From NCBI RefSeq assembly GCF_963921235.1, contig NC_086108.1, positions 73,100,001 to 73,164,000 on the forward strand: a stretch of DNA of 64,000 nt. The letters are read 5' to 3'. Positions within the stretch are counted from its first letter, which is position 1; every line of letters starts with the position of its first letter. The position numbers and the translations under genes were made by a program. Source of the DNA: Mobula hypostoma (Eukaryota). The notes under the pieces are model-generated. The model made no database searches. It was not told where the DNA came from and was given only the letters and a program-made list of their open reading frames with translations. Positions 1 through 64,000 of this stretch are shown piece by piece.

Positions 1-2775
1 TATGTAATAAAATGAAGGTGATTAGGAAGCTTAAGGCAAAAGAACATTTAGGAGACAGTGATCACAATATGATTGAGTTCAACTTGAAATTTGGTAGGGA
101 GAAAGTAAAGACTGGCATAACAGTATTCAGTGGAGTAAAGGAAATTACAGTGAAATGAGAGAGGAGTTGACCAAAGTAAATTGAAAGGAGATGTTGGTAG
201 GAATGAGAGCAGAACAAGATTCCTGGGATGGCGGGACTTTCATATGAAGAAAGACTGGATGAATTGGGCTTGTACTCGTTGGAATTTAGAAGATTGAGGG
301 GGGATCTGATTGAAACGTATAAGATCCTAAAGGGATTGGACAGGCTAGATGCAGGAAGATTGTTCCCGATGTTGGGGAAGTCCAGAACGAGGGGTCACAG
401 TTTGAGGATAGAGGGGAAGCCTTTTAGGACCGAGATTAGGAAAAACTTCTTCACACAGAGAGTGGTGAATCTGTGGAATTCTCTGCCACAGGAAACTGTT
501 GAGGCCAGTTCATTGGCTATATTTAAGAGGGAGTTAGATATGGCCCTTGTGGCTACGGGGGTCAGGGGGTATGGAGGGAAGGCTGGGGCGGGGTTCTGAG
601 TTGGATGATCAGCCATGATCATAATAAATGGTGGTGTAGGCTCGAAGGGCCGAATGGCCTACTCCTGCACCTATTTTCTATGTTTCTATGTTAAGAATGG
701 CAATGGTTTCTAGGAAAAATAAGGAAGTTACAGAATAGATGTATTCCACAAACAAAGAAATACTTAAACGGCAAAGTAGTACAACTGTGGCTGACGAGGG
801 AAGGCAAAGCTATTGTAAAAGCAAAAGAGAGGGCATACAACAAAGCAAAAACTAGTGGGAGACAGAGTACTGGGAAGCTTTTAAAAACCTACAGAGAACA
901 ACCAAAAGAATCAAAGGGAAAAGATTAAATATGAAAGCAAGCTAGCAAAAAATATCAAAGTGGATAGTAAAAGCTTTTTCAAGTATGTAGAAAATAAAAG
1001 CGAGATGGGAGTGGATATAGGATATAGAAAATGAGGCCAGAGAAATAATAATGGAGGACAAGGTGATGGCAGATGAACTAAATTCGTATTTTGCATCAGC
1101 CTTCACTGTGGAAGGCACTAACAGTGTGCCAGATGTTAAAGGGTGTGAGGGAAGAGAAGTGAGTGCAGTTACTATTACAAGGGAGAAGGTGCTCAAAAAG
1201 CTGAAAGACCTAAGGGTACATAGGTCACCCAGACCAGACAGACTGCACTATAAGGTTCTGAAAAAGGCAGCAGTAGAGATTGTGGAGGCATCAGAAATGA
1301 TCTTTCAAAAATCACTGGACTCTGGCATGGTTCCTGAGGACTGGAAAACTGCAAATGTCACTCCACCCTTTAAGAAAGGAGGAAGGCAGCATAAAGGAAA
1401 TTATAGACCAGTTAGCCTGACCTCAGTGGTTGGGAAGATGTTGAAGTCAATTATTAAGGATGAGGTTAGGGAGTCCTTGGTGACACAGGACGAGATAGGA
1501 CAAAGTCAGCATGGGTTCTTTAAGGGAAAATCAATCTTGCCTGAAATTCTTTGAGGCGATTACACGTAGGATAGATAAAGAGGATGCAGTGGATGTTGTA
1601 CATTTGGACTTTCAGAAGGCCTTTGACAAGGTGCCACACATGAGGCTGTTTACCAACTTAAGAGCCCGTGGGATTACTGGAAGGTTACTGGCATGATTAG
1701 ACTATTGGCTGATTGGTAGGAGGCAGCAAGGGGGAATAGAAGGATCCTTTTCTGGTTGGTTGCCAGAGACTAGTGGTGTTCTGCAGGGGTCGATGTTGGG
1801 ACCGCTTCTTTTTATACCTCATATTAATGATTTGGATGATGGAATATATGTCTTTGTTGCCAAGTTTGCAGATGATACAAAGATTGGGGGAGGGGCAAGT
1901 AGTGTTTAGGAAACATATAGGCTGCAGAAGGACTTAGACAAATTAGGAAAATGGGCAGCAGAGTGGCAAATGAAATATAATGTTGGAAAATGTATGGTCA
2001 TGCACTTTGGTAATAAATGTGCAGACTATTTTCTAAATAGGGAGAAATTTGATATGCAAAGAGTCCTTGTGCAGAAATCCAGAGGCTAACCTTTAGAGTC
2101 AGTGGTGAGGAAGACAAATGCAATGTTAGCATTCATTTCAAGAGGTTGAGAATAAAAGAGCAGGGATATGATTCGATACTGAGGCTTTATAAGCCACTGG
2201 TGAGGCCTCACCTTGAGGATTATGAACAGTTTTGGGCTGCTCATCTAAGAAATGATGTGTTGGCATTGGAGACAGTTCAGAGGAGGTTCACAAGGATGAT
2301 TCCGGGAATGAAAGGGTTATCTTTGAGAAATGTTTGATAGCTCTGGGTCTGTACTTGCTGAAATTTAGATGGATGAGGGTGGTCACATTGAAACCTTTTG
2401 AATGTTGAAAAGTCTAGGCAGAGTAGATGTGGAAAGAATATTTCCCATGATGGGAGAGTCTAGCACAAGGGAGCACAGACTCAGGATGGAAGGGTGTCCA
2501 TTTAAAACAGAGATGTGGAGAAATTTCTTTAGCCAAAGGGTGGTGAATTTGTGGAATGTATTACCACAGGTGGTTGAAGAGGCCAGGTCGTTGGGTGTAT
2601 TTAAGGCAGAGCTTGAAAGGTTCTTGACTGAACATGGCATTAAAGGTTATGGGAAGAAGGCTGGGGAGTGGGGTTGAGGAGGGGGAAGAAGATCAGCCGT
2701 GAGTGAGTGGCAGAGTAGATTCAATGGGCCAAATGGCCTAATTCTGCTCCTATGTCTTATGGTTTTATGGTCTTA
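1..2775 (+). mobile_element. CR1 (HER1-like) LINE, decayed ORF2 (linker + RT + C-terminus) and 3' UTR; interrupted by a nested CR1 at 216-692
   Basis: ORF fragments ELNSYFASAF, PEDWKTANVTPPFKKGG..GNYRPVSLTSVVGK, VHLDFQKAFDKVPH and RNFFSQRVVNLWN; KFADD at ~1861-1875; 3' tail tatgtcttatggttttatggtct; many stops and frameshifts. Confidence 0.93.
216..692 (+). mobile_element. 5'-truncated CR1 3' end nested in an older CR1
   Basis: Open 123-aa C-terminal ORF2 fragment (LSYEERLDELGLYSLEFRRLRGDLIETYKI..NFFTQRVVNLWNSLP), 3' UTR and (TTTCTATG)n tail; host CR1 resumes at ~693. Confidence 0.92.
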
Positions 2776-3273
2776 GGTGATGCCGGAATTGAATTCTGAT
2801 GCCCAGAGCCGTTACGCTACTATGGCAACCAAATGACTAAAGCCCAAAGCCTAAGAAACAGAAAAGCCGTGAGAGCTTGACTGCAAAAGTACGAGAATAG
2901 AAAGAACCTAGCTGTTAACTCAGTACAAGAGGGAGACAATATCTACCTTTTCCCTCATTTACAACCCTTCATATTAACCAAATGCCTTTAATACAAAAAT
3001 ATTGTAGTCTTGGATTTCATTGCACGTGCAAGCAAACACTGAAGAGTTACCATTGGGAAATCTGGTGCCAACTGTTCTTGCTCTTATCTTATATGAGTAC
3101 TCCTGTATCAGGGAGCAACAATCATGACGTTCCATTCATTATAAGCAGGGTTAGTTCAATATTATGCCTGTAGCAATTACAGCAGAGTGGTGTTGGATGA
3201 CAAGGTTTTAAAGGTGAGTCAAGTTGCTGTAAGAGAGGGTGTTATTGCAGTGCCTACAGATCCATCCCACTCT

Positions 3274-3327
3274 CACACACAGACAGAAACAGACAGACAC
3301 ACAGACACACACACACACACACACACA
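3274..3327. repeat. (CA)n/(CAGA)n microsatellite
   Basis: Directly visible. Confidence 0.95.
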
Positions 3328-3589
3328 GCAACACACTTCGCTCTCTCCCAAAGGTGACAGTTGCATATAATGGCTGTCTTCAGAGGCCAAATGGAAAGAC
3401 CTCAGGTTGCCAACAGTTCTTGTTGTTTTGAGGTCAGCGTGCTGCTGGTCTTGACTCATGTAGCCAGTGTCCAATCCTCCCTCATCTTGACTTGTGACTT
3501 ACAGGGGCTGCATCATCAAATATGGAATTAACTCTCTCATTGTACTTTATGACGCTTTCATCTTGCCTCAACAACTGAAGTGATGGTCA

Positions 3590-5580
3590 TAGAGTTATAC
3601 AGCATGGAAACAGGCGTTTAGGCCCAATTTGTCCACGTGGACCATAGCATCTTTCTCGCTAGTGTCAGTTGCCCCAGTCTGGCTCATAATCTTCCAGGAC
3701 CCTTCCCTGTATGTACCTATCCAAATACCTCTTAAATATTGCAATTGTACCTGCCTCAACCACTTCCTGTGGCAATTCAGTCCATGAACTCATTACCTTC
3801 TATTACTTATACCTCTCTTCTTATCTTGTATCTGTGCATCCTAGTTTTGCACTCTCAAATCTTGGGGAAAAGACTATGACCATCTACCTGATTCATACCC
3901 CTCATAATGTTATAAACTATGGTTGGGGTCCCCAACCTTTTTTTGCACCGCTGAACGGCTGACCCGGGGGTGGGGGGGGGGGGTAGGTTACCAACGGACA
4001 AGAGTATCAGTCAAATACGTCGTGTTTACCCCGAGAAAGACTACCATGACCATGAAGCCTTGTGCAGGCACAAGTGCGCATGCGTGTATGTGCCAATTTT
4101 TTTCTACAAATCGTTTTTGGCGATTCTGTTTTGGGGGGGGTGTTAATCATGACCAGAATATTGGTGATAAGAACTATAAGTCACTTATAAGTGGCTAATA
4201 CACTCAATTTTGTTTCTAAAAGGGTTTATCTAACGAATTTAATATTAAACACACAGAGCATATTTTCCTCGCATGAATAAGTCAATTATAGATCACTTAT
4301 AAGTCAATAGCATCATAACATTTTAAGTAATGTTTGGATACCAAACACACAGAACATATTTTCCTCGTATGAACATATAAAATCATTGCAACACACCAAT
4401 ATCGCTGAATCAATGGGAGCCCTGGGCTTGTTTCCCTGCAACAAGACGGTGCCATCGAGGGCTGATGGGAGACAGCGATACTCGAACGGGGTTCCTTATG
4501 TCCAGTCTGTTACGCAATTTAGTTTTCGTTGCATTCATTGCAGAGATATGTTAGAAATGGAAGCAACGTTTTGTGCTTTCGTGACTATATCAGGATATTC
4601 AGCCTTGACTTTGATCCAGAATACCAGCAGAGATGTTATGTCAAACATACTTTTCAGCCCGCCACCATTTGCAAGCTTGAGGAGTTGATCTCCTTCCCAT
4701 GCTGAAATGGATGACACGTGGGTAATGACCTCACGTGCGTAATGACCTCGCGTGCATTCAAGTTCAACAGTGGGCGCGACAGGGAATGAGGAAAAGTGCA
4801 GCCGTCTCATATCGCCAAATCATATCGTTTCCTCGCAGCCCAGTAGCACATGCTTTGCGGCCTGGTGGTTGGGGACCGCTCCTGTATACAATACCACAAG
4901 TGAGGTCTCACCAACAACTTATATAATTAAAACATAATATCCTTAGTCCTAAACTCAATGCCTTGACTGATGAATGTCAACATACTAAATGCTTTTTTCA
5001 CCACCAAGTCCACTTCTGTGGCCACTTTCAGAAAACTGGCACACTTGCACTTGTTCCACAACAGTCATCAAAGCTCTGCTGATCACTATATAGTTCCTAC
5101 TCTGATCTGAATGTCAAAATGCATCACTTCACACTTATGTCAATTGAAATCCGTTTGCTATACTTCAGCCCATCTCTCTAACTGATTAAGATACCTTCGC
5201 AATTCATCGCAACTTGCTTCACTATCCACAAGACACCTTTAATTCAGTATCATTCAGCAGACTTGTTAACCATGCATTGTATATTCACATCCATGTCACT
5301 TAACATAAATAATGAATAAACAGAAATCCCAACACTGACCCCTGGGGCACCCCACTAGTTACAGGCCTCCAGTCAAAGAGTCTACCTTGAGCCAACTCTG
5401 AATCTACCTCGTTAGCTCCCCCTGAATCCCATACAACGTAACCTTCCAGATCAGCCTGCCAGGTAGCACCTTATCAAAGACCTTACTAAAATCCATGCAC
5501 ACAATGTCCACTGCTATACACTCTTCTACCCCCTTAGTTAGTTCTTTAAAAATCTTCGAAAAATGGTTTGTCAGACATGA
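3590..5580 (-). mobile_element. Old CR1 fragment (RT to 3' end), split by a hAT insertion
   Basis: Minus-strand ORF remnant VDIVCMDFSKVFDKVLPGRL..YGIQGEL at 5404-5560; CR1-like 3' end near 3590. Confidence 0.8.
3923..4881 (-). mobile_element. Non-autonomous hAT (Charlie/Buster-like) DNA transposon carrying a transposase C-terminal remnant (~4410-4710)
   Basis: Terminal inverted repeats (t)ggggtccccaacc / ggttggggaccgct. Minus-strand peptides EGDQLLKLANGGGLKSMFDITSLLVFWIKVKAEYPDIVTKA and TKTKLRNRLDI..VSLSPISPRWHRLVAGKQAQGSH* resemble the hAT dimerisation domain. Internal direct repeats at 4247-4277/4343-4373 and a 17-bp tandem at 4722-4755. Confidence 0.9.
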
Positions 5581-6639
5581 CCCCCCAACACCCAACAGGA
5601 ATTTTGTTGTATTTCTGGTCAATGATGATCTCCTGGATGTTGTTATTGGGAAAATGTATGGTGATAATGCCACTGAATGTTGAGAAACAATGGTAAGACT
5701 ACACTTGATGCAGCTGATTATTATCAGGTATAAATGGAGCACCATTCAAATTGACTAATTATCATTGCCAGTCCAAACGGCAGCGTCCATGTTGTAGTCA
5801 GGCAGATCCAAAATAAGGTGTATGTCATACATCAACTACCAAACCATGAGCTTAGCTCAGGGAAACATCAGCAGAGTGGTCCAGACAAGATGACAGCTTT
5901 AATGCAATGAATAAACTGTTTCTCAGTGAGCTAGAGAAAGTTCCATTGTTTCATGAGGTAGGCATTCTTGTCCAAGGAATACCTTCTCCAAGATTACTCT
6001 GAAAAGTAACCTTTCCTATGCGTCCTCATGGCCATTTGCAAGGCCTGAGACACCAAATAATTCAATGAATAAATAGATATCTTTCAGCTCAGAGTTCAAT
6101 GAAATATCAATCAGGACTTCCAGGAAGACCCTGCAGGTACAGCCCAAGGTCAAGTTCATTGGCATTGTCATGTGCATACATACCCAGGTATAAAAAATCA
6201 TGAAAACTGGATTTAGAGTATATGACAAAGATGATGAACATAAATTACATAATCATAAGTAACGTCATATTATGCCATTCTACTTAACTCCCTGACAATC
6301 ATTAGATTCATCTTTAACAGGAAAGTTGCAGGGCTCCTGGCATTGAAACCCTACTGCCTGTTTAGCCCACAATGAAAATTAAGTAGATAGAATAAATTTC
6401 ACAGGAGAGGCATGAACTGGTATCACCACCGCATTCTCTCAATGGCTTATTTGTGCATGTTATGTGCTTGGTATTTTTTCAAAGTCACATGATGCTTCAT
6501 GTGTGCACCATGAAATCCTGACTGCATCTAGTGATTGAAATAATATTACAATTGAAATATGATATTATTTCAATCATAATGACTAAAAATACATACTTAT
6601 TTCAATTGACTTTCTTGGCCAGTGGAACTAAAGCAAAGT

Positions 6640-7460
6640 AATCTCTTCTCTCAATGGGTACTAAATCTCTGAATTTCCCTGCCCAGAAGATGGGGCATTC
6701 TAGATCATTACATATACTTAAAGTGGAAATAGATAAATGTTTGAAAGACTAAGAATATGAGGTTTGTGGGGAACTGGTGAAGAAGAGGAGTTGAGGCCAG
6801 TACACATTGGTCATTATCACATTGAACTGCAGAACAGGCTTAAAGGTTTGAGTCATCTCCTCTTGCTCCTATTTTCTTGTGTTTTTAATTAGCAGGCGTA
6901 AATAAATATCTGACAGGCTAGAAGGATGCAGATAAAAGTGCAACACAGTAACCTGATCCAGGTTTCATTTCTATAAATGATTCAGACAGAGGCACAGTTG
7001 ATACTGAAGTTTGCTGATTATATTAAATTAATGTGCATAGCAACAGTGAGTAAGAATGCAAAAACTTTGGGAAGGAACACAGATTAGCTGTGTGGGCAGA
7101 TAGTAAACTGCTCAATACTGTGAAATGTAAAGTAGTATATTTTTGGATAAAGAAACTGCTAACTGAAAAAAAATCCTAAAGGCAGTTTCTTAATAGCCGA
7201 GGGAAATAAACCTCAAGATGGGGTGATAGACAAGCCTCTGAAGCTATGAATGTAGGTAGAAAAATTATAAAAAGATAGGAGAATTTCAGTGCAAGGGGAA
7301 AGAGGTGATGCTGAATCTTGTGCAAGATATTAATTAGGAATATTGTGCAATACCCCGGTGCCCTTTTAGGGAAAGGTAATAAGATTATTTAGTAAGTTTG
7401 GTAAAGATGCATGGAATTTCACCTGAATGAAAGGTTATGGATATCAAAAAGGATTCGAGG
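6640..7460 (+). mobile_element. Heavily decayed CR1 fragments
   Basis: CR1-like 3' UTR ending ttgctcctattttcttgtg (~6885) and RT C-terminal-like sequence at ~7060-7440. Confidence 0.55.
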
Positions 7461-9582
7461 AGATAATGCCTCCTCCCCAATCACACCCCACAGCCCTCAG
7501 CCAAACATTAAGCAGATTAAGCTATAAATCTAATAGAAGCTTTCCAAGTAGTAATGAGTGAATGAATAATCAAAGATTATTTCCACTGATTGATAAGTGT
7601 GACATAAAATAACAAGAAATTAGATGACATTTTATAAATCCCTAACTCTGGAAATTATTGACACTGGGAGCATTTTATTTTAAAGAAGTGTTATCAAGAC
7701 CAAACTTCAAGCCTCCATTGAAGGAAATCAAGAGCTGACTAACGTATGGATTTCCACACACCAAAATGAAATTTTGAAAATTGGCACAATTTCACCTGTA
7801 GCTTCCAGTAATCATGGACAAGAGTTTCATAACACACGTTAAATGCTGATTGAAAACAAAAGGAACATTTGAAAAGCAACTGGAAAAGAAAAATATAAAA
7901 TGTTGTAAGAAAAGAGGAACAGATTTATAGTTCGTAGCCAGAGTACATATATAATAGACTAAATTATGATTCTACAATATAATGCTAAAATCTCTAAACT
8001 CCCTATAAACCAATAGGGGTTGCATCTATATAATGTACGTTTTAAATGAGTGAACCATGAAATATTTATCTATTGTAACCAGTGTCAGCATAAAGTATGA
8101 CCAAATTAGGATTGTCCTGAGCAAATCTTCATTAAGAACATTACATACAAAATTAGTTTTGGCTGAACAGTTTGGGTTAATGTTTTTGAAGTTAAAGCAT
8201 TACTTTGAGATCATGAAAGGCACTGAATGAATATGAATTTCTTTTCTGAAAAAGAAAATTGAAAGGAGTAAAGTTTGAGGAGGGTACACTCCCTTTGGTG
8301 TGAAATCAATGCCAAAATTCCTTTTCAGAAGTTGTATTACATTGGCTGGTACTAATCGATTAAGGGTGAAACTTCACTATGTTTATCAAGGCTCAGCACC
8401 ACTTTGCTCAAAATAAAATGTGCATAATTTAGTCAAGAACAAAAGCTGCCTTCATTTTAAAAGCTGCTCAAATAAAACGGAAAAAAAATTACGCATGGCG
8501 TAAGTAAGCTTTCTTTGATTCTGCCCAAATATTGGTTTCTTTTAGCTTCCTCACTTTCATTCCTAGCCATACATGGTACACAGTCATTTTTATGCAGCTA
8601 CATTTTGTTTTTTCAGATGCAAGTGGTTTATTATTACCATAGCACCGAGTTGGCAGGCACTCAAGAAAAACCCCTGATAAATATCCTTGCAATGCAGGAT
8701 CACATCAGCAAAAGGTCTGAAAATACCTGTATTATTATTTTGGAGAATTTGAAACATCTGCATATACAAGTGTAGTACCATTTATTGGCACTGAACCTTC
8801 TGATTCCTCAGCCCACTTCCCTTCCCAAGAAGTAAAAACACTGTGTAAAACTTAATGGAAATAAATTCTTATTTTATTAAGTGATTGGCTTCCCTGTGGG
8901 TCTGACTAGAGCTATGATGGGAGGCTGAATTGTGGTCTGTGATATTTTGTTTAAACGAGCACAAGGTGCCATTATTGCAGTTTATGATGGGTCATAATTT
9001 GCTGTAGGAGTGACCTAATAGCATCTGCCTCTAGTTAGACTTCCTCTTAGATGTCAAGCTATTAAATTTTCCTTGCATGTCAAGATGCTGGGAGTGAAGG
9101 CTTAAGTCTATCACGGTGAAGAAAACAGGCCAGTTAGTTCCAGAGAGAGCAATTCTTCTTATCCAATCAGCCTAAAAGATAATAAAGTTTACAACACAAG
9201 GTCCTCAAGTTGGAACAGGTGAGCCCCAGCTTTGCATGCCCAAACAAACAAAACAGGTTTCATCTGGCAACCTGCCTCCATGTAGAAGGGGAAATTGCTG
9301 AGGGGGAAGGGAAGCAGGCGGTAGAAGCAGTTGAGGGCAGTGATGGATGTGATGATTATCGGGGTGAGGGTTGTCAGGGAAAAGGATTGCTGGCATGAAT
9401 GGGAGATTTGGGAAGTTATCTGAGAATGAGATGAGGATGTAAAATTGCACTGGGCTGGAGAGTGAATACTGGTGCCAAAGAAATGACCAGAGAGCCAGGG
9501 CAGAAATTTAGTCCTGGGGAGATGATGACTATAGCATTGCAGAGTAAATGGACAGGCAGAAAGAGTCTTCTGCCAAACAGTC

Positions 9583-9693
9583 TCCCAAAACGCCGACTGT
9601 ACTCCTTCCCATAGATGCTGCCTGGCCTAACGAGTTCCTCCAGCATTTGGTGTGCATTGCTTGGATTTCCAGCATCTGCAGATATTCTCTTGT
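9583..9693 (+). mobile_element. Truncated copy of the hammerhead-bearing short repeat
   Basis: aaaacgccgactgtactccttcccatagatgctgcctggcct..ccagcatctgcaga aligns with the copies at 18513-18650 and 61595-61695. Confidence 0.85.
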
Positions 9694-11404
9694 TGGGGAC
9701 AGAAAGAGGATTCAGATAGAAGTCTAGGAGTGCTAAAAAGGATAGTGGCAGAGAGGTGTGCAAATGCAAACTGATTACAAGGAGTTGTGGTAGGAAATCA
9801 CAGTGGATGTTCATAATAAAGAATATGGGGGAAATGATGAAAATATGGGGAAAATTTAAAATACCACGATTGTTGTTTTGGTGTAAATGGGTGGTTAATA
9901 GTCTTGATGAGCTGAATGGCTTATTTCCATGTTTTGTGGCTCCATAATTTTAAGAGTGATACATCGCTACGGTCTTTGCTCCCTGATATCAGCTTAAGGT
10001 AGGGCAGAGCCAGCCTTTAATCATTCAGTTAACAACTTCTCAAAATTTGACATCTGCCTTTTTGTCAGTCATGTATGAACAGTAAATTGTCATGCAAATG
10101 ACATCAATACTGCGGTGTGAGATGCCAAATGACATCATTGTACAAACATGGCACTCACCATGGGAATACATGAACAAAGGAGTTGATTGTATTTATTGAT
10201 CAGGTTTCAGATAAAACTCTATTATATAGTACATAATACGTTAGACTCCACAATAGAATTTCTAGGTCAGTGAATTCAATGTCAAATCAGGTACTGAAAG
10301 GAGACAGTAGGATTCAGTTATGAGAGACAAAAAAAAGTCCAGTAAAGAAAGGTTAAGTTAAAATTTTAATATTATCTTTCTTTTTAAAGATGTGACAATT
10401 ACAACTTGATATAAAAAAATCTCATTTGTAATCACATACTAATAGTGCCAGAAACAGCAATTGATAGTATTTCAACATGTTTCTAAAAGCTTACTTTAAC
10501 TGTAATTATGAAAACAAATTCCTGGAAAGGAGCATTGTCCACATCCTTTGTGCCAATACGGCAGCTTCACTCCTTCAGCACATTGTAATGACAACAGAAG
10601 ACAATAAGGTACAATTTGCTCAGAGCTAATGGGGGTGTGGCACAACTCTGCGAGATTTAAGTTACTTCAACATTTGTGCTTCAACAATCACAGTGCCACA
10701 TTAAGCTTGTCATCATTTTGATGGGAAAATCTGAAGCAATAATCTTAGAAGTATAATAGGTCATTCTGTTTATCTCCATGGTTACAGCATTATTTATGGC
10801 TGTCCACTCATGTTATGCAGGAGCCACGGTCAGGCAGATGACTAACAATTTGGAATGTACAAGGACTTTCGAAAGGACTTAAACTGGAGAGCATTCTTGG
10901 AGATTTGGAAAACATTAAATGTAATAAGATAAATTAAGCTTTAAATTGTGGTCACAGGAGAAGGAAATATAGGTGAAAGATCAGCTCAGGACTAAGATGA
11001 AAAAAATATTTTTATCTAATGAGCATATGAACAAGTCTTCAGTTACTCTGAACAGGTAACACTGATAGGAAGAAAGCCCCCACCCCAACACTTACATTCA
11101 GTGGTTTCTGCATTTACAATCTCCTAAACCTTGCACACTGTAAGCCTATGGTTCCCTGTAGATGAATGTAAGTTGACCCATTATCTGTTGGGAACATTGA
11201 CCTTAATAATTTAGGCAGGCTTACATTAAGGTGTCATCAGCTGGAAGGGCAATGTGCTTCAAATGCCCTTAACTGCTGCTGAATTGCTTTAGAACAATTT
11301 CCACTTTCTATGCCAAGAATAGAAAAAAATGTCAGTTTGGTTATGGCAAATCTTCAGATAAATGGGGATTAAGATTATCACAGAAGGTGTTGCAACTTGA
11401 TAAG

Positions 11405-12635
11405 CATGCACATCTGATGGCAGAGAGAAAGAAACTGTTCCTGAAACATTAGGTGTGTGTCTTCAGGTTCCTGTATCTCCTCCTTGATGGTAGCAATGAG
11501 AAGAGGGCATGTCCTGGATGATGGATGCCAACTTGTTGAGGCAGCACCTTTGGAAGGTGACCTCCATGCTTGGGAGGCTAGTGGTCATGATGGAGGTGGA
11601 AGAGTTTACAACTTTCTGCAACTTTTCTGATTCTGTGCGGTGGCCCCTCCACAGCAAATGCAACAAGTTAATAATGTTCTCCATGGTACATCTGTAGAAA
11701 TTTTTGAGTGTTTTTAGTGACATAATAATTCTCCTCAAACTCCTAATGAAATGTAACTGCTGCCATGCCTTCTTTGTAGCTGCCTCACTATGTTGGGCCC
11801 AGTATAGATCCTCAGAGATGTTGTCACCCAGGAACTGTTCACTTTTTCCACTTCTGATCCCTCAATAAGGACTGTTACGTGTTCCCTCGATGTCTTCTTC
11901 CTGAAGTCCACAATCACTTCCTTGGTCTTACTGACGTTGAGTACAAAGTTGTTGCTGTGACACCACTCAACCAGTATGACCAGCCTCTCAAAGCACTTTA
12001 TCACAGTAGATGTGAGTGCCACTGGGCGATAGTCATTGAAGCAACTTACCCTGCTCTTCCTGGGCACTGGTATGATTGATGCCCTTTTAAAGCAGGTGGG
12101 GACCTCCAACTGCAGCAGTGAGAGATTGAAGATGTCCTTGAACACTTCTGCCAATTGGTTGGCACAGGTTTTCAGAGGCCTGAGTCCTTATGAGGGCACA
12201 CTCTCTTGAAAAATGTCTGATGTTAGCCTCCAGCACAGAGCTCTCAGAGTCACCAGATGCTATCGTGATTCACGTGGGTGTCGTTTTATTCTCCCTTTCA
12301 AAGTGTGCTTAAAAGGCATTGAGCTCATCTGAGAGTGAAGCATCACTGCCAGTAATGATGTTAGGTTTTGCTTTGTAGGAAGCAATGGCCCGCAAACCCT
12401 GCTGGAGCTGGCATGCATCTGATTCTGTCTCGAACCTTAACCAGAATTATTTTTTTCACCCTTAAAATAGACCTGTAGATCATACATGGACCTCTTGTAC
12501 AGCTCTGGATCACCAGATTTGAATACTGCTGATCTAGCCCTCAGCAGACTACAAGTCTCCTGGTTCATCCATGGTTTCATTTGGGTATGTCCAGTGTGTG
12601 TTCGAAGGCACTCATCCACACAGGACTTGATAAAG
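11405..12635 (-). mobile_element. Rex1/Babar-type LINE, decayed and internally deleted
   Basis: Peptides [47 protein letters not shown] joined directly to [19 protein letters not shown] (RT core missing); KPWMNQE linker; TLKNFYRCTME C-terminus. Confidence 0.88.
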
Positions 12636-13068
12636 TTCAATGGTTCATTGTAACATCAGAGAATGTGTATATAAATATAAATATATATATACACACACAC
12701 ATTCTTGCTCTTCACAGACAACCATGAAGCAGAAGAAAACCCCCAAAGATTGAGTGACAGAAAAACGTAAGAACCCCAAAGTCCTCACCCCTTCCCATGC
12801 ACAAATAGGAGCAAAGTACGAACCACCCCCTCATCCTCCCCCCACTTGTTCCAGGAAGAAGCACCAGTGCCTACCATTCATCAAGCGATAGCAAAGCCCC
12901 CAAAGAGCCCATGATCTGCAGTCCCCTCTCTCACTAACAAGGGACAGAGGAGTGTCACCTTTCCCATAGCAAAAGGGAAACCAACAGATTGCTGTTTCAA
13001 TGTTACAATCTAAAGTGACACTTATTTGAGCTCACCTGACTCTTCAATCAGCAGACTTTCCTCCCACC

Positions 13069-13070
<2 letters not shown>

Positions 13071-13107
<37 letters not shown>

Positions 13108-13143
13108 CAGAGAGAGAGAGAGACACAGAGACACAGAGACAGA

Positions 13144-13181
<38 letters not shown>

Positions 13182-13198
13182 CACAGAGAGAGAGAGAC

Positions 13199-13229
<31 letters not shown>

Positions 13230-13326
13230 CAGAGAGACAGAGAGAGAGAGAGAGACAGAGAGAGAGCGAGAGACAGAGAGAGAGAGAGAGAGAGAGGGAG
13301 AGACAGAGAGACAGAGAGACAGAGAG

Positions 13327-13360
<34 letters not shown>
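13071..13360. repeat. ~290-bp (AG)n/(AGAC)n compound microsatellite
   Basis: Directly visible; explains the spurious ER-rich and LS-rich ORFs. Confidence 0.98.
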
Positions 13361-13363
<3 letters not shown>

Positions 13364-13374
13364 ACCAGAGTGCA

Positions 13375-14208
13375 GAGGTTGTTGACAGCCGCAAAGGAAC
13401 ATCTAAACAAGCCTGATGCATTTTGGAAACAAATCCTGTGGACTGATGAAGTTAAAATAGAACTTTTTGACCACAATGAGCAAAGGTATGTTTGGAGAAA
13501 AAAGGGTGCAGAATTTCATGAAAAGAACACCTCTCCAATGTTAAGCACGGGGGTGGATCGATCATGCTTTGGGCTTGTGTTGCAGCCAGTGGCACAGGGA
13601 ACATTTCACTGGTAGAGGGAAGAATGAATTTAATTAAATACCAACGAATTCTGAAAAGAAACATCACACCGTCTGTAAAAAAAGCTGAAGATGAAAAGAG
13701 GATGGCTTCTACAGCAGGATAATGATCCTAAACACACCTCAAAATCCACAATGGACTACTTCAAGAGGCGCAAGCTGAAGGTTTTGCTATGGCCCTCACA
13801 GTCCCCTGACCTAAACATCATCGAAAATCTGTGGATAGACCTCAAAAGAGCAGTACATGCAAGATGGCTCAAGAATCTCACAGAACTAGAAGCCTTTTGC
13901 AAGGAAGAATGGGTGAAAATCCCCCAAACAAGAATTGAAAGACTCTTAGCTGGCTACAGAAAGCGTTTACAAGCTGTGATACTTGCCAAAGGGAGTGCCC
14001 AAACTTTTGCTTCGGGCCCTTTTCCTTTTTTTGTTATTTTGAGACCATAAAAGATGGAAATAAAATAGAAATCTTGCTTGAAATATTAAAGAAATGTGTC
14101 ATCTTTAACTTTATCCCTTTTGGAAATCAGGTCATCTTTTACTCACTTAGCTATTCACAGTAACAGAAATTTTGACCTGGGGTGCCCAAACTTTTGCATG
14201 CCTCTGTA
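13375..14208 (+). mobile_element. 3' half of a Tc1/mariner (DD34E) transposon with an IR/DR-type right end
   Basis: WTDEVKIELF, QQDNDPKH and WPSQSPDLNIIENLW, with 34 residues between the second D and E; direct repeat gtgcccaaacttttgc at ~13995-14010 and ~14182-14197; ends ..ctg-TA at 14204-14208; frameshifted. Confidence 0.93.
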
Positions 14209-15151
14209 CCTCTAAGTAAAAAAAAGATGAATTAAATTAATTGACTCGTCCAAAATGAAATTTAACTTCATGTAAATGAATGTGGATTGAAATTAATATT
14301 TAAAGAAGGCCTAATTCCGAATAACTTTTGTTGGCTATGTTATCTTCTGTAATTTCATGTTAATACACCCAGTCATTGCCTCAGAGCCAGTTTAGGATGA
14401 CGTTTACAAATGCGTGCCTTCCTGAATCAAAAGATATCTTGACACTGCTTTTAAATGACTGATTCCTTTTGAAGTTTAAAAAACATACAAGTAAATGGCA
14501 AAAGCTATTTCAGTAAACCACCCTAAGGGAAACAGGTATGATAAGAAAAACCTTGCGTTGAAGAAGATCATCTGTTTCAAATGTCAGTTGTTACCATGAG
14601 GGCTTTAGAAATTCGAGGTTCTGTGTTCCATTAAATTCTTCTTTTAGAAATAAGCACCCTATACTGGGAATTATTGATCATGTTCTGCTTATTCAGACTG
14701 CTTTGCAAAAGTGGGGCGCTTTCATTGTGGAATACAGTCTAATAACAAGGTTTTAGCTTGAGCAAACTTGGCCAAATTTCAAACCTTTATGCACCGTCAG
14801 TAATTTATTTCCCCACTCACCATGCCCTTCCCCCTTCACAGCAGTCAGGCCATACTGAGCTATTTTAATGGAAGTGAGCTGTGCTGCTCAGAATGCCATT
14901 AAGCCCATTTCACTGATTGTAGTGCAAGCAAGCCAGGGTGTGCAGCAACAAGCTAAACGTGCTGTTCACCCGCACTTTCCCAAAGCATTTTAGTGAACCC
15001 ATATGTAGACCAAACTGTGAACTTTATGACACCCAGCACTTTGAACAATTCATCTTATAGAGCCAGGGAACACAGTGACCCATACTAAATCCGAATCAGT
15101 TCTTCACTTCGAACCTTCCACAATGGCATTGGTTAGAGAGAAGACATTGAA

Positions 15152-15324
15152 ATAAACAAAACAAAAAATACTAGAAACTTTCAAGTGATTAGACAACATC
15201 CATGGAAAGAAAAAATAGGTAGCAAGATGCACACAGACCTTTACTATCTGAAATATTAACTGTGTTTCTGTTTCTACAGATATTGCCAATCCTGCTAAGA
15301 ATTTCCAACATATTCTGTTTTATC
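15152..15324. mobile_element. Old head-to-head (palindromic) relative of the hammerhead-repeat family
   Basis: Right arm ctgaaatattaactgtgtttctg..acagatattgcc..cctgctaagaatttccaacat resembles the family 3' part; left arm is a degenerate reverse complement. Confidence 0.55.
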
Positions 15325-15504
15325 TGTAATTGTAGCATGAGTTACTAAATGGTTTGGTGCAAAGCAGATTTTAGTTATTGAATAAAGATTGATTTTTTTC
15401 TCTCTCTGGTATAAAACATAATAGCAACCATTTGGTCATTATGCATCACTTAGAAAATTCAACCAAAACACTTATATCATGAATCACACTTTCCCTCAAT
15501 GTCG

Positions 15505-15800
15505 CAAAAACAAAGAGGAGCTGGTTGTGGACTACGGGAGGAATGGAGACAGGCTACCCTTACTGATATCAATGGATCTGGGGCTGAGAGGGTGAACAGC
15601 TTTCAGTTCCTCGGCATAAACATCACCGAGGATCTCACGTGGTCTGTATACCGGCTGTGTGGTGAAAAATGCACAATGGCGCCTCTTTCACTTCAGACAG
15701 TTGAAGAAGTTTGGTATGGGCCCCCAAATCCTAAGAACTTTCTACAGGAGCATCCTGACTGGCTGCACCGCTGCCTGGTATGGGAACTGTACTTCCCTCA
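15505..15800 (+). mobile_element. Rex1/Babar LINE C-terminal fragment
   Basis: ERVNSFQFLGINITEDLTWS; VKNAQWRLFHFRQLKKFGMGPQILRTFYRSILTGCTAAWYGNC. Confidence 0.85.
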
Positions 15801-16847
15801 AAAAGTCATCAGTTTCTCATCTGCACTATTCTAGATGCACCCTTATAGGTTAGACAGAATCTGCAAGAAATGTTTTTCTCTCCCCAGCAATTAGTAACTC
15901 CTGTTTCAGATTGCTGGCTTTTAACCTCTAACACAAATCTAAGCCTGGCACGGGATATGTGGGACACACATTAGCAAGTGGTGCATTTGCCCTATAAAAA
16001 GCCTTTTGCTTTTGAATGGAAGGTCATGGTGGCGTTGGGCTGACACTCTGCTTTTGCTGCAGAAGATAGTGACGTTAATGCAAAATCTGGTGTAAATGTA
16101 GTATTTCAATATTATACCATCTCCAAGTCATACACCACCTTCTGACTCTTTGATCCAAACAAATAATATCACAATTATGACTATAATAAAGAAGATGGAC
16201 AGAATTTTTGACTTTTATTTTAATAGTATGGCAAACGGAATGGGCATGCCATTGGAAGGTATTTTACATGTGAATTGCTTTGTGTACTGAACCTAAACTT
16301 CAGTGTCAAATTATTAAATATTCCTGAAATGTTCACTTGTTTTTTACTCTGCCACAACTATTGCGTCATTTGCTACAACCATAACATCAATCCCTCTACC
16401 TTTTCTACCACACATTAGGTGCTACAGTTCATTGTTTCAAACAATGGCATTTGCCAGCACAACCCAAGCAAATATCCGCTTGTCCGAACTGGTTCTGTAG
16501 TCATTAACTCCATCTCTCTTTTTGACAACTGCCTGAAACCAAACAAGATTACTTACAGTCTAGGTGTTCTGACTCTGAACTACTCATCCATGTCAACATC
16601 TTGGTGACCTCCACTGGTTTCGGTTAGGTTCAAGGTTGGCTGTGATCCAATGATGATTGGATGAGATTTTTGTTTTATATTCAAATATATTGCTACAGCA
16701 TTAGATCATCATTTCATCACCAGCTTGAAAAGTTGGAGTTGTATGGAGTTCACTGCCTGAAAAGGTGATTATAGCAGAAGACCCCATCACCTGTGAAGAG
16801 TTACCCTGATAAGCATTTGAAGAGATATAACCTATAAAACTCTGAAA

Positions 16848-17072
16848 TATTGAGATACAGCATGGAATAAGCCCTTCTGGGCCTTGCAGCCATGCCGCAC
16901 AGCAACTTCTGATTTAACTTCAGCCTAATCACAGGACAATTTACAACGACCAACTAAACTACCAACTGGTACCGCTTTGGACGGTGGGAGGAAACCGGAG
17001 CACCCAGAGGAAACTCACATGGTCACAGGGAGGACATATAAACTCCTTACAGACAGTAGCAGAAATGAGAAA
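16848..17072 (-). mobile_element. HE1/V-domain-like SINE
   Basis: gtgggaggaaaccggagcacccagaggaaactcacatggtcacagggaggacatataaactcc core, repeated at 40305-40510, 54715-54970, 59270-59415 and 61320-61590. Confidence 0.8.
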
Positions 17073-17409
17073 TGTAAAGCTGGATTAGACTCAATAACCC
17101 TTATTAGCTGGTGTAGAATCAATGGCTCTAATGGCCTTCATTTGTGCCATGAATCACTGTGATTAAGTGACAGGAATTTAGCTATGACACTATGACACTA
17201 GCAGAGAAGTGGAAAACTATTGCTGAAGATACTGCAGCAGGGAATCTCTTTTCCAGAAACCGCATTTATATATTTAGTGTTGAAAAAAAGAAGTTAGTCT
17301 TTCAAGCTATATTTTGGATTATAAAGGATGAATGTGTTATGGAAATCAACAGAAATCCGCTAAATAGTGATCTAGTAATGAACTGGCGGAAAGAAGAATG
17401 GTAGATCTG

Positions 17410-17500
17410 CAGCCTCATGTCTTCAGTGATCCTGACCCAATCCTGATCTCCGGTATTGTTTGTGTGGAGTTTGTATATTTGCCCTGTGAACATGTGGTTT
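17410..17500 (+). mobile_element. Decayed SINE 5' fragment (same V-domain-like family)
   Basis: tgtgtggagtttgtatatttgccctgtgaacatgtggtt is the reverse complement of the core above. Confidence 0.6.
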
Positions 17501-18512
17501 TTGGGAAAGAGTTTGTGGAAGAAACTGAATACAGTACAGTCCACCTTCCCAGTGTTTAGCTTATCTCAGAATATTTTATCTAATGCAGTTTCTACTGAAA
17601 GATTAAGACAATTTGCCAAATATTCAATAATTCTGCTTTTAAATTTGATGATCCACAATTGCCTCTTTTACACATGGTAATAGCAGCTCACATGCACTTA
17701 TGCTAACAGCTTCACATACTTAAATCCATCTCCATCAAGCTGGATGACCTTTGAACTCAGTTACCATAGTTACCATCTTACTTTTACATTACTGCTATAC
17801 GGACTGGGTTAATATTTCCTGGAAGTTTATTCATCTTTTGTATTTAAAAATTACTTCCTATATACAATAAACAATGTGGAATACATGAAGTAAGAAAATA
17901 ACTTCATGGTCATTAATTGGTGCTCTGATGCTACAAAATATTTGCTTACAAATGCATTAGGTTACTAGATGATAGGCCACTCACTCACTCACATCACAAT
18001 TTCCTGTCTTGGCTGTGTAATTTGGGGCAATTTCAACAACAGTGAAGTGCTTCCCCAGCAGAAAAAAAAATGACCAGTAATGGACTCAATAAGTGAGTAA
18101 ACCATGTAAGTGGAAGAAGTAATAGGTTTGTTTATACAGGATGTTGGGCAAGTCAGAGGAGGGAGAGAGTGCTTCCAAATTGCTTGGTATTTGATTCAAT
18201 GCATTGAAGAAGCAGAGCAGTGCAAGTAACTATTTGCAGATCCCACAAATAGTTAATTCTTCTTTTCACTGTAAACAGGATTTGAAAATACAGAGAACTT
18301 TTTTTTACATTTTTTACACAATTTTACTGTTAACAAAATGATTGAGATACACCTACACAGATGTAATCACTTAATTCCTAGACAACACTGTTAAACCATT
18401 TACATGTTGAAAATCTCAGTGAAAACGGAATAGTCTACAACAATGTTACAGTGTTGAGTAAGTACACAGCATTCAAATGAATGACAAAATGAACACACAG
18501 GGGAAGCATGGT

Positions 18513-18650
18513 AAACAACAGGAATTCTGCAGATGCTGGAAATTCAAGCAACATACATCAAAGTTGCTGGTGAACGCAGCAGGCCAAGCAGCATCTATAG
18601 GAAGAGGCGCAGTCGACGTTTCAGGCCGAGACCCTTCGTCAGGACTTCGT
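18513..18650 (-). mobile_element. Young 138-bp hammerhead-bearing retroposon (Penelope-derived-like) with 15-bp TSD
   Basis: Flanked by identical caggggaagcatggt at 18498-18512 and 18651-18665; homologous to other copies in the window. Confidence 0.9.
18610..18646 (-). ncRNA. Minimal type I hammerhead ribozyme motif
   Basis: Minus strand reads AGUC-CUGACGA-AGG(GUCUCGG)CCU-GAAA-CG-UC^GACU: both core boxes, stem I AGUC/GACU, stem II AGG/CCU, palindromic ACGU in place of stem III, GUC cleavage triplet. Confidence 0.75.
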
Positions 18651-18698
18651 CAGGGGAAGCATGGTTATGGTTGGAACGTACTTGGACTATTGTGGAGA

Positions 18699-19001
18699 CA
18701 CAAGCGGGACTGCAGATGTTGGAGATCTGGAGCAACACACTAGGGATATTGCATGCAGTCTGTCTGCCACACTATGTGTTAAGCTAGAGAGGCAGCAGAA
18801 AAGATGCACAACAATCAGATGGCAGCAGGAACTCATTCATATACGAAATGGAAGGAATCACCAAAGTTTCAGGTCTCCTGATGCAGGGTTTCATCCTGAA
18901 CGGTCACCAGTTCCTTTCTCCACACAGATGCTGCTAGACCCACTGAGCCTCACCAGCATCTTGTTTTATGCTCCAGATTCCAGCATCTGAAATCCCTTGT
19001 G
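18699..19001. mobile_element. Palindromic (inverted-end) older member of the hammerhead-repeat family
   Basis: ~40-bp imperfect terminal inverted repeats (cacaagcgggactgcagatgttggagatctggagca / tgctccagattccagcatctgaaatcccttgtg); degenerate core ctgatgcagggtttcatcctgaacggtc at 18878-18905. Confidence 0.7.
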
Positions 19002-19002
19002 C

Positions 19003-19440
19003 ATCACAAAGATGTTGGCTGGAAAAGAGGGATTAAGATATAAGGAGAGATTGTATAGGCTTGGACTGTTTTCCCTGCAGCAAAGGAGGCTGAGAGTCAC
19101 CTTATGGAATTATAGACTCATGAGGAGTATAGATACAATGATAGTCACAGTCAATTGTTTTTCCAGGGTAGGGGAGTCTAAAGGGGAAAGACATAGGTTT
19201 ATAATAAAAGGGGAAATCTCAAAGGGGCAGTCTTTTCCCCACAGACAGTGACAGGTATATGAAATGAACTGCCAGAGGAAGCGGTAGAGGTAGGTACAAT
19301 TAATACATTGAAATGGGCACATGGAAAGGGAAGATTTAGTGGGATAGAGACCAACTGGGACTAGCTTAGGTGGACATATTGGTCAGCAAGGATGAATTGA
19401 GCGAAATGGCCCGTTTCTATGCTCTATAACTCAGTGACTC
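19003..19440 (+). mobile_element. CR1 3' fragment
   Basis: GLRYKERLYRLGLFSLQQRRLR; CR1-type 3' UTR. Confidence 0.85.
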
Positions 19441-20384
19441 TTCTTGTTGAGTTCTGAATATCTCTGCAAACCATTTCCTTGGAGCACCCTTTACTACTCT
19501 GACTTCTCACGTGCTTCTTTAGAAACTGAATGGCATGAAGAACCAAGAGGACACTTAACACCATTCACAATGGATCACCAAAGCTCGGCACCATAGCCCT
19601 TCAGATAAATCATGCCATGCCAATGTACTTGGATCTCATCGATAGCACATTATGTATCAGGGCATTGTATCCATACATTTCACTTCAACTCACTTTGAAT
19701 GATTATCAATCAGTACGGTGACATTTTCTCATTAACTAGGTAACAAATGCCACTGAAGCTCATTAACGTTGTGTGCTACTGAACTTTACAAGAGAAAGAT
19801 AATATTGAATTGTGCTGAAACATTTATGTTCTGCTTTATGATTGATGTCTCCAGCTGATTTGGATCCAGCAGATTCTTATAGATTCTCCTTGGAGCAGAT
19901 CCCCCCAAAAATGTGTAGGAAACTTCTAGACCCAACAGTTGTCAAGCCTAGGACTGTTTTTTTATTTCCACTCCTAATCCTCCAACATGCTCAAGTATGG
20001 TGTATCATCCATTGCAAGTACTCTGGCAATGAATCAACAGAGTTCTGAATAAGCTCAGTTACTAATCTACCACGCATGCTCTCTTTCAGAGAGAGAAATA
20101 GAAAAGCAACAGCTGTAGGGGGCAAGGTCCTTTGATGAGGATTGTTGTTTGGTTAATCAAAAAGAAAACATCCCATAAAAACACTAACTTGCAACCATAA
20201 CATAGAGCAAGATAAGATGATCTATGGCAAATAGGACTATTAAAACTTCTGAATATGATTCCTAGTAAGACTTGCATATAATTACTAATCATGTGTTGAC
20301 ATTTTCCAGGCTATGCATAGTTTCTATCAAATACAGGAATCATCTGGCCAATGATTATGTATTAAAACATGTTATTCTAACCTT

Positions 20385-20900
20385 GTGTAAATTACAAATG
20401 AGGCCACATTTAAAATATTTGTGTAATTTCTGGCCCCTTCTTTTTAAAAGATACTAACGCTTTGAAGTGGGTTCAGAGTAGAGTGTTGAAGATCCTCTGG
20501 GAGAGAGGCTATTTTGAAGTCAGGGTCCTCGGTTTCAAAAAGAGCTGAGGTTCAGCTAATTAACTATTTCTGAAAGGAGCTGGATAAATATTGGCCTGAA
20601 AGGCTGAAGTCTTTAATACAAGAGGACAGTCGAAGGGAAGGCCTAATCCAAGCCTCTATGGTGAAGTGCACTGGCTGCAATGCAAGTAGAAACAAACTAT
20701 TTGGCATTAACCTTTGAGCAGAAACCTAATCTATACAGAACTGGAGGCAGTGGATTGAAAGAAACATTTTGCTCCATAGCATAATGTGCATATTGAACAA
20801 ATTCCAAATGAAAACAACTCAGGTTCAGCCAATCCACTCCTATGTAAGGGAGTTGGATAAGTACTTGTTTGGAAGAAACATTAAAAGTCACATCATAACT
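20385..20900 (+). mobile_element. Very decayed CR1-like 3' fragment
   Basis: LCKLQMRPHLKYLCNFWP resembles the CR1 LYKxLVRPHLEYCVQFWSP motif. Confidence 0.5.
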
Positions 20901-21315
20901 TTAAACTGATTCTGGGCATGGTAGGGCAAGGTTAAATATTCTGCTTAATTATTCTTGGAACCAGAGGGTATTATTCAGAATCTTCCTCAGTAAGGATGTA
21001 TGGATTTAATTTATATATTGTGGAAAGAGCAGGCTTGATGATTGGAAAGACTCCTTCTGGTTCAATGCTTTGATATTTTTGCATCGTTTCCTGCCAATCA
21101 AACACATGGGTGTCAGAACACAGCAGTGAAAAGTAAAGATGACCAGCGTGAGAAAACAAATAACATCTCTCTGAGAGTGACCTTTCCTTCAAACCTGCAG
21201 CCAATCCAAATGGGAAAAATAATTCCAAATGTTGTGAATCATTGGCAGTAAGTTTTATAACTCTCTAATAGCTAAGAAATTGGGCATTGGGAAACAAATG
21301 GGTGCTCAAAACCAC

Positions 21316-21462
21316 TGGAAACAAATATACATCAAATCTGAGGCCACCTGGATTGCTGCATAATTGCACTAAAATTGCTATAGTTTGCCTAAAACAAGCA
21401 ATTTTAGAGCAATTATGCATTAATAATCCAGGTGGCCTCAGATTTGATGTTTATTTATTTCA
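21316..21462. repeat. ~145-bp imperfect palindrome (MITE-like foldback)
   Basis: acatcaaatctgaggccacctggatt (21329-21354) is the exact reverse complement of 21425-21450; inner arms tgcataattgcactaaaattgct / agcaattttagagcaattatgca pair with one mismatch; ~17-nt loop. Confidence 0.95.
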
Positions 21463-22354
21463 TTATTAAGTTATTGATCACTCACTCAGATTTTATTTTC
21501 TTCTTCTGTGACTACAACAGTTAGCAAAAACATTTTGTTGCAAAATTTTTGGGATAAATCTGCCTGATATTAAGTAATAGAAAGGAGGTATCCAGCAGCT
21601 TACAAGCATGATAACATTAGAAATGTTTTGTATTTCTCATTTGTATTTCTCCTTGTTCCAAGTTGTGGCAGATTACAACCCAGCTTGGTAATAATGGGAC
21701 AGCTGGACCATAACCACAATCCAGCTTCACTCTGAAGGATGTTAGGTTTAGTGCAGTCTAAAATTGTTTTCTGATGTTTATTTAACACAGGCCTCAAGAA
21801 ACCATTGTGCAAGTTGTTGTCCTGGCAATAGATTTTAAAGTTAACTGGATAATTACAGAAACAATGGAACTGTTGGCTTTATAAATGCTGGGAAGGAAAC
21901 ACAAGGTTGAGCTGGCTATAGGAAGGAGGACATAGTTGGCACAAAGCAGCCTTGCTTTCCTGATTCATTAAAACAAGTCGGTTCTGTTTACAACATTTAC
22001 ATTTAGCAGATAGTATAACCCAGAAGTAAATGAGTTTGGGAGTAAGTGACCAGAGAAAAGAACCTTTTTCGTTATAAATCTATAAGCTTTTACAAACTAC
22101 CTACTTAACAAGTAGAAGACATTTGCAATGAATGAACAAAAAGAATGAGAGACTGTGAAAATTTAATTTAAAGTTTGTCTCAAAATACAATGATCAGAAT
22201 TGGTGAATTTAATTGCAAATACAAGAAGCAGTATTAATCTTTGCCTTTGTTGTAAGTAGATTTACTCACTGGGAAACAACCCCAGAATGATCTTGTTTAA
22301 CATTCAGAAGACCCAAAACCAGAAACCAGAAACTAAGTACATGATTTTGACAGT

Positions 22355-22475
22355 AAGACTATTACACATAGGAGCAGAATTGTCCTTGTATTCTGGGGTT
22401 GTGCCTTCTGGTCCTAGACTCCCCTACTATAGGAAACATTCTATCTAGGCCTTTAAATATTTGATAGGTTTCAAA
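22355..22475 (-). mobile_element. Short CR1 3' fragment
   Basis: FETYQIFKGLDRMFPIVGESRTRRHNPRIQG. Confidence 0.8.
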
Positions 22476-23009
22476 AAGATAATATGAAAAAACTGAGATG
22501 TGATGTTCTTTAACATAAAAGGAAGAACTATCCATGATCATCATAATGAAATAATACAGCCATGACCTTAATGGAAGCGATAAACAAACTTAAAACAAAT
22601 CAAAGGCGAAATGGTTATTTTAAGCATTAAGGGTGCGAGGAGGAGGGGCTCACTGGTTCATACTTAATCAAGTTAAGAGGATAGTTGAATGGGCTGTGAG
22701 ATCAGTAGATGCCAACAACAATACAAATTATGACTATTGTCTTTAATTAGAGAAGATACAAGAACTTTAAAAAAATGTAGACTGCTTTGAAACTAATGAT
22801 GAATAAGAGGCCTTGGAAAAACTTTCACTGATTATGTCAGAAGATAAGTTTTCCTCCTAATTCAGGGTCCAGTTTGATAGATCTTGGCAAACTGAAATGT
22901 CTGAAAACAAACAAATCCTTAGATTGAGTATATTTATCACAAAAATTGCTGGAGACAAGAAGGAGATTTTTCAGGCAGAGGATTATTATAAAGAATCTCT
23001 GGGAATGAA

Positions 23010-23120
23010 GGTTAACAGTTCATCAGAGAAGGCATTTTTGACCTGAAATATTAACTCTGTTTTGCTTTCCATCCATGCTGCCTGACCTGCTGAATGTTTC
23101 CAGCATTTCCTGTTTTTTTA
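23010..23120 (+). mobile_element. Old relative of the hammerhead-repeat family
   Basis: gacctgaaatattaactctgttttgctttccatccatgctgcctgacctgctgaatgtttccagcattt matches the family 3' part. Confidence 0.7.
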
Positions 23121-24330
23121 CTACAGCAGGATCACACCACTAGATCACACATGACAAGTTAGCCTTAATGCCTGATAGCTGCTTTGTGATCATTAGTATT
23201 TTGCACAGTACATCTTCCGGCGTCTGTCTGGAGAGTGGCATCAGGGCACACATTTAGAGCCCCATGGCTCATGTTAAGTTAGAAGTGAAGTTTATTTACC
23301 AAAATAATAGAAGCCTTCTGGTTTCAGAAATGGGTGAGTGGTCTGCTAACCTAATTTTTGGAAGGATCTGCAAGTTTCTCCCCCTTTAGCCCATTTCTTT
23401 GGCTGGGCTTTTCACTTCTTCAGCACAATGAAGCATTTTGTCTTTGATGCCTGTTTCTATTGGCTGACTGATCACGTAAAACAATCTCAAATCTTTCCAT
23501 TAACAAGTTCAAACCATGACAGTAGTTGCTGATGAAAAATTTGGTTTTATTCTTGTTTTCAGCCAGAGTTTATTCAGTCCTGCAGGAGGCTGTTTCTCTT
23601 TTCTGTCAATGGATTATGACTGACATGCTGTGTAGGAATTATTTTTGTCTTTACAATTGATAGTATTTACACTTAGTTTGTATTTCATTTCCCATTTGTT
23701 CATTTCGACTTCTCATATCAACATCGGCAAGTACAATTTGTATTCTTGAGAATCATATTTTTTGTTTATTTTGCATTGCACTTGCTTTTCTAATAGGTTT
23801 AATATAGAGAAATGTTTCTTTATTCTTAACTAAATCCTCAAGTGTCTACCTACATTTGATCAGAATTACATCACCAATGATAAAGAGGGCCATTGTTTTC
23901 ACTTCCTTGATTGAAATCACCAATCTGCTGGGAGCTAGTGCTAATAGTGGAGAATTTTGCACTGAGCTAGCTATCAAGAACAGAATAAGAGCTAACCATT
24001 CTCATTCCACTTAGGAATCTCACAGTAAAAGGAATGAAAATAAACATTAATGATTTGAGCTCAAATCCCTGTAGTGCTTGTAATTCTACAACACAAACTG
24101 CTGATAATTTGGTGCTCACAGTAAATTGGCAATCTCAATCAGAATTGCCACAGAATGGCTACTACGGGAGGTGGAATTATCCAATTTAATGCAGATGATA
24201 CTACTTTGTGAGCTGTTGGGAAAGACACTTCGTCAGCAGAGCTAAAGAAAGTTGGCTCTGCATTTGGCTATGAAACCCAAAAGCTCTTTTTTCAAATGAC
24301 CACAAGGAAAAAAAGTGTTTCATTCCTGAC

Positions 24331-24685
24331 CAATGTTTTCCTCTAATCTGTAATGACCAGCATGCGCACAAATCTTGAGCTGTTCAATTTTTTTTTTGCC
24401 CAGTGACAACAACATGTGAGCATAGAATTATTGTTTCATTAATTTCTTCAGTAAAAACAGTATAAATAAAGCAGCTCTAAAATCTGCAAGCAGATCATCA
24501 CAAACTTGACATTCACGTCAGAAACTGGAAAAGAAATGTGATTGTGTACAATTATGAAATATTCTTAACATGCCAACAAGATAGTGGGTGACAACCTTTT
24601 GTGCGCAGTTTAAATTCCTTTGTGCAGTAGTAGGTAAAGATACATGTGTGTGTATATGTGTGTGCATACCTTCGAGGGAACATTG
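24331..24685. mobile_element. 355-bp non-autonomous hAT element (MITE)
   Basis: TIRs caatgttttcctctaa / ttcgagggaacattg; 8-bp flanks ttcctgac (24323-24330) and ttcccaac (24686-24693) match at 6/8, consistent with a decayed hAT TSD. Confidence 0.8.
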
Positions 24686-25569
24686 TTCCCAACCATCAGT
24701 TAGTTTGATAAGGAGATAATTTAATAAAGGTACTTTGACAGGTGATTACATTAAAATATATGTTTTAGTTTATGTTGCATGCTTTTTAGAGGTAGGATTC
24801 TTTCCTGGTATGTTTATATTTTAACCTTGCTATTTGGTAGATCTTGAAGCAAACGAAGAAATTCATGATTAACTGCATTTTCCATGGAAATGTTATAAAG
24901 TGCATAGATTTTTATTTACTTTGTAAAGGATAATTCTAATTAAAAATAGAAATGAGGAAATATATCTAAAAGTGCAGCACAATAGCTGTGAACACCCAAG
25001 ATTTCTCTAGCCTTTGGCAAGGCAACTTACTGCAGCTATACACTATCCTGGCTAACTCCAGTTGTTCTAATACCAAGACACAAATAGCAGAAAAGAGCAA
25101 AAAGGAACACCAGCGAATGTGATGGGTGCAGGATAACTTAACTTCTAACAATATAACATTTAAAATGTAGGTTAAGTTAAAATAGAAAGCTGATTACATG
25201 CAAGAGGAAATACCATTAAAGCCAAACAGACAGAAACACCTCAGTGAGGAAGCAACTGATTCAAAATTGAGTTGAAAATAAAATGGTCAATTTCAAATTT
25301 AACAGTAAAGAAGGCAGCCAACCACTTTTATTTAAAGAAAATGTTTTAAATAAAGCATTTTTTAAAGAAAACATTTTTAATATTCCAGAGCATTTTTGAA
25401 TCTTTGAGAATTTATAATATGCTGCTATTAAAAAAATATGCTTTTTGGAACCAGGTCAGCTGTGAAGTGTTGAAAGTCATGAAGAGGTACTATTTAATGA
25501 TGCCTCGGAAAACGATGGAACTTTCTATACAACATACAATAAGGAAGTTCATCAGATAACACTGCTCTG

Positions 25570-25795
25570 CTCACAGTTGAATGAAAGAACATAAGAAGTG
25601 AATGACGGTGCATGGAAAGCACTGCCTGGGATGGCGGTGGAGGCAAATATGAAGGGGTAGTAAAGAGGGTCTTAGAAAGGCACATGAACATGCAGGAATG
25701 GAAGGATATGGAAATTATGTAGACAGAAAAGTTTGGTTTAGTTGGGTTTTTGTTTATTAATTTAACTAGTTCAGCACAATATTATGGGCCAAAGG
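25570..25795 (+). mobile_element. CR1 3' UTR fragment
   Basis: ggtgcatggaaagcactgcctgggatggcggtggaggcaaat..ggcacatgaacatgcaggaatggaaggatatgg resembles other CR1 3' ends in the window. Confidence 0.7.
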
Positions 25796-28700
25796 TATAA
25801 TTAACCATTGGGAAATACTTAAGGCCAACTACAGAGGTCAGCTGGCATTTACTCTATCCCATTTTCCTTTGTACTGCTCCCAGGGATCTTACTGCTACAG
25901 TATACTACAAGAAATGGAAGGCAAATTATTGCACCTCAATCCAACATCTATGTAACTGACGAATAATCTGCCACTCTCAAACGGTACATTGAATATTTTA
26001 TTTAAGTCACTGTCAGCAAATTGGTCCTTCCTGGTCCTCCTTTCTTGGGAGACTCAGGAGATACTGACAATCAGCTACATTAACATATGTGTCACAAATA
26101 AGTCAGATTCGATAAGTTTAGTAGATCAAGGCCATTAATGAACCAGTTGGGTTTTTACAAACATCTGTCAACTTCACAGTTACGTTTCCTGATTTGAAAA
26201 TTTTCATTTGAAAATTTTGAAAGTTTCAACTGGATTTTCAAAGTGTAGAAAGAGAACTCCAGTAAAATAACAGATGCACAACTTGATAAAGGGGGAAGGG
26301 AGGCAAAACACTATTAAACTAGCTTTACCTATCTTGTTTCACTGACCCCTATGAGCCTGTCACAGCATATCACTGCTGACAGCTGTGGAGAAGTTTTTAC
26401 TCAGATTGTCCTGCCATTTTGTCTGGAGGAGGATGATTGGTGCTTACTTTAACACCAGCTCTTGCAGAACACAATGTACATTTATATCTCACTTCAAGGT
26501 TGGACTCTCGTTTCGTTTGACAGCAACTGCAGATTAGTATTAGGCATATGACTCCTACAGCACCAGCATGTTTATCCAAGGTTCTGTCAAGACTGACGAA
26601 ATTACCAGTTTTTATTGAAATTTATTGTATCAAAGATTATAGATTTATACAGTGAATTATGCAGCCATATCAACATGTAATTCGATCATGGCACAATTAT
26701 TTTCAATTTCAACATCATATGTTTCTGATGAGAACATACCAATTAGAGTACTTATTTATTAAATATTGTTTATTCTAATATATTTTACAAGACCAACAAA
26801 GAGTATTGGCACTGTTATCTTATCATTTATTAAAATATGATTAAAATATCTTGCATTTGGCATAATACTACTATGATGTCATGAACTTTTGACTCAATCT
26901 GCAAACATTTCTACAGATTAATATTTGGTACATTTGGTTGAGTCCAACACAACTGAATCAAACAATTAGTTTAAGAATTAACTCAAAGCATGCTATGAAA
27001 ATATACCTTCCTCGTTCTTGGGTTGGAACCACGTTTTTTGAAATAAGTCTGTTAGCCCTGTTCATTGATAACAATTTTCTCCTAGTATTGATTGTAATTG
27101 CATAGTAATTTTTCTGTTTCCAAACTATTCATAAGTAAATACACAGCCTTTGTGAATAACAGTTTAAAAAGAACAGAAAATTGGGAAGAATACACTCATG
27201 AATAATATTAACAAACTAAAATCACAGATTGTACAGCTTATTGCATTTTCTCAATAAAATGCTTTCTGGATAACTATGCTGTTTGTGTGTGATATGGCAT
27301 CATTAGTGCAGTGCAGCTAATTGTCACATTATTTTGCAGCTGCAGGTGTAAGCACCCAAAGTTCTACACCAAAATTAAGCTCAGGCAATTAACTATTATT
27401 AACCACTAATAGCCATGAAGCATCACTGAACATACATTAACCTTTTAACGTTTGGTCTGATTAGCCCTAAAAATTTGAGCCCACTGATTATTTTTCTACC
27501 ATTACATCAATGAGAATATTTCAGAGGAGCTATGAATAAGGCCAGATCTGATGCTCAGGAGATGGCATGGTAGTTTTCTGGAATTGCCTGGGTCTCTGCT
27601 TCAGCTTACTCAGCCAACATTGTGACACCCAGTACATGAAGAACACAGAACGCTCCAAGAACAGAGTGTGTAAAGGCACTGGACCAAGGCTGCAATGATC
27701 CTGCAGATCAAGGCTGGGGCAACGATAGCGAAAAAAAAACTGATTTATACTTTTCCTATCACATCAAACAAATTAGTTTTGGTCAGCTGTCAATATTGGT
27801 ACCCAAGAAAATGCAGAAACACTCCTGATATGTTCATATATTAATGAAATCAGTGGGCAGTTCATCCATTTTTTGTGGTGTTATAAGAGAGAAAAAGTAT
27901 CAGCCATACCATAAGAAGGCCCTTTTGAAGCCCTGGAATCTACAGTAACAAGCTAACCATCCATTAACAGGGAGTAGTACTCAGCACAGGGCTGGAGTGA
28001 TAAATTGGATTAAATGAACCACACTATGAAGCAGGTTTTCGGCCAATCATTTTCAGACTTTGGCTGAAAGTGTTACATGTTGAGCCATGCTGGCATTTGT
28101 GCTGCCAATGTAATCAATGCCCAGGATTCAAGAAAATAAATCAGTCAATGACATGTGCGGACATTAGCAGGCTACACTGTAGTAGCCCTCTGTTCAAATA
28201 CGCTTTAGGCACTTGCTAATTATAGCTTGCATTCAAAACATGGCAGACTTAAAGATAATGAATCTTGGCAGAGACTGAACTTTTTCAGCTATAAAGAAAA
28301 TAAAGAGGTGGGTGAAATGACTGTCTGCGCCAGCACTGTTTATTAAGCAATTAAGAATTATACAATAAAGTAGGTGGTATTGTAGTTTTACACGCTTATA
28401 AGTTTCTAATACTGTTGATGTTTGTAGAATCAACATTACCCAATGCAGACATTACAGAGACAGGCTGAAAAGACAAGGGTATGGTATCATTTGGAAACAT
28501 GTGATTATCAAACAAGATTATAAAGGTCTGCAGTAATTTTGACTCCAAAATGCCAGTCTTAAGAGGCTTATTAGTCACTCGAAGTGGGCTTTGTCTGCTC
28601 CATAGAATGTAAATATTCAGAAGTAGAACACAGTTATGTTATCAAAGCAACTGTAAAGACCATCATTATAGTTTCTCTTCATCTGGAATGTTAAAACATC

Positions 28701-29629
28701 TAATGGCACATACAAATATTGAATGGCATATTTAACTATCAATTAAGTGTGGTTTCTGGATATTTAAAAGCTGTTTTAGCGTTCTCTAGGTTTTACCTAC
28801 TTACTATTTGAATTTGTTGCTTCAGTTCACAACATTTCTCAATGACCAGTTTTGGAATTTCCTTGCTCATTACATTAAAAAAATGGACAGATACATGGAT
28901 AGGAGAGGTTTGTAAGGATATCAGCCATGCTCAGGAAAATGTGATTAGCTCTTCTAGGCACCTTGATCAACATTGATAAAGGGTCTGCTTCCTCGCTGTG
29001 TAACTTTGTGGTCAATCATAGTCTCAACATTATCCCCTTTCCTCCTCAGTCTGAATTTACTCTCAATATTTTATTTCTATAGTTTCAAAAAATATTTCTA
29101 ATAGAGTTCCCGGAGGTGGAATCAACTAAATATTTGAAAACCTGCAAGTAGATTACATCCACATGGAGTCTTCAGTTGTTTGAAAGGGTTGGAATAAGAG
29201 AAGAGAAATATTTATTTTTCTTGGACATTTAGGGTTCTGTTCTGAGCATCCCAGAGAGTTAATCCTTGATGATCAATCTATTTTATGAATTTGGGCCAAA
29301 AGGTTTTCCACTGTGAACAAGAAATCTTCATAGTTCCTTTAGAACTGTCATGAACACCATGGACAGGTCTGTCCAGCTTATGATGTTTTCCATATTTGCT
29401 GGACCACAAGACTTTCATGTGCCTGGCCCAGCCACACATGCAAGGTACTCTTCCTTGTTTGGTAAATGCCTTGAACTGGATTGGTTCGAAAAGTATGTTT
29501 GAGTGGTCTCACCTGGAGCCAGATCTGGTACTGAAACTATCTGATACAACAAAGGAAAACACCACAAGTTGTAAAATTGCACAGCCAAAAAGAAGAAAAA
29601 TCAACCACCAACTTTTTCAGAAAACTTTT

Positions 29630-30932
29630 TAAGGCTGTATCTCACTTACTGTATTTTGAGCAGTTTTGGGCCCCACATCTAAGAAAGGATGTATTGGCAT
29701 CGGAGAGTGTACAGAGTAGGTTCACAAGAATAATCCCAGGAATGAAAGGGTAAATGTATGAGGAGCATTTGATGGCTATACACTTATGCTCACTGAAGCT
29801 TAGAGAATGTGAGGGTATCTTATTGAAACCTATCGGATATTGAAAGCCTGGAATAGAGTGGATGTGGAAAGGATGTTTCCTATAGTGGGGGAGTCTAAGA
29901 CTAGAAACCACAGCCTCAGAATATAAGGAGATCACTTTAGAACAGAGATGAGGAGGAATTTCTTTAGCCAGGGGTGCTGAATCTGTGGAATTCATTGCCA
30001 TAGATGGCAGTGGAAGCTAAGACATTAGGTAAGTGGTGTGCATTTCTGAGAAAAATGAGGAAAATGCAGGACATGTGTATTCCAAAAATGAAGAAATACT
30101 CAAATAGTAAAATAGTACAACTGTGGCTGACATGGGAAGTCAGAGCTATTGTAAAAGCAAACAAAAGGGCATACAACAAAGCAAAAATTAATGGGAGACA
30201 GAGGTCTAGGAAGTTTTTAAAAACCTACAGAGAGTAAATTTTTAAAAAATCATTAGAAGGGAAAAGATGAAATACGAAAGCAAGGTAGCAAATAATATCA
30301 AGGTGGATAGTAAAAGTTTTTTTCAAGTATGTTAAAAATAGAAGAGAATTGGGAGTGGATATAGGACCGCTAGAAAATGAGGCAAGAGAAGTAATAATGG
30401 GGGACAAGGAGATGGCTGATGAACTAAATGAGTATTTTGCATCACCCTTCACTGTGGAAGACACTAGCAGTATGCCTGATGTTGTAGTGTGTGAAGGAAG
30501 AGAAGTGGGTATAGTTACTATTACAAGAGAGAAGCTGCTCAAAAAGCAGAAAGAATTAAAGGGACCCTTTACTCTTTAAGTCACCCAGACCAGATGAACT
30601 GCACCCTAAGGTTCTGAAAGAGGTAACGTTAGAGATTGTGGCAGCATTAGCAATAATCTTTCAAAATTCATTGGACTCTGGCATGGTGCCAGAGGATTGG
30701 AAAATTATAAATGTTACTTCACTCTTTAAGAAAGGAGGAAGGCAGCAGAAATAAAATTATAGATCAGTTAGTCTGACCTCAGTGGTTAGGAAGACGTTAG
30801 AGTCAAATGTTACAGGGAGAAAGCGGGAGAATGGGCTGAGAGAGATAATAAATCAGCCATGATGGAATGAAGGAGTAAATTCTGTGAGCTTAATGGCCTA
30901 ACTGCTCCTATGTCTTATGGTCTCATGGTCTG
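29630..30932 (+). mobile_element. Composite CR1: a 3' fragment with an upstream ORF2 segment (~30030-30805) embedded in it
   Basis: 29630-30030 is C-terminal ORF2; 30030-30805 is paralogous to 700-1450 (GVDIGPLENEAREVIMGDKEMADELNEYFAS); 30806-30932 is 3' UTR with tatgtcttatggtctcatggtct tail. Confidence 0.88.
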
Positions 30933-32371
30933 ATGGATGTAAAATGTCTTGGATGTTGCAAGATGTGTAGGATTTTACCAATTATCTGTCAATTTATCTA
31001 TTGGACTTGCATAGATTCTGCTTCAGAATTAGAATTATTCCAACCACATTATGAAGACAGTAACCATAAAGAAGCAGAATTGCTCCCTTTGGTCCATCGA
31101 GTCAACTCCACCATTCCTTCATGGCTGAACCCTTTCAATCTTATTCTTCTGCCTTCTCCCTGCAACCTTTCACCACCATACTAATCAAGAGCCTATCAAC
31201 CTCTGTTTTAAATAATATGTATGCGCAACCCATTCACAACACTGAAAACAGAATGGGACTTGCACTGAGCATCTGGGGTAAGTGAAGATTTTTCACCATC
31301 CAAACTGTACAACACTACCACAATCAATCAAGATCCACTGCAAGATCTTAGGAAATGTGTCTCACTTTCTATGTCTTGGGAGTCCTATTTGCAGAAGCAT
31401 TTCCCATGATTTTCAATGTGCCTGCACACTCTCTAACTGAGTGAGGAAAAGAAGGTTTGAAGATTAAGGCATCAATATGAGTATAAACTCATTGTGTAAC
31501 AGCGATCCCCACCCTTTTATACGTTTTGGAGTCATAAGCAATTTACAGTTATTGACTCAAAATCTGATAAAGTTTTTGAATTGCATCTCAGCAAAGCCCT
31601 TGAAATCTGCATGCTTGACACTGGGCTGTTGAACTGAGCATTCCGCGCTAAGTTCTTTAGATTTCAAGTTATCAGAAAAAATTCTTCCACAAATGGCATC
31701 GAATGTCTCACACTACCCACTGAAAATCTTACAGAGGCAATGTATTATGAATCCCCATAGTACTCTCCAGTCAGCTCAGAGTCCACTGATTTGGAGTTGA
31801 ATTAAATTGTTCCTAACCCGGATGAAGTACCTCAGAAGAAAGGTGGGATAACAAGTTGTCATTAACGTCTGAGATGAATCTAGAGTTGATTTTTCATTTA
31901 GTTTCCCAAAGATCAGTCTACAGATTGAGAAAGGATATACGTTGAAATATCGTTCATGATTGCCATGCCAATAACAATGCTAATAACCACGTCAGAGGCC
32001 TGATTTAAGGTGATCAATACCGGTATTGAAGAAACAGAAATGTGATCAATGACTTTGCTCATGTCGAGCCCAAAATTAGACCAAAAATTCTTTTAATGTA
32101 CTACAGTACATTTTACTAACACAATAATAGAACATTGCTTCAGAAAATCAATCAAAATTATCCTTTCATTAAATGAAAAATCGAGATATCATATAATATT
32201 TCTTTGTAATCTAGAAAGCAATTGTGTCTGAAAGATTTGTGACATTTGTCTCATTCTGCTGGAATGTGCTTGACCAAAACTATCACCCATGCCCACACCC
32301 TCTCAAGCACCATACACCATTACACCATCTCCACCTGCTAACCTGCACCTACCCCCCAAACCCCCTGATAT

Positions 32372-32373
<2 letters not shown>

Positions 32374-32431
<58 letters not shown>
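32374..32431. repeat. Perfect (AC)n microsatellite
   Basis: Directly visible. Confidence 0.98.
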
Positions 32432-32433
<2 letters not shown>

Positions 32434-32519
32434 ATAGTTCCAATTGTCCTCAAGTCCTGGCTGTCACAATCATTCCTCAATGCAATGCAGGCCATGACCA
32501 TCAGCCAGACCCTCAGGAC

Positions 32520-34570
32520 AAGAATCAGAATCAGAATCCTTTATTATCGCCAAGTATGTGGACACATACAGGGAATTTGATGCCGGTTTCCCTGAGCTCT
32601 CGCTGTACAGAATCAAAAAGCAAACAAAACAATAGTGCAAATAATCGTGAACTATATACAATGAAGTATACCTGTGTATGTACAGGTGGACTTGGTTTAT
32701 AATAGACTAAAATTCAAGTGTTCATAAGACTGATGGCATAAGGAAAGAAACTGTCCTTGTACCTATTTGTCCTGGCATACAGTGATCTAAAGCACCTACC
32801 AGAAGGAAAGAGTTGAAACAGGTGATGTCCAGGGTGTGATGGGTCTACAATGATGCTGCTTGCTCGCTTCCTGACTCTAGATGCGTGTAAGTCCCAGATC
32901 GAGGGCAGCTTCACACCAATAATCCTTTCCACAGCCCTGATGGTTCTTTGGAGTCTATTCTTGTCTTGTTTGGTAGCTGAACCAAACCAGACAGCGATGG
33001 ACGAACAGAGAACAGACTGGATTATTCCTGAATAGAATTGAATCAGCAGCTCCTGAGGCAGGTTGTACTTCCTGAGTTGACGCAGGAAATACAACCTCTG
33101 CTGAGCCTTTTTGATAAGAGTGTCCGCGTTGGATGTCCATTTCAGGTCCTGGGAGATTGTGACACCCAGAAACCTGAAGGTCTCCACAGAAGACACAATA
33201 CTATTGAGTGTAGTGAGTGGGGGGAGTATTGGGGGCTCCTCCTGAAGCCCACTGTCATCTCCACAGTCTTGAGCGTATTTAGCTCCAGATTGTTCTGACG
33301 ACACCAGAGGGCCAGCCGTTCCACCACCCGTCTGTATGCAGACTCATCACCGTCTCGGATAAGGCCAATGACAGTTGTGTTGTCTGCAAACTTCAGGAGT
33401 TTAACAGATGGATCCTGTGAGGTGCAGTCATTAGTGTAAAGGGAGAAGAGCAGTGGGGAGAGCACGCATCCCTGGGGGGCACCAGTACTGATTGTCCGGG
33501 TGCTAGAAATGATGCTCCCCAGCCTCACTTGCTGCACCCTGTCAGTCAGGAAGCTTGTGATCCACTGACAGATGGCGGGGGAGACAGTGAGCTGGGTGAG
33601 TTTGGAGTGGAGGATTTCTGGGACGATGGTGTTGAACGCCGAGCTGAAGTCAATAAACAGGACCCTCGCAGAAGTTCCTGGGTTGTCGAGGTGTTGTAGT
33701 ATGTAATGCAGTCCCATGTTGACTGCATCATCCACTGACCTATTTGTCCGATAAGCAAACTGCATGGGGTCCAGCAGGGGGCCTGCGATGTCCTTCAGGT
33801 GAGCCAACACTAGTCTCTCAAAGGACTTCATGACCACACATGTCAAGGCAACAGGCCTGTAGTCATTTAGTCCCTTGATAGTGGGTTTCTTAGGGACTTG
33901 AATGATAATGGAGCGCTTGAAGCAATGAGGGACTTCACACAGCTGCAGTGATCTATTGAAGATCCGTGTGTAGATGGGGGCCAGCTGATCAGTGCAGATC
34001 TTCAGGCAGGAGGGCGACACACCGTCTAGGCCTGGCGCTTTCCTGGTCTTCTGCCTCCGGAACAGCTGACTCACCTCCCTCTTGCAGATCCTGAGTGCAG
34101 GTACAAGAGGGTTGAAGTGAAAGGGGGTAGGGGGAGTAGTTTTTGTAATGTGGGGTGAGAAAGCGGATACTGAGATGTCGGGGTGATGGATGATGGGGGT
34201 TGCAGGTAGGTCTGTGTTTTGGCTGGGGGGTATGAAGGTGTCGAATCTACAATAAAACTTGTTCAGATCGTCAGCCAGTTGATGGTTCTCAATAGCCTGG
34301 GGGAATGGTTTCTTGTAGTTGGTGATCTCTTGGAGCCCCTTCCACACTGACACTGGGTTGTTGTTTGAAAACCTGTTTTGCAGTTTTCCAATGTAGCGCT
34401 TCTTCGCTGCCTTAATCTCCCTGGCTCGATCGTACAGAATCCTGTCCCCTCTTCTGTACGCCTCCTCCTTCTCCCGACGAAGCTGCCTGAGTTGTGATGT
34501 GAACCAGGGCTTGCTATTGTTGAATGTGCAGAAGGTTTTTGTTGGAATGCACATGTCTTCACAAAAACTG
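32520..34570 (-). mobile_element. Young 5'-truncated Rex1/Babar LINE with (TTCTGA)n tail
   Basis: Tail agaatcagaatcagaatc at 32521-32538; long RT ORF; GC-richer than its flanks. Confidence 0.93.
32714..34570 (-). pseudogene. Reverse transcriptase ORF of the Rex1/Babar element (one frameshift near 33235; catalytic FADD reads FADN)
   Basis: ORFs 33142-34593 and 32714-33304: [74 protein letters not shown]. Confidence 0.92.
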
Positions 34571-35264
34571 AACAAGGCCTTAATAATATCCACTGTGCTA
34601 GCAGCTGTTATAATGCCTTTTAGTTGCTTTAAAACACTAATATTACAACAATTATGAAATAATATAGGTTAAGTAATACAAATTATAGCTAAAAATTTTC
34701 TGAAGACAGCTTCTTGGTAACTGGAAGTTGCAGATTGAGTGGATAATCAAGGGTCACCACTGAGTTTTAAGTGTTCCACAGAAAGTGAGCTCATCATGTG
34801 AGCATAGAAGATCTTTGATAATATCTGGTGAATTTCATCTTTATTTTTAAGTGGAACTACACAGGAAGAAGAAGTTGTATATTTCAAGAACTAGAGAACA
34901 GATGCCAAAGTGGCAAGTACTGTACCAGAAGGATGCCACCCAATACACTTCAACAAATTCATTGCAAGAAAATAATATATGGTGCTAGAATAGAGATGGC
35001 AGACATTGCAAGGAATATCAGATCTGACAGTAGAACTGTACATGTTTTAAGCATTGACATTTTTTGAAGGTTTATACATTGACTGCAGCATCTTTTTTGA
35101 ACTGTTTTGATAAAGTGTCCATAACGCAAGATCAGAACTCAAGAATCAGATTTAGATTTATCATCATTGGCATGTGTCGTGACATTTGTTACAGATGTTG
35201 CTTAACTCTTTGCATTTGTTGTGCTATAGGTTGCTTGTCCGGCTGTCTCCTTATCACTGGCATC

Positions 35265-35760
35265 TTTCCAGGGGCTCATTTGTCCATGGAAATTTTGGGA
35301 TTGAAATCATTTAAGAGGAGCAGTTTGTCATGCGTCATGGATTGTTCAAGAATGTAGCAGAATTCCTTTTCAGCCTTGCCCACTGCTTCCAATGTAGCAA
35401 AGTATGTACTGATGTCTTTGGCATGCCGATTTTGCAATAAAGTGAGCCAGAGGATCATGAGACATCTATTTATTCTTCCAGGGAGTCATTGAGATGCAAA
35501 ACTAGATCATTCTTTGTGGCAAGACAATTCAAAACCAGCAATGTTCCTCTTTCATCTTGACCTTCCAGCAAAGTGTATCCACCCACCATTTTTGTTGAAC
35601 TGGCCTTCTCCCGCCTACAACTGTCACTCAGAGCAACAATGAGGATTGATGTTCAGTCCTGCCACTGTTGGGTGTTGTCTACAATCCTGCTCTTCATTCT
35701 GAAGAGCAAGATGCCCATGAATGGCTTCTTTTTATGTAAAGTGGTGTTGGATTGGGCTGT
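35265..35760 (-). mobile_element. RTE-clade LINE, decayed AP-endonuclease region
   Basis: LTLLQNRHAKDISTYFATLEAVGKAEKEFCYILEQ..DKLLLLNDFNPKI resembles the RTE endonuclease motif IISAYAPTL..DKLILLGDFNARVG. Confidence 0.75.
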
Positions 35761-36071
35761 AAAACTGTTATTTTTCTTGTAGTGTAGCTTTCTTATCCTT
35801 GTTTGTATTTTTATATAATCACCTATATACATGTAATTGTTCAGAGATTTTCAGTGGTTACAGTTGCCTCTGCATTTTCCTGGAAACATTGGTTTCATTC
35901 CGTGTTACATTGCTTGATTCTGACTATTTCACTTGTTAATATTATCAATGGAATTTACTGTTATCACTGGTCTGCTATAAAAAGACCACACACTCTTTGT
36001 TCGTCCTCTCTTTCTTTGTTCTCTGGACATGCTTCTTCCTTGCCATTCTTTTGTCTTGTAACACTTAATAA

Positions 36072-36625
36072 AATAAGACCATAAGACCATAAGATATAGG
36101 AGCAGAAGTAGGCCATTTGGCCCATCAAGTCTGATCTGCCATTCAATCATCAGCTGATCCAATTCTTCCAGTCATCCCCACTCCCCTGACTTCTCCCCAT
36201 ACCCTTTGATGCCCTGGCTAATCAAGAACCTTAAATGTGCCCAGTGACTTGGCCTCCACAGCTGCTCATAGCAACAAATTCTACAGACTTACCAACCTCT
36301 GAATAAAGTAATTTCTCCGCATCTCAGTTCTAAATGGATATCCTTCAATCCTGAAATTGAGCCCTCTTGTCCTAGACTCCCCGAACATGAGAAATAACTT
36401 TGCCTTATTAATCTGTTCAGCCTTTTAATATTCAGAATATTTCCATGAGAACACCCCTCTTTCTCTGGAATTCCAGGGAATACAGCCTAAGAGCTGCCAG
36501 TCATTCTTCATACAGTGACCCTTTCATTCCTGGAATCATTCTCATGAATCTTCTCTGAACCTTCTCCAATGTCAGTATATCCTCTCTAAAATAAGGAGCC
36601 CAAAACTGCACACAGTACTCCAAAA
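36072..36625 (-). mobile_element. CR1 3' fragment
   Basis: (ATAAGACC)n tail at 36073-36095; reverse complement of 2200-2775-type sequence. Confidence 0.9.
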
Positions 36626-36834
36626 TGATCATAAGCAACAATTTTTATGCCCCATTCTTAACTTCTGAAGAAACTTTGCATTGCAAAAGCATCTGGATCC
36701 AACAGTGGTTACAATATGTCAGCAAACACATGAATGGGACTGAACACAGCTTTGGTCCAATGGTAAGAAATCATTTCAATAAGCCAAAGCAGAATTTATC
36801 TTCGTCGTATTTAAACAAAACACACTATTTTGGA

Positions 36835-37940
36835 ACAAACTACAGTAAATTATTCCACAATGTTCCTCGTGGTAGGCTGATTGAAGCATTTGGTATCCAG
36901 GGTGAATTGGTAGATTGGATTCAAAATTATGATGGCCAAGGAAGAGTTCTTATGGTAGAAAGGTGTTTTTCTGACGAGAGATCTGTGTCAGGAAGTGTTC
37001 CCAGTGGGACTTCTGTGATATAAAAATGATTTGGACTAAAATGCATTTGGGCTTGATTAGTATGTGTGCAGATGACACAAAAATCAATGGGGAGTTGTGG
37101 ATAATGAGGAAGGTTATCAAATTATACAGCAGGATATTGTCCAGTTGGAAATAAGGACAGAGAATTAGCAGGAGTCTAATCTAGACAAGTATGAAGGGTT
37201 GCAACTTGGGAGGTCAAATGTAAGAGGGAGATAATGCAACAAACGAGGAGCATTGATGTACAGAGGGGCTTTTGGGTACAAATGCCTAGCTCACTGAAAG
37301 TTGCAACATGAGTAGTTAGGGTAGTAAAGAAGACCTGTAGCATACTAGGCTTCAATGGTTCAGGCATTCGATATAAAAATCAGGAAGTAATACTGAAGCA
37401 GTATAAAACTTTGATAAGTCCGCATTGGAGTACTTCTGGTCACCGTGTTACAGGGAATAGGTAGAGGCTATGGGGAGGGTGCAGAAGAGACTTGCCAGGA
37501 TATTGCTGTGAGCAGAGAGCACTAGCTGTAAATAGAGAAGGATATACAGATATTTGGATTGTTCTCTCTGGAGTGTCAGAGCTGACAGTGACCTGACAGA
37601 GCACATAAAATTAGGAAAGGCATAATTTGGGTAGATGGAGTCTTTTTGCCAGGGTGTAAGTGTCAAATACTAGAGGGCATAGATTTAAGGTGATAAGGTG
37701 AACGTGTAATGGAGATTTATGAGGCAGGTTTATTTTGTTACAGAGATTGGTAGGGGCCCAGCCAACGTTGCCAGTCAAAGTGCTGGAAGTGGATACAATA
37801 GCACCATTCAGGAGGCATCTAGGCAGGTAGGTGAACTGCCAGGGAACTGAGGGATGCAGTTTAAATTGGCATTGTTGTCAGCACAGACATCATGTGCCGA
37901 AGAGCTCTATGTGTGTGTTGCTCTCTGCTATGTTCTATGT
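36835..37940 (+). mobile_element. Old CR1 RT-to-3' fragment
   Basis: FHNVPRGRLIEAFGIQGELVDWIQNY..SVSGSVP; ADD motif at ~37068-37076; CR1 3' UTR. Confidence 0.85.
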
Positions 37941-39051
37941 AACAAAGCAGGATATAAAATGGTGAAGACTGTCTGCAACTTGTCAAGGTAGACAGCGTCA
38001 TCCAGAGCTCATGACACAAAATCAATCAGAAGTCGTCGCTCCAGAAGCAGTTGGACTTCCACACTGATGGTTACATTCTTCAAAAGACAATTATTTTTTG
38101 ATTTTGTGTTTGTAAATATTGGACTATGCATGAGAACAGGTATGGCGAGGCTATATTTGATCAACAATGTTCATTAGTGCCAGTGCAACAAATACTGAAT
38201 CAATTTTTACAACCACAATTTTAGCAGCTCATCTCTAAGCAATCCTTCCTGAAATTTCAAAATTTTACTGACCTTTTAACTGGTAGAATAAATCTAGTTA
38301 TTAAATTTGGAAAATGCGTGAGAAAAATGTGCAGTTTGGAATAAGGACATTGTATTGCTTCCTATCTCTTGCACAAACTGTACCAACATTATCAGTCCCA
38401 ATAGATGGAAAATCATCCCCTTTCAGACCAAACAAATAGCCGAGATACCATTAAACAATGTTGACTCATCTGCATGAACTTGGTACTCTACAGCTTACGG
38501 ATGTCGTTAGTTAGGCCACCTTTAAGTTTATTGTTCAATCCAGTTGGATTGTGCAAGTTAGTTCATTTCAGGGGGGCATGTTTAAACAATGATGATACAA
38601 ATAATTAAAATTTGGTACTCCATGTCAAGAAGCTGAATCAACAGTTACATTGAGATAACGACCCATGAAAAAGCATGTATAAATGTTACTCATTTAATAC
38701 AAAACTTATGCTTAGCAGTAAAAGTGAGTCAGAATAAGATGTATTCAAGAAATAATGTTATTTTTGGAAAATATTTCATCACAGCAACATGCTATTAGCA
38801 AGTTGCATGAAAATCATAAGCCTTTTGTACCACGCCAAATTACCACTTTAATGTATGAAGAACCATTTCTTAGTAAATGATTTCCATTTTCATTATTAAT
38901 ATAGGATACCTTATTGTACTCTCTATGCAAAAATAAAATCATACCCTGTATTAGTCAGTACAAAGTAGAATTTATGATTAGAAAGATTTGGGTGCAAACA
39001 CATTCTCATATATGGTTTTAAAGTAAATGATCAATGCCAACAGTATCATAA

Positions 39052-39462
39052 TAGATAGAGAGATACTCTATTGATCCCAAAGGAAATTACAGTGTCACAG
39101 TAGCATTACGAGTGCACAGATATACAAATATTAGAAGGGATATAAGAAGAATAAAAATTAAGTTACCTTAAAAATAAGATGTACAAGATTTCCATATCAA
39201 AGATTACATGATTTACAAATTCACACTGATCAGATGGTAGTGCAAGAATTACCATAATGTGGTAACAGTGTGCATTCACACTGTCCAGATAAGAAGTGAT
39301 GGTAGTATTCTACACAATTGCACAGGGTGCAATTCAGAAACAGAGCTAAACGGAACTTAAACAGAGAGATTAATAACAGTCTAACAGGAGGGGGTCATCA
39401 CTTCCTTGGCTATAGGTTGACTCATAAAGCCTAATGGCCGAGGGTAAGAATGACCTCATATA
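39052..39462 (-). mobile_element. Probable Rex1-like LINE 3' end with a (TAGA)n-like tail, apparently interrupted at ~39170-39375
   Basis: tagatagagagatactctattgatcccaaaggaaattacagtgtcacagtagc tail-type sequence recognised by pattern only. Confidence 0.5.
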
Positions 39463-40304
39463 ATATATAGGAATGTAAAATATATATGTATTTGAGAACT
39501 CCGCCAAATGAAATTCCTACTTCATAAATGTTACATTACTCTCAATGGCAGCACATTGCAGCATTAAGTACAATTTTGTAAAATAGTGATGCAGAGATAC
39601 TTTTCAATATGTTTTCAGTAAGAGTAAACAGCAAATGTGCCTATCAGCCAGCTGTAATTATTGAATTTACCTAGCTAATTCCATTCTCTGGGCTGCGGCC
39701 CTTCATTTTTATTGACATTTGTTAAATAGACAGACACAGACAAATAGGTTGAAATAACATTGGACAGTGTGATTAAATGTTATTAAAATTATTTGCTTGC
39801 CAATTAAAAGCAATGATATGACCAAATAATGTGCTCCCATACTATAACAGTGTCCTATGGCAATGTCGAGAGAGAAACCAAAAATAGTACCAAAATATTC
39901 ACATCATTAAAAAAATGTAGCCATGGCTTAAATAGCCAAAGCTTGAAAGGGCTTGAAATTTACACTAATGAACAAATCAATAAGGTTTCTTCTATGTTCC
40001 TGTACTAACAGCTCTGAATACTTAATAAGGCTACCGGTATTAAGTATGTACAAATCCTTGGAAGGATAATGTGACTGCCTTGGTAGTTCATTTTTAATTC
40101 TACACACAAATTTGGTGTAGCTTTTTATATTTAAGCTCGCTCAGAATGCGGCACTATCGATTGATTTTTATTTTATTTTCATTGGCCTTGCAGCTTAATC
40201 TTTAAATCTTCCAACACCATTTACTTCACATCCTTTCCACAGATTCAATATTGGCAAATGCAGGGAGTCATTACAGAAGTATCCTACTGTTTTAAATAGT
40301 TTTA

Positions 40305-40510
40305 CTTATTTTATTTAGAGATACAGCATGGACACCCTTCTGGCCCAATGAGCTCCAGCACCCAGAAACCCATCTATTTAACCCCAACATAATCACAGAC
40401 AATTTACAATGAACAATTATCCCATTAACCAGTAGGTTTCTGGACTTTGGGAGGAAATTGAAACACCTGGAGGAAACACGCACGTTCACAGGGAGTAACG
40501 TACAAACCTC
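40305..40510 (-). mobile_element. HE1/V-domain-like SINE
   Basis: Aligns with 16848-17072. Confidence 0.82.
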
Positions 40511-43500
40511 AATGAATATGTGCGAATAATCATTATTTGTCGCCAGTGTTCTTTTTTCATCGCTCCTACAAAATTAATTAGCTTAGCTGTACAGCTTTCT
40601 ATCCATTAATTTTGGACTTTAACTCACAATTTTCTAATTGGTAATCAAACAGTCAGTCATTATAGCATTTTTCACTGAAAATTGACTCAACGTCGTGGAC
40701 ACCAAAATTGAGTGAAGCAATGTTATTGAGCTTGACATTAATCTAGCTCAATAATGCTGCTGACGTTCCTCAAATGCCCATCTGCTGTATTCCTGTCATT
40801 TTTAAAGCCACGGGCTACAAACAATATTGGCTTTTTTCTTCAAATGTAGTGATCTAACCTGAAACAGAAATTTCCATCCTTATTTCGTGGACTGGACACA
40901 ATAAAACCAACCTCCAGTGGAAATTATTGAAAAAGGAAGTTCCTACCCACAGTAAATACAAAGTTTGTACATCCAAGGTGATTTTTTTAAAACCTTAAAA
41001 ACATAAAAGAATCTAGTCACGAGCAGACGTTTCACTCTTGACAAGCTCATTGATAGTTTCAGGCATTGCAAATTAATCTGATGTCATTTTTCATTCTTGA
41101 CCGGATTTCACACACCTGTGATCATCACTAAAGGACTGGGCGGAAAATTTGTAATCTGTCACCACATTTTTGTTGGCTAAATTGCTTGGGTAGACAGGAA
41201 ATTAGAGTAGCTTTTTTCAACAGCTCAGGTTGTGGTCTTTCATAGAAATGGTGCCCATGCAAGCACTGAGCCAAGCACATGAAGTTAAAAAAAAGAGAGC
41301 GGATGTTGTATTTGGCTCTGCTTATATTTAACTGCAGCTGTTAAGAAATGTGGCAGCACTAGAAAATGCAAGCCAGGCATCTGGGTTTAATTAGATGTGT
41401 ATGTAAGGTAGAAAAGAATTTTTAAACTACTTTGCAAACATTTGCCAGATTCAATCCTTTTTACTAGACAAAAAGGAGAACATGAATGAGGTTAGCGTGC
41501 TGGAGGGAAATGTATGGCAGTACTCTTTGCGTCTGTTCCCCCAGGCTGACCTTGCCAACGGAGATATGCTGTGAATAGTGGTACTAATTGCCTAGAATAC
41601 TAAATAAACCTATTCCACAGCAGGTGAATGCAAAAAACAGCTGCGCACTACACCAACAATAGGTGTTCATGCATGATGTAAATGCAAATTAAATAGCAAA
41701 AATGGACAATATTTTTTTGAGATAGTCTATAAATTAACTTTGCTTTACACGTTTGTTTTATTTGTTTCGACCACCTTCAGTGCAATTTCCCCAAACTCAC
41801 TTTGATCACATGGGCAAAAAGAGATCAAATAGATTTTAATAATATACTTCTTCGAATTTCCTTCCCCCATTCATAGAGATGTTGCACTGTGGTACAGATA
41901 TTCTGACATATGGCAAAAGACATACAATAGATAGCATTAGACTTCCAGTCATTCCATTGTGTTTAGCTGCTGAAACAGAATTAATTCCGTATGATTCATC
42001 CAGTTTCAAACTGACATTTATCAATTTTTATTGAAGTTGGAAGGCAAAATTGCTGGAAATACATTAAATTTAAAATAATATATGGCTGTCTAGATGGCTG
42101 CTTTCCAGCCTTGCAAACAGTGATTTACTTGGGAATAAAAATGCTAATTGGTTGCTGTTTGCTTCAACTTAATAAAAAGGAAATCACTTCAGGGTAACTT
42201 AGCAAATTTTATTTTTATGGCAGTTGGTAATCTATGACAAAACCTTGAAACCTATTTGTACATTTAATTATTGCAGACTTTTCTGAAGTTGATTTTTGAA
42301 GGCGGGTATTCATTTATCGAGGGCTAATGTCCATTTTATTAATATACAGTATCATTATAAACCAACATTGGGTGCCAGTGGAGTGGATTCAGTGCAGAGT
42401 TCATCATTTTCAAGAAAAGAAATATTCACTCTTCTTGATTGGCCAGTTAATAACATTTTCATCCTCCTGTTACACAAAGATTTCTGAACAATCAACTTAG
42501 ATACTTAGCTCCTTTGCATCAAACCTCACATTTTTATCAAAGGGCTGCAACAACCCATATTTTCGGGGTGCCTGATGTTATTGCAGGTAATTTAGCCACA
42601 CTCTGTTTCTTTTTTCACATTGGCTGAATTTTAATCTTCATGAAATTCTCCTTACATTGGGTTATTTCCCTGGTGTGCAAATGTGCAACAGTCATCTTCT
42701 CTATCTCAGTCAATATGATGGTCTGGCTATGAGAGGGTGACAAATGGGACCGGCAATCAGAGTGACCATTTTTATTCTGTCACAAGTATGATATACATCA
42801 ACATCCCCTATTTTATGCTATCACACAAAGTCAAAATCTATCCCAAAGCTATTTCGTCCATTTCTTCCAGTCCACACAGCTCTGCTGCATATTGGAGTCC
42901 CATGCACTCATGTTTTTTTTTAATCAGAAGCAATCAAAATGATCAATTGAAGTAAATTTCAGCTATGGCAATTGTATGCATTTACTCACAGAACAGTCAG
43001 AAGCATTAGTTGACTGCCTCTCCAGAGAGACCACCAATTTCTTTAATAAAGCAGCTTTGCTATATTTTCAAGGTTAGCTTGAAGCAGAGCAGCAATATAA
43101 ATTTGGAAAAAAATTGTTCAGAACCAACATGCAAAGAGGTTCAGAGAGGCAATTGGTAAATCCAGCAAGTTTTACCTTTATGATCATTTTGAATCGTCTA
43201 AATACTTTGGTGTCCAAGATAATTATGTATAATTCTAAGCACAGTGTTCATCTAGAGGGAAGTTTGTACTTTGTACTAAATAAGGTTATAAAAATACAGG
43301 GTCAGTCTTGTAGTCTGTACTTCTACACTTATCTTGAAAAATGACCCCATCATCTGTCTTCTCAGCATATTCTGATTTAAGTTCATACAGCATATATTAT
43401 ATTTGATATAGTTTATATCAAATAGGATCAATGCATATTCTCACAAAAGGATCATAACTCCATTCAGTTTCTAATAAAATGTTGTAAAATTATTTTCCAT

Positions 43501-44074
43501 CTGGCATGATCTGCACAGGAAATCTGGTCATTGTGGCAGAAATAATTTAGAGCTGAAGTTGTTTTATATTAACAGTGATGCTGCTCTGTGACTCAATCTT
43601 ATCACTTCTAGCCTGGTTGTCTTAAATGGGATAACTCCATTTTTACCTATAACCAACCTCCATGCCCCTGAGGTGTTTTTGTATGTACAATAATCCAACC
43701 AGGATGGTTCAGCATCTGGTTCACTCATTAGTCCGGAATGTGTGCCAGAGATCCAGAGTGCAGGTGAGGTATGTGAGCAGAGCAGGGAGGAAGGAGTCTG
43801 GCTGAGAGACATGGTTTAGACAACGTGCTGGGTATGCTGTCAGAGCCACAGTGCAAATGGAGTTCAAGGGGTCAGGAACATAGGTATGTTAGTTGCCAGA
43901 GTTAGGTTCTGAAATACTTCCTGCACACTTTAAATTCAATGAGTTCACTGGGAAATATACTGAACCAGCATGGAAGATGCATAAAAGAGTAAAATAAAAC
44001 CATGTTTAGGTATTAATAGGGGTAACATCCAATCGTTCGGAATATCTGCTAGTTTATCACCATCAAGGCCTCAA

Positions 44075-44530
44075 AAATACTGGATTAATGGATTTTTACT
44101 ATACGTGTTGTCAACTCCAGCTCCAATGAATGGGTCATGTCATCCAAATGCCTGACTCACATCTCCCCAGACACATCCTTTACTCCTAGTAGAAGGAAAG
44201 GCAGCATGCTCCTGGTGGGTAAGGGAAACACTTCAAAGATAACATCAAGAAGAAATTCAACATTACATCTGAAAACTGGGAAGACATCGTAGTTGAGACG
44301 CCTGGAGGAAAACTCTTCAAGAGGGAGCTGCGCTACATGAGAGCGACCTCTGCTATTACACAGCGAAGAACACCAGCTGCGAAAGGAGAGACCGAGCAAC
44401 CAAAAGTCACGGCCACCACTTACTCTTGCCTATGCTACACAAGAATATGTGGATCCCAGATCGGCCTCTACAGCCACCTGAACACACACCGATAGACAAT
44501 CTCTAAGGAGAAACTCATACTCGACTCAAG
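44075..44530 (+). mobile_element. RTE-clade LINE 3' end
   Basis: HLPRHILYS..KHFKDNIK..ENWED..; terminal C2H2-like C..RICGSQIGLYSHLNTHR*. Confidence 0.8.
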
Positions 44531-44744
44531 TAATCACACCATTGTACTTATTATTCCACAACATCAATAACTGTCAATACAATATCTGAAATGCAATTGG
44601 TAAAAAGAGACAAATGGAAAAGTGTTTCTCCAGACACAGAAGCACTGAGCAATATCAGAAAAGTTAACCTGAAGCTCCGGGTACTCAGGATGGGAAAAAA
44701 ATGCTATAGTGCTTTCTACAGAGCACAGTTACACACAGGTCATG

Positions 44745-44942
44745 CCTGTTGTTTATACTCCAATCGACATTATTTAAATTAGATTACCCTGGTTATTATT
44801 ACATTGCTACTCATGGAAGGCTGCTATGCACAAATTTGCTGCCTGTTTCCAGCATTACCACAGTGGCTTAGAAATTACTACAATGGTTGTGAAGAATTTT
44901 GATGTTGTAAGTCTTTAAAAAGCCCTATACAAATGCAAGACC
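44745..44942 (+). mobile_element. Deu-domain SINE (SacSINE1/AmnSINE1-like) 3' portion, old
   Basis: gattaccctggttattattacattgct..gctatgcacaaatttgctgcctgtttccagcattaccacagtg..ctatacaaatgcaag resembles the remembered DeuSINE body and tail. Confidence 0.65.
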
Positions 44943-45925
44943 TGATTTCTAATGGAATATAATCACACCATTAAATATTCATCATAGCGAGCATTCTCAT
45001 TATTATCAAAAATAAGGTGCATTTGGAGAATTTATTTGCACTGCTTAGCTAGTTGGTTTGAAGAGCTTGCTTTCATGCTGAATAGTGGAGTAATATAATT
45101 CACATCTAAAGCCATGCTTCCTGTGGTATCCATTTATACTTTGAATTTATAATCAGAGCCAATGTGCATTATGGCACATTATAAGTAGACTTTCTCCACT
45201 GTACCCTCACCCCACCTAAACCTTGCCACCACATCATAAGCAAGTGGATAATCTAATACTAATAGATGGTTTTTGGAGGTGCAAAATCATTAGCGCTCTC
45301 TCTGCTTTACCTTGCACAGAAAGGTTATAATAACCTGATATTTTTGAATATTATATAAAATCATCCAAATATTTATATCAGTAACAAGGATGGAAACCGG
45401 CGGAATTTCAGTGCAATAAAATTGTATTTGAAACAAATCAGCTTTACATTTGCTTATTCTCACCTTTTAAATTATACCCAAGGTGCAGATCTATTTTAAC
45501 TGCTTTTTAGTGGAGAAAAAACTATCACTGTAATTCTGTAACAGATAGTGACAGGAATGATCGCAATGAGAAAGGCATGGTTAAGGTTAAGATTAGGAGG
45601 CAAACCGGGAATGGTGCAAATACAAATGGGAATTAATCTGAGGAGGGTAAAGATGTTGGGGAAATAAGGAACACACCGAGAGCTTGCAGTTTGGCAGTTT
45701 CAGTGGATAAAGGGATAACTTTCAAAGAACTGAAGTTAACCATGATGCAGAGAGGAAGGGAGAATGGAAGCATGGCTGTGGATGTGAAATACATCACTGA
45801 ACTATTGGTCCATGGAGATCTACAGCATGGAACCAGGCACTTCTCCATACCACCTTCTTGACGGATAGCGGAGTAGAAGGGTGCACAGAAATTGCACAGA
45901 AGAGGAATTGAGGCCAGTGTAGATT

Positions 45926-46045
45926 TGTCCTGAAGAAGGGTCTCGGCCTGAAATGTCAATTGTTTATTCATTTCCATAGACACTGCCTCTCTGCTGAGTT
46001 CCTCCAGAATTTTTTATGTGATGCTTTGGATTTCAAGCATCTGCC
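45926..46045 (+). mobile_element. Hammerhead-repeat copy nested in an old CR1 3' UTR
   Basis: gtc-ctgaaga-agggtctcggcct-gaaa-tg-tc followed by the family tail; CR1 UTR on both sides (gaggccagtgtagatt | gccatgatcacc). Confidence 0.85.
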
Positions 46046-46379
46046 ATGATCACCTTAAATAGGGGGACAGGCTTGAACCCCCGACTACTGCTTGTATTGT
46101 ATTATGTTCTTCCCAGCTCCACACCCTTCTTCTCCACAATACCCTTGGCCAGATAAGAAAAGTGGAGTGGTGGGGATAAGTCATTAAGTTTAGACGGTTT
46201 ACTTATTTCACTAATATTATCATAATTAAATTTCAAGTATCCGAGCTCTCACTACAGGAAGAGGTTAATGGATCAATGTCACAGCCTAAGGGTAGCAGCA
46301 GTGCAGTGTCATGATCAAAGAGAACGAAAGGTAGATCACCTACATGGTCTGGAAGCCAACAGCAAAACCGAGGGGTGTA

Positions 46380-46550
46380 ATGCTGTTTTAAGGGGGAGGT
46401 AGAAAGATTCCTGATGAGCAAGAGAGTCAACGGTTAAAAGGGGTTGGTAGAATATGAAATTGAAATTACAGTCAGATGAGCCATTTTGTTACAGAATGGC
46501 TGAGCAGGCACGTGAGGCTGAGTAATCTACTCCTGCTGTTAACTCCTGTG
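46380..46550 (+). mobile_element. Old CR1 3' UTR fragment
   Basis: tttaagggggaggtagaaagattcctgatgagcaagagagtcaa..tctactcctgct. Confidence 0.65.
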
Positions 46551-48459
46551 TGGATGCCCCATTTGAGAAAATGCTAACCTGGTCTTTCACCTTCTCATAT
46601 TAATTTAATTGCAAAGCCTATTAAAAGCTTTCCAACGTTTTACTTAGTACCAGCAGTCAACTTAGAATGTCAGTGAGTTCCTTGAGATTTATTGCAGAAT
46701 TTCAAACTGTCAATTATACCTATACTTTAGCCATCCTGATAATGTTCATTCTATTCATAACATTATATCCAGCCTACATTATTTCAGGAGATAGTCTGGA
46801 TCAGCTAACCATATGATTACCTTCAGTTCCTTTCTACAAAGTTGACATCAGTACCATTTTAATTACATATTTTCCCTCTTATTTTGGATATCCTGTTTTT
46901 CTCTGTTTTTTACCACAGTCATGTGTTTGCTCATTTGCCCTACTCCCAACATCTATGCACATATTCAGCATGAGCATCTGTTGTCACCTGGAATCAGGTA
47001 AATTATTACTGAAACTTGTTTAAACACACAGCTTTTCATGCCCATGTGTCATTAACAATACACACAGCTGTTTAAACTAACTTCCACTCTCTCAGCCTAC
47101 CCTGACAGCTATTCTGTGTAAACTCTCTGACCTTCTGTGCTGATCAAGATTTTAACCCTTTAGAAAAATTCAGGTGTACGCATATTTCACCATAGATGAA
47201 TAATTTATATGATGATGTATGTTGCAGTGTATCAACTTTCAGTAGCTCTGATCATGTTATTAGTTGCTTTGTTAGTACCAATTGGGCCTGGAGGAGGTGA
47301 TTATTGCACACAGAAGCCTAACCCTTATCATAAATATTTCTTCTGCACCTCTTTCTCCATTTCTCTTTTCTTCTCCAACGTGTCAACATCTAATCCCTTT
47401 TATGAAAGTAACATCATTGTGATTCAGTTCAATTTCAATATTGCTGATGATAAAAACCTCTTCAGGAGTTGAGATACTACATGGATCCTATTGACATTTG
47501 TTAAAATAACTTTCATTGAGATTTACATAAATTTGAGCATTGTTACATTCATGGAAGATGCATTACTTTTTTATTTATGTTTTCAGAAGCGAAAAAGTTA
47601 GTACGTAGTTCTATCTCATTAATTATTGATAGAAAATCTTAGTCTACATATACTTAATGTTACTCATAAATATGGCAATTCATGGTTAATATAAGTCTTT
47701 GATCAATAGACATAGAACAAGTTGGTTTTAATTTGCAACGTTGATGATGGGCTGCTAATCAGATAGAATGCAATATATCAGGTGAGTTGAGAGAAAGAAC
47801 GCTATTATTAGATCAAAGACCAAATGTCAGATGAATAGGAATGTTATTTTAGGTTCAAATCCAAATTCCCCGAAAGTTAGAGGATCAGAAGAGGAATAAG
47901 GGTGTATTCTTCATTTCTTCATTTCACAAATAACTTTTGACATTTGAAACATGTTAGTACCTACAGTGGAACACACAAGTATTTCTGAAGGTAAGTTTTA
48001 ATTAGACTTATGGGCCTTTATGCCCTAGTCAGTTTACTGAGGGCTGAATCTTATGTTGTATCACGAAGGAGGAATATGTGCAAAAGCAATCCAAATGTCA
48101 AGAAATCTCTCCCGCTCCCCCCCCCACCTCCCTCAGTGAATAGCACTAAACACACTGTTTAGCAGTAACACACTGCACTCTGCTTTTGAAATTTAGTACC
48201 ATCAGCTCGCATACGCTTGGCAGTTACATACTAAGCTGCCAGCAGTAACTCCACAGAGATCTCATAGTTAGGAGCTCCTGCTTAAATGTGGAGGATACAA
48301 ATTTGCAGTGATTTTCTGGCTGTGTTCCAACAGTGGACTCCACACAGAGAATGAATTTACTAAATTTCTTTCACCTATTTTGGAGAATCTGCCTGCAAAA
48401 CCTGCAACAGGTTAGGCCTGATTAGGCCTGATGCAGGAACAATGAGCCCATTCATCTGT

Positions 48460-48815
48460 GTCTATTGAATGGTTACATTTTCAAACTACCAATCTGTGGG
48501 AATCATTTGAGAATGTATGAAACTTTTGGAAGATGCCAATCAGTGCATTCACTGTTCCCAAAGCAACCTCCTTTAAATCCCGTAGATGAAGGTTTTCAGG
48601 GCCTGACAAATTAATTTTTTCAATACGATTTTTTGTTACCAACTCTACTTTTTTTGAAGTCTTCATTTGTTCTAGTCCTGTAGGTCTCTACAATTTCCAG
48701 TAATTTGACTGTGTCTTCTTATTCCATGAGGACTGACAATAAGTATTCAATTTCTCTGCCATTTTCCTTATTCCCAAATATAATTTCTCCTGTTTCACTC
48801 TGTAGTGGACCTAAT
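48460..48815 (-). mobile_element. Old CR1 ORF2 fragment
   Basis: SGPENLHLRDLKEVALGTVNALIGIFQK. Confidence 0.75.
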
Positions 48816-49011
48816 TATCAGAATTAGAATGAGAATCAGTATAATATCACCAGTATATGTCATAAAATTTGTTGTTATATATATATATATCTATAAAACA
48901 AATAAATTAACTAAGTAGTGCAAAAAGCAAGGGAAAATACTGAAGAAGTGTTCATGAAATGCTGCATGTGTCTTCAGGCTCCTGTGACTCCACCTCGAGT
49001 CTGGTTCTGCA

Positions 49012-49545
49012 GTGCAGAAAGGAGGGTGGAAGAATAGGACAGCGATAGTAATGGGGAACTTGATAGTTAGAGGTACAGAAAGGAGGTTCTGTGGTCGTGA
49101 CAGAGACTCCCGGATGGTTTGTTGCCTCCCGGGTGCCAGGGTCAGGGATGTCTCTGATCGCGTGCACAGCATTCTGAAGTGGGAGGGTGATCAGCCAGAT
49201 GTCATGGTGCATATCGGTACCAATGACGTAGGAAGAAAGAGTGAGGAGGTCCTGAAGAGTGAGTATAGACAGCTTGGTAGGAAGTTAAAAAGCAGGACCT
49301 TGAGGGTGGTAATCTCAGGATTGCTACCTGTGCCACGTGCTAGTGAGGGTAGGAATAGGATGCTCTGGCGGATGAACACATGGCTGAGGAACTGGTGTAG
49401 GGGCAGGGTTTCAGATTTCAGGATCATTGGGACCTCTTCTGGGGCAGGTGGGACTTGTACAACAGAGACGGGTTACACCTGAACTACAAGGGGACCAAAA
49501 TCATTGCAGGGAGGTTTGTTAGTGCTTTTGGGGAAGGTTTAGACT
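49012..49545 (+). pseudogene. CR1 ORF1p SGNH/GDSL esterase domain
   Basis: AIVMGNLIVRG (block I, GDS degenerate), CLPGA (block II), VHIGTND (block III), and after a frameshift RDGLHLN (DxxH, ~49465-49485). Confidence 0.9.
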
Positions 49546-49659
49546 AGATTTGCTGGGGATGGGAACCAGAGTGGCAGAGCAGATACTGGAGCGGGGGTGA
49601 ATATAAATGATGTTAAAAGTTCATGCAAAGTCACAAATGGAAGGGTTGTGTGTTGTGAT

Positions 49660-52545
49660 AATAATCTTCTGAGGTGTGTCTTTCTCAATGCAAGGAGTAT
49701 TGTGGGGAAGGCTGACGAGCTGAGGGCATGGATTGACACATGGAATTACGACATTATAGCCATTAGTGAAACTTGGCTACAGGAGGGGCAGGACTGGCAG
49801 CTTAATGTTTCAGGGTTCTGATGTTTCTGATGTAATAGAGGCAGAGGAATGAAGGGTTGGGGGGCGGGTGGCATTGCTAGTCACGGAAAATGTTACAGCA
49901 GTGCTCAGACAGGACAGGCTAGAGGGCTTGTCTACCGAGACCATATGGGTGGAGCTGAGAAACAGGAAAGGTATGACCACATTAATGGGGTTGTATTATA
50001 GACCACCCAATAGTCAGTGAGAATTGGAGGAGCAAATCTGCAGAGAGATAGCAGACAACTGCAGGAAACAAAATTGTGGTGGTAGGGGATTTTAATTTTC
50101 CACATATTGATTGGGACTCCCATACTGTTAGGGGTCTAGATGGGTTAGAGTTTGTAAAATGTGTTCAGGAAAGTTTTCTAAATCAATATATAGAGGTACC
50201 AACTAGAGAGGACGCAATATTAGATCTCCTATTAGGAAACGAGTTAGGATAGGTGACGGAAGTGTGTGTAGAGGAATACCTTTTTTCCAGTAATCATAAC
50301 ACCATTAGTTTCAGCTTGATCATGGATAAAGATAGATCTGGTCTTCGGGCTGAGGTTCTAAACTGGAAAAAGGCCAAATTTGAAGAAATGAGAAAGGATC
50401 TAAAAAGCGTGGATTGGGACAGGTTGTTCTCTGGCAAGGATGTGATTGGCCTTCAAAGGAGAAATTTTGAGAGTGCAGAGTTTGTATGTTCCTTTCAGAA
50501 TAAGAATAAGGAACCTTCTTTCTCAAGGGATATTGCAACTCTGATAAAGAAGAAAAGAGAGATGCATGACATGTATAGGAAACGGAGCAAGTAAAGTGCT
50601 TGAGGAGTATAAAAAGTGCAAAAAATACTTAAGAAAGAAATCAGGAGGGCAAAAAGAAGACATGAGGTTGCTTTGGCAGTCAAGGTGAAGGATAATCCAA
50701 AGAGCCTCTATAGGTATATTAAGAGGAAAAGGATAGTAAGGGATAAAATTGGTCCTCTTGAAGATCGGAGTGGTCAGCTATGTATGGAACCAAAAGAAAT
50801 GGGGGAGATCTTAAATGGTTTTTTTTGCGTCTGAATTTACTAAGGAAACTGGCATGGAGTCAATGGAAATAAGGCAAACAAGTAGTGAGGTCGTGGAACC
50901 TATACAGATTGAAGAGGAGGAGGTGCTTGCCATCTTGAGGCAAATCAGAGTAGATAATTCCCCAGGACCTGACAGGGTATTCCCTCGGACCTTGAAGGAG
51001 ACTAGTGTTGAAATTGCAGGGACCCTGGCAGCTATATTTAAATGTCAGTTTCTACGGGTGAGTTGCTGGAGGATTGGAGGATAGCTCATGTTGTTCCGTT
51101 GTTTAAAAAAGGCTCTAAAAGTAATCTGGGAAATTATAGGCCGGTAAGTTTGACGTCGGTAATAGGTAAATTTTTGGAAGGAGTACTAAGTGATACGATC
51201 TACAAGTATTTGGATAGACAGGGACTTATAAGGGAAAGTCAACATGGCTACGTGCGTGGTAGGTCATGTTTGACCGATCTATTGGAGCTTTTCGAGGAGG
51301 TTACCAGGAGAGTGGATGAAGGGAAGGCAGTGGATGTTGTCTACATGGACTTCAGTAAGGCCTTTGACAAGGTCCCGCATGGGAGGTTAGTTCGGAAGAT
51401 TCAGTCGCTAGGTATACATAGAGAGGTTGTAAATTGGATTAGACATTGGCTCAATGGAAGAAGCCAGAGAGTGGTAGTGGAGGATTACTTCTCTGAGTGG
51501 AGGCCTGTGACTAGTGGTGTGCTGCAGGGATCAGTGCTGAGTCCATTGTTATTTGTCATCTATATCAATGATCTGGATGATAATGTGGTAAGTTGGATCA
51601 GCAAATATGCTGATGATACAAAGACTGGAGGTGTAGTAGACAGTGAGGAAGGTTTTCAGAGCCTGCAGAGGGACTTGGACCAGCTGGGAAAATGGGCTGA
51701 AAAATGGCAGATGGAGTTTAATACTGACAAGTGTGAGGTATTCCGATTGCGTCACCTCTGTTCTGGGCCAGCACCTAATTAATTAGCTTGTTTATTTTGG
51801 CTTTTTTCTTAAAGATGTACTGGGTGCGTCCTGGCCAGTGCTGCACCCCTGCATGCTTTGCGGCAATGTATTGGTCCACAGCCTGGAGTTTGGGGACCAC
51901 TGTAGTAGAAGAGGGATCTGGGAATACAGATACAAAAATTCCCTAAAAGTGGTGTCACAGGTAGATACGGTCATAAAGAGAGCTTTTGGTACATTGGCCT
52001 TTATAAATCAAAGTATTGAGTATAAGAGCTGGAATGTTATGATGAGGTTGTATAAGGCATTGGTGATGCCGAATCTGGAGTATCGTGTTCAGTTTTGGTC
52101 ACCAAATTACAGGAAGGATATAAATAAGGTTGAAAGAGTGCAGAGAAGGTTTACAAGGATGTTGCTGGGACTTGAGAAACTGAGTTACAGAGAAAGGTTG
52201 GATAGGTTAGGACTTTATTCCCTGGAGCGTAGAAGAATGAGGGGAGATTTGATAGAGGTAAATAAAATTACGATTTTATAGATAGAGTGAATGCAAGCAG
52301 GCTTTTACCACTGAGGCTATGGGAGAAAAGAACCGGAGGACATGGGTTAAGGGTGAAGGGGGAAAAGTTTAAAGGGAACATCAGGGGGGGTTTCTTCACA
52401 CAGAGAGTGGTGGGAGTGTGGAATGAGTTGCCAGATGAAGTGGTAAATGCGAGCTCACTTCTAACATTTAAGAAAACCTTGGACAGGTACATGGATGAGA
52501 GGTGTATGGAAGAATATGGTCCACGTGCAGGTCCATGGGACTAGG
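49660..52545 (+). pseudogene. CR1 ORF2p, AP-endonuclease + reverse transcriptase
   Basis: LRCVFLNARSIVGK, IIAISETWL, VGDFNFP, GNYRPVSLTS, YMDFSKAFDKVPH, QGSVLSPLLFVIYINDL, KYADDTK, FFTQRVVGVWNELP. Confidence 0.95.
51741..51902. mobile_element. Single end of a Charlie-like hAT element inside CR1 ORF2
   Basis: Ends gcctggagtttggggaccactg (rc CAGTGGTCCCCAAAC); shares catgctttgcggc with the hAT end at ~4849-4861; interrupts CR1 after DKCEV. Confidence 0.8.
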
Positions 52546-54714
52546 CAGAAAAACGGTTCAGCACAGACAAGAAGGTCCAAAAGGCCTCTTTTCTGTGCTG
52601 TAATGTTCTATGGTTCTGGGTGATGGGGGTGGGTAGGTCCTTAATGATGGATGCTGCCTTTTGGAGGCATTGCTTTTTGAAGGTGCCCTGGATGTTGGGG
52701 AGGCTAGTGCCCATGATGGAGCTGATAGAGTTCACAACTTTCTGCAGCTTTTTTCAATCCCATGTAGTGACACCCCCCCCATACAAGATGGTGATGTAAC
52801 CAGTTAGAATGACTCTCCGCGGTACATCTGTAGAAATTTGCCAGAGTCTTTGGTGACATAATAATTCTCCTCAAATTCCTAATGAAATATAGCCACTGAC
52901 ATGCCTTCTTTTTTAGTTGCATCAATATGTTGGGTCCTGGATAGATCTTCAGAGAAGTTGACACTCAGGAACTTGAAACTACTAACTCTTTCCACTGCTG
53001 ATCCTTTGATTTTCCCTTCCTGAAGTCCACAGTCAATTCCTTGACCTTACTGACATTGAGTGCAATGTTGTTGCTGTGAGACCACTCAATCAGCTGATTT
53101 ATCTCACACCTGTACACCTCCTCATCACCGTCTGAAATTCTGTCAACGATAGTTGTGTTATCAGCAACTTTATAGATGGTGCCTAGCCACACAGTTGTGG
53201 GTGCAGAGAGAGGAGGACTGTGTACTAAGCACACATCCTTGAGGTGCGTCAGTGTTGGTAGTCAGCAAGGAGGAGATGTTATTTCCTAACCACGTCCATT
53301 GTAGATCTATTGTGGTGATAAGCCAATTGCAGCGAGTCCAGGCCCTTGCTTAGGTAGGAGTTGATTCTAACCATGACCAACCTCTCAAAGCATTTCATCA
53401 CAGTAGATGTGAGTGCCACTGGGATATAATTACTGAGGCAGCTCACCATGCTCTTCTTGGGCACTGGTATGATTGTCGCCCTTTTGAAGTAGGTGGGAAG
53501 CTCCAACTGCAGCAGTGAGAGATTAAAGATGTCCTTGAACCCTACCACTAGGTGGGTGGCACAGGTTTTCAGAGCCCCACCAGGTACACCATCAAGACCT
53601 GATGTCTTGCAAGGGTTCTCCCTCCTGCGAAATTTCTAACGTCAGCCTCCGAGACAGAAAGCATTGGGTCACCGGATGCTGTGGGGATGATTAACATTAG
53701 CTAATCAATACCTTTTTATATATCAAATCAGAATATATCAATATTTATTTACAATCAGTATTTAAGTTTGATACTGAATGAGGGAAGGAAGCTTCATAAG
53801 TTTTAAATTAGATAATCGGGTTCTGAGAGGCTGTTTATCATTGATTATTTTTTTAGATTTCCATTAAAACAACTGCTGTATTTCACTCACAAAAGTTCCA
53901 TATTCTTAAATTTTACAGCAAGAACAATGCAGGGTTGAAATTATCTTAAAATTCCAGAGTTTATATTAATCATAGCAACAAATGGAAAACAGTGTAAGAG
54001 GGGCAGAACCACACTGGTAGTAATATCTGGATCGACATTTTTTTTACTCCAGATGTGCTAACAGCAGATGTTTCTGCTGTTACAAATTCCAGTCTGTAAT
54101 CGGGATAAAGTAACTCTGAGATTCTGTCTGATTAGGGAATTAAAGTTTATCGCATCACAGTGGCATTTTAATTACCCCATTTCCAATTCCAGATCCAATA
54201 CCACCATTTCAAAGATATTTGAAGAAAAATTACGTCCTAAATTACTGACATTATTCTGTCGTTAAGCAAGTAAAACATTTTTGAATTGAATTTGAAGAAG
54301 TAGGTGAAGTTAAATATTTGAGTTAGGGAGCCCCTGCTCTGTTTTCTTAATAACTCCCAAATGGTTTTACCAATTTTTTAGATGACCAACTCAGATGGAA
54401 TGCAAGTCTCTTTTATTCTGTTTGAATTATGGCCTGGAAATTGGTCAATGCCGATTTTTTTTGGCATATTATTATGGGTCACCCTATACTACTTATGAAA
54501 CTTACATGAAGAGGAGAACTTCAAATGTAAAGTTCATGGAAGAACTTTCAGGTTTTCCAGTGTAACTCTATTGTTTTCAGCATGGCATTCCCTTGCTGAG
54601 GTGGATCAGCAGGTGGAATAACTGCAAACACTGTATAAAGGGTCATACTGTTTTTACAACACTGGGGGCAGTTGTGATGAATGAGATGATGGATAGTAGG
54701 AAATTGCTTTGATT

Positions 54715-54970
54715 TTTATTTTATTTTTATTACAGTGTGGAATTGGCCCTACCAGCCTAACGAGTCTCAATGCCCAGCCAGCTACCAATTTAACATTCGA
54801 CAACTTGCAATGACCAATTAGCCTACCAACCAGTACGTCATTGGATTATGGGAAGAAACTGGAGGAAACACACGCTGACCATAGGGAGAACATGAAAACT
54901 CCTTTTATAGGACTCTGAATTGAACTTTGAACTCCGAACGTCCTGATCTGTAATAGCATTGAACTGTGGC
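54715..54970 (-). mobile_element. HE1/V-domain-like SINE
   Basis: Aligns with 16848-17072 and 40305-40510. Confidence 0.8.
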
Positions 54971-55380
54971 ACTTTTGGGAAAGGGTGGGTGGTGCGTATC
55001 AGGAGACTTCAACAGGCCAGAGAAGAAAAGTGTCCAAGAAGAAGAAAGAATGCTCCTTCTATTACAGAGCAGAGGGATCCTCATAGATTGCAGCCATGAG
55101 CTCCAAGCTGCAAGTTGCCAGGGAGGCTTCTTTAAGGGCATGAGTGAATATACCTGAATGTATGTATATTGAAGAGGCTTGCAATGTAACCTGCCATTCC
55201 CCCACTCTGATGTACCTGTGAACTGAAGGAAAACTATATGACATTTCCATTTCTAAAATACAGAATTTTGATGACTCCCCTAAAGCAGCTGTGAGATGTG
55301 TGTGGCAGAGATCAGCAGCAAAGGCTCGTGTGAACCAGAAACCAGGTACTTCAGAAAGACTGAACTTCATCTCCAATATT

Positions 55381-56567
55381 GTATTTAAATCTTTTTATTA
55401 TTTATTATTGAAAATCACCAAAAACATTAAAGTAATCAAATCAACATATCAATATGTACAATAAGAGTTAAACTATCGAATAACTGATTAACCAAGCTAA
55501 ACAGTATACAAATAATAATAAGAAAAAAAACAAAATGTTAAAACTTTTTTTTTGGAAAAAAGAAAGAAGGAAAAAAGAACCCCTACTAACTAAAACAAAC
55601 AAAAAAACCTCTACTAACCAAAAAAAAAACGAGAAATAAAATCTATTGGGAGCACAACCTCGAAGCTATATGCCATACAAGCTTCCATCAAAGAAAAACA
55701 TCAATCCACCAACCAAATCCAATTACACAAGAAACAGAAGGGGACCATCTTAATTAACTCAAATCAAATGATAATAGTGGACAAAAGAACCCCACCTTTT
55801 CTCAAAGTCAAATCGAGGATCAGAAGTTCGACTTCAAATTTTCTCCAAACTAAGACATAACATTACCTGAGAGAACCATTGTATCAAAGTGGGAGCAGAG
55901 GCATCTTTCCATTCTAATAAAATAGCCCTTCTGACCAATAATGTGACAAATGCAATTACATATTGGTCTGATATAGAAATACCGTGAATATATTGAGGAA
56001 TTATACTGAACAAAACTATCAATTTATTAGGTTGTAAATTAATTTTTTAAGCTTTAGGAATTACAGAGAAAAGAGATTTCCAAAACTGTTTCAATACAGA
56101 ACACGACCAAAACATATGTGTCAATGTAGCTGTCTCAGATTTACATCTATCACACTGACTATCAACATTAGGAAATATTTTAGACAGTCTCTCCTTTGTC
56201 AAATAATAATAATTGATGTCTTCTGAGAAATTAGTAACTAAATGTTCTCTCTCATACTCACATTTCTTGCAATATCTTCAGGTCAGACATTTCTTACAAG
56301 AATATTTAAGTAAATTTCCATATATACAAGATCCTGACCTGTTAGACATTATTTTAAAAATGAATCCTTTAGTGAAAGGTTTTATTGGGAAAAATTATAA
56401 TTTACAATTTACTATTACAACAGTATAATTATCTTTTACTTAAGATTAAGCAAGATTGGGAAAGAGAGCTTAACATGACCTTGATAACAGAGGATTGTTG
56501 TGAATTTTGAAGTTGGTTAACTCTTCTTCGATTTGTGCCAGTCACTCTCTTAATCAATTTAAAATTG
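55381..56567 (-). mobile_element. L1-clade LINE 3' fragment with a 5' inversion and ~15-bp TSD
   Basis: Minus strand: YYLTKERLSKIFPNVDSQCDRCKSETATLTHMFWSC (CCHC knuckle), RRAILLEWK, T-rich 3' UTR and A-rich end. Plus strand 56212-56572: FLQYLQVRHF..WEREL..QFKIVH. Flanks ttcatctccaatatt (55366-55380) and ttcatctcccatatt (56568-56582). Confidence 0.9.
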
Positions 56568-56768
56568 TTCATCTCCCATATTAATGTTACTCTTACCCTA
56601 CCTCTGGTACGAGGCTGAAACAAAGTCTGAAGTAGAATCATTTTGGTGGAACCCAAACTACACGAACATCAAAAGATTCTTGGGGTGTGGACACACTGTC
56701 AATGATACCTTGCATCACTGCTGCTTGTTGAAAGCACAATGTGGCATTTGGCTAGAAAATATCAGTCC

Positions 56769-57787
56769 TGATTTTTATTGAATGGGACATTTCTGGTCAA
56801 TATTGCATAATGGCAGATAGATGTTAGTGTTGGAGCAAAACTGGAACAACTTTAAGGATATAGCATCTAATTCTAGAACCCGAATCTTCAGCATCTTCCA
56901 CTGGGATATTGATGAAGCCCCTTTTGTTGCATCTGGTCCTCTCTACAAAGATAGGGTGAATCAAATTAATTGACCACTGGCTTCCTTGTTGCTGGAGCCC
57001 ACAAGAGTGGATCAATCTCTATGCCTTCCTGGCTGAAGGAAGTTGCATATATTTCACTACTACCCTTTCCATTCATGCTGGGCTCTGCCACCATCATCAA
57101 TGACGGGATTTTCATGGATTCTTATTTGACTATTAGCTATGCAATTTTCCACCACCATCAGATGCAACCAGCAAGTTTTGGTCCAAAGTATTTGTTGCAG
57201 AGGCACTTAACACTGGCTCCAACCTTTTACTTCTACTGAGATTCTGTTGTAGCTCCACCAGGACTTCAATTATAAAATATTTGCAATGCAAAAAAAAATC
57301 TCACCTAAAACATGCTCTCTTCTAATTGTTACCATCAGGGAGGAGGTACAGAAGCCTGAAGGCACACACTCTACATTTTAGGAACATCTATTTCCCCTCC
57401 ACCATCAGATTTCCGAATAGACAATAAAACAGCCCATGAGTACTACCTCACTATTTTTTCTCCCTTTGCACTATTTATTTAATTTAATTTTTAATGTTTT
57501 ATATATATATCTCTTATTGTAATTTATAGATTTTCAATGTATTGCACAGTAGGTCTGCCTCAAAACAACAAATTTCATGAGAAATGTCAGTGATTTTTAT
57601 TGAATGGGACATTTCTGGTTAATATTGCACAATGGCAAATAGATGTTAATGTTGGAGCAAAACAGGAACAACTTTGAGGATATAGCATCTAATTCTAGAA
57701 CCCGAATCTTCAGCATCTTCCACTGGGATATTGATGAAGCCCATTGCTTTTGTTGCATCTGGTCCTCTCTACAAAGATAGGGTGAAT
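56769..57787 (+). repeat. ~195-bp direct duplication (56769-56961 and 57591-57787) of an old CR1-like RT remnant
   Basis: Two near-identical copies with a few substitutions and a small indel; minus-strand translation LKIRVLELDAISSKLFLFCSNINIYLPLCNI resembles a CR1-group RT N-terminus. Confidence 0.93.
57310..57593 (+). mobile_element. Rex1/Babar 3' fragment
   Basis: catgctctcttct..ttaccatcagggaggaggtacagaagcctgaaggcacacac is the reverse complement of 11452-11512-type sequence; followed by 3' UTR. Confidence 0.82.
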
Positions 57788-57807
57788 TAATTATTATCAA
57801 TCAATCA

Positions 57808-59158
57808 ATTGCTGGAGTCAATTATAAAAGATGAAATAGCGGCGTATTTGGATAGCAGTAGCAGGAGAGGTCTGAGTCAGCATGGATTTACCAAGGGGAA
57901 ATCATGCTTGACTAATCTTCTGGAATGTTCTGAGGATGTAACTATGAAAATGGACTTGGGAAAGCCAGTGATGTAGTGTACCTGGACTTTCAGAAAGCCT
58001 TTGATAAGGTCCCACATAGGAGGTCAGTGGGCAAAATTAGAGCACATGGTATTGGGGGTAGAGTACTGACATGGATAGAAAATTGGTTGGCAGACAGGAA
58101 ACAAAGAGTAGGGATTAACGGGTCCTTTTCAGAATGGCAGGCAGTGACTAGTGAGGTACCACAAGGCTCGGTGCTGGGACCGCAGCTATTTACAATCTAC
58201 ATTAATGATTTAGATGAAGGAATTAAAAGTAACATTAGTAAAACTTGCAGATGGCACAAAGCTGGGTGGCAGTGTGAAATGTGCAGAGGATGTTGAGATA
58301 ATGCAGGATGACTTAGACAGGTTGGGTGAGTGGGCAGATGCAGTTTAATGTGGATAAATGTGAGGTTATCCACTTTGGTGGCAAGAACAGGAAGGCAGAT
58401 TACTATCTGAATGGTGTCAAGTTAGGAAAAGGGGAAGTACAACGAGATCTGGGTGTCCTTGTTCATCAGTCACTGAAAGTAAGCATACAGTGAAGAAAGC
58501 TAATGGCATGTTGGCCTTCATAACAAGGGGTGTTGAGTATGGGAGCAAAGAGGTCTTTCTGCAGTTGTACAAGGCCCTGGTGAGACCTCACCTGGAGTAT
58601 TGTGTACAGTTTTGGTCTCCAAATTTGAGGAAGGACATTCTTGCTATGTAGGGAGTGCAGCGTAGGTTCACTGGGTTAATTCCAGGGATGGTGGGTATGT
58701 CATATGTTGAAAGATTGGAGCGACTGGGCTTGTATACACTGGAATTTAGAAGGATGAGAGGGGATCTGATTGAAACATATAAGATTATTAAGGGATTGGA
58801 CACACCAGAGACAGGAAACATGTTCCCGATGTTGGGGGAGTCCAGAACTAGAGGCCACAGTTTAAGAATAAGGGGTGGACCATTTAGAATGGAGTTGAGG
58901 AGAAACTTTTTCACACAGTGGGTTGTGGATCTGTGGAATGCTCTGCCTCAGAAGGCAGTGGAGGCCAATTCTCTGGATTCTTTCAAGAAAGAGTTAGAAA
59001 GAGCTCTTAAAGATAGCGGAGTCAAGGGATATGGGGAGAAGGCAGGAACAGGGTACTGATTGTGAATGATCAGCCATGATCACAGTGAATGGCGGTGCTG
59101 GCTCGAAAGGCTGAATGGCCTACTCCTGCACCTATTGTCTATTATCTATTGTCTATTG
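57808..59158 (+). mobile_element. 5'-truncated CR1 (RT to 3' end)
   Basis: YLDFQKAFDKVPH, VPQGSVLGPQLFTIYINDL, RGDLIETYKI; (CTATTGT)n-like tail. Confidence 0.94.
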
Positions 59159-59269
59159 ATACAAACCTAATTTTGATTTTGAGGTAATACTGAAAATGAT
59201 TTTTACAATAACCTCGAGCAATGGTGCTACAGATAAGGGGCAACTATCTGGTCACCTGGCAACCAAGGA

Positions 59270-59415
59270 CATAGGAGGAAACTAGAGCATCCAACTGAAA
59301 ACCATGCAGTCACAGGGAGAATGTTGATCCTCAGCTGAAGTAGAACAAAAGGTCAGAATTGAATTTGGGTCACTGGAGCTGTGAAGTTGTACCTCTAATA
59401 ACTGTGCCATACTGG
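59270..59415 (-). mobile_element. SINE 5' fragment (V-domain-like family)
   Basis: ggaggaaactagagcatcc..gcagtcacagggagaatgt..cagaattgaatttgggtcactggagctgtg. Confidence 0.7.
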
Positions 59416-59959
59416 CACTCGTTGTTGGTTTACATTTTCTAGTCTCCAGTTTGTCAGAACATTAACAAATACAGAGAATTTTAGAAGAATACAAACTGAA
59501 CATCCATTATTTCCACTCAGATTCAGATCAGTTCTTTGTCATATACACTAGGGTGCAAAGAAATACCTCACGTGCATGAAGTTCAGAGTAAACTATAGAC
59601 AGGGTAATATTAAATGCAGCAATAAATGTTGATGACTACAAAACAGCAGAATATTGCAAAGTACAGGAGTGCAAACTGAAGTCGTGCAAACAAAATGCTA
59701 AAGAATATTTTGGTCATCTGTGAGTCTTTGCTAATGTACAGTTTTTCACAAATTATATGTGTTTCTTTATTTTCTTGTAAATGTCTGCAAAAAATGAATC
59801 TCAAGGTAGTATATATTAACATACTGTATACATACTTCGATAATACAGTTTACTTGAGTCTTTCAAAAACCCCAGCATGCAAGTCATCAAGTCTTCGACT
59901 TCTACTGCCTTCATTCCAATTAATTTCTCCAAAATTAGTTTTTCTATTAATGCCAATTT

Positions 59960-60520
59960 CTTTGAGCACCTGAATCACTGTAGCACACTGCTTCTGATAA
60001 AGAAATTCACATTAACTAATCATTTCCTTTTCATATAAACACAGATACTTTTAAAGCCCTGCTCATGTTTCTTGCTGATTACTTTCCTTTTCTTTATCGA
60101 TACAGCATTGCTGAATTTTGAATTTTTTCCAATCCCCAGAGCCATTGCTTTTTTTGGCTATGTTAACCTTTTCCTTTGATCAAACACTATCCTTAATTTT
60201 TTTTGATAGCCAGGGCTGGCCCACCTTTCCTGTTTTGTTTTGCCTTAGGATATATATTACTTGTAAAGTATGTATTAATTCCTTAAATATTAGCCAATGC
60301 TTGTTTACTCTCATAATTTCTAAAGTAATTTCCTGGTCTACTATAGCTGACACATTCCTTATGCCTTCATAAAAGCTTTATTCAGATTTCAGACTGAACT
60401 AAATCACTTTCATTTATTGCATTATAAAAAATCTATAGCATTGTGTGCATTGTTCCCTAAACGTCTTTTTTTCTGTCAAATCATCAATTATTCCTTTCTT
60501 AGTACTCAATATCAGAACTA
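59960..60520 (-). mobile_element. Very old CR1-like linker/endonuclease remnant
   Basis: Reverse-complement similarity to CR1 sequence at ~100-900 (e.g. tttttggctatgttaaccttttcctttgat). Confidence 0.55.
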
Positions 60521-61319
60521 ATATTGACAGATAATCCAACATATAGAATATATTTTAGTTTAATGCAGAGGAAACATCCCAGAAACATAACATATCTTTT
60601 TTCATGTAAAAAAACAAATTTAAAGTAATTTTAAGTACAAAAAATTATTTGATAACAGCTATTTTTGACATAGATCCACTTCTAGGAACCAATAGCCTTA
60701 AATGTGGGGCTAGGCCTAGTGTGACTAAGTACAGCAATATCATCCAACAAATAAATACAATATTGAAATTTCATTTTTAAGGTACTTCTTGAACTGCTCT
60801 AATTTAGCTATTTCCACTTTTAAAGAAGATGACCGCATATCCAAAACACAACAGGAGGAATAGTTGTCCTGATATTATCAGCATTAAACAGATATTGGGG
60901 ATTTTGTCTTGAAGTCCAGTAAAAGTTATGTTAAAATGGGATTAGAGTATTCTTTCAAAATTTGCTATTCAGTCTTTCAGAGTGACTGTAGGACTGTAAA
61001 AGTTTAAAGAGGATACGTAAAGCAATCACTCACCTCTGACATCATCCCTGCCAATTATATGACCACTATCACCAAGAAAGACAAGGATACCATCACCTGT
61101 AGGTTTTCTCTCCAAATTTCACACCAGCTTGATTTCAGGTTCAAGTTTCAATTTTATTATCATGGGCAACTTAAATTAACATAAATTGTACATGACTTTT
61201 ACACAACAGAATAAACATAATTTTAGCGCAAGATGTAAGAAATATGATCCTTTAGACCTAAGGAGTATATTTATAGTGAATGAGCAGTGTATGCATTAAA
61301 TTGTCTCTTCCACATAACA

Positions 61320-61590
61320 AGAGTCAAGAGTCATACAGCAAGGAAACAGGCATCTCAGCTCACCAAACATCCATTTACATCAATCCTTATATTATCCTCC
61401 CCAGATTCTCATCACCCTACACAGATGTGCCATGATCCTACATAATATTGTCTATTTACAGTTCACTAGCACACATCTTTTGCACATGAGAGGAAACCAG
61501 AACACCTGGCAGAAGCTCATGGTCACAGGGAGAATGTGCTGACTTCATTCAGACATCACCCAAGATTAGAATTGTCCTAGGTCTCTGGCT
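61320..61590 (-). mobile_element. HE1/V-domain-like SINE with a CR1-type tail
   Basis: gaggaaaccagaacacctggcagaagctcatggtcacagggagaatgtg core; tail gagtcaagagtcatacagcaaggaaacagg. Confidence 0.75.
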
Positions 61591-61594
61591 CCAT

Positions 61595-61632
61595 TAGCCC
61601 TGACGAAGGGTCTCAGCCCGAAACGTCGACTG
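61595..61632 (+). ncRNA. Minimal type I hammerhead ribozyme motif
   Basis: UAGCC-CUGACGA-A-GGG(UCUCAG)CCC-GAAA-CG-UC^GACUG; core intact, stem I has one mismatch. Confidence 0.68.
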
Positions 61633-61695
61633 TACCTCTTCCTTTAGATGCTGCCTGACCTGCTGCGTTCCACCAGCATTTTGTGTGTGTTGGTT
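61595..61695 (+). mobile_element. Hammerhead-repeat copy
   Basis: Near-identical to the reverse complement of 18550-18646. Confidence 0.9.
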
Positions 61696-61699
61696 GAAT

Positions 61700-63285
61700 G
61701 AGTTATTTCCAAGGTTGAGTGGAGCCTATTGGCAACACCAGCAGTTCCAGTAGGCAAGTCCGATAGGTCCGTGGTGATTTTAGGGTCACCATCAACCAGG
61801 TACTGAAAATAGATCAGTACCCTCTGCCCAGGATAGAAGATATCTTTGCAAATCTTTCTGGAGGGAAACACTTCAGCAAAGTGCCCTTAGCTGAGGCCAA
61901 CCTACAGGTGAAGATGCAAGAAGAGACCTTTATTATTATAATCAGCCTAATTTTGCACCCTGCACTCTGGCGAAAAGTTATGGACCAGGTGCTGCAAGGT
62001 TGCCCAGGCACCATCATTGTTGCCAGGAAGGATGAGAAGGAACATCTACAAAATCTCAAGGCTGTGTTAAAAGGATGAGCAGTTTATGGACTCAGAGCAC
62101 AATGCAACAAATGGGAATTCGTCAAATTAAACATGACTTGCTGTGGTCACACCATCAACGAACATGCATTACACAAGTATACTGAGAAAATTCAAGCAGT
62201 GGCGGATGCCCCAAAGACAAAAGACATGTCACAGTTTTGGTCCCTTTTAGAATTTTTCAATTCCTGCCAATTCAATCCACCCCTTGAACACATTACCGCA
62301 GATCAGGAAGAAATGGCAATAGATAAAACAGTGTGGTATGGCTTTCCACAAGGCAAAGGAAATGGTGACATCAGCCACTGTACTCATTCATTGTGATCCA
62401 CATCATCTAGTGATGCCTCGCCTCATAGTACAGGTACAGTCATGTCACATGAGTGATGGATGTGAACACTACATTGCCTTTGCATCAAAATGACACACAG
62501 ATTGACAGAGAGCTCTTGAGTATGGTTTGGGGTGTAAAACTTTTCAACCAGTACTTATCTGGGAGTTTACCCTTATTACCGATCATCAACCACTAGTCTA
62601 CAGTCTACAGAACGGCGTTCCACTAACTGCAGCAACACGAGTGCAGAGCTGGGCTCAGCTTCCTGGAGGTCACAGTTACAAGATCGAGTTCACAAGGACA
62701 GCTAGTCATAGAAATGCTGATGGGTTGTCCTATTTAACCTTGGGAAAGGAAATACCTGAAAAATTTACAAAAGAGAACACTCCTGGTGATATATTCTCCC
62801 GAATACAAATCAAAAAACATATTTTAGCAGAGATGATCGAGAGGGAAACAGGAAAAGACCGCGCACTGACTCCGGTCTACATGGCAACCTAAAATGGCTG
62901 GAATGTGTAGCAGAAGTTCCAGTTCCTCCATTTTTACCAGTGCTGGGATGAACTTGCCTTTGACGTGGTTGCCTTATGTGGCGATTTAGAGTTGTTGTAC
63001 CATCCAAGCTCAGAGCTAAAGTGTTGGAGGAACTATATGCCGGTCATCTAGGTGTGGTCAAAATGAAAGCATTGGCTAAATTTTTGTCTGGTGGCCTGGT
63101 ATAGATCAGCAGATTGAGCAACTTGCCACACACTGTATAAGATCACAAAACATCCAGAAGATGCCAAGAGTAGTGCCTCTCCATCTTTGGGAATGGCCCG
63201 CATTGCCCTGGCAGAGAATTCATGTGGATTTTGTTGGACTATACATAAGCACAAAGTTCTTGGTAGTAGTAGATGCAGCTACAAA
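61700..63285 (+). mobile_element. Decayed Ty3/Gypsy pol (RT, RNase H, integrase N-terminus); no LTR seen
   Basis: DQYPLPRIEDIFANLSGGKHFSK, EKEHLQNLKAVL, FTLITDHQPL, HRNADGLS, VLEELYAGHLGVVKMKALAK, WEWPALPWQRIHVDF, spread across frames. Confidence 0.9.
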
Positions 63286-63289
63286 CTTA

Positions 63290-63445
63290 ACACATCCCTT
63301 TTCTTTCCAGTTCTGATGAACAGCCTTGGCCTGAAACGTAAACTGTTTATTCCCCTCCAGAGATGCAGCCTGACCTGCTGAGTTTCTCCAGCATTTTATG
63401 TGTTACTCTGGATTTCCAGCATCTTCGGAAGTTCCTGTGTTTATT
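63290..63445 (+). mobile_element. Hammerhead-repeat copy
   Basis: Family tail gatgcagcctgacctgctgagtttctccagcatttt..ggatttccagcatct. Confidence 0.88.
63308..63345 (+). ncRNA. Minimal type I hammerhead ribozyme motif (variant)
   Basis: CAGUU-CUGAUGA-acagccuuggccu-GAAA-CG-UA^AACUG; perfect 5-bp stem I, weakened stem II. Confidence 0.55.
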
Positions 63446-64000
63446 AAATGGTGATTCCCACTAATGCTATTTTAAAAATCTTGCAAATCGTGTAATTGAT
63501 GATTGCAGTGTCAGAATCAGAATCAGGTTTATTATCACCAGCATGTGACATGAAACATTAAAAAATAGGGTGATACACAATGCTTCTAAAAGCCACCTTA
63601 GATTGTGGCAAAGCAATTTATTGGCTATTGATTAAATTAAATAGATACAAGCACTTCGTATTTGCTTTCATTTAAGTAAATGCCTTCTCTTACTCATCAT
63701 TATTGCAAGACCTTTTCCATGCTACCCAGTTCCATAGGCCAGAAGGATTCAGATTCCACTCTTGATTTTCCATTATTTCAAATTAAAGCAGTACTCTTAC
63801 TTGTTTCTAAAGTTTGTATTAATATTTAGATATACTTCGGGTAAAAGTAAGATAGAAATTTAACCAATTACCAAGAGAAAAGTTGTGGCAACATAGTCAC
63901 CTTCCCACAATTTCCATTGGTTCCATGGAAACTTTTATATTGTTATGTGGAGCACTGAGCTTGATGCAGTCACTGCAAAGGCTCGGTGGGAAAGGACCGG

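What the first reader, a model, noticed from the sequence alone, without database searches (positions are those of the whole stretch)
18513..63445. Dispersed short non-coding retroposon family carrying a minimal hammerhead ribozyme
Seen: about 8 related 100-300 bp repeats (9583, 15152, 18513, 18699, 23010, 45926, 61595, 63290). Four retain stem I-CUGANGA-stem II-GAAA-(C/U)G-UH-stem I' (18610-18646 on the minus strand; 45926-45962, 61595-61632 and 63308-63345 on the plus strand). The variable core position differs between copies (C, A, U) while CUGA-GA and GAAA are kept. Established: this is type I hammerhead topology, and minimal versions with a palindromic ACGU in place of stem III occur in Penelope-like elements, where they are thought to cleave as dimers. 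Inference: no Penelope RT/GIY-YIG ORF is present here, so these may be non-autonomous, ribozyme-bearing, retrozyme/SINE-like elements. If this density is typical, the family would be very abundant genome-wide. Whether it is already described in this lineage cannot be determined from the sequence.
Basis: partly seen in the sequence, partly recalled or inferred. Interest (0 to 1): 0.8.

Follow-up and report, generated by a model that had tools for sequence, protein, structure and literature searches.

The report
Penelope end-stubs with hammerhead, ray genome
These short repeats are real, pasted-in and mostly decayed copies of what is likely the ribozyme-bearing end of a Penelope-type jumping gene in a ray-like fish, so they are probably a known kind of leftover rather than a new self-spreading ribozyme element.

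Summary
The repeat family is real: 8 loci in 64 kb, and 65,263 of 28.3 million contigs of one DNA run align to one copy. Four copies keep the minimal type I hammerhead core, but only 18646-18610 keeps both stems and the ACGU palindrome. That copy has a 14-15-bp target duplication, and a related organism has an apparently empty site. Three loci are head-to-head pairs, and the family has two 3' ends about 33 bp apart. These are the published marks of truncated Penelope-like element (PLE) insertions. The copies neither start nor end at the cleavage site and are not tandem, which argues against retrozymes; I found no SINE features. I could not show a physical link to an RT/GIY-YIG frame: none lies in the window and no genome is held. 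Five of six copies with the 5' core half begin within about 6 nt of it, which may mark an RNA start. The scan has noted this family many times before, in this and other shark or ray genomes. Verdict: new member of a known kind, low interest.

The parts
18513..18650 (-). Youngest copy: hammerhead plus ~100-nt downstream segment with the long (tail-bearing) end; short slip duplication of the first hammerhead bases at its 5' junction
   Evidence: family depth is confined to 18506-18648
18610..18646 (-). Intact minimal type I hammerhead: 4-bp stem I, CUGACGA, bulged A, 4-bp stem II, GAAA-CGUC, palindromic ACGU; predicted cut after 18615
   Evidence: stem pair probabilities 0.85-0.97; z -0.78, not more stable than shuffles
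18498..18512 (.). Target-site duplication, left copy (15/15 identical to 18651-18665)
   Evidence: joint 18498->18653 in one contig of organism B
18651..18665 (.). Target-site duplication, right copy
9566..9694 (+). Decayed copy, core broken, long end; possible degenerate duplication 9552-9565 / 9695-9708 (10 of 14 identical, 9 contiguous)
15156..15338 (.). Old head-to-head pair: 15156-15221(-) and 15248-15338(+); GAAA half only
   Evidence: (E 0.18 and 2e-16)
18690..19009 (.). Head-to-head pair of another subfamily: 18690-18779(-) and 18876-19009(+), with a damaged core on the + arm
   Evidence: (E 0.06 and 5e-27)
22915..23116 (.). Old head-to-head pair: 22915-23021(-) and 23036-23116(+)
   Evidence: (E 0.13 and 4e-17)
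45926..46045 (+). Copy with core letters kept but stem I and palindrome lost
61596..61700 (+). Copy with full core and one stem I mismatch; ends at the short (tail-less) end
63290..63445 (+). Copy with ~20 nt of upstream pyrimidine tract, GUA triplet, broken stem II, long end; sits at the end of a Gypsy-like remnant

Best explanation
The repeats are retro-pasted, mostly decayed stubs that are likely the terminal repeat (pLTR plus tail) of an abundant endonuclease-bearing Penelope-like element of rays, carrying that class's known minimal hammerhead. Inferred mechanism: the element's GIY-YIG nicks the target. [quoted passage not shown] It often stops at or near the hammerhead's 5' edge, sometimes restarting to give a head-to-head partner, and repair leaves a 14-15-bp duplication. 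The ribozyme is inferred to work, if at all, as a dimer in tandem transcripts of master copies; the dispersed stubs decay neutrally. Shown: copies, duplication, apparent empty site, pairs, two 3' ends, decay pattern. Inferred: parent ORF, enzymology, cleavage.
For: 15/15 duplication. One organism-B contig joins 18498 to 18653, a skip of 154 where 153 is expected; the tool could not say whether a letter lies between. 3 of 8 loci are head-to-head pairs. Opposite-strand joints 18513/18546 (7 contigs in X1, 5 in X5) and 18512/18547 (2 and 1) mark two 3' ends 33-35 nt apart; window copy 61596 stops at the short end, and 9566, 18513 and 63290 at the long end. These match the inverted pLTR, TSD and optional 30-40-bp tail of EN+ PLEs (PMC3846280, PMC8557442, passages). 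The long end lies 122 nt from G10.1; in Anolis PAc the ORF begins at stem II, RT starts at +111-118, and uncleaved RNA is the main substrate (PMC11167929, parts 1-2 read). The motif has the bulge before G10.1 and the palindromic 15.2-16.2 of PLE min-HHRs, described as mostly solo or opposite-strand pairs from truncated PLEs (PMC4209133, parts 1-2). The upstream loose-end consensus at 18646 is a shared purine tract (agreement 0.37-0.43, 4 of 4 runs) resembling the extension of copy 63290, so part of the family continues upstream. 4 of the 5 family variants listed within 18610-18646 are CpG transitions, and the fifth also removes a CpG.
Against: The link rests on architecture and on unverified earlier notes. 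5 of 6 copies with the CUGA half begin within about 6 nt of C3, sharper than random truncation would suggest, which also fits a short dedicated template. A clear duplication was found for only 1 of 8 loci, plus 1 degenerate. The inverted partner arms are individually weak hits (E 0.06-0.18). No covariation support in 5 copies (149-340 of 500 shuffles as high).
Confidence: 0.82

Rival explanations
1. A non-autonomous mini-element derived from the pLTR has its own ~135-nt transcript, starting at the hammerhead's 5' edge, and is mobilised in trans by the PLE protein (SINE-like).
For: 5 of 6 window copies start within about 6 nt of C3. Loose ends at 18644 and 18645 (186 and 222 contigs in X1, low agreement) rank among the six best-supported places. 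The 18513 copy is a recent, duplication-bounded 138-bp insertion. pLTR sequences can suffice for mobilisation in trans (PMC3846280 passage).
Against: Copies come from several subfamilies 51-82% alike, one extends upstream, and the loose-end consensus shows a shared upstream tract. No Pol III head. The loose-end ranking is biased because the reference copy itself ends at 18646, and 808 rows were not shown.
Confidence: 0.13
2. A non-LTR retrozyme: tandem units are cut by the hammerhead into monomers or circles that are reverse-transcribed and dispersed.
For: Three single-contig 'goes back' joints (109-119 nt) in X1 show that head-to-tail pairs exist, one of them also in the putative RNA run. Retrozymes related to pLTRs are reported in vertebrates, including one chondrichthyan (bioRxiv 10.64898/2026.07.22.740005, parts 1-3 read).
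Against: No copy is in a tandem array (0 of 9 TRF rows). Copy ends are about 30 nt upstream and 69-102 nt downstream of the cut site, not at it. The tandem joints are not at the cut site either. Described retrozymes are tandem repeats with canonical hammerheads, while minimal ones are assigned to PLEs (PMC7229834 passages).
Confidence: 0.04
3. The hammerhead resemblance is incidental in an unrelated repeat.
For: Rfam gives no hammerhead hit; folding is no more stable than shuffles.
Against: All 11 core letters, both stems, the bulge and the palindrome are present in one copy; strict descriptor chance 0.033 per window; PLE insertion marks co-occur.
Confidence: 0.01

Closest known systems
Minimal hammerheads (min-HHR) in pLTRs of metazoan Penelope-like elements (Cervera and De la Pena 2014, PMC4209133)
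   Same: Type I, no helix III, bulge before 10.1, palindromic 15.2-16.2, mostly solo or opposite-strand copies, thousands per genome, high variability
   Different: Stem II here is 4 bp (7-8 bp in Schistosoma families). Sharks and rays are not named in the two parts read or in 2 of 3 supplement files searched (file 1 not searchable).
5'-truncated EN+ PLE insertions with TSD, inverted pLTR and optional 30-40-bp tail (PMC3846280, PMC8557442)
   Same: Target duplication, head-to-head partner, two 3' ends about 33 bp apart
   Different: Stubs are only 100-150 bp; duplication is 14-15 bp (8-10 bp in the Adineta examples); 5' ends cluster at the hammerhead edge; no ORF seen here
Poseidon PAc of Anolis (PMC11167929)
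   Same: Copy end about 120 nt past the start of stem II; copies made from uncleaved RNA
   Different: PAc's ORF starts in stem II; no such long frame is seen in these copies; the clade of the ray element was not determined here
Metazoan non-LTR retrozymes (PMC7229834; bioRxiv 10.64898/2026.07.22.740005)
   Same: Non-coding, type I hammerhead, pLTR-related, dispersed monomers occur
   Different: Defined by tandem units with a hammerhead in each; not the case for any of the 8 loci here

Membership tests
PLE minimal hammerhead | CUGANGA and GAAA-N-N-UH core with stems I and II, no helix III | tested here: met
   Complete in 18646-18610; core letters in 4 of 8 loci
PLE minimal hammerhead | Bulge before G10.1 and palindromic 15.2-16.2 | tested here: met
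   Bulged A in 4 of 4, ACGU in 3 of 4
PLE minimal hammerhead | G10.1-C11.1 pair | tested here: inconclusive
   G-C in 1 of 5 copies, G-U in 3; the C variant has 20-74% of the depth in the three genomic runs
PLE minimal hammerhead | Self-cleavage as a dimer | not testable with these tools
   No raw RNA reads offered; needs an in vitro assay
EN+ Penelope-like element | Telomerase-like RT and GIY-YIG ORF joined to the pLTR | tested here: inconclusive
   Absent from the window; genome not held; only unverified notes report it elsewhere in this genome
EN+ Penelope-like element | Target-site duplication | tested here: met
   15/15 at one locus with an apparent empty site; 1 degenerate; none clear at 6 of 8 loci
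EN+ Penelope-like element | Inverted 5'-truncated partner | tested here: met
   3 of 8 loci
EN+ Penelope-like element | Optional 30-40-bp tail | tested here: met
   Ends at 18513 and 18546/7; both end types in the window
EN+ Penelope-like element | Clade (Neptune vs Poseidon) by RT tree or Zn-finger linker | not testable with these tools
   No protein obtained; Neptune is suggested only by earlier notes
Non-LTR retrozyme | Tandem units, each with a hammerhead | tested here: not met
   0 of 8 loci; three single-contig tandem joints exist elsewhere in the genome
Non-LTR retrozyme | Circular or monomer RNA | not testable with these tools
   Contigs only
SINE | Pol III (tRNA-type) head with A and B boxes | tested here: not met
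   0 tRNA genes; one lone A-box-like match and no B box in 8 copies, recalled patterns
SINE | 3' end shared with a LINE, or poly(A)/simple-repeat tail | tested here: not met
   No blastn hit to the window's LINE copies from the repeat body; no such tail in the copies; only this window's LINEs were compared

The most novel reading that the evidence does not exclude
The ~135-nt unit from the hammerhead's 5' edge to the tail is its own transcript and spreads in trans as a Penelope-dependent mini-element in rays: a ribozyme-fronted SINE equivalent of the PLE class, whose ends are set by an RNA start (or splice acceptor) and the RT's internal start site rather than by ribozyme cleavage.
Probability: 0.13. 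Interest if true: 0.55.

Novelty: new member of a known kind. Interest (0 to 1): 0.2.

Why it matters
As it most likely stands, it extends PLE minimal hammerheads to rays at very high copy number. I found no paper that describes this family, but Repbase and Dfam could not be consulted. What PLE hammerheads do in vivo is still open, and a young, very abundant family whose ends ignore the cut site but cluster at the ribozyme's front edge is a good statistical handle on where PLE RNA starts and where RT initiates. Single copies such as these are probably inert.

Tried and rejected
Rfam scan: 4 matches at E<=1, none a hammerhead. No whole genome is held. Pattern scans for host DNA carrying a full element: metagenomes 0 and 1 match (the one has non-family flanks); viral contigs 1 and 0 (chance); prokaryote genomes 75 matches, and none of the 76 loci held then extends into the repeat. 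A translated copy used as bait for a read-through GIY-YIG protein gave 1 hit among 5 candidates, 3 hits with no PLE domain, and no usable Atlas hit. No RNA holder was listed for the locus; the putative RNA run covers the family but not this copy's flanks, which is no evidence either way. A stops-as-X six-frame Pfam scan and a second read-laying on copy 63290 gave no result, so very decayed PLE coding remnants and genome-wide core conservation remain untested. The idea that 61596 and 63290 are LTRs of the Gypsy-like remnant between them is rejected: they are 68% alike with different ends. Lunse et al. 2017 was not held and is cited only through the review PMC6765202. PMC12602865 had none of five search terms. 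Supplements of the bioRxiv preprint, which may list chondrichthyan consensus units, are closed.
Full report
Observation. The eight listed repeats are real and related. An HMM built from five copies and rebuilt once finds 8 strong hits (E<1e-15) and 3 weak ones (E 0.06-0.18) at 8 loci; the reversed window yields nothing better than E 8.9. Copies are 51-82% alike, so several subfamilies and ages are present. The hammerhead core letters are at the four places given, with N7 = C, A, C, U. Two pass a strict stem-and-core descriptor that is met 0.033 times per simulated window (300 simulations). Quality differs between copies. Only 18646-18610 forms both stems (pair probabilities 0.85-0.97) and keeps ACGU. 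61596 has a stem I mismatch, 45926 has lost stem I and the palindrome, and 63309 has GUA and a broken stem II. Even the best copy folds no better than shuffles (z -0.78), and in its monomer fold the core pairs with itself. Rfam has no hit. Five aligned copies give no covariation support.

Host and abundance. The window is eukaryotic and full of LINE, DDE transposase and Gypsy-like remnants (the family labels CR1, Rex1, Tc1 and Gypsy are from my own recall of their motifs). A translation of the best copy matches two predicted Mobula proteins at 91-94% and 79% identity, so the host is ray-like. Laying public contigs on 18440-18740 aligned 65,263 of 28,298,499 records in X1, 40,603 of 21,788,257 in X5 (organism B), 13,300 of 20,913,867 in X9 (organism C) and 4,607 of 1,095,021 in a putative RNA run. 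Summed depth is 3-10 million over the repeat against about 8 in the flanks. The tool says this is no copy number; allowing for up to 31-fold overlap of short contigs I infer at least about 10^4 copies. X1 may be the source of the window and is not independent.

Anatomy of insertion. The 18513 copy lies between 15/15 identical direct repeats (18498-18512, 18651-18665). One organism-B contig joins 18498 to 18653, a skip of 154 where a clean empty site predicts 153; the tool could not say whether a letter lies between. Organism C has no depth above the flank level at the upstream end of the copy, but its joint was not among the rows shown. The insertion is therefore likely recent and made by target-primed copying. 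Its 5' junction repeats the first hammerhead bases over a short match to the target, which I read as slippage at the end of the template (inference). Each of the three weak HMM hits lies head-to-head just upstream of a + copy (15156/15248, 18690/18876, 22915/23036). The family has two 3' ends: opposite-strand joints connect 18513 with 18546 (7 contigs in X1, 5 in X5) and 18512 with 18547 (2 and 1). In the window, 61596 stops at the short end, while 9566, 18513 and 63290 run to the long end. Duplication, inverted partner and an optional 30-40-bp tail are the described structure of EN+ PLE insertions (PMC3846280 and PMC8557442, passages). Against this, a clear duplication was found at only 1 of 8 loci.

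Relation of ends to the ribozyme. The predicted cut is after 18615. Copies begin about 30 nt before it and end about 69 or 102 nt after it, so they were not copied from cut-to-cut monomers. [quoted passage not shown] Five of the six copies that keep the CUGA half start within about 6 nt of C3; the sixth carries about 20 nt of pyrimidine tract ending in AG. Only two of these starts are fixed by a duplication, one of them degenerate. Loose ends at 18646 give a purine-tract consensus in 4 of 4 runs (agreement 0.37-0.43), so part of the family continues upstream with shared sequence. The clustering may mark an RNA start, a reading I take from earlier notes. It may instead mark a splice acceptor: in Drosophila virilis an intron ends at the 5' side of helix I (PMC4209133).

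Selection. Within 18610-18646 the family variants listed at 5% or more are four CpG transitions and the 11.1 position; positions near the end of the reference, including N7, were not listed, so the CUGA half is untested. In the window the four copies picked for their core match it 44/44 by construction. The four others match 26/36, against 225/322 in the tail (two of these lack the CUGA half, which lowers the figure). There is no sign of selection on dispersed copies.

The missing link. No Penelope-specific domain was found in 336 of 336 open frames scanned (RVT_1 hits sit in LINE-like frames by my reading) or by motif search. No genome is held, and collection scans and protein baits did not reach a parent. 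Earlier notes on other pieces of this genome report GIY-YIG or RT frames next to a minimal hammerhead; I could not check them. Membership in the PLE class is therefore inferred from architecture.

Comparison. Cervera and De la Pena (PMC4209133, parts 1-2 of 4 read) already describe min-HHRs as massive in metazoan genomes, mostly single or on opposite strands 100-700 bp apart, probably from truncated PLEs, inactive as monomers and weakly active as dimers. Retrozymes are defined by tandem units (PMC7229834 passages; bioRxiv 10.64898/2026.07.22.740005, parts 1-3 of 5), and the preprint also states that most PLE insertions are 5'-truncated with a single terminal repeat. None of the 8 loci is tandem, though three single-contig tandem joints exist elsewhere. 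SINE features were not found. Six paper searches found no description of this ray family; Repbase, Dfam, most subscription papers, one supplement file of PMC4209133 and the preprint's supplements were not seen. PMC6155905 and PMC6765202 were read as passages only.

Verdict. The feature is real, the motif is correctly recognised, and it is of an ordinary kind: likely truncated PLE ends (0.82), a trans-mobilised mini-element (0.13), a retrozyme (0.04). The scan has reported the same family many times. Interest 0.2.

Noticed in passing
window 18512-18649 (-); proteins P0001, P0002: One frame is open across the whole copy (46 aa), and near-identical stretches appear inside two predicted Mobula proteins (a STARD3NL isoform and an uncharacterized protein), both starting just before the hammerhead. 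This suggests exonisation in gene models through a splice acceptor at the ribozyme's front edge.
   Followed up: partly
window 61767-63290: Decayed Gypsy-like pol remnant (weak RT_RNaseH_2 hit, integrase-like words) between two hammerhead copies; copy 63290 appears inserted into it.
   Followed up: partly
window 32717-34668 (-): Young LINE with a 508-aa RT frame and an ALKBH8_N-matching C-terminal frame (Rex1/Babar-like by recall); related fragments near 11466-12187, 15454-15850 and 52545-53635.
   Followed up: no
window 48988-52281 (+): Near full-length CR1-like LINE: GDSL esterase ORF1, endonuclease and RT frames; further fragments near 200-2760, 29640-30940 and 57934-59140.
   Followed up: no
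window 13455-14050: DDE_3 (Tc1-like) transposase remnant next to a 290-bp AG microsatellite.
   Followed up: no
window 16935-17032, 40398-40495, 54799-54896, 59274-59319, 61487-61532: Second dispersed short repeat family (D13/D18), resembling a V-SINE core by recall.
   Followed up: no
window 21318-21461: 37-nt arms, 95% complementary, 70 nt apart: a MITE-like hairpin.
   Followed up: no
window 55830-56670 (-), 56769-56923 and 57591-57745: L1/Tx1-like remnant with a zf-RVT hit; a 155-bp segment is repeated at 95% identity 822 bp apart.
   Followed up: no
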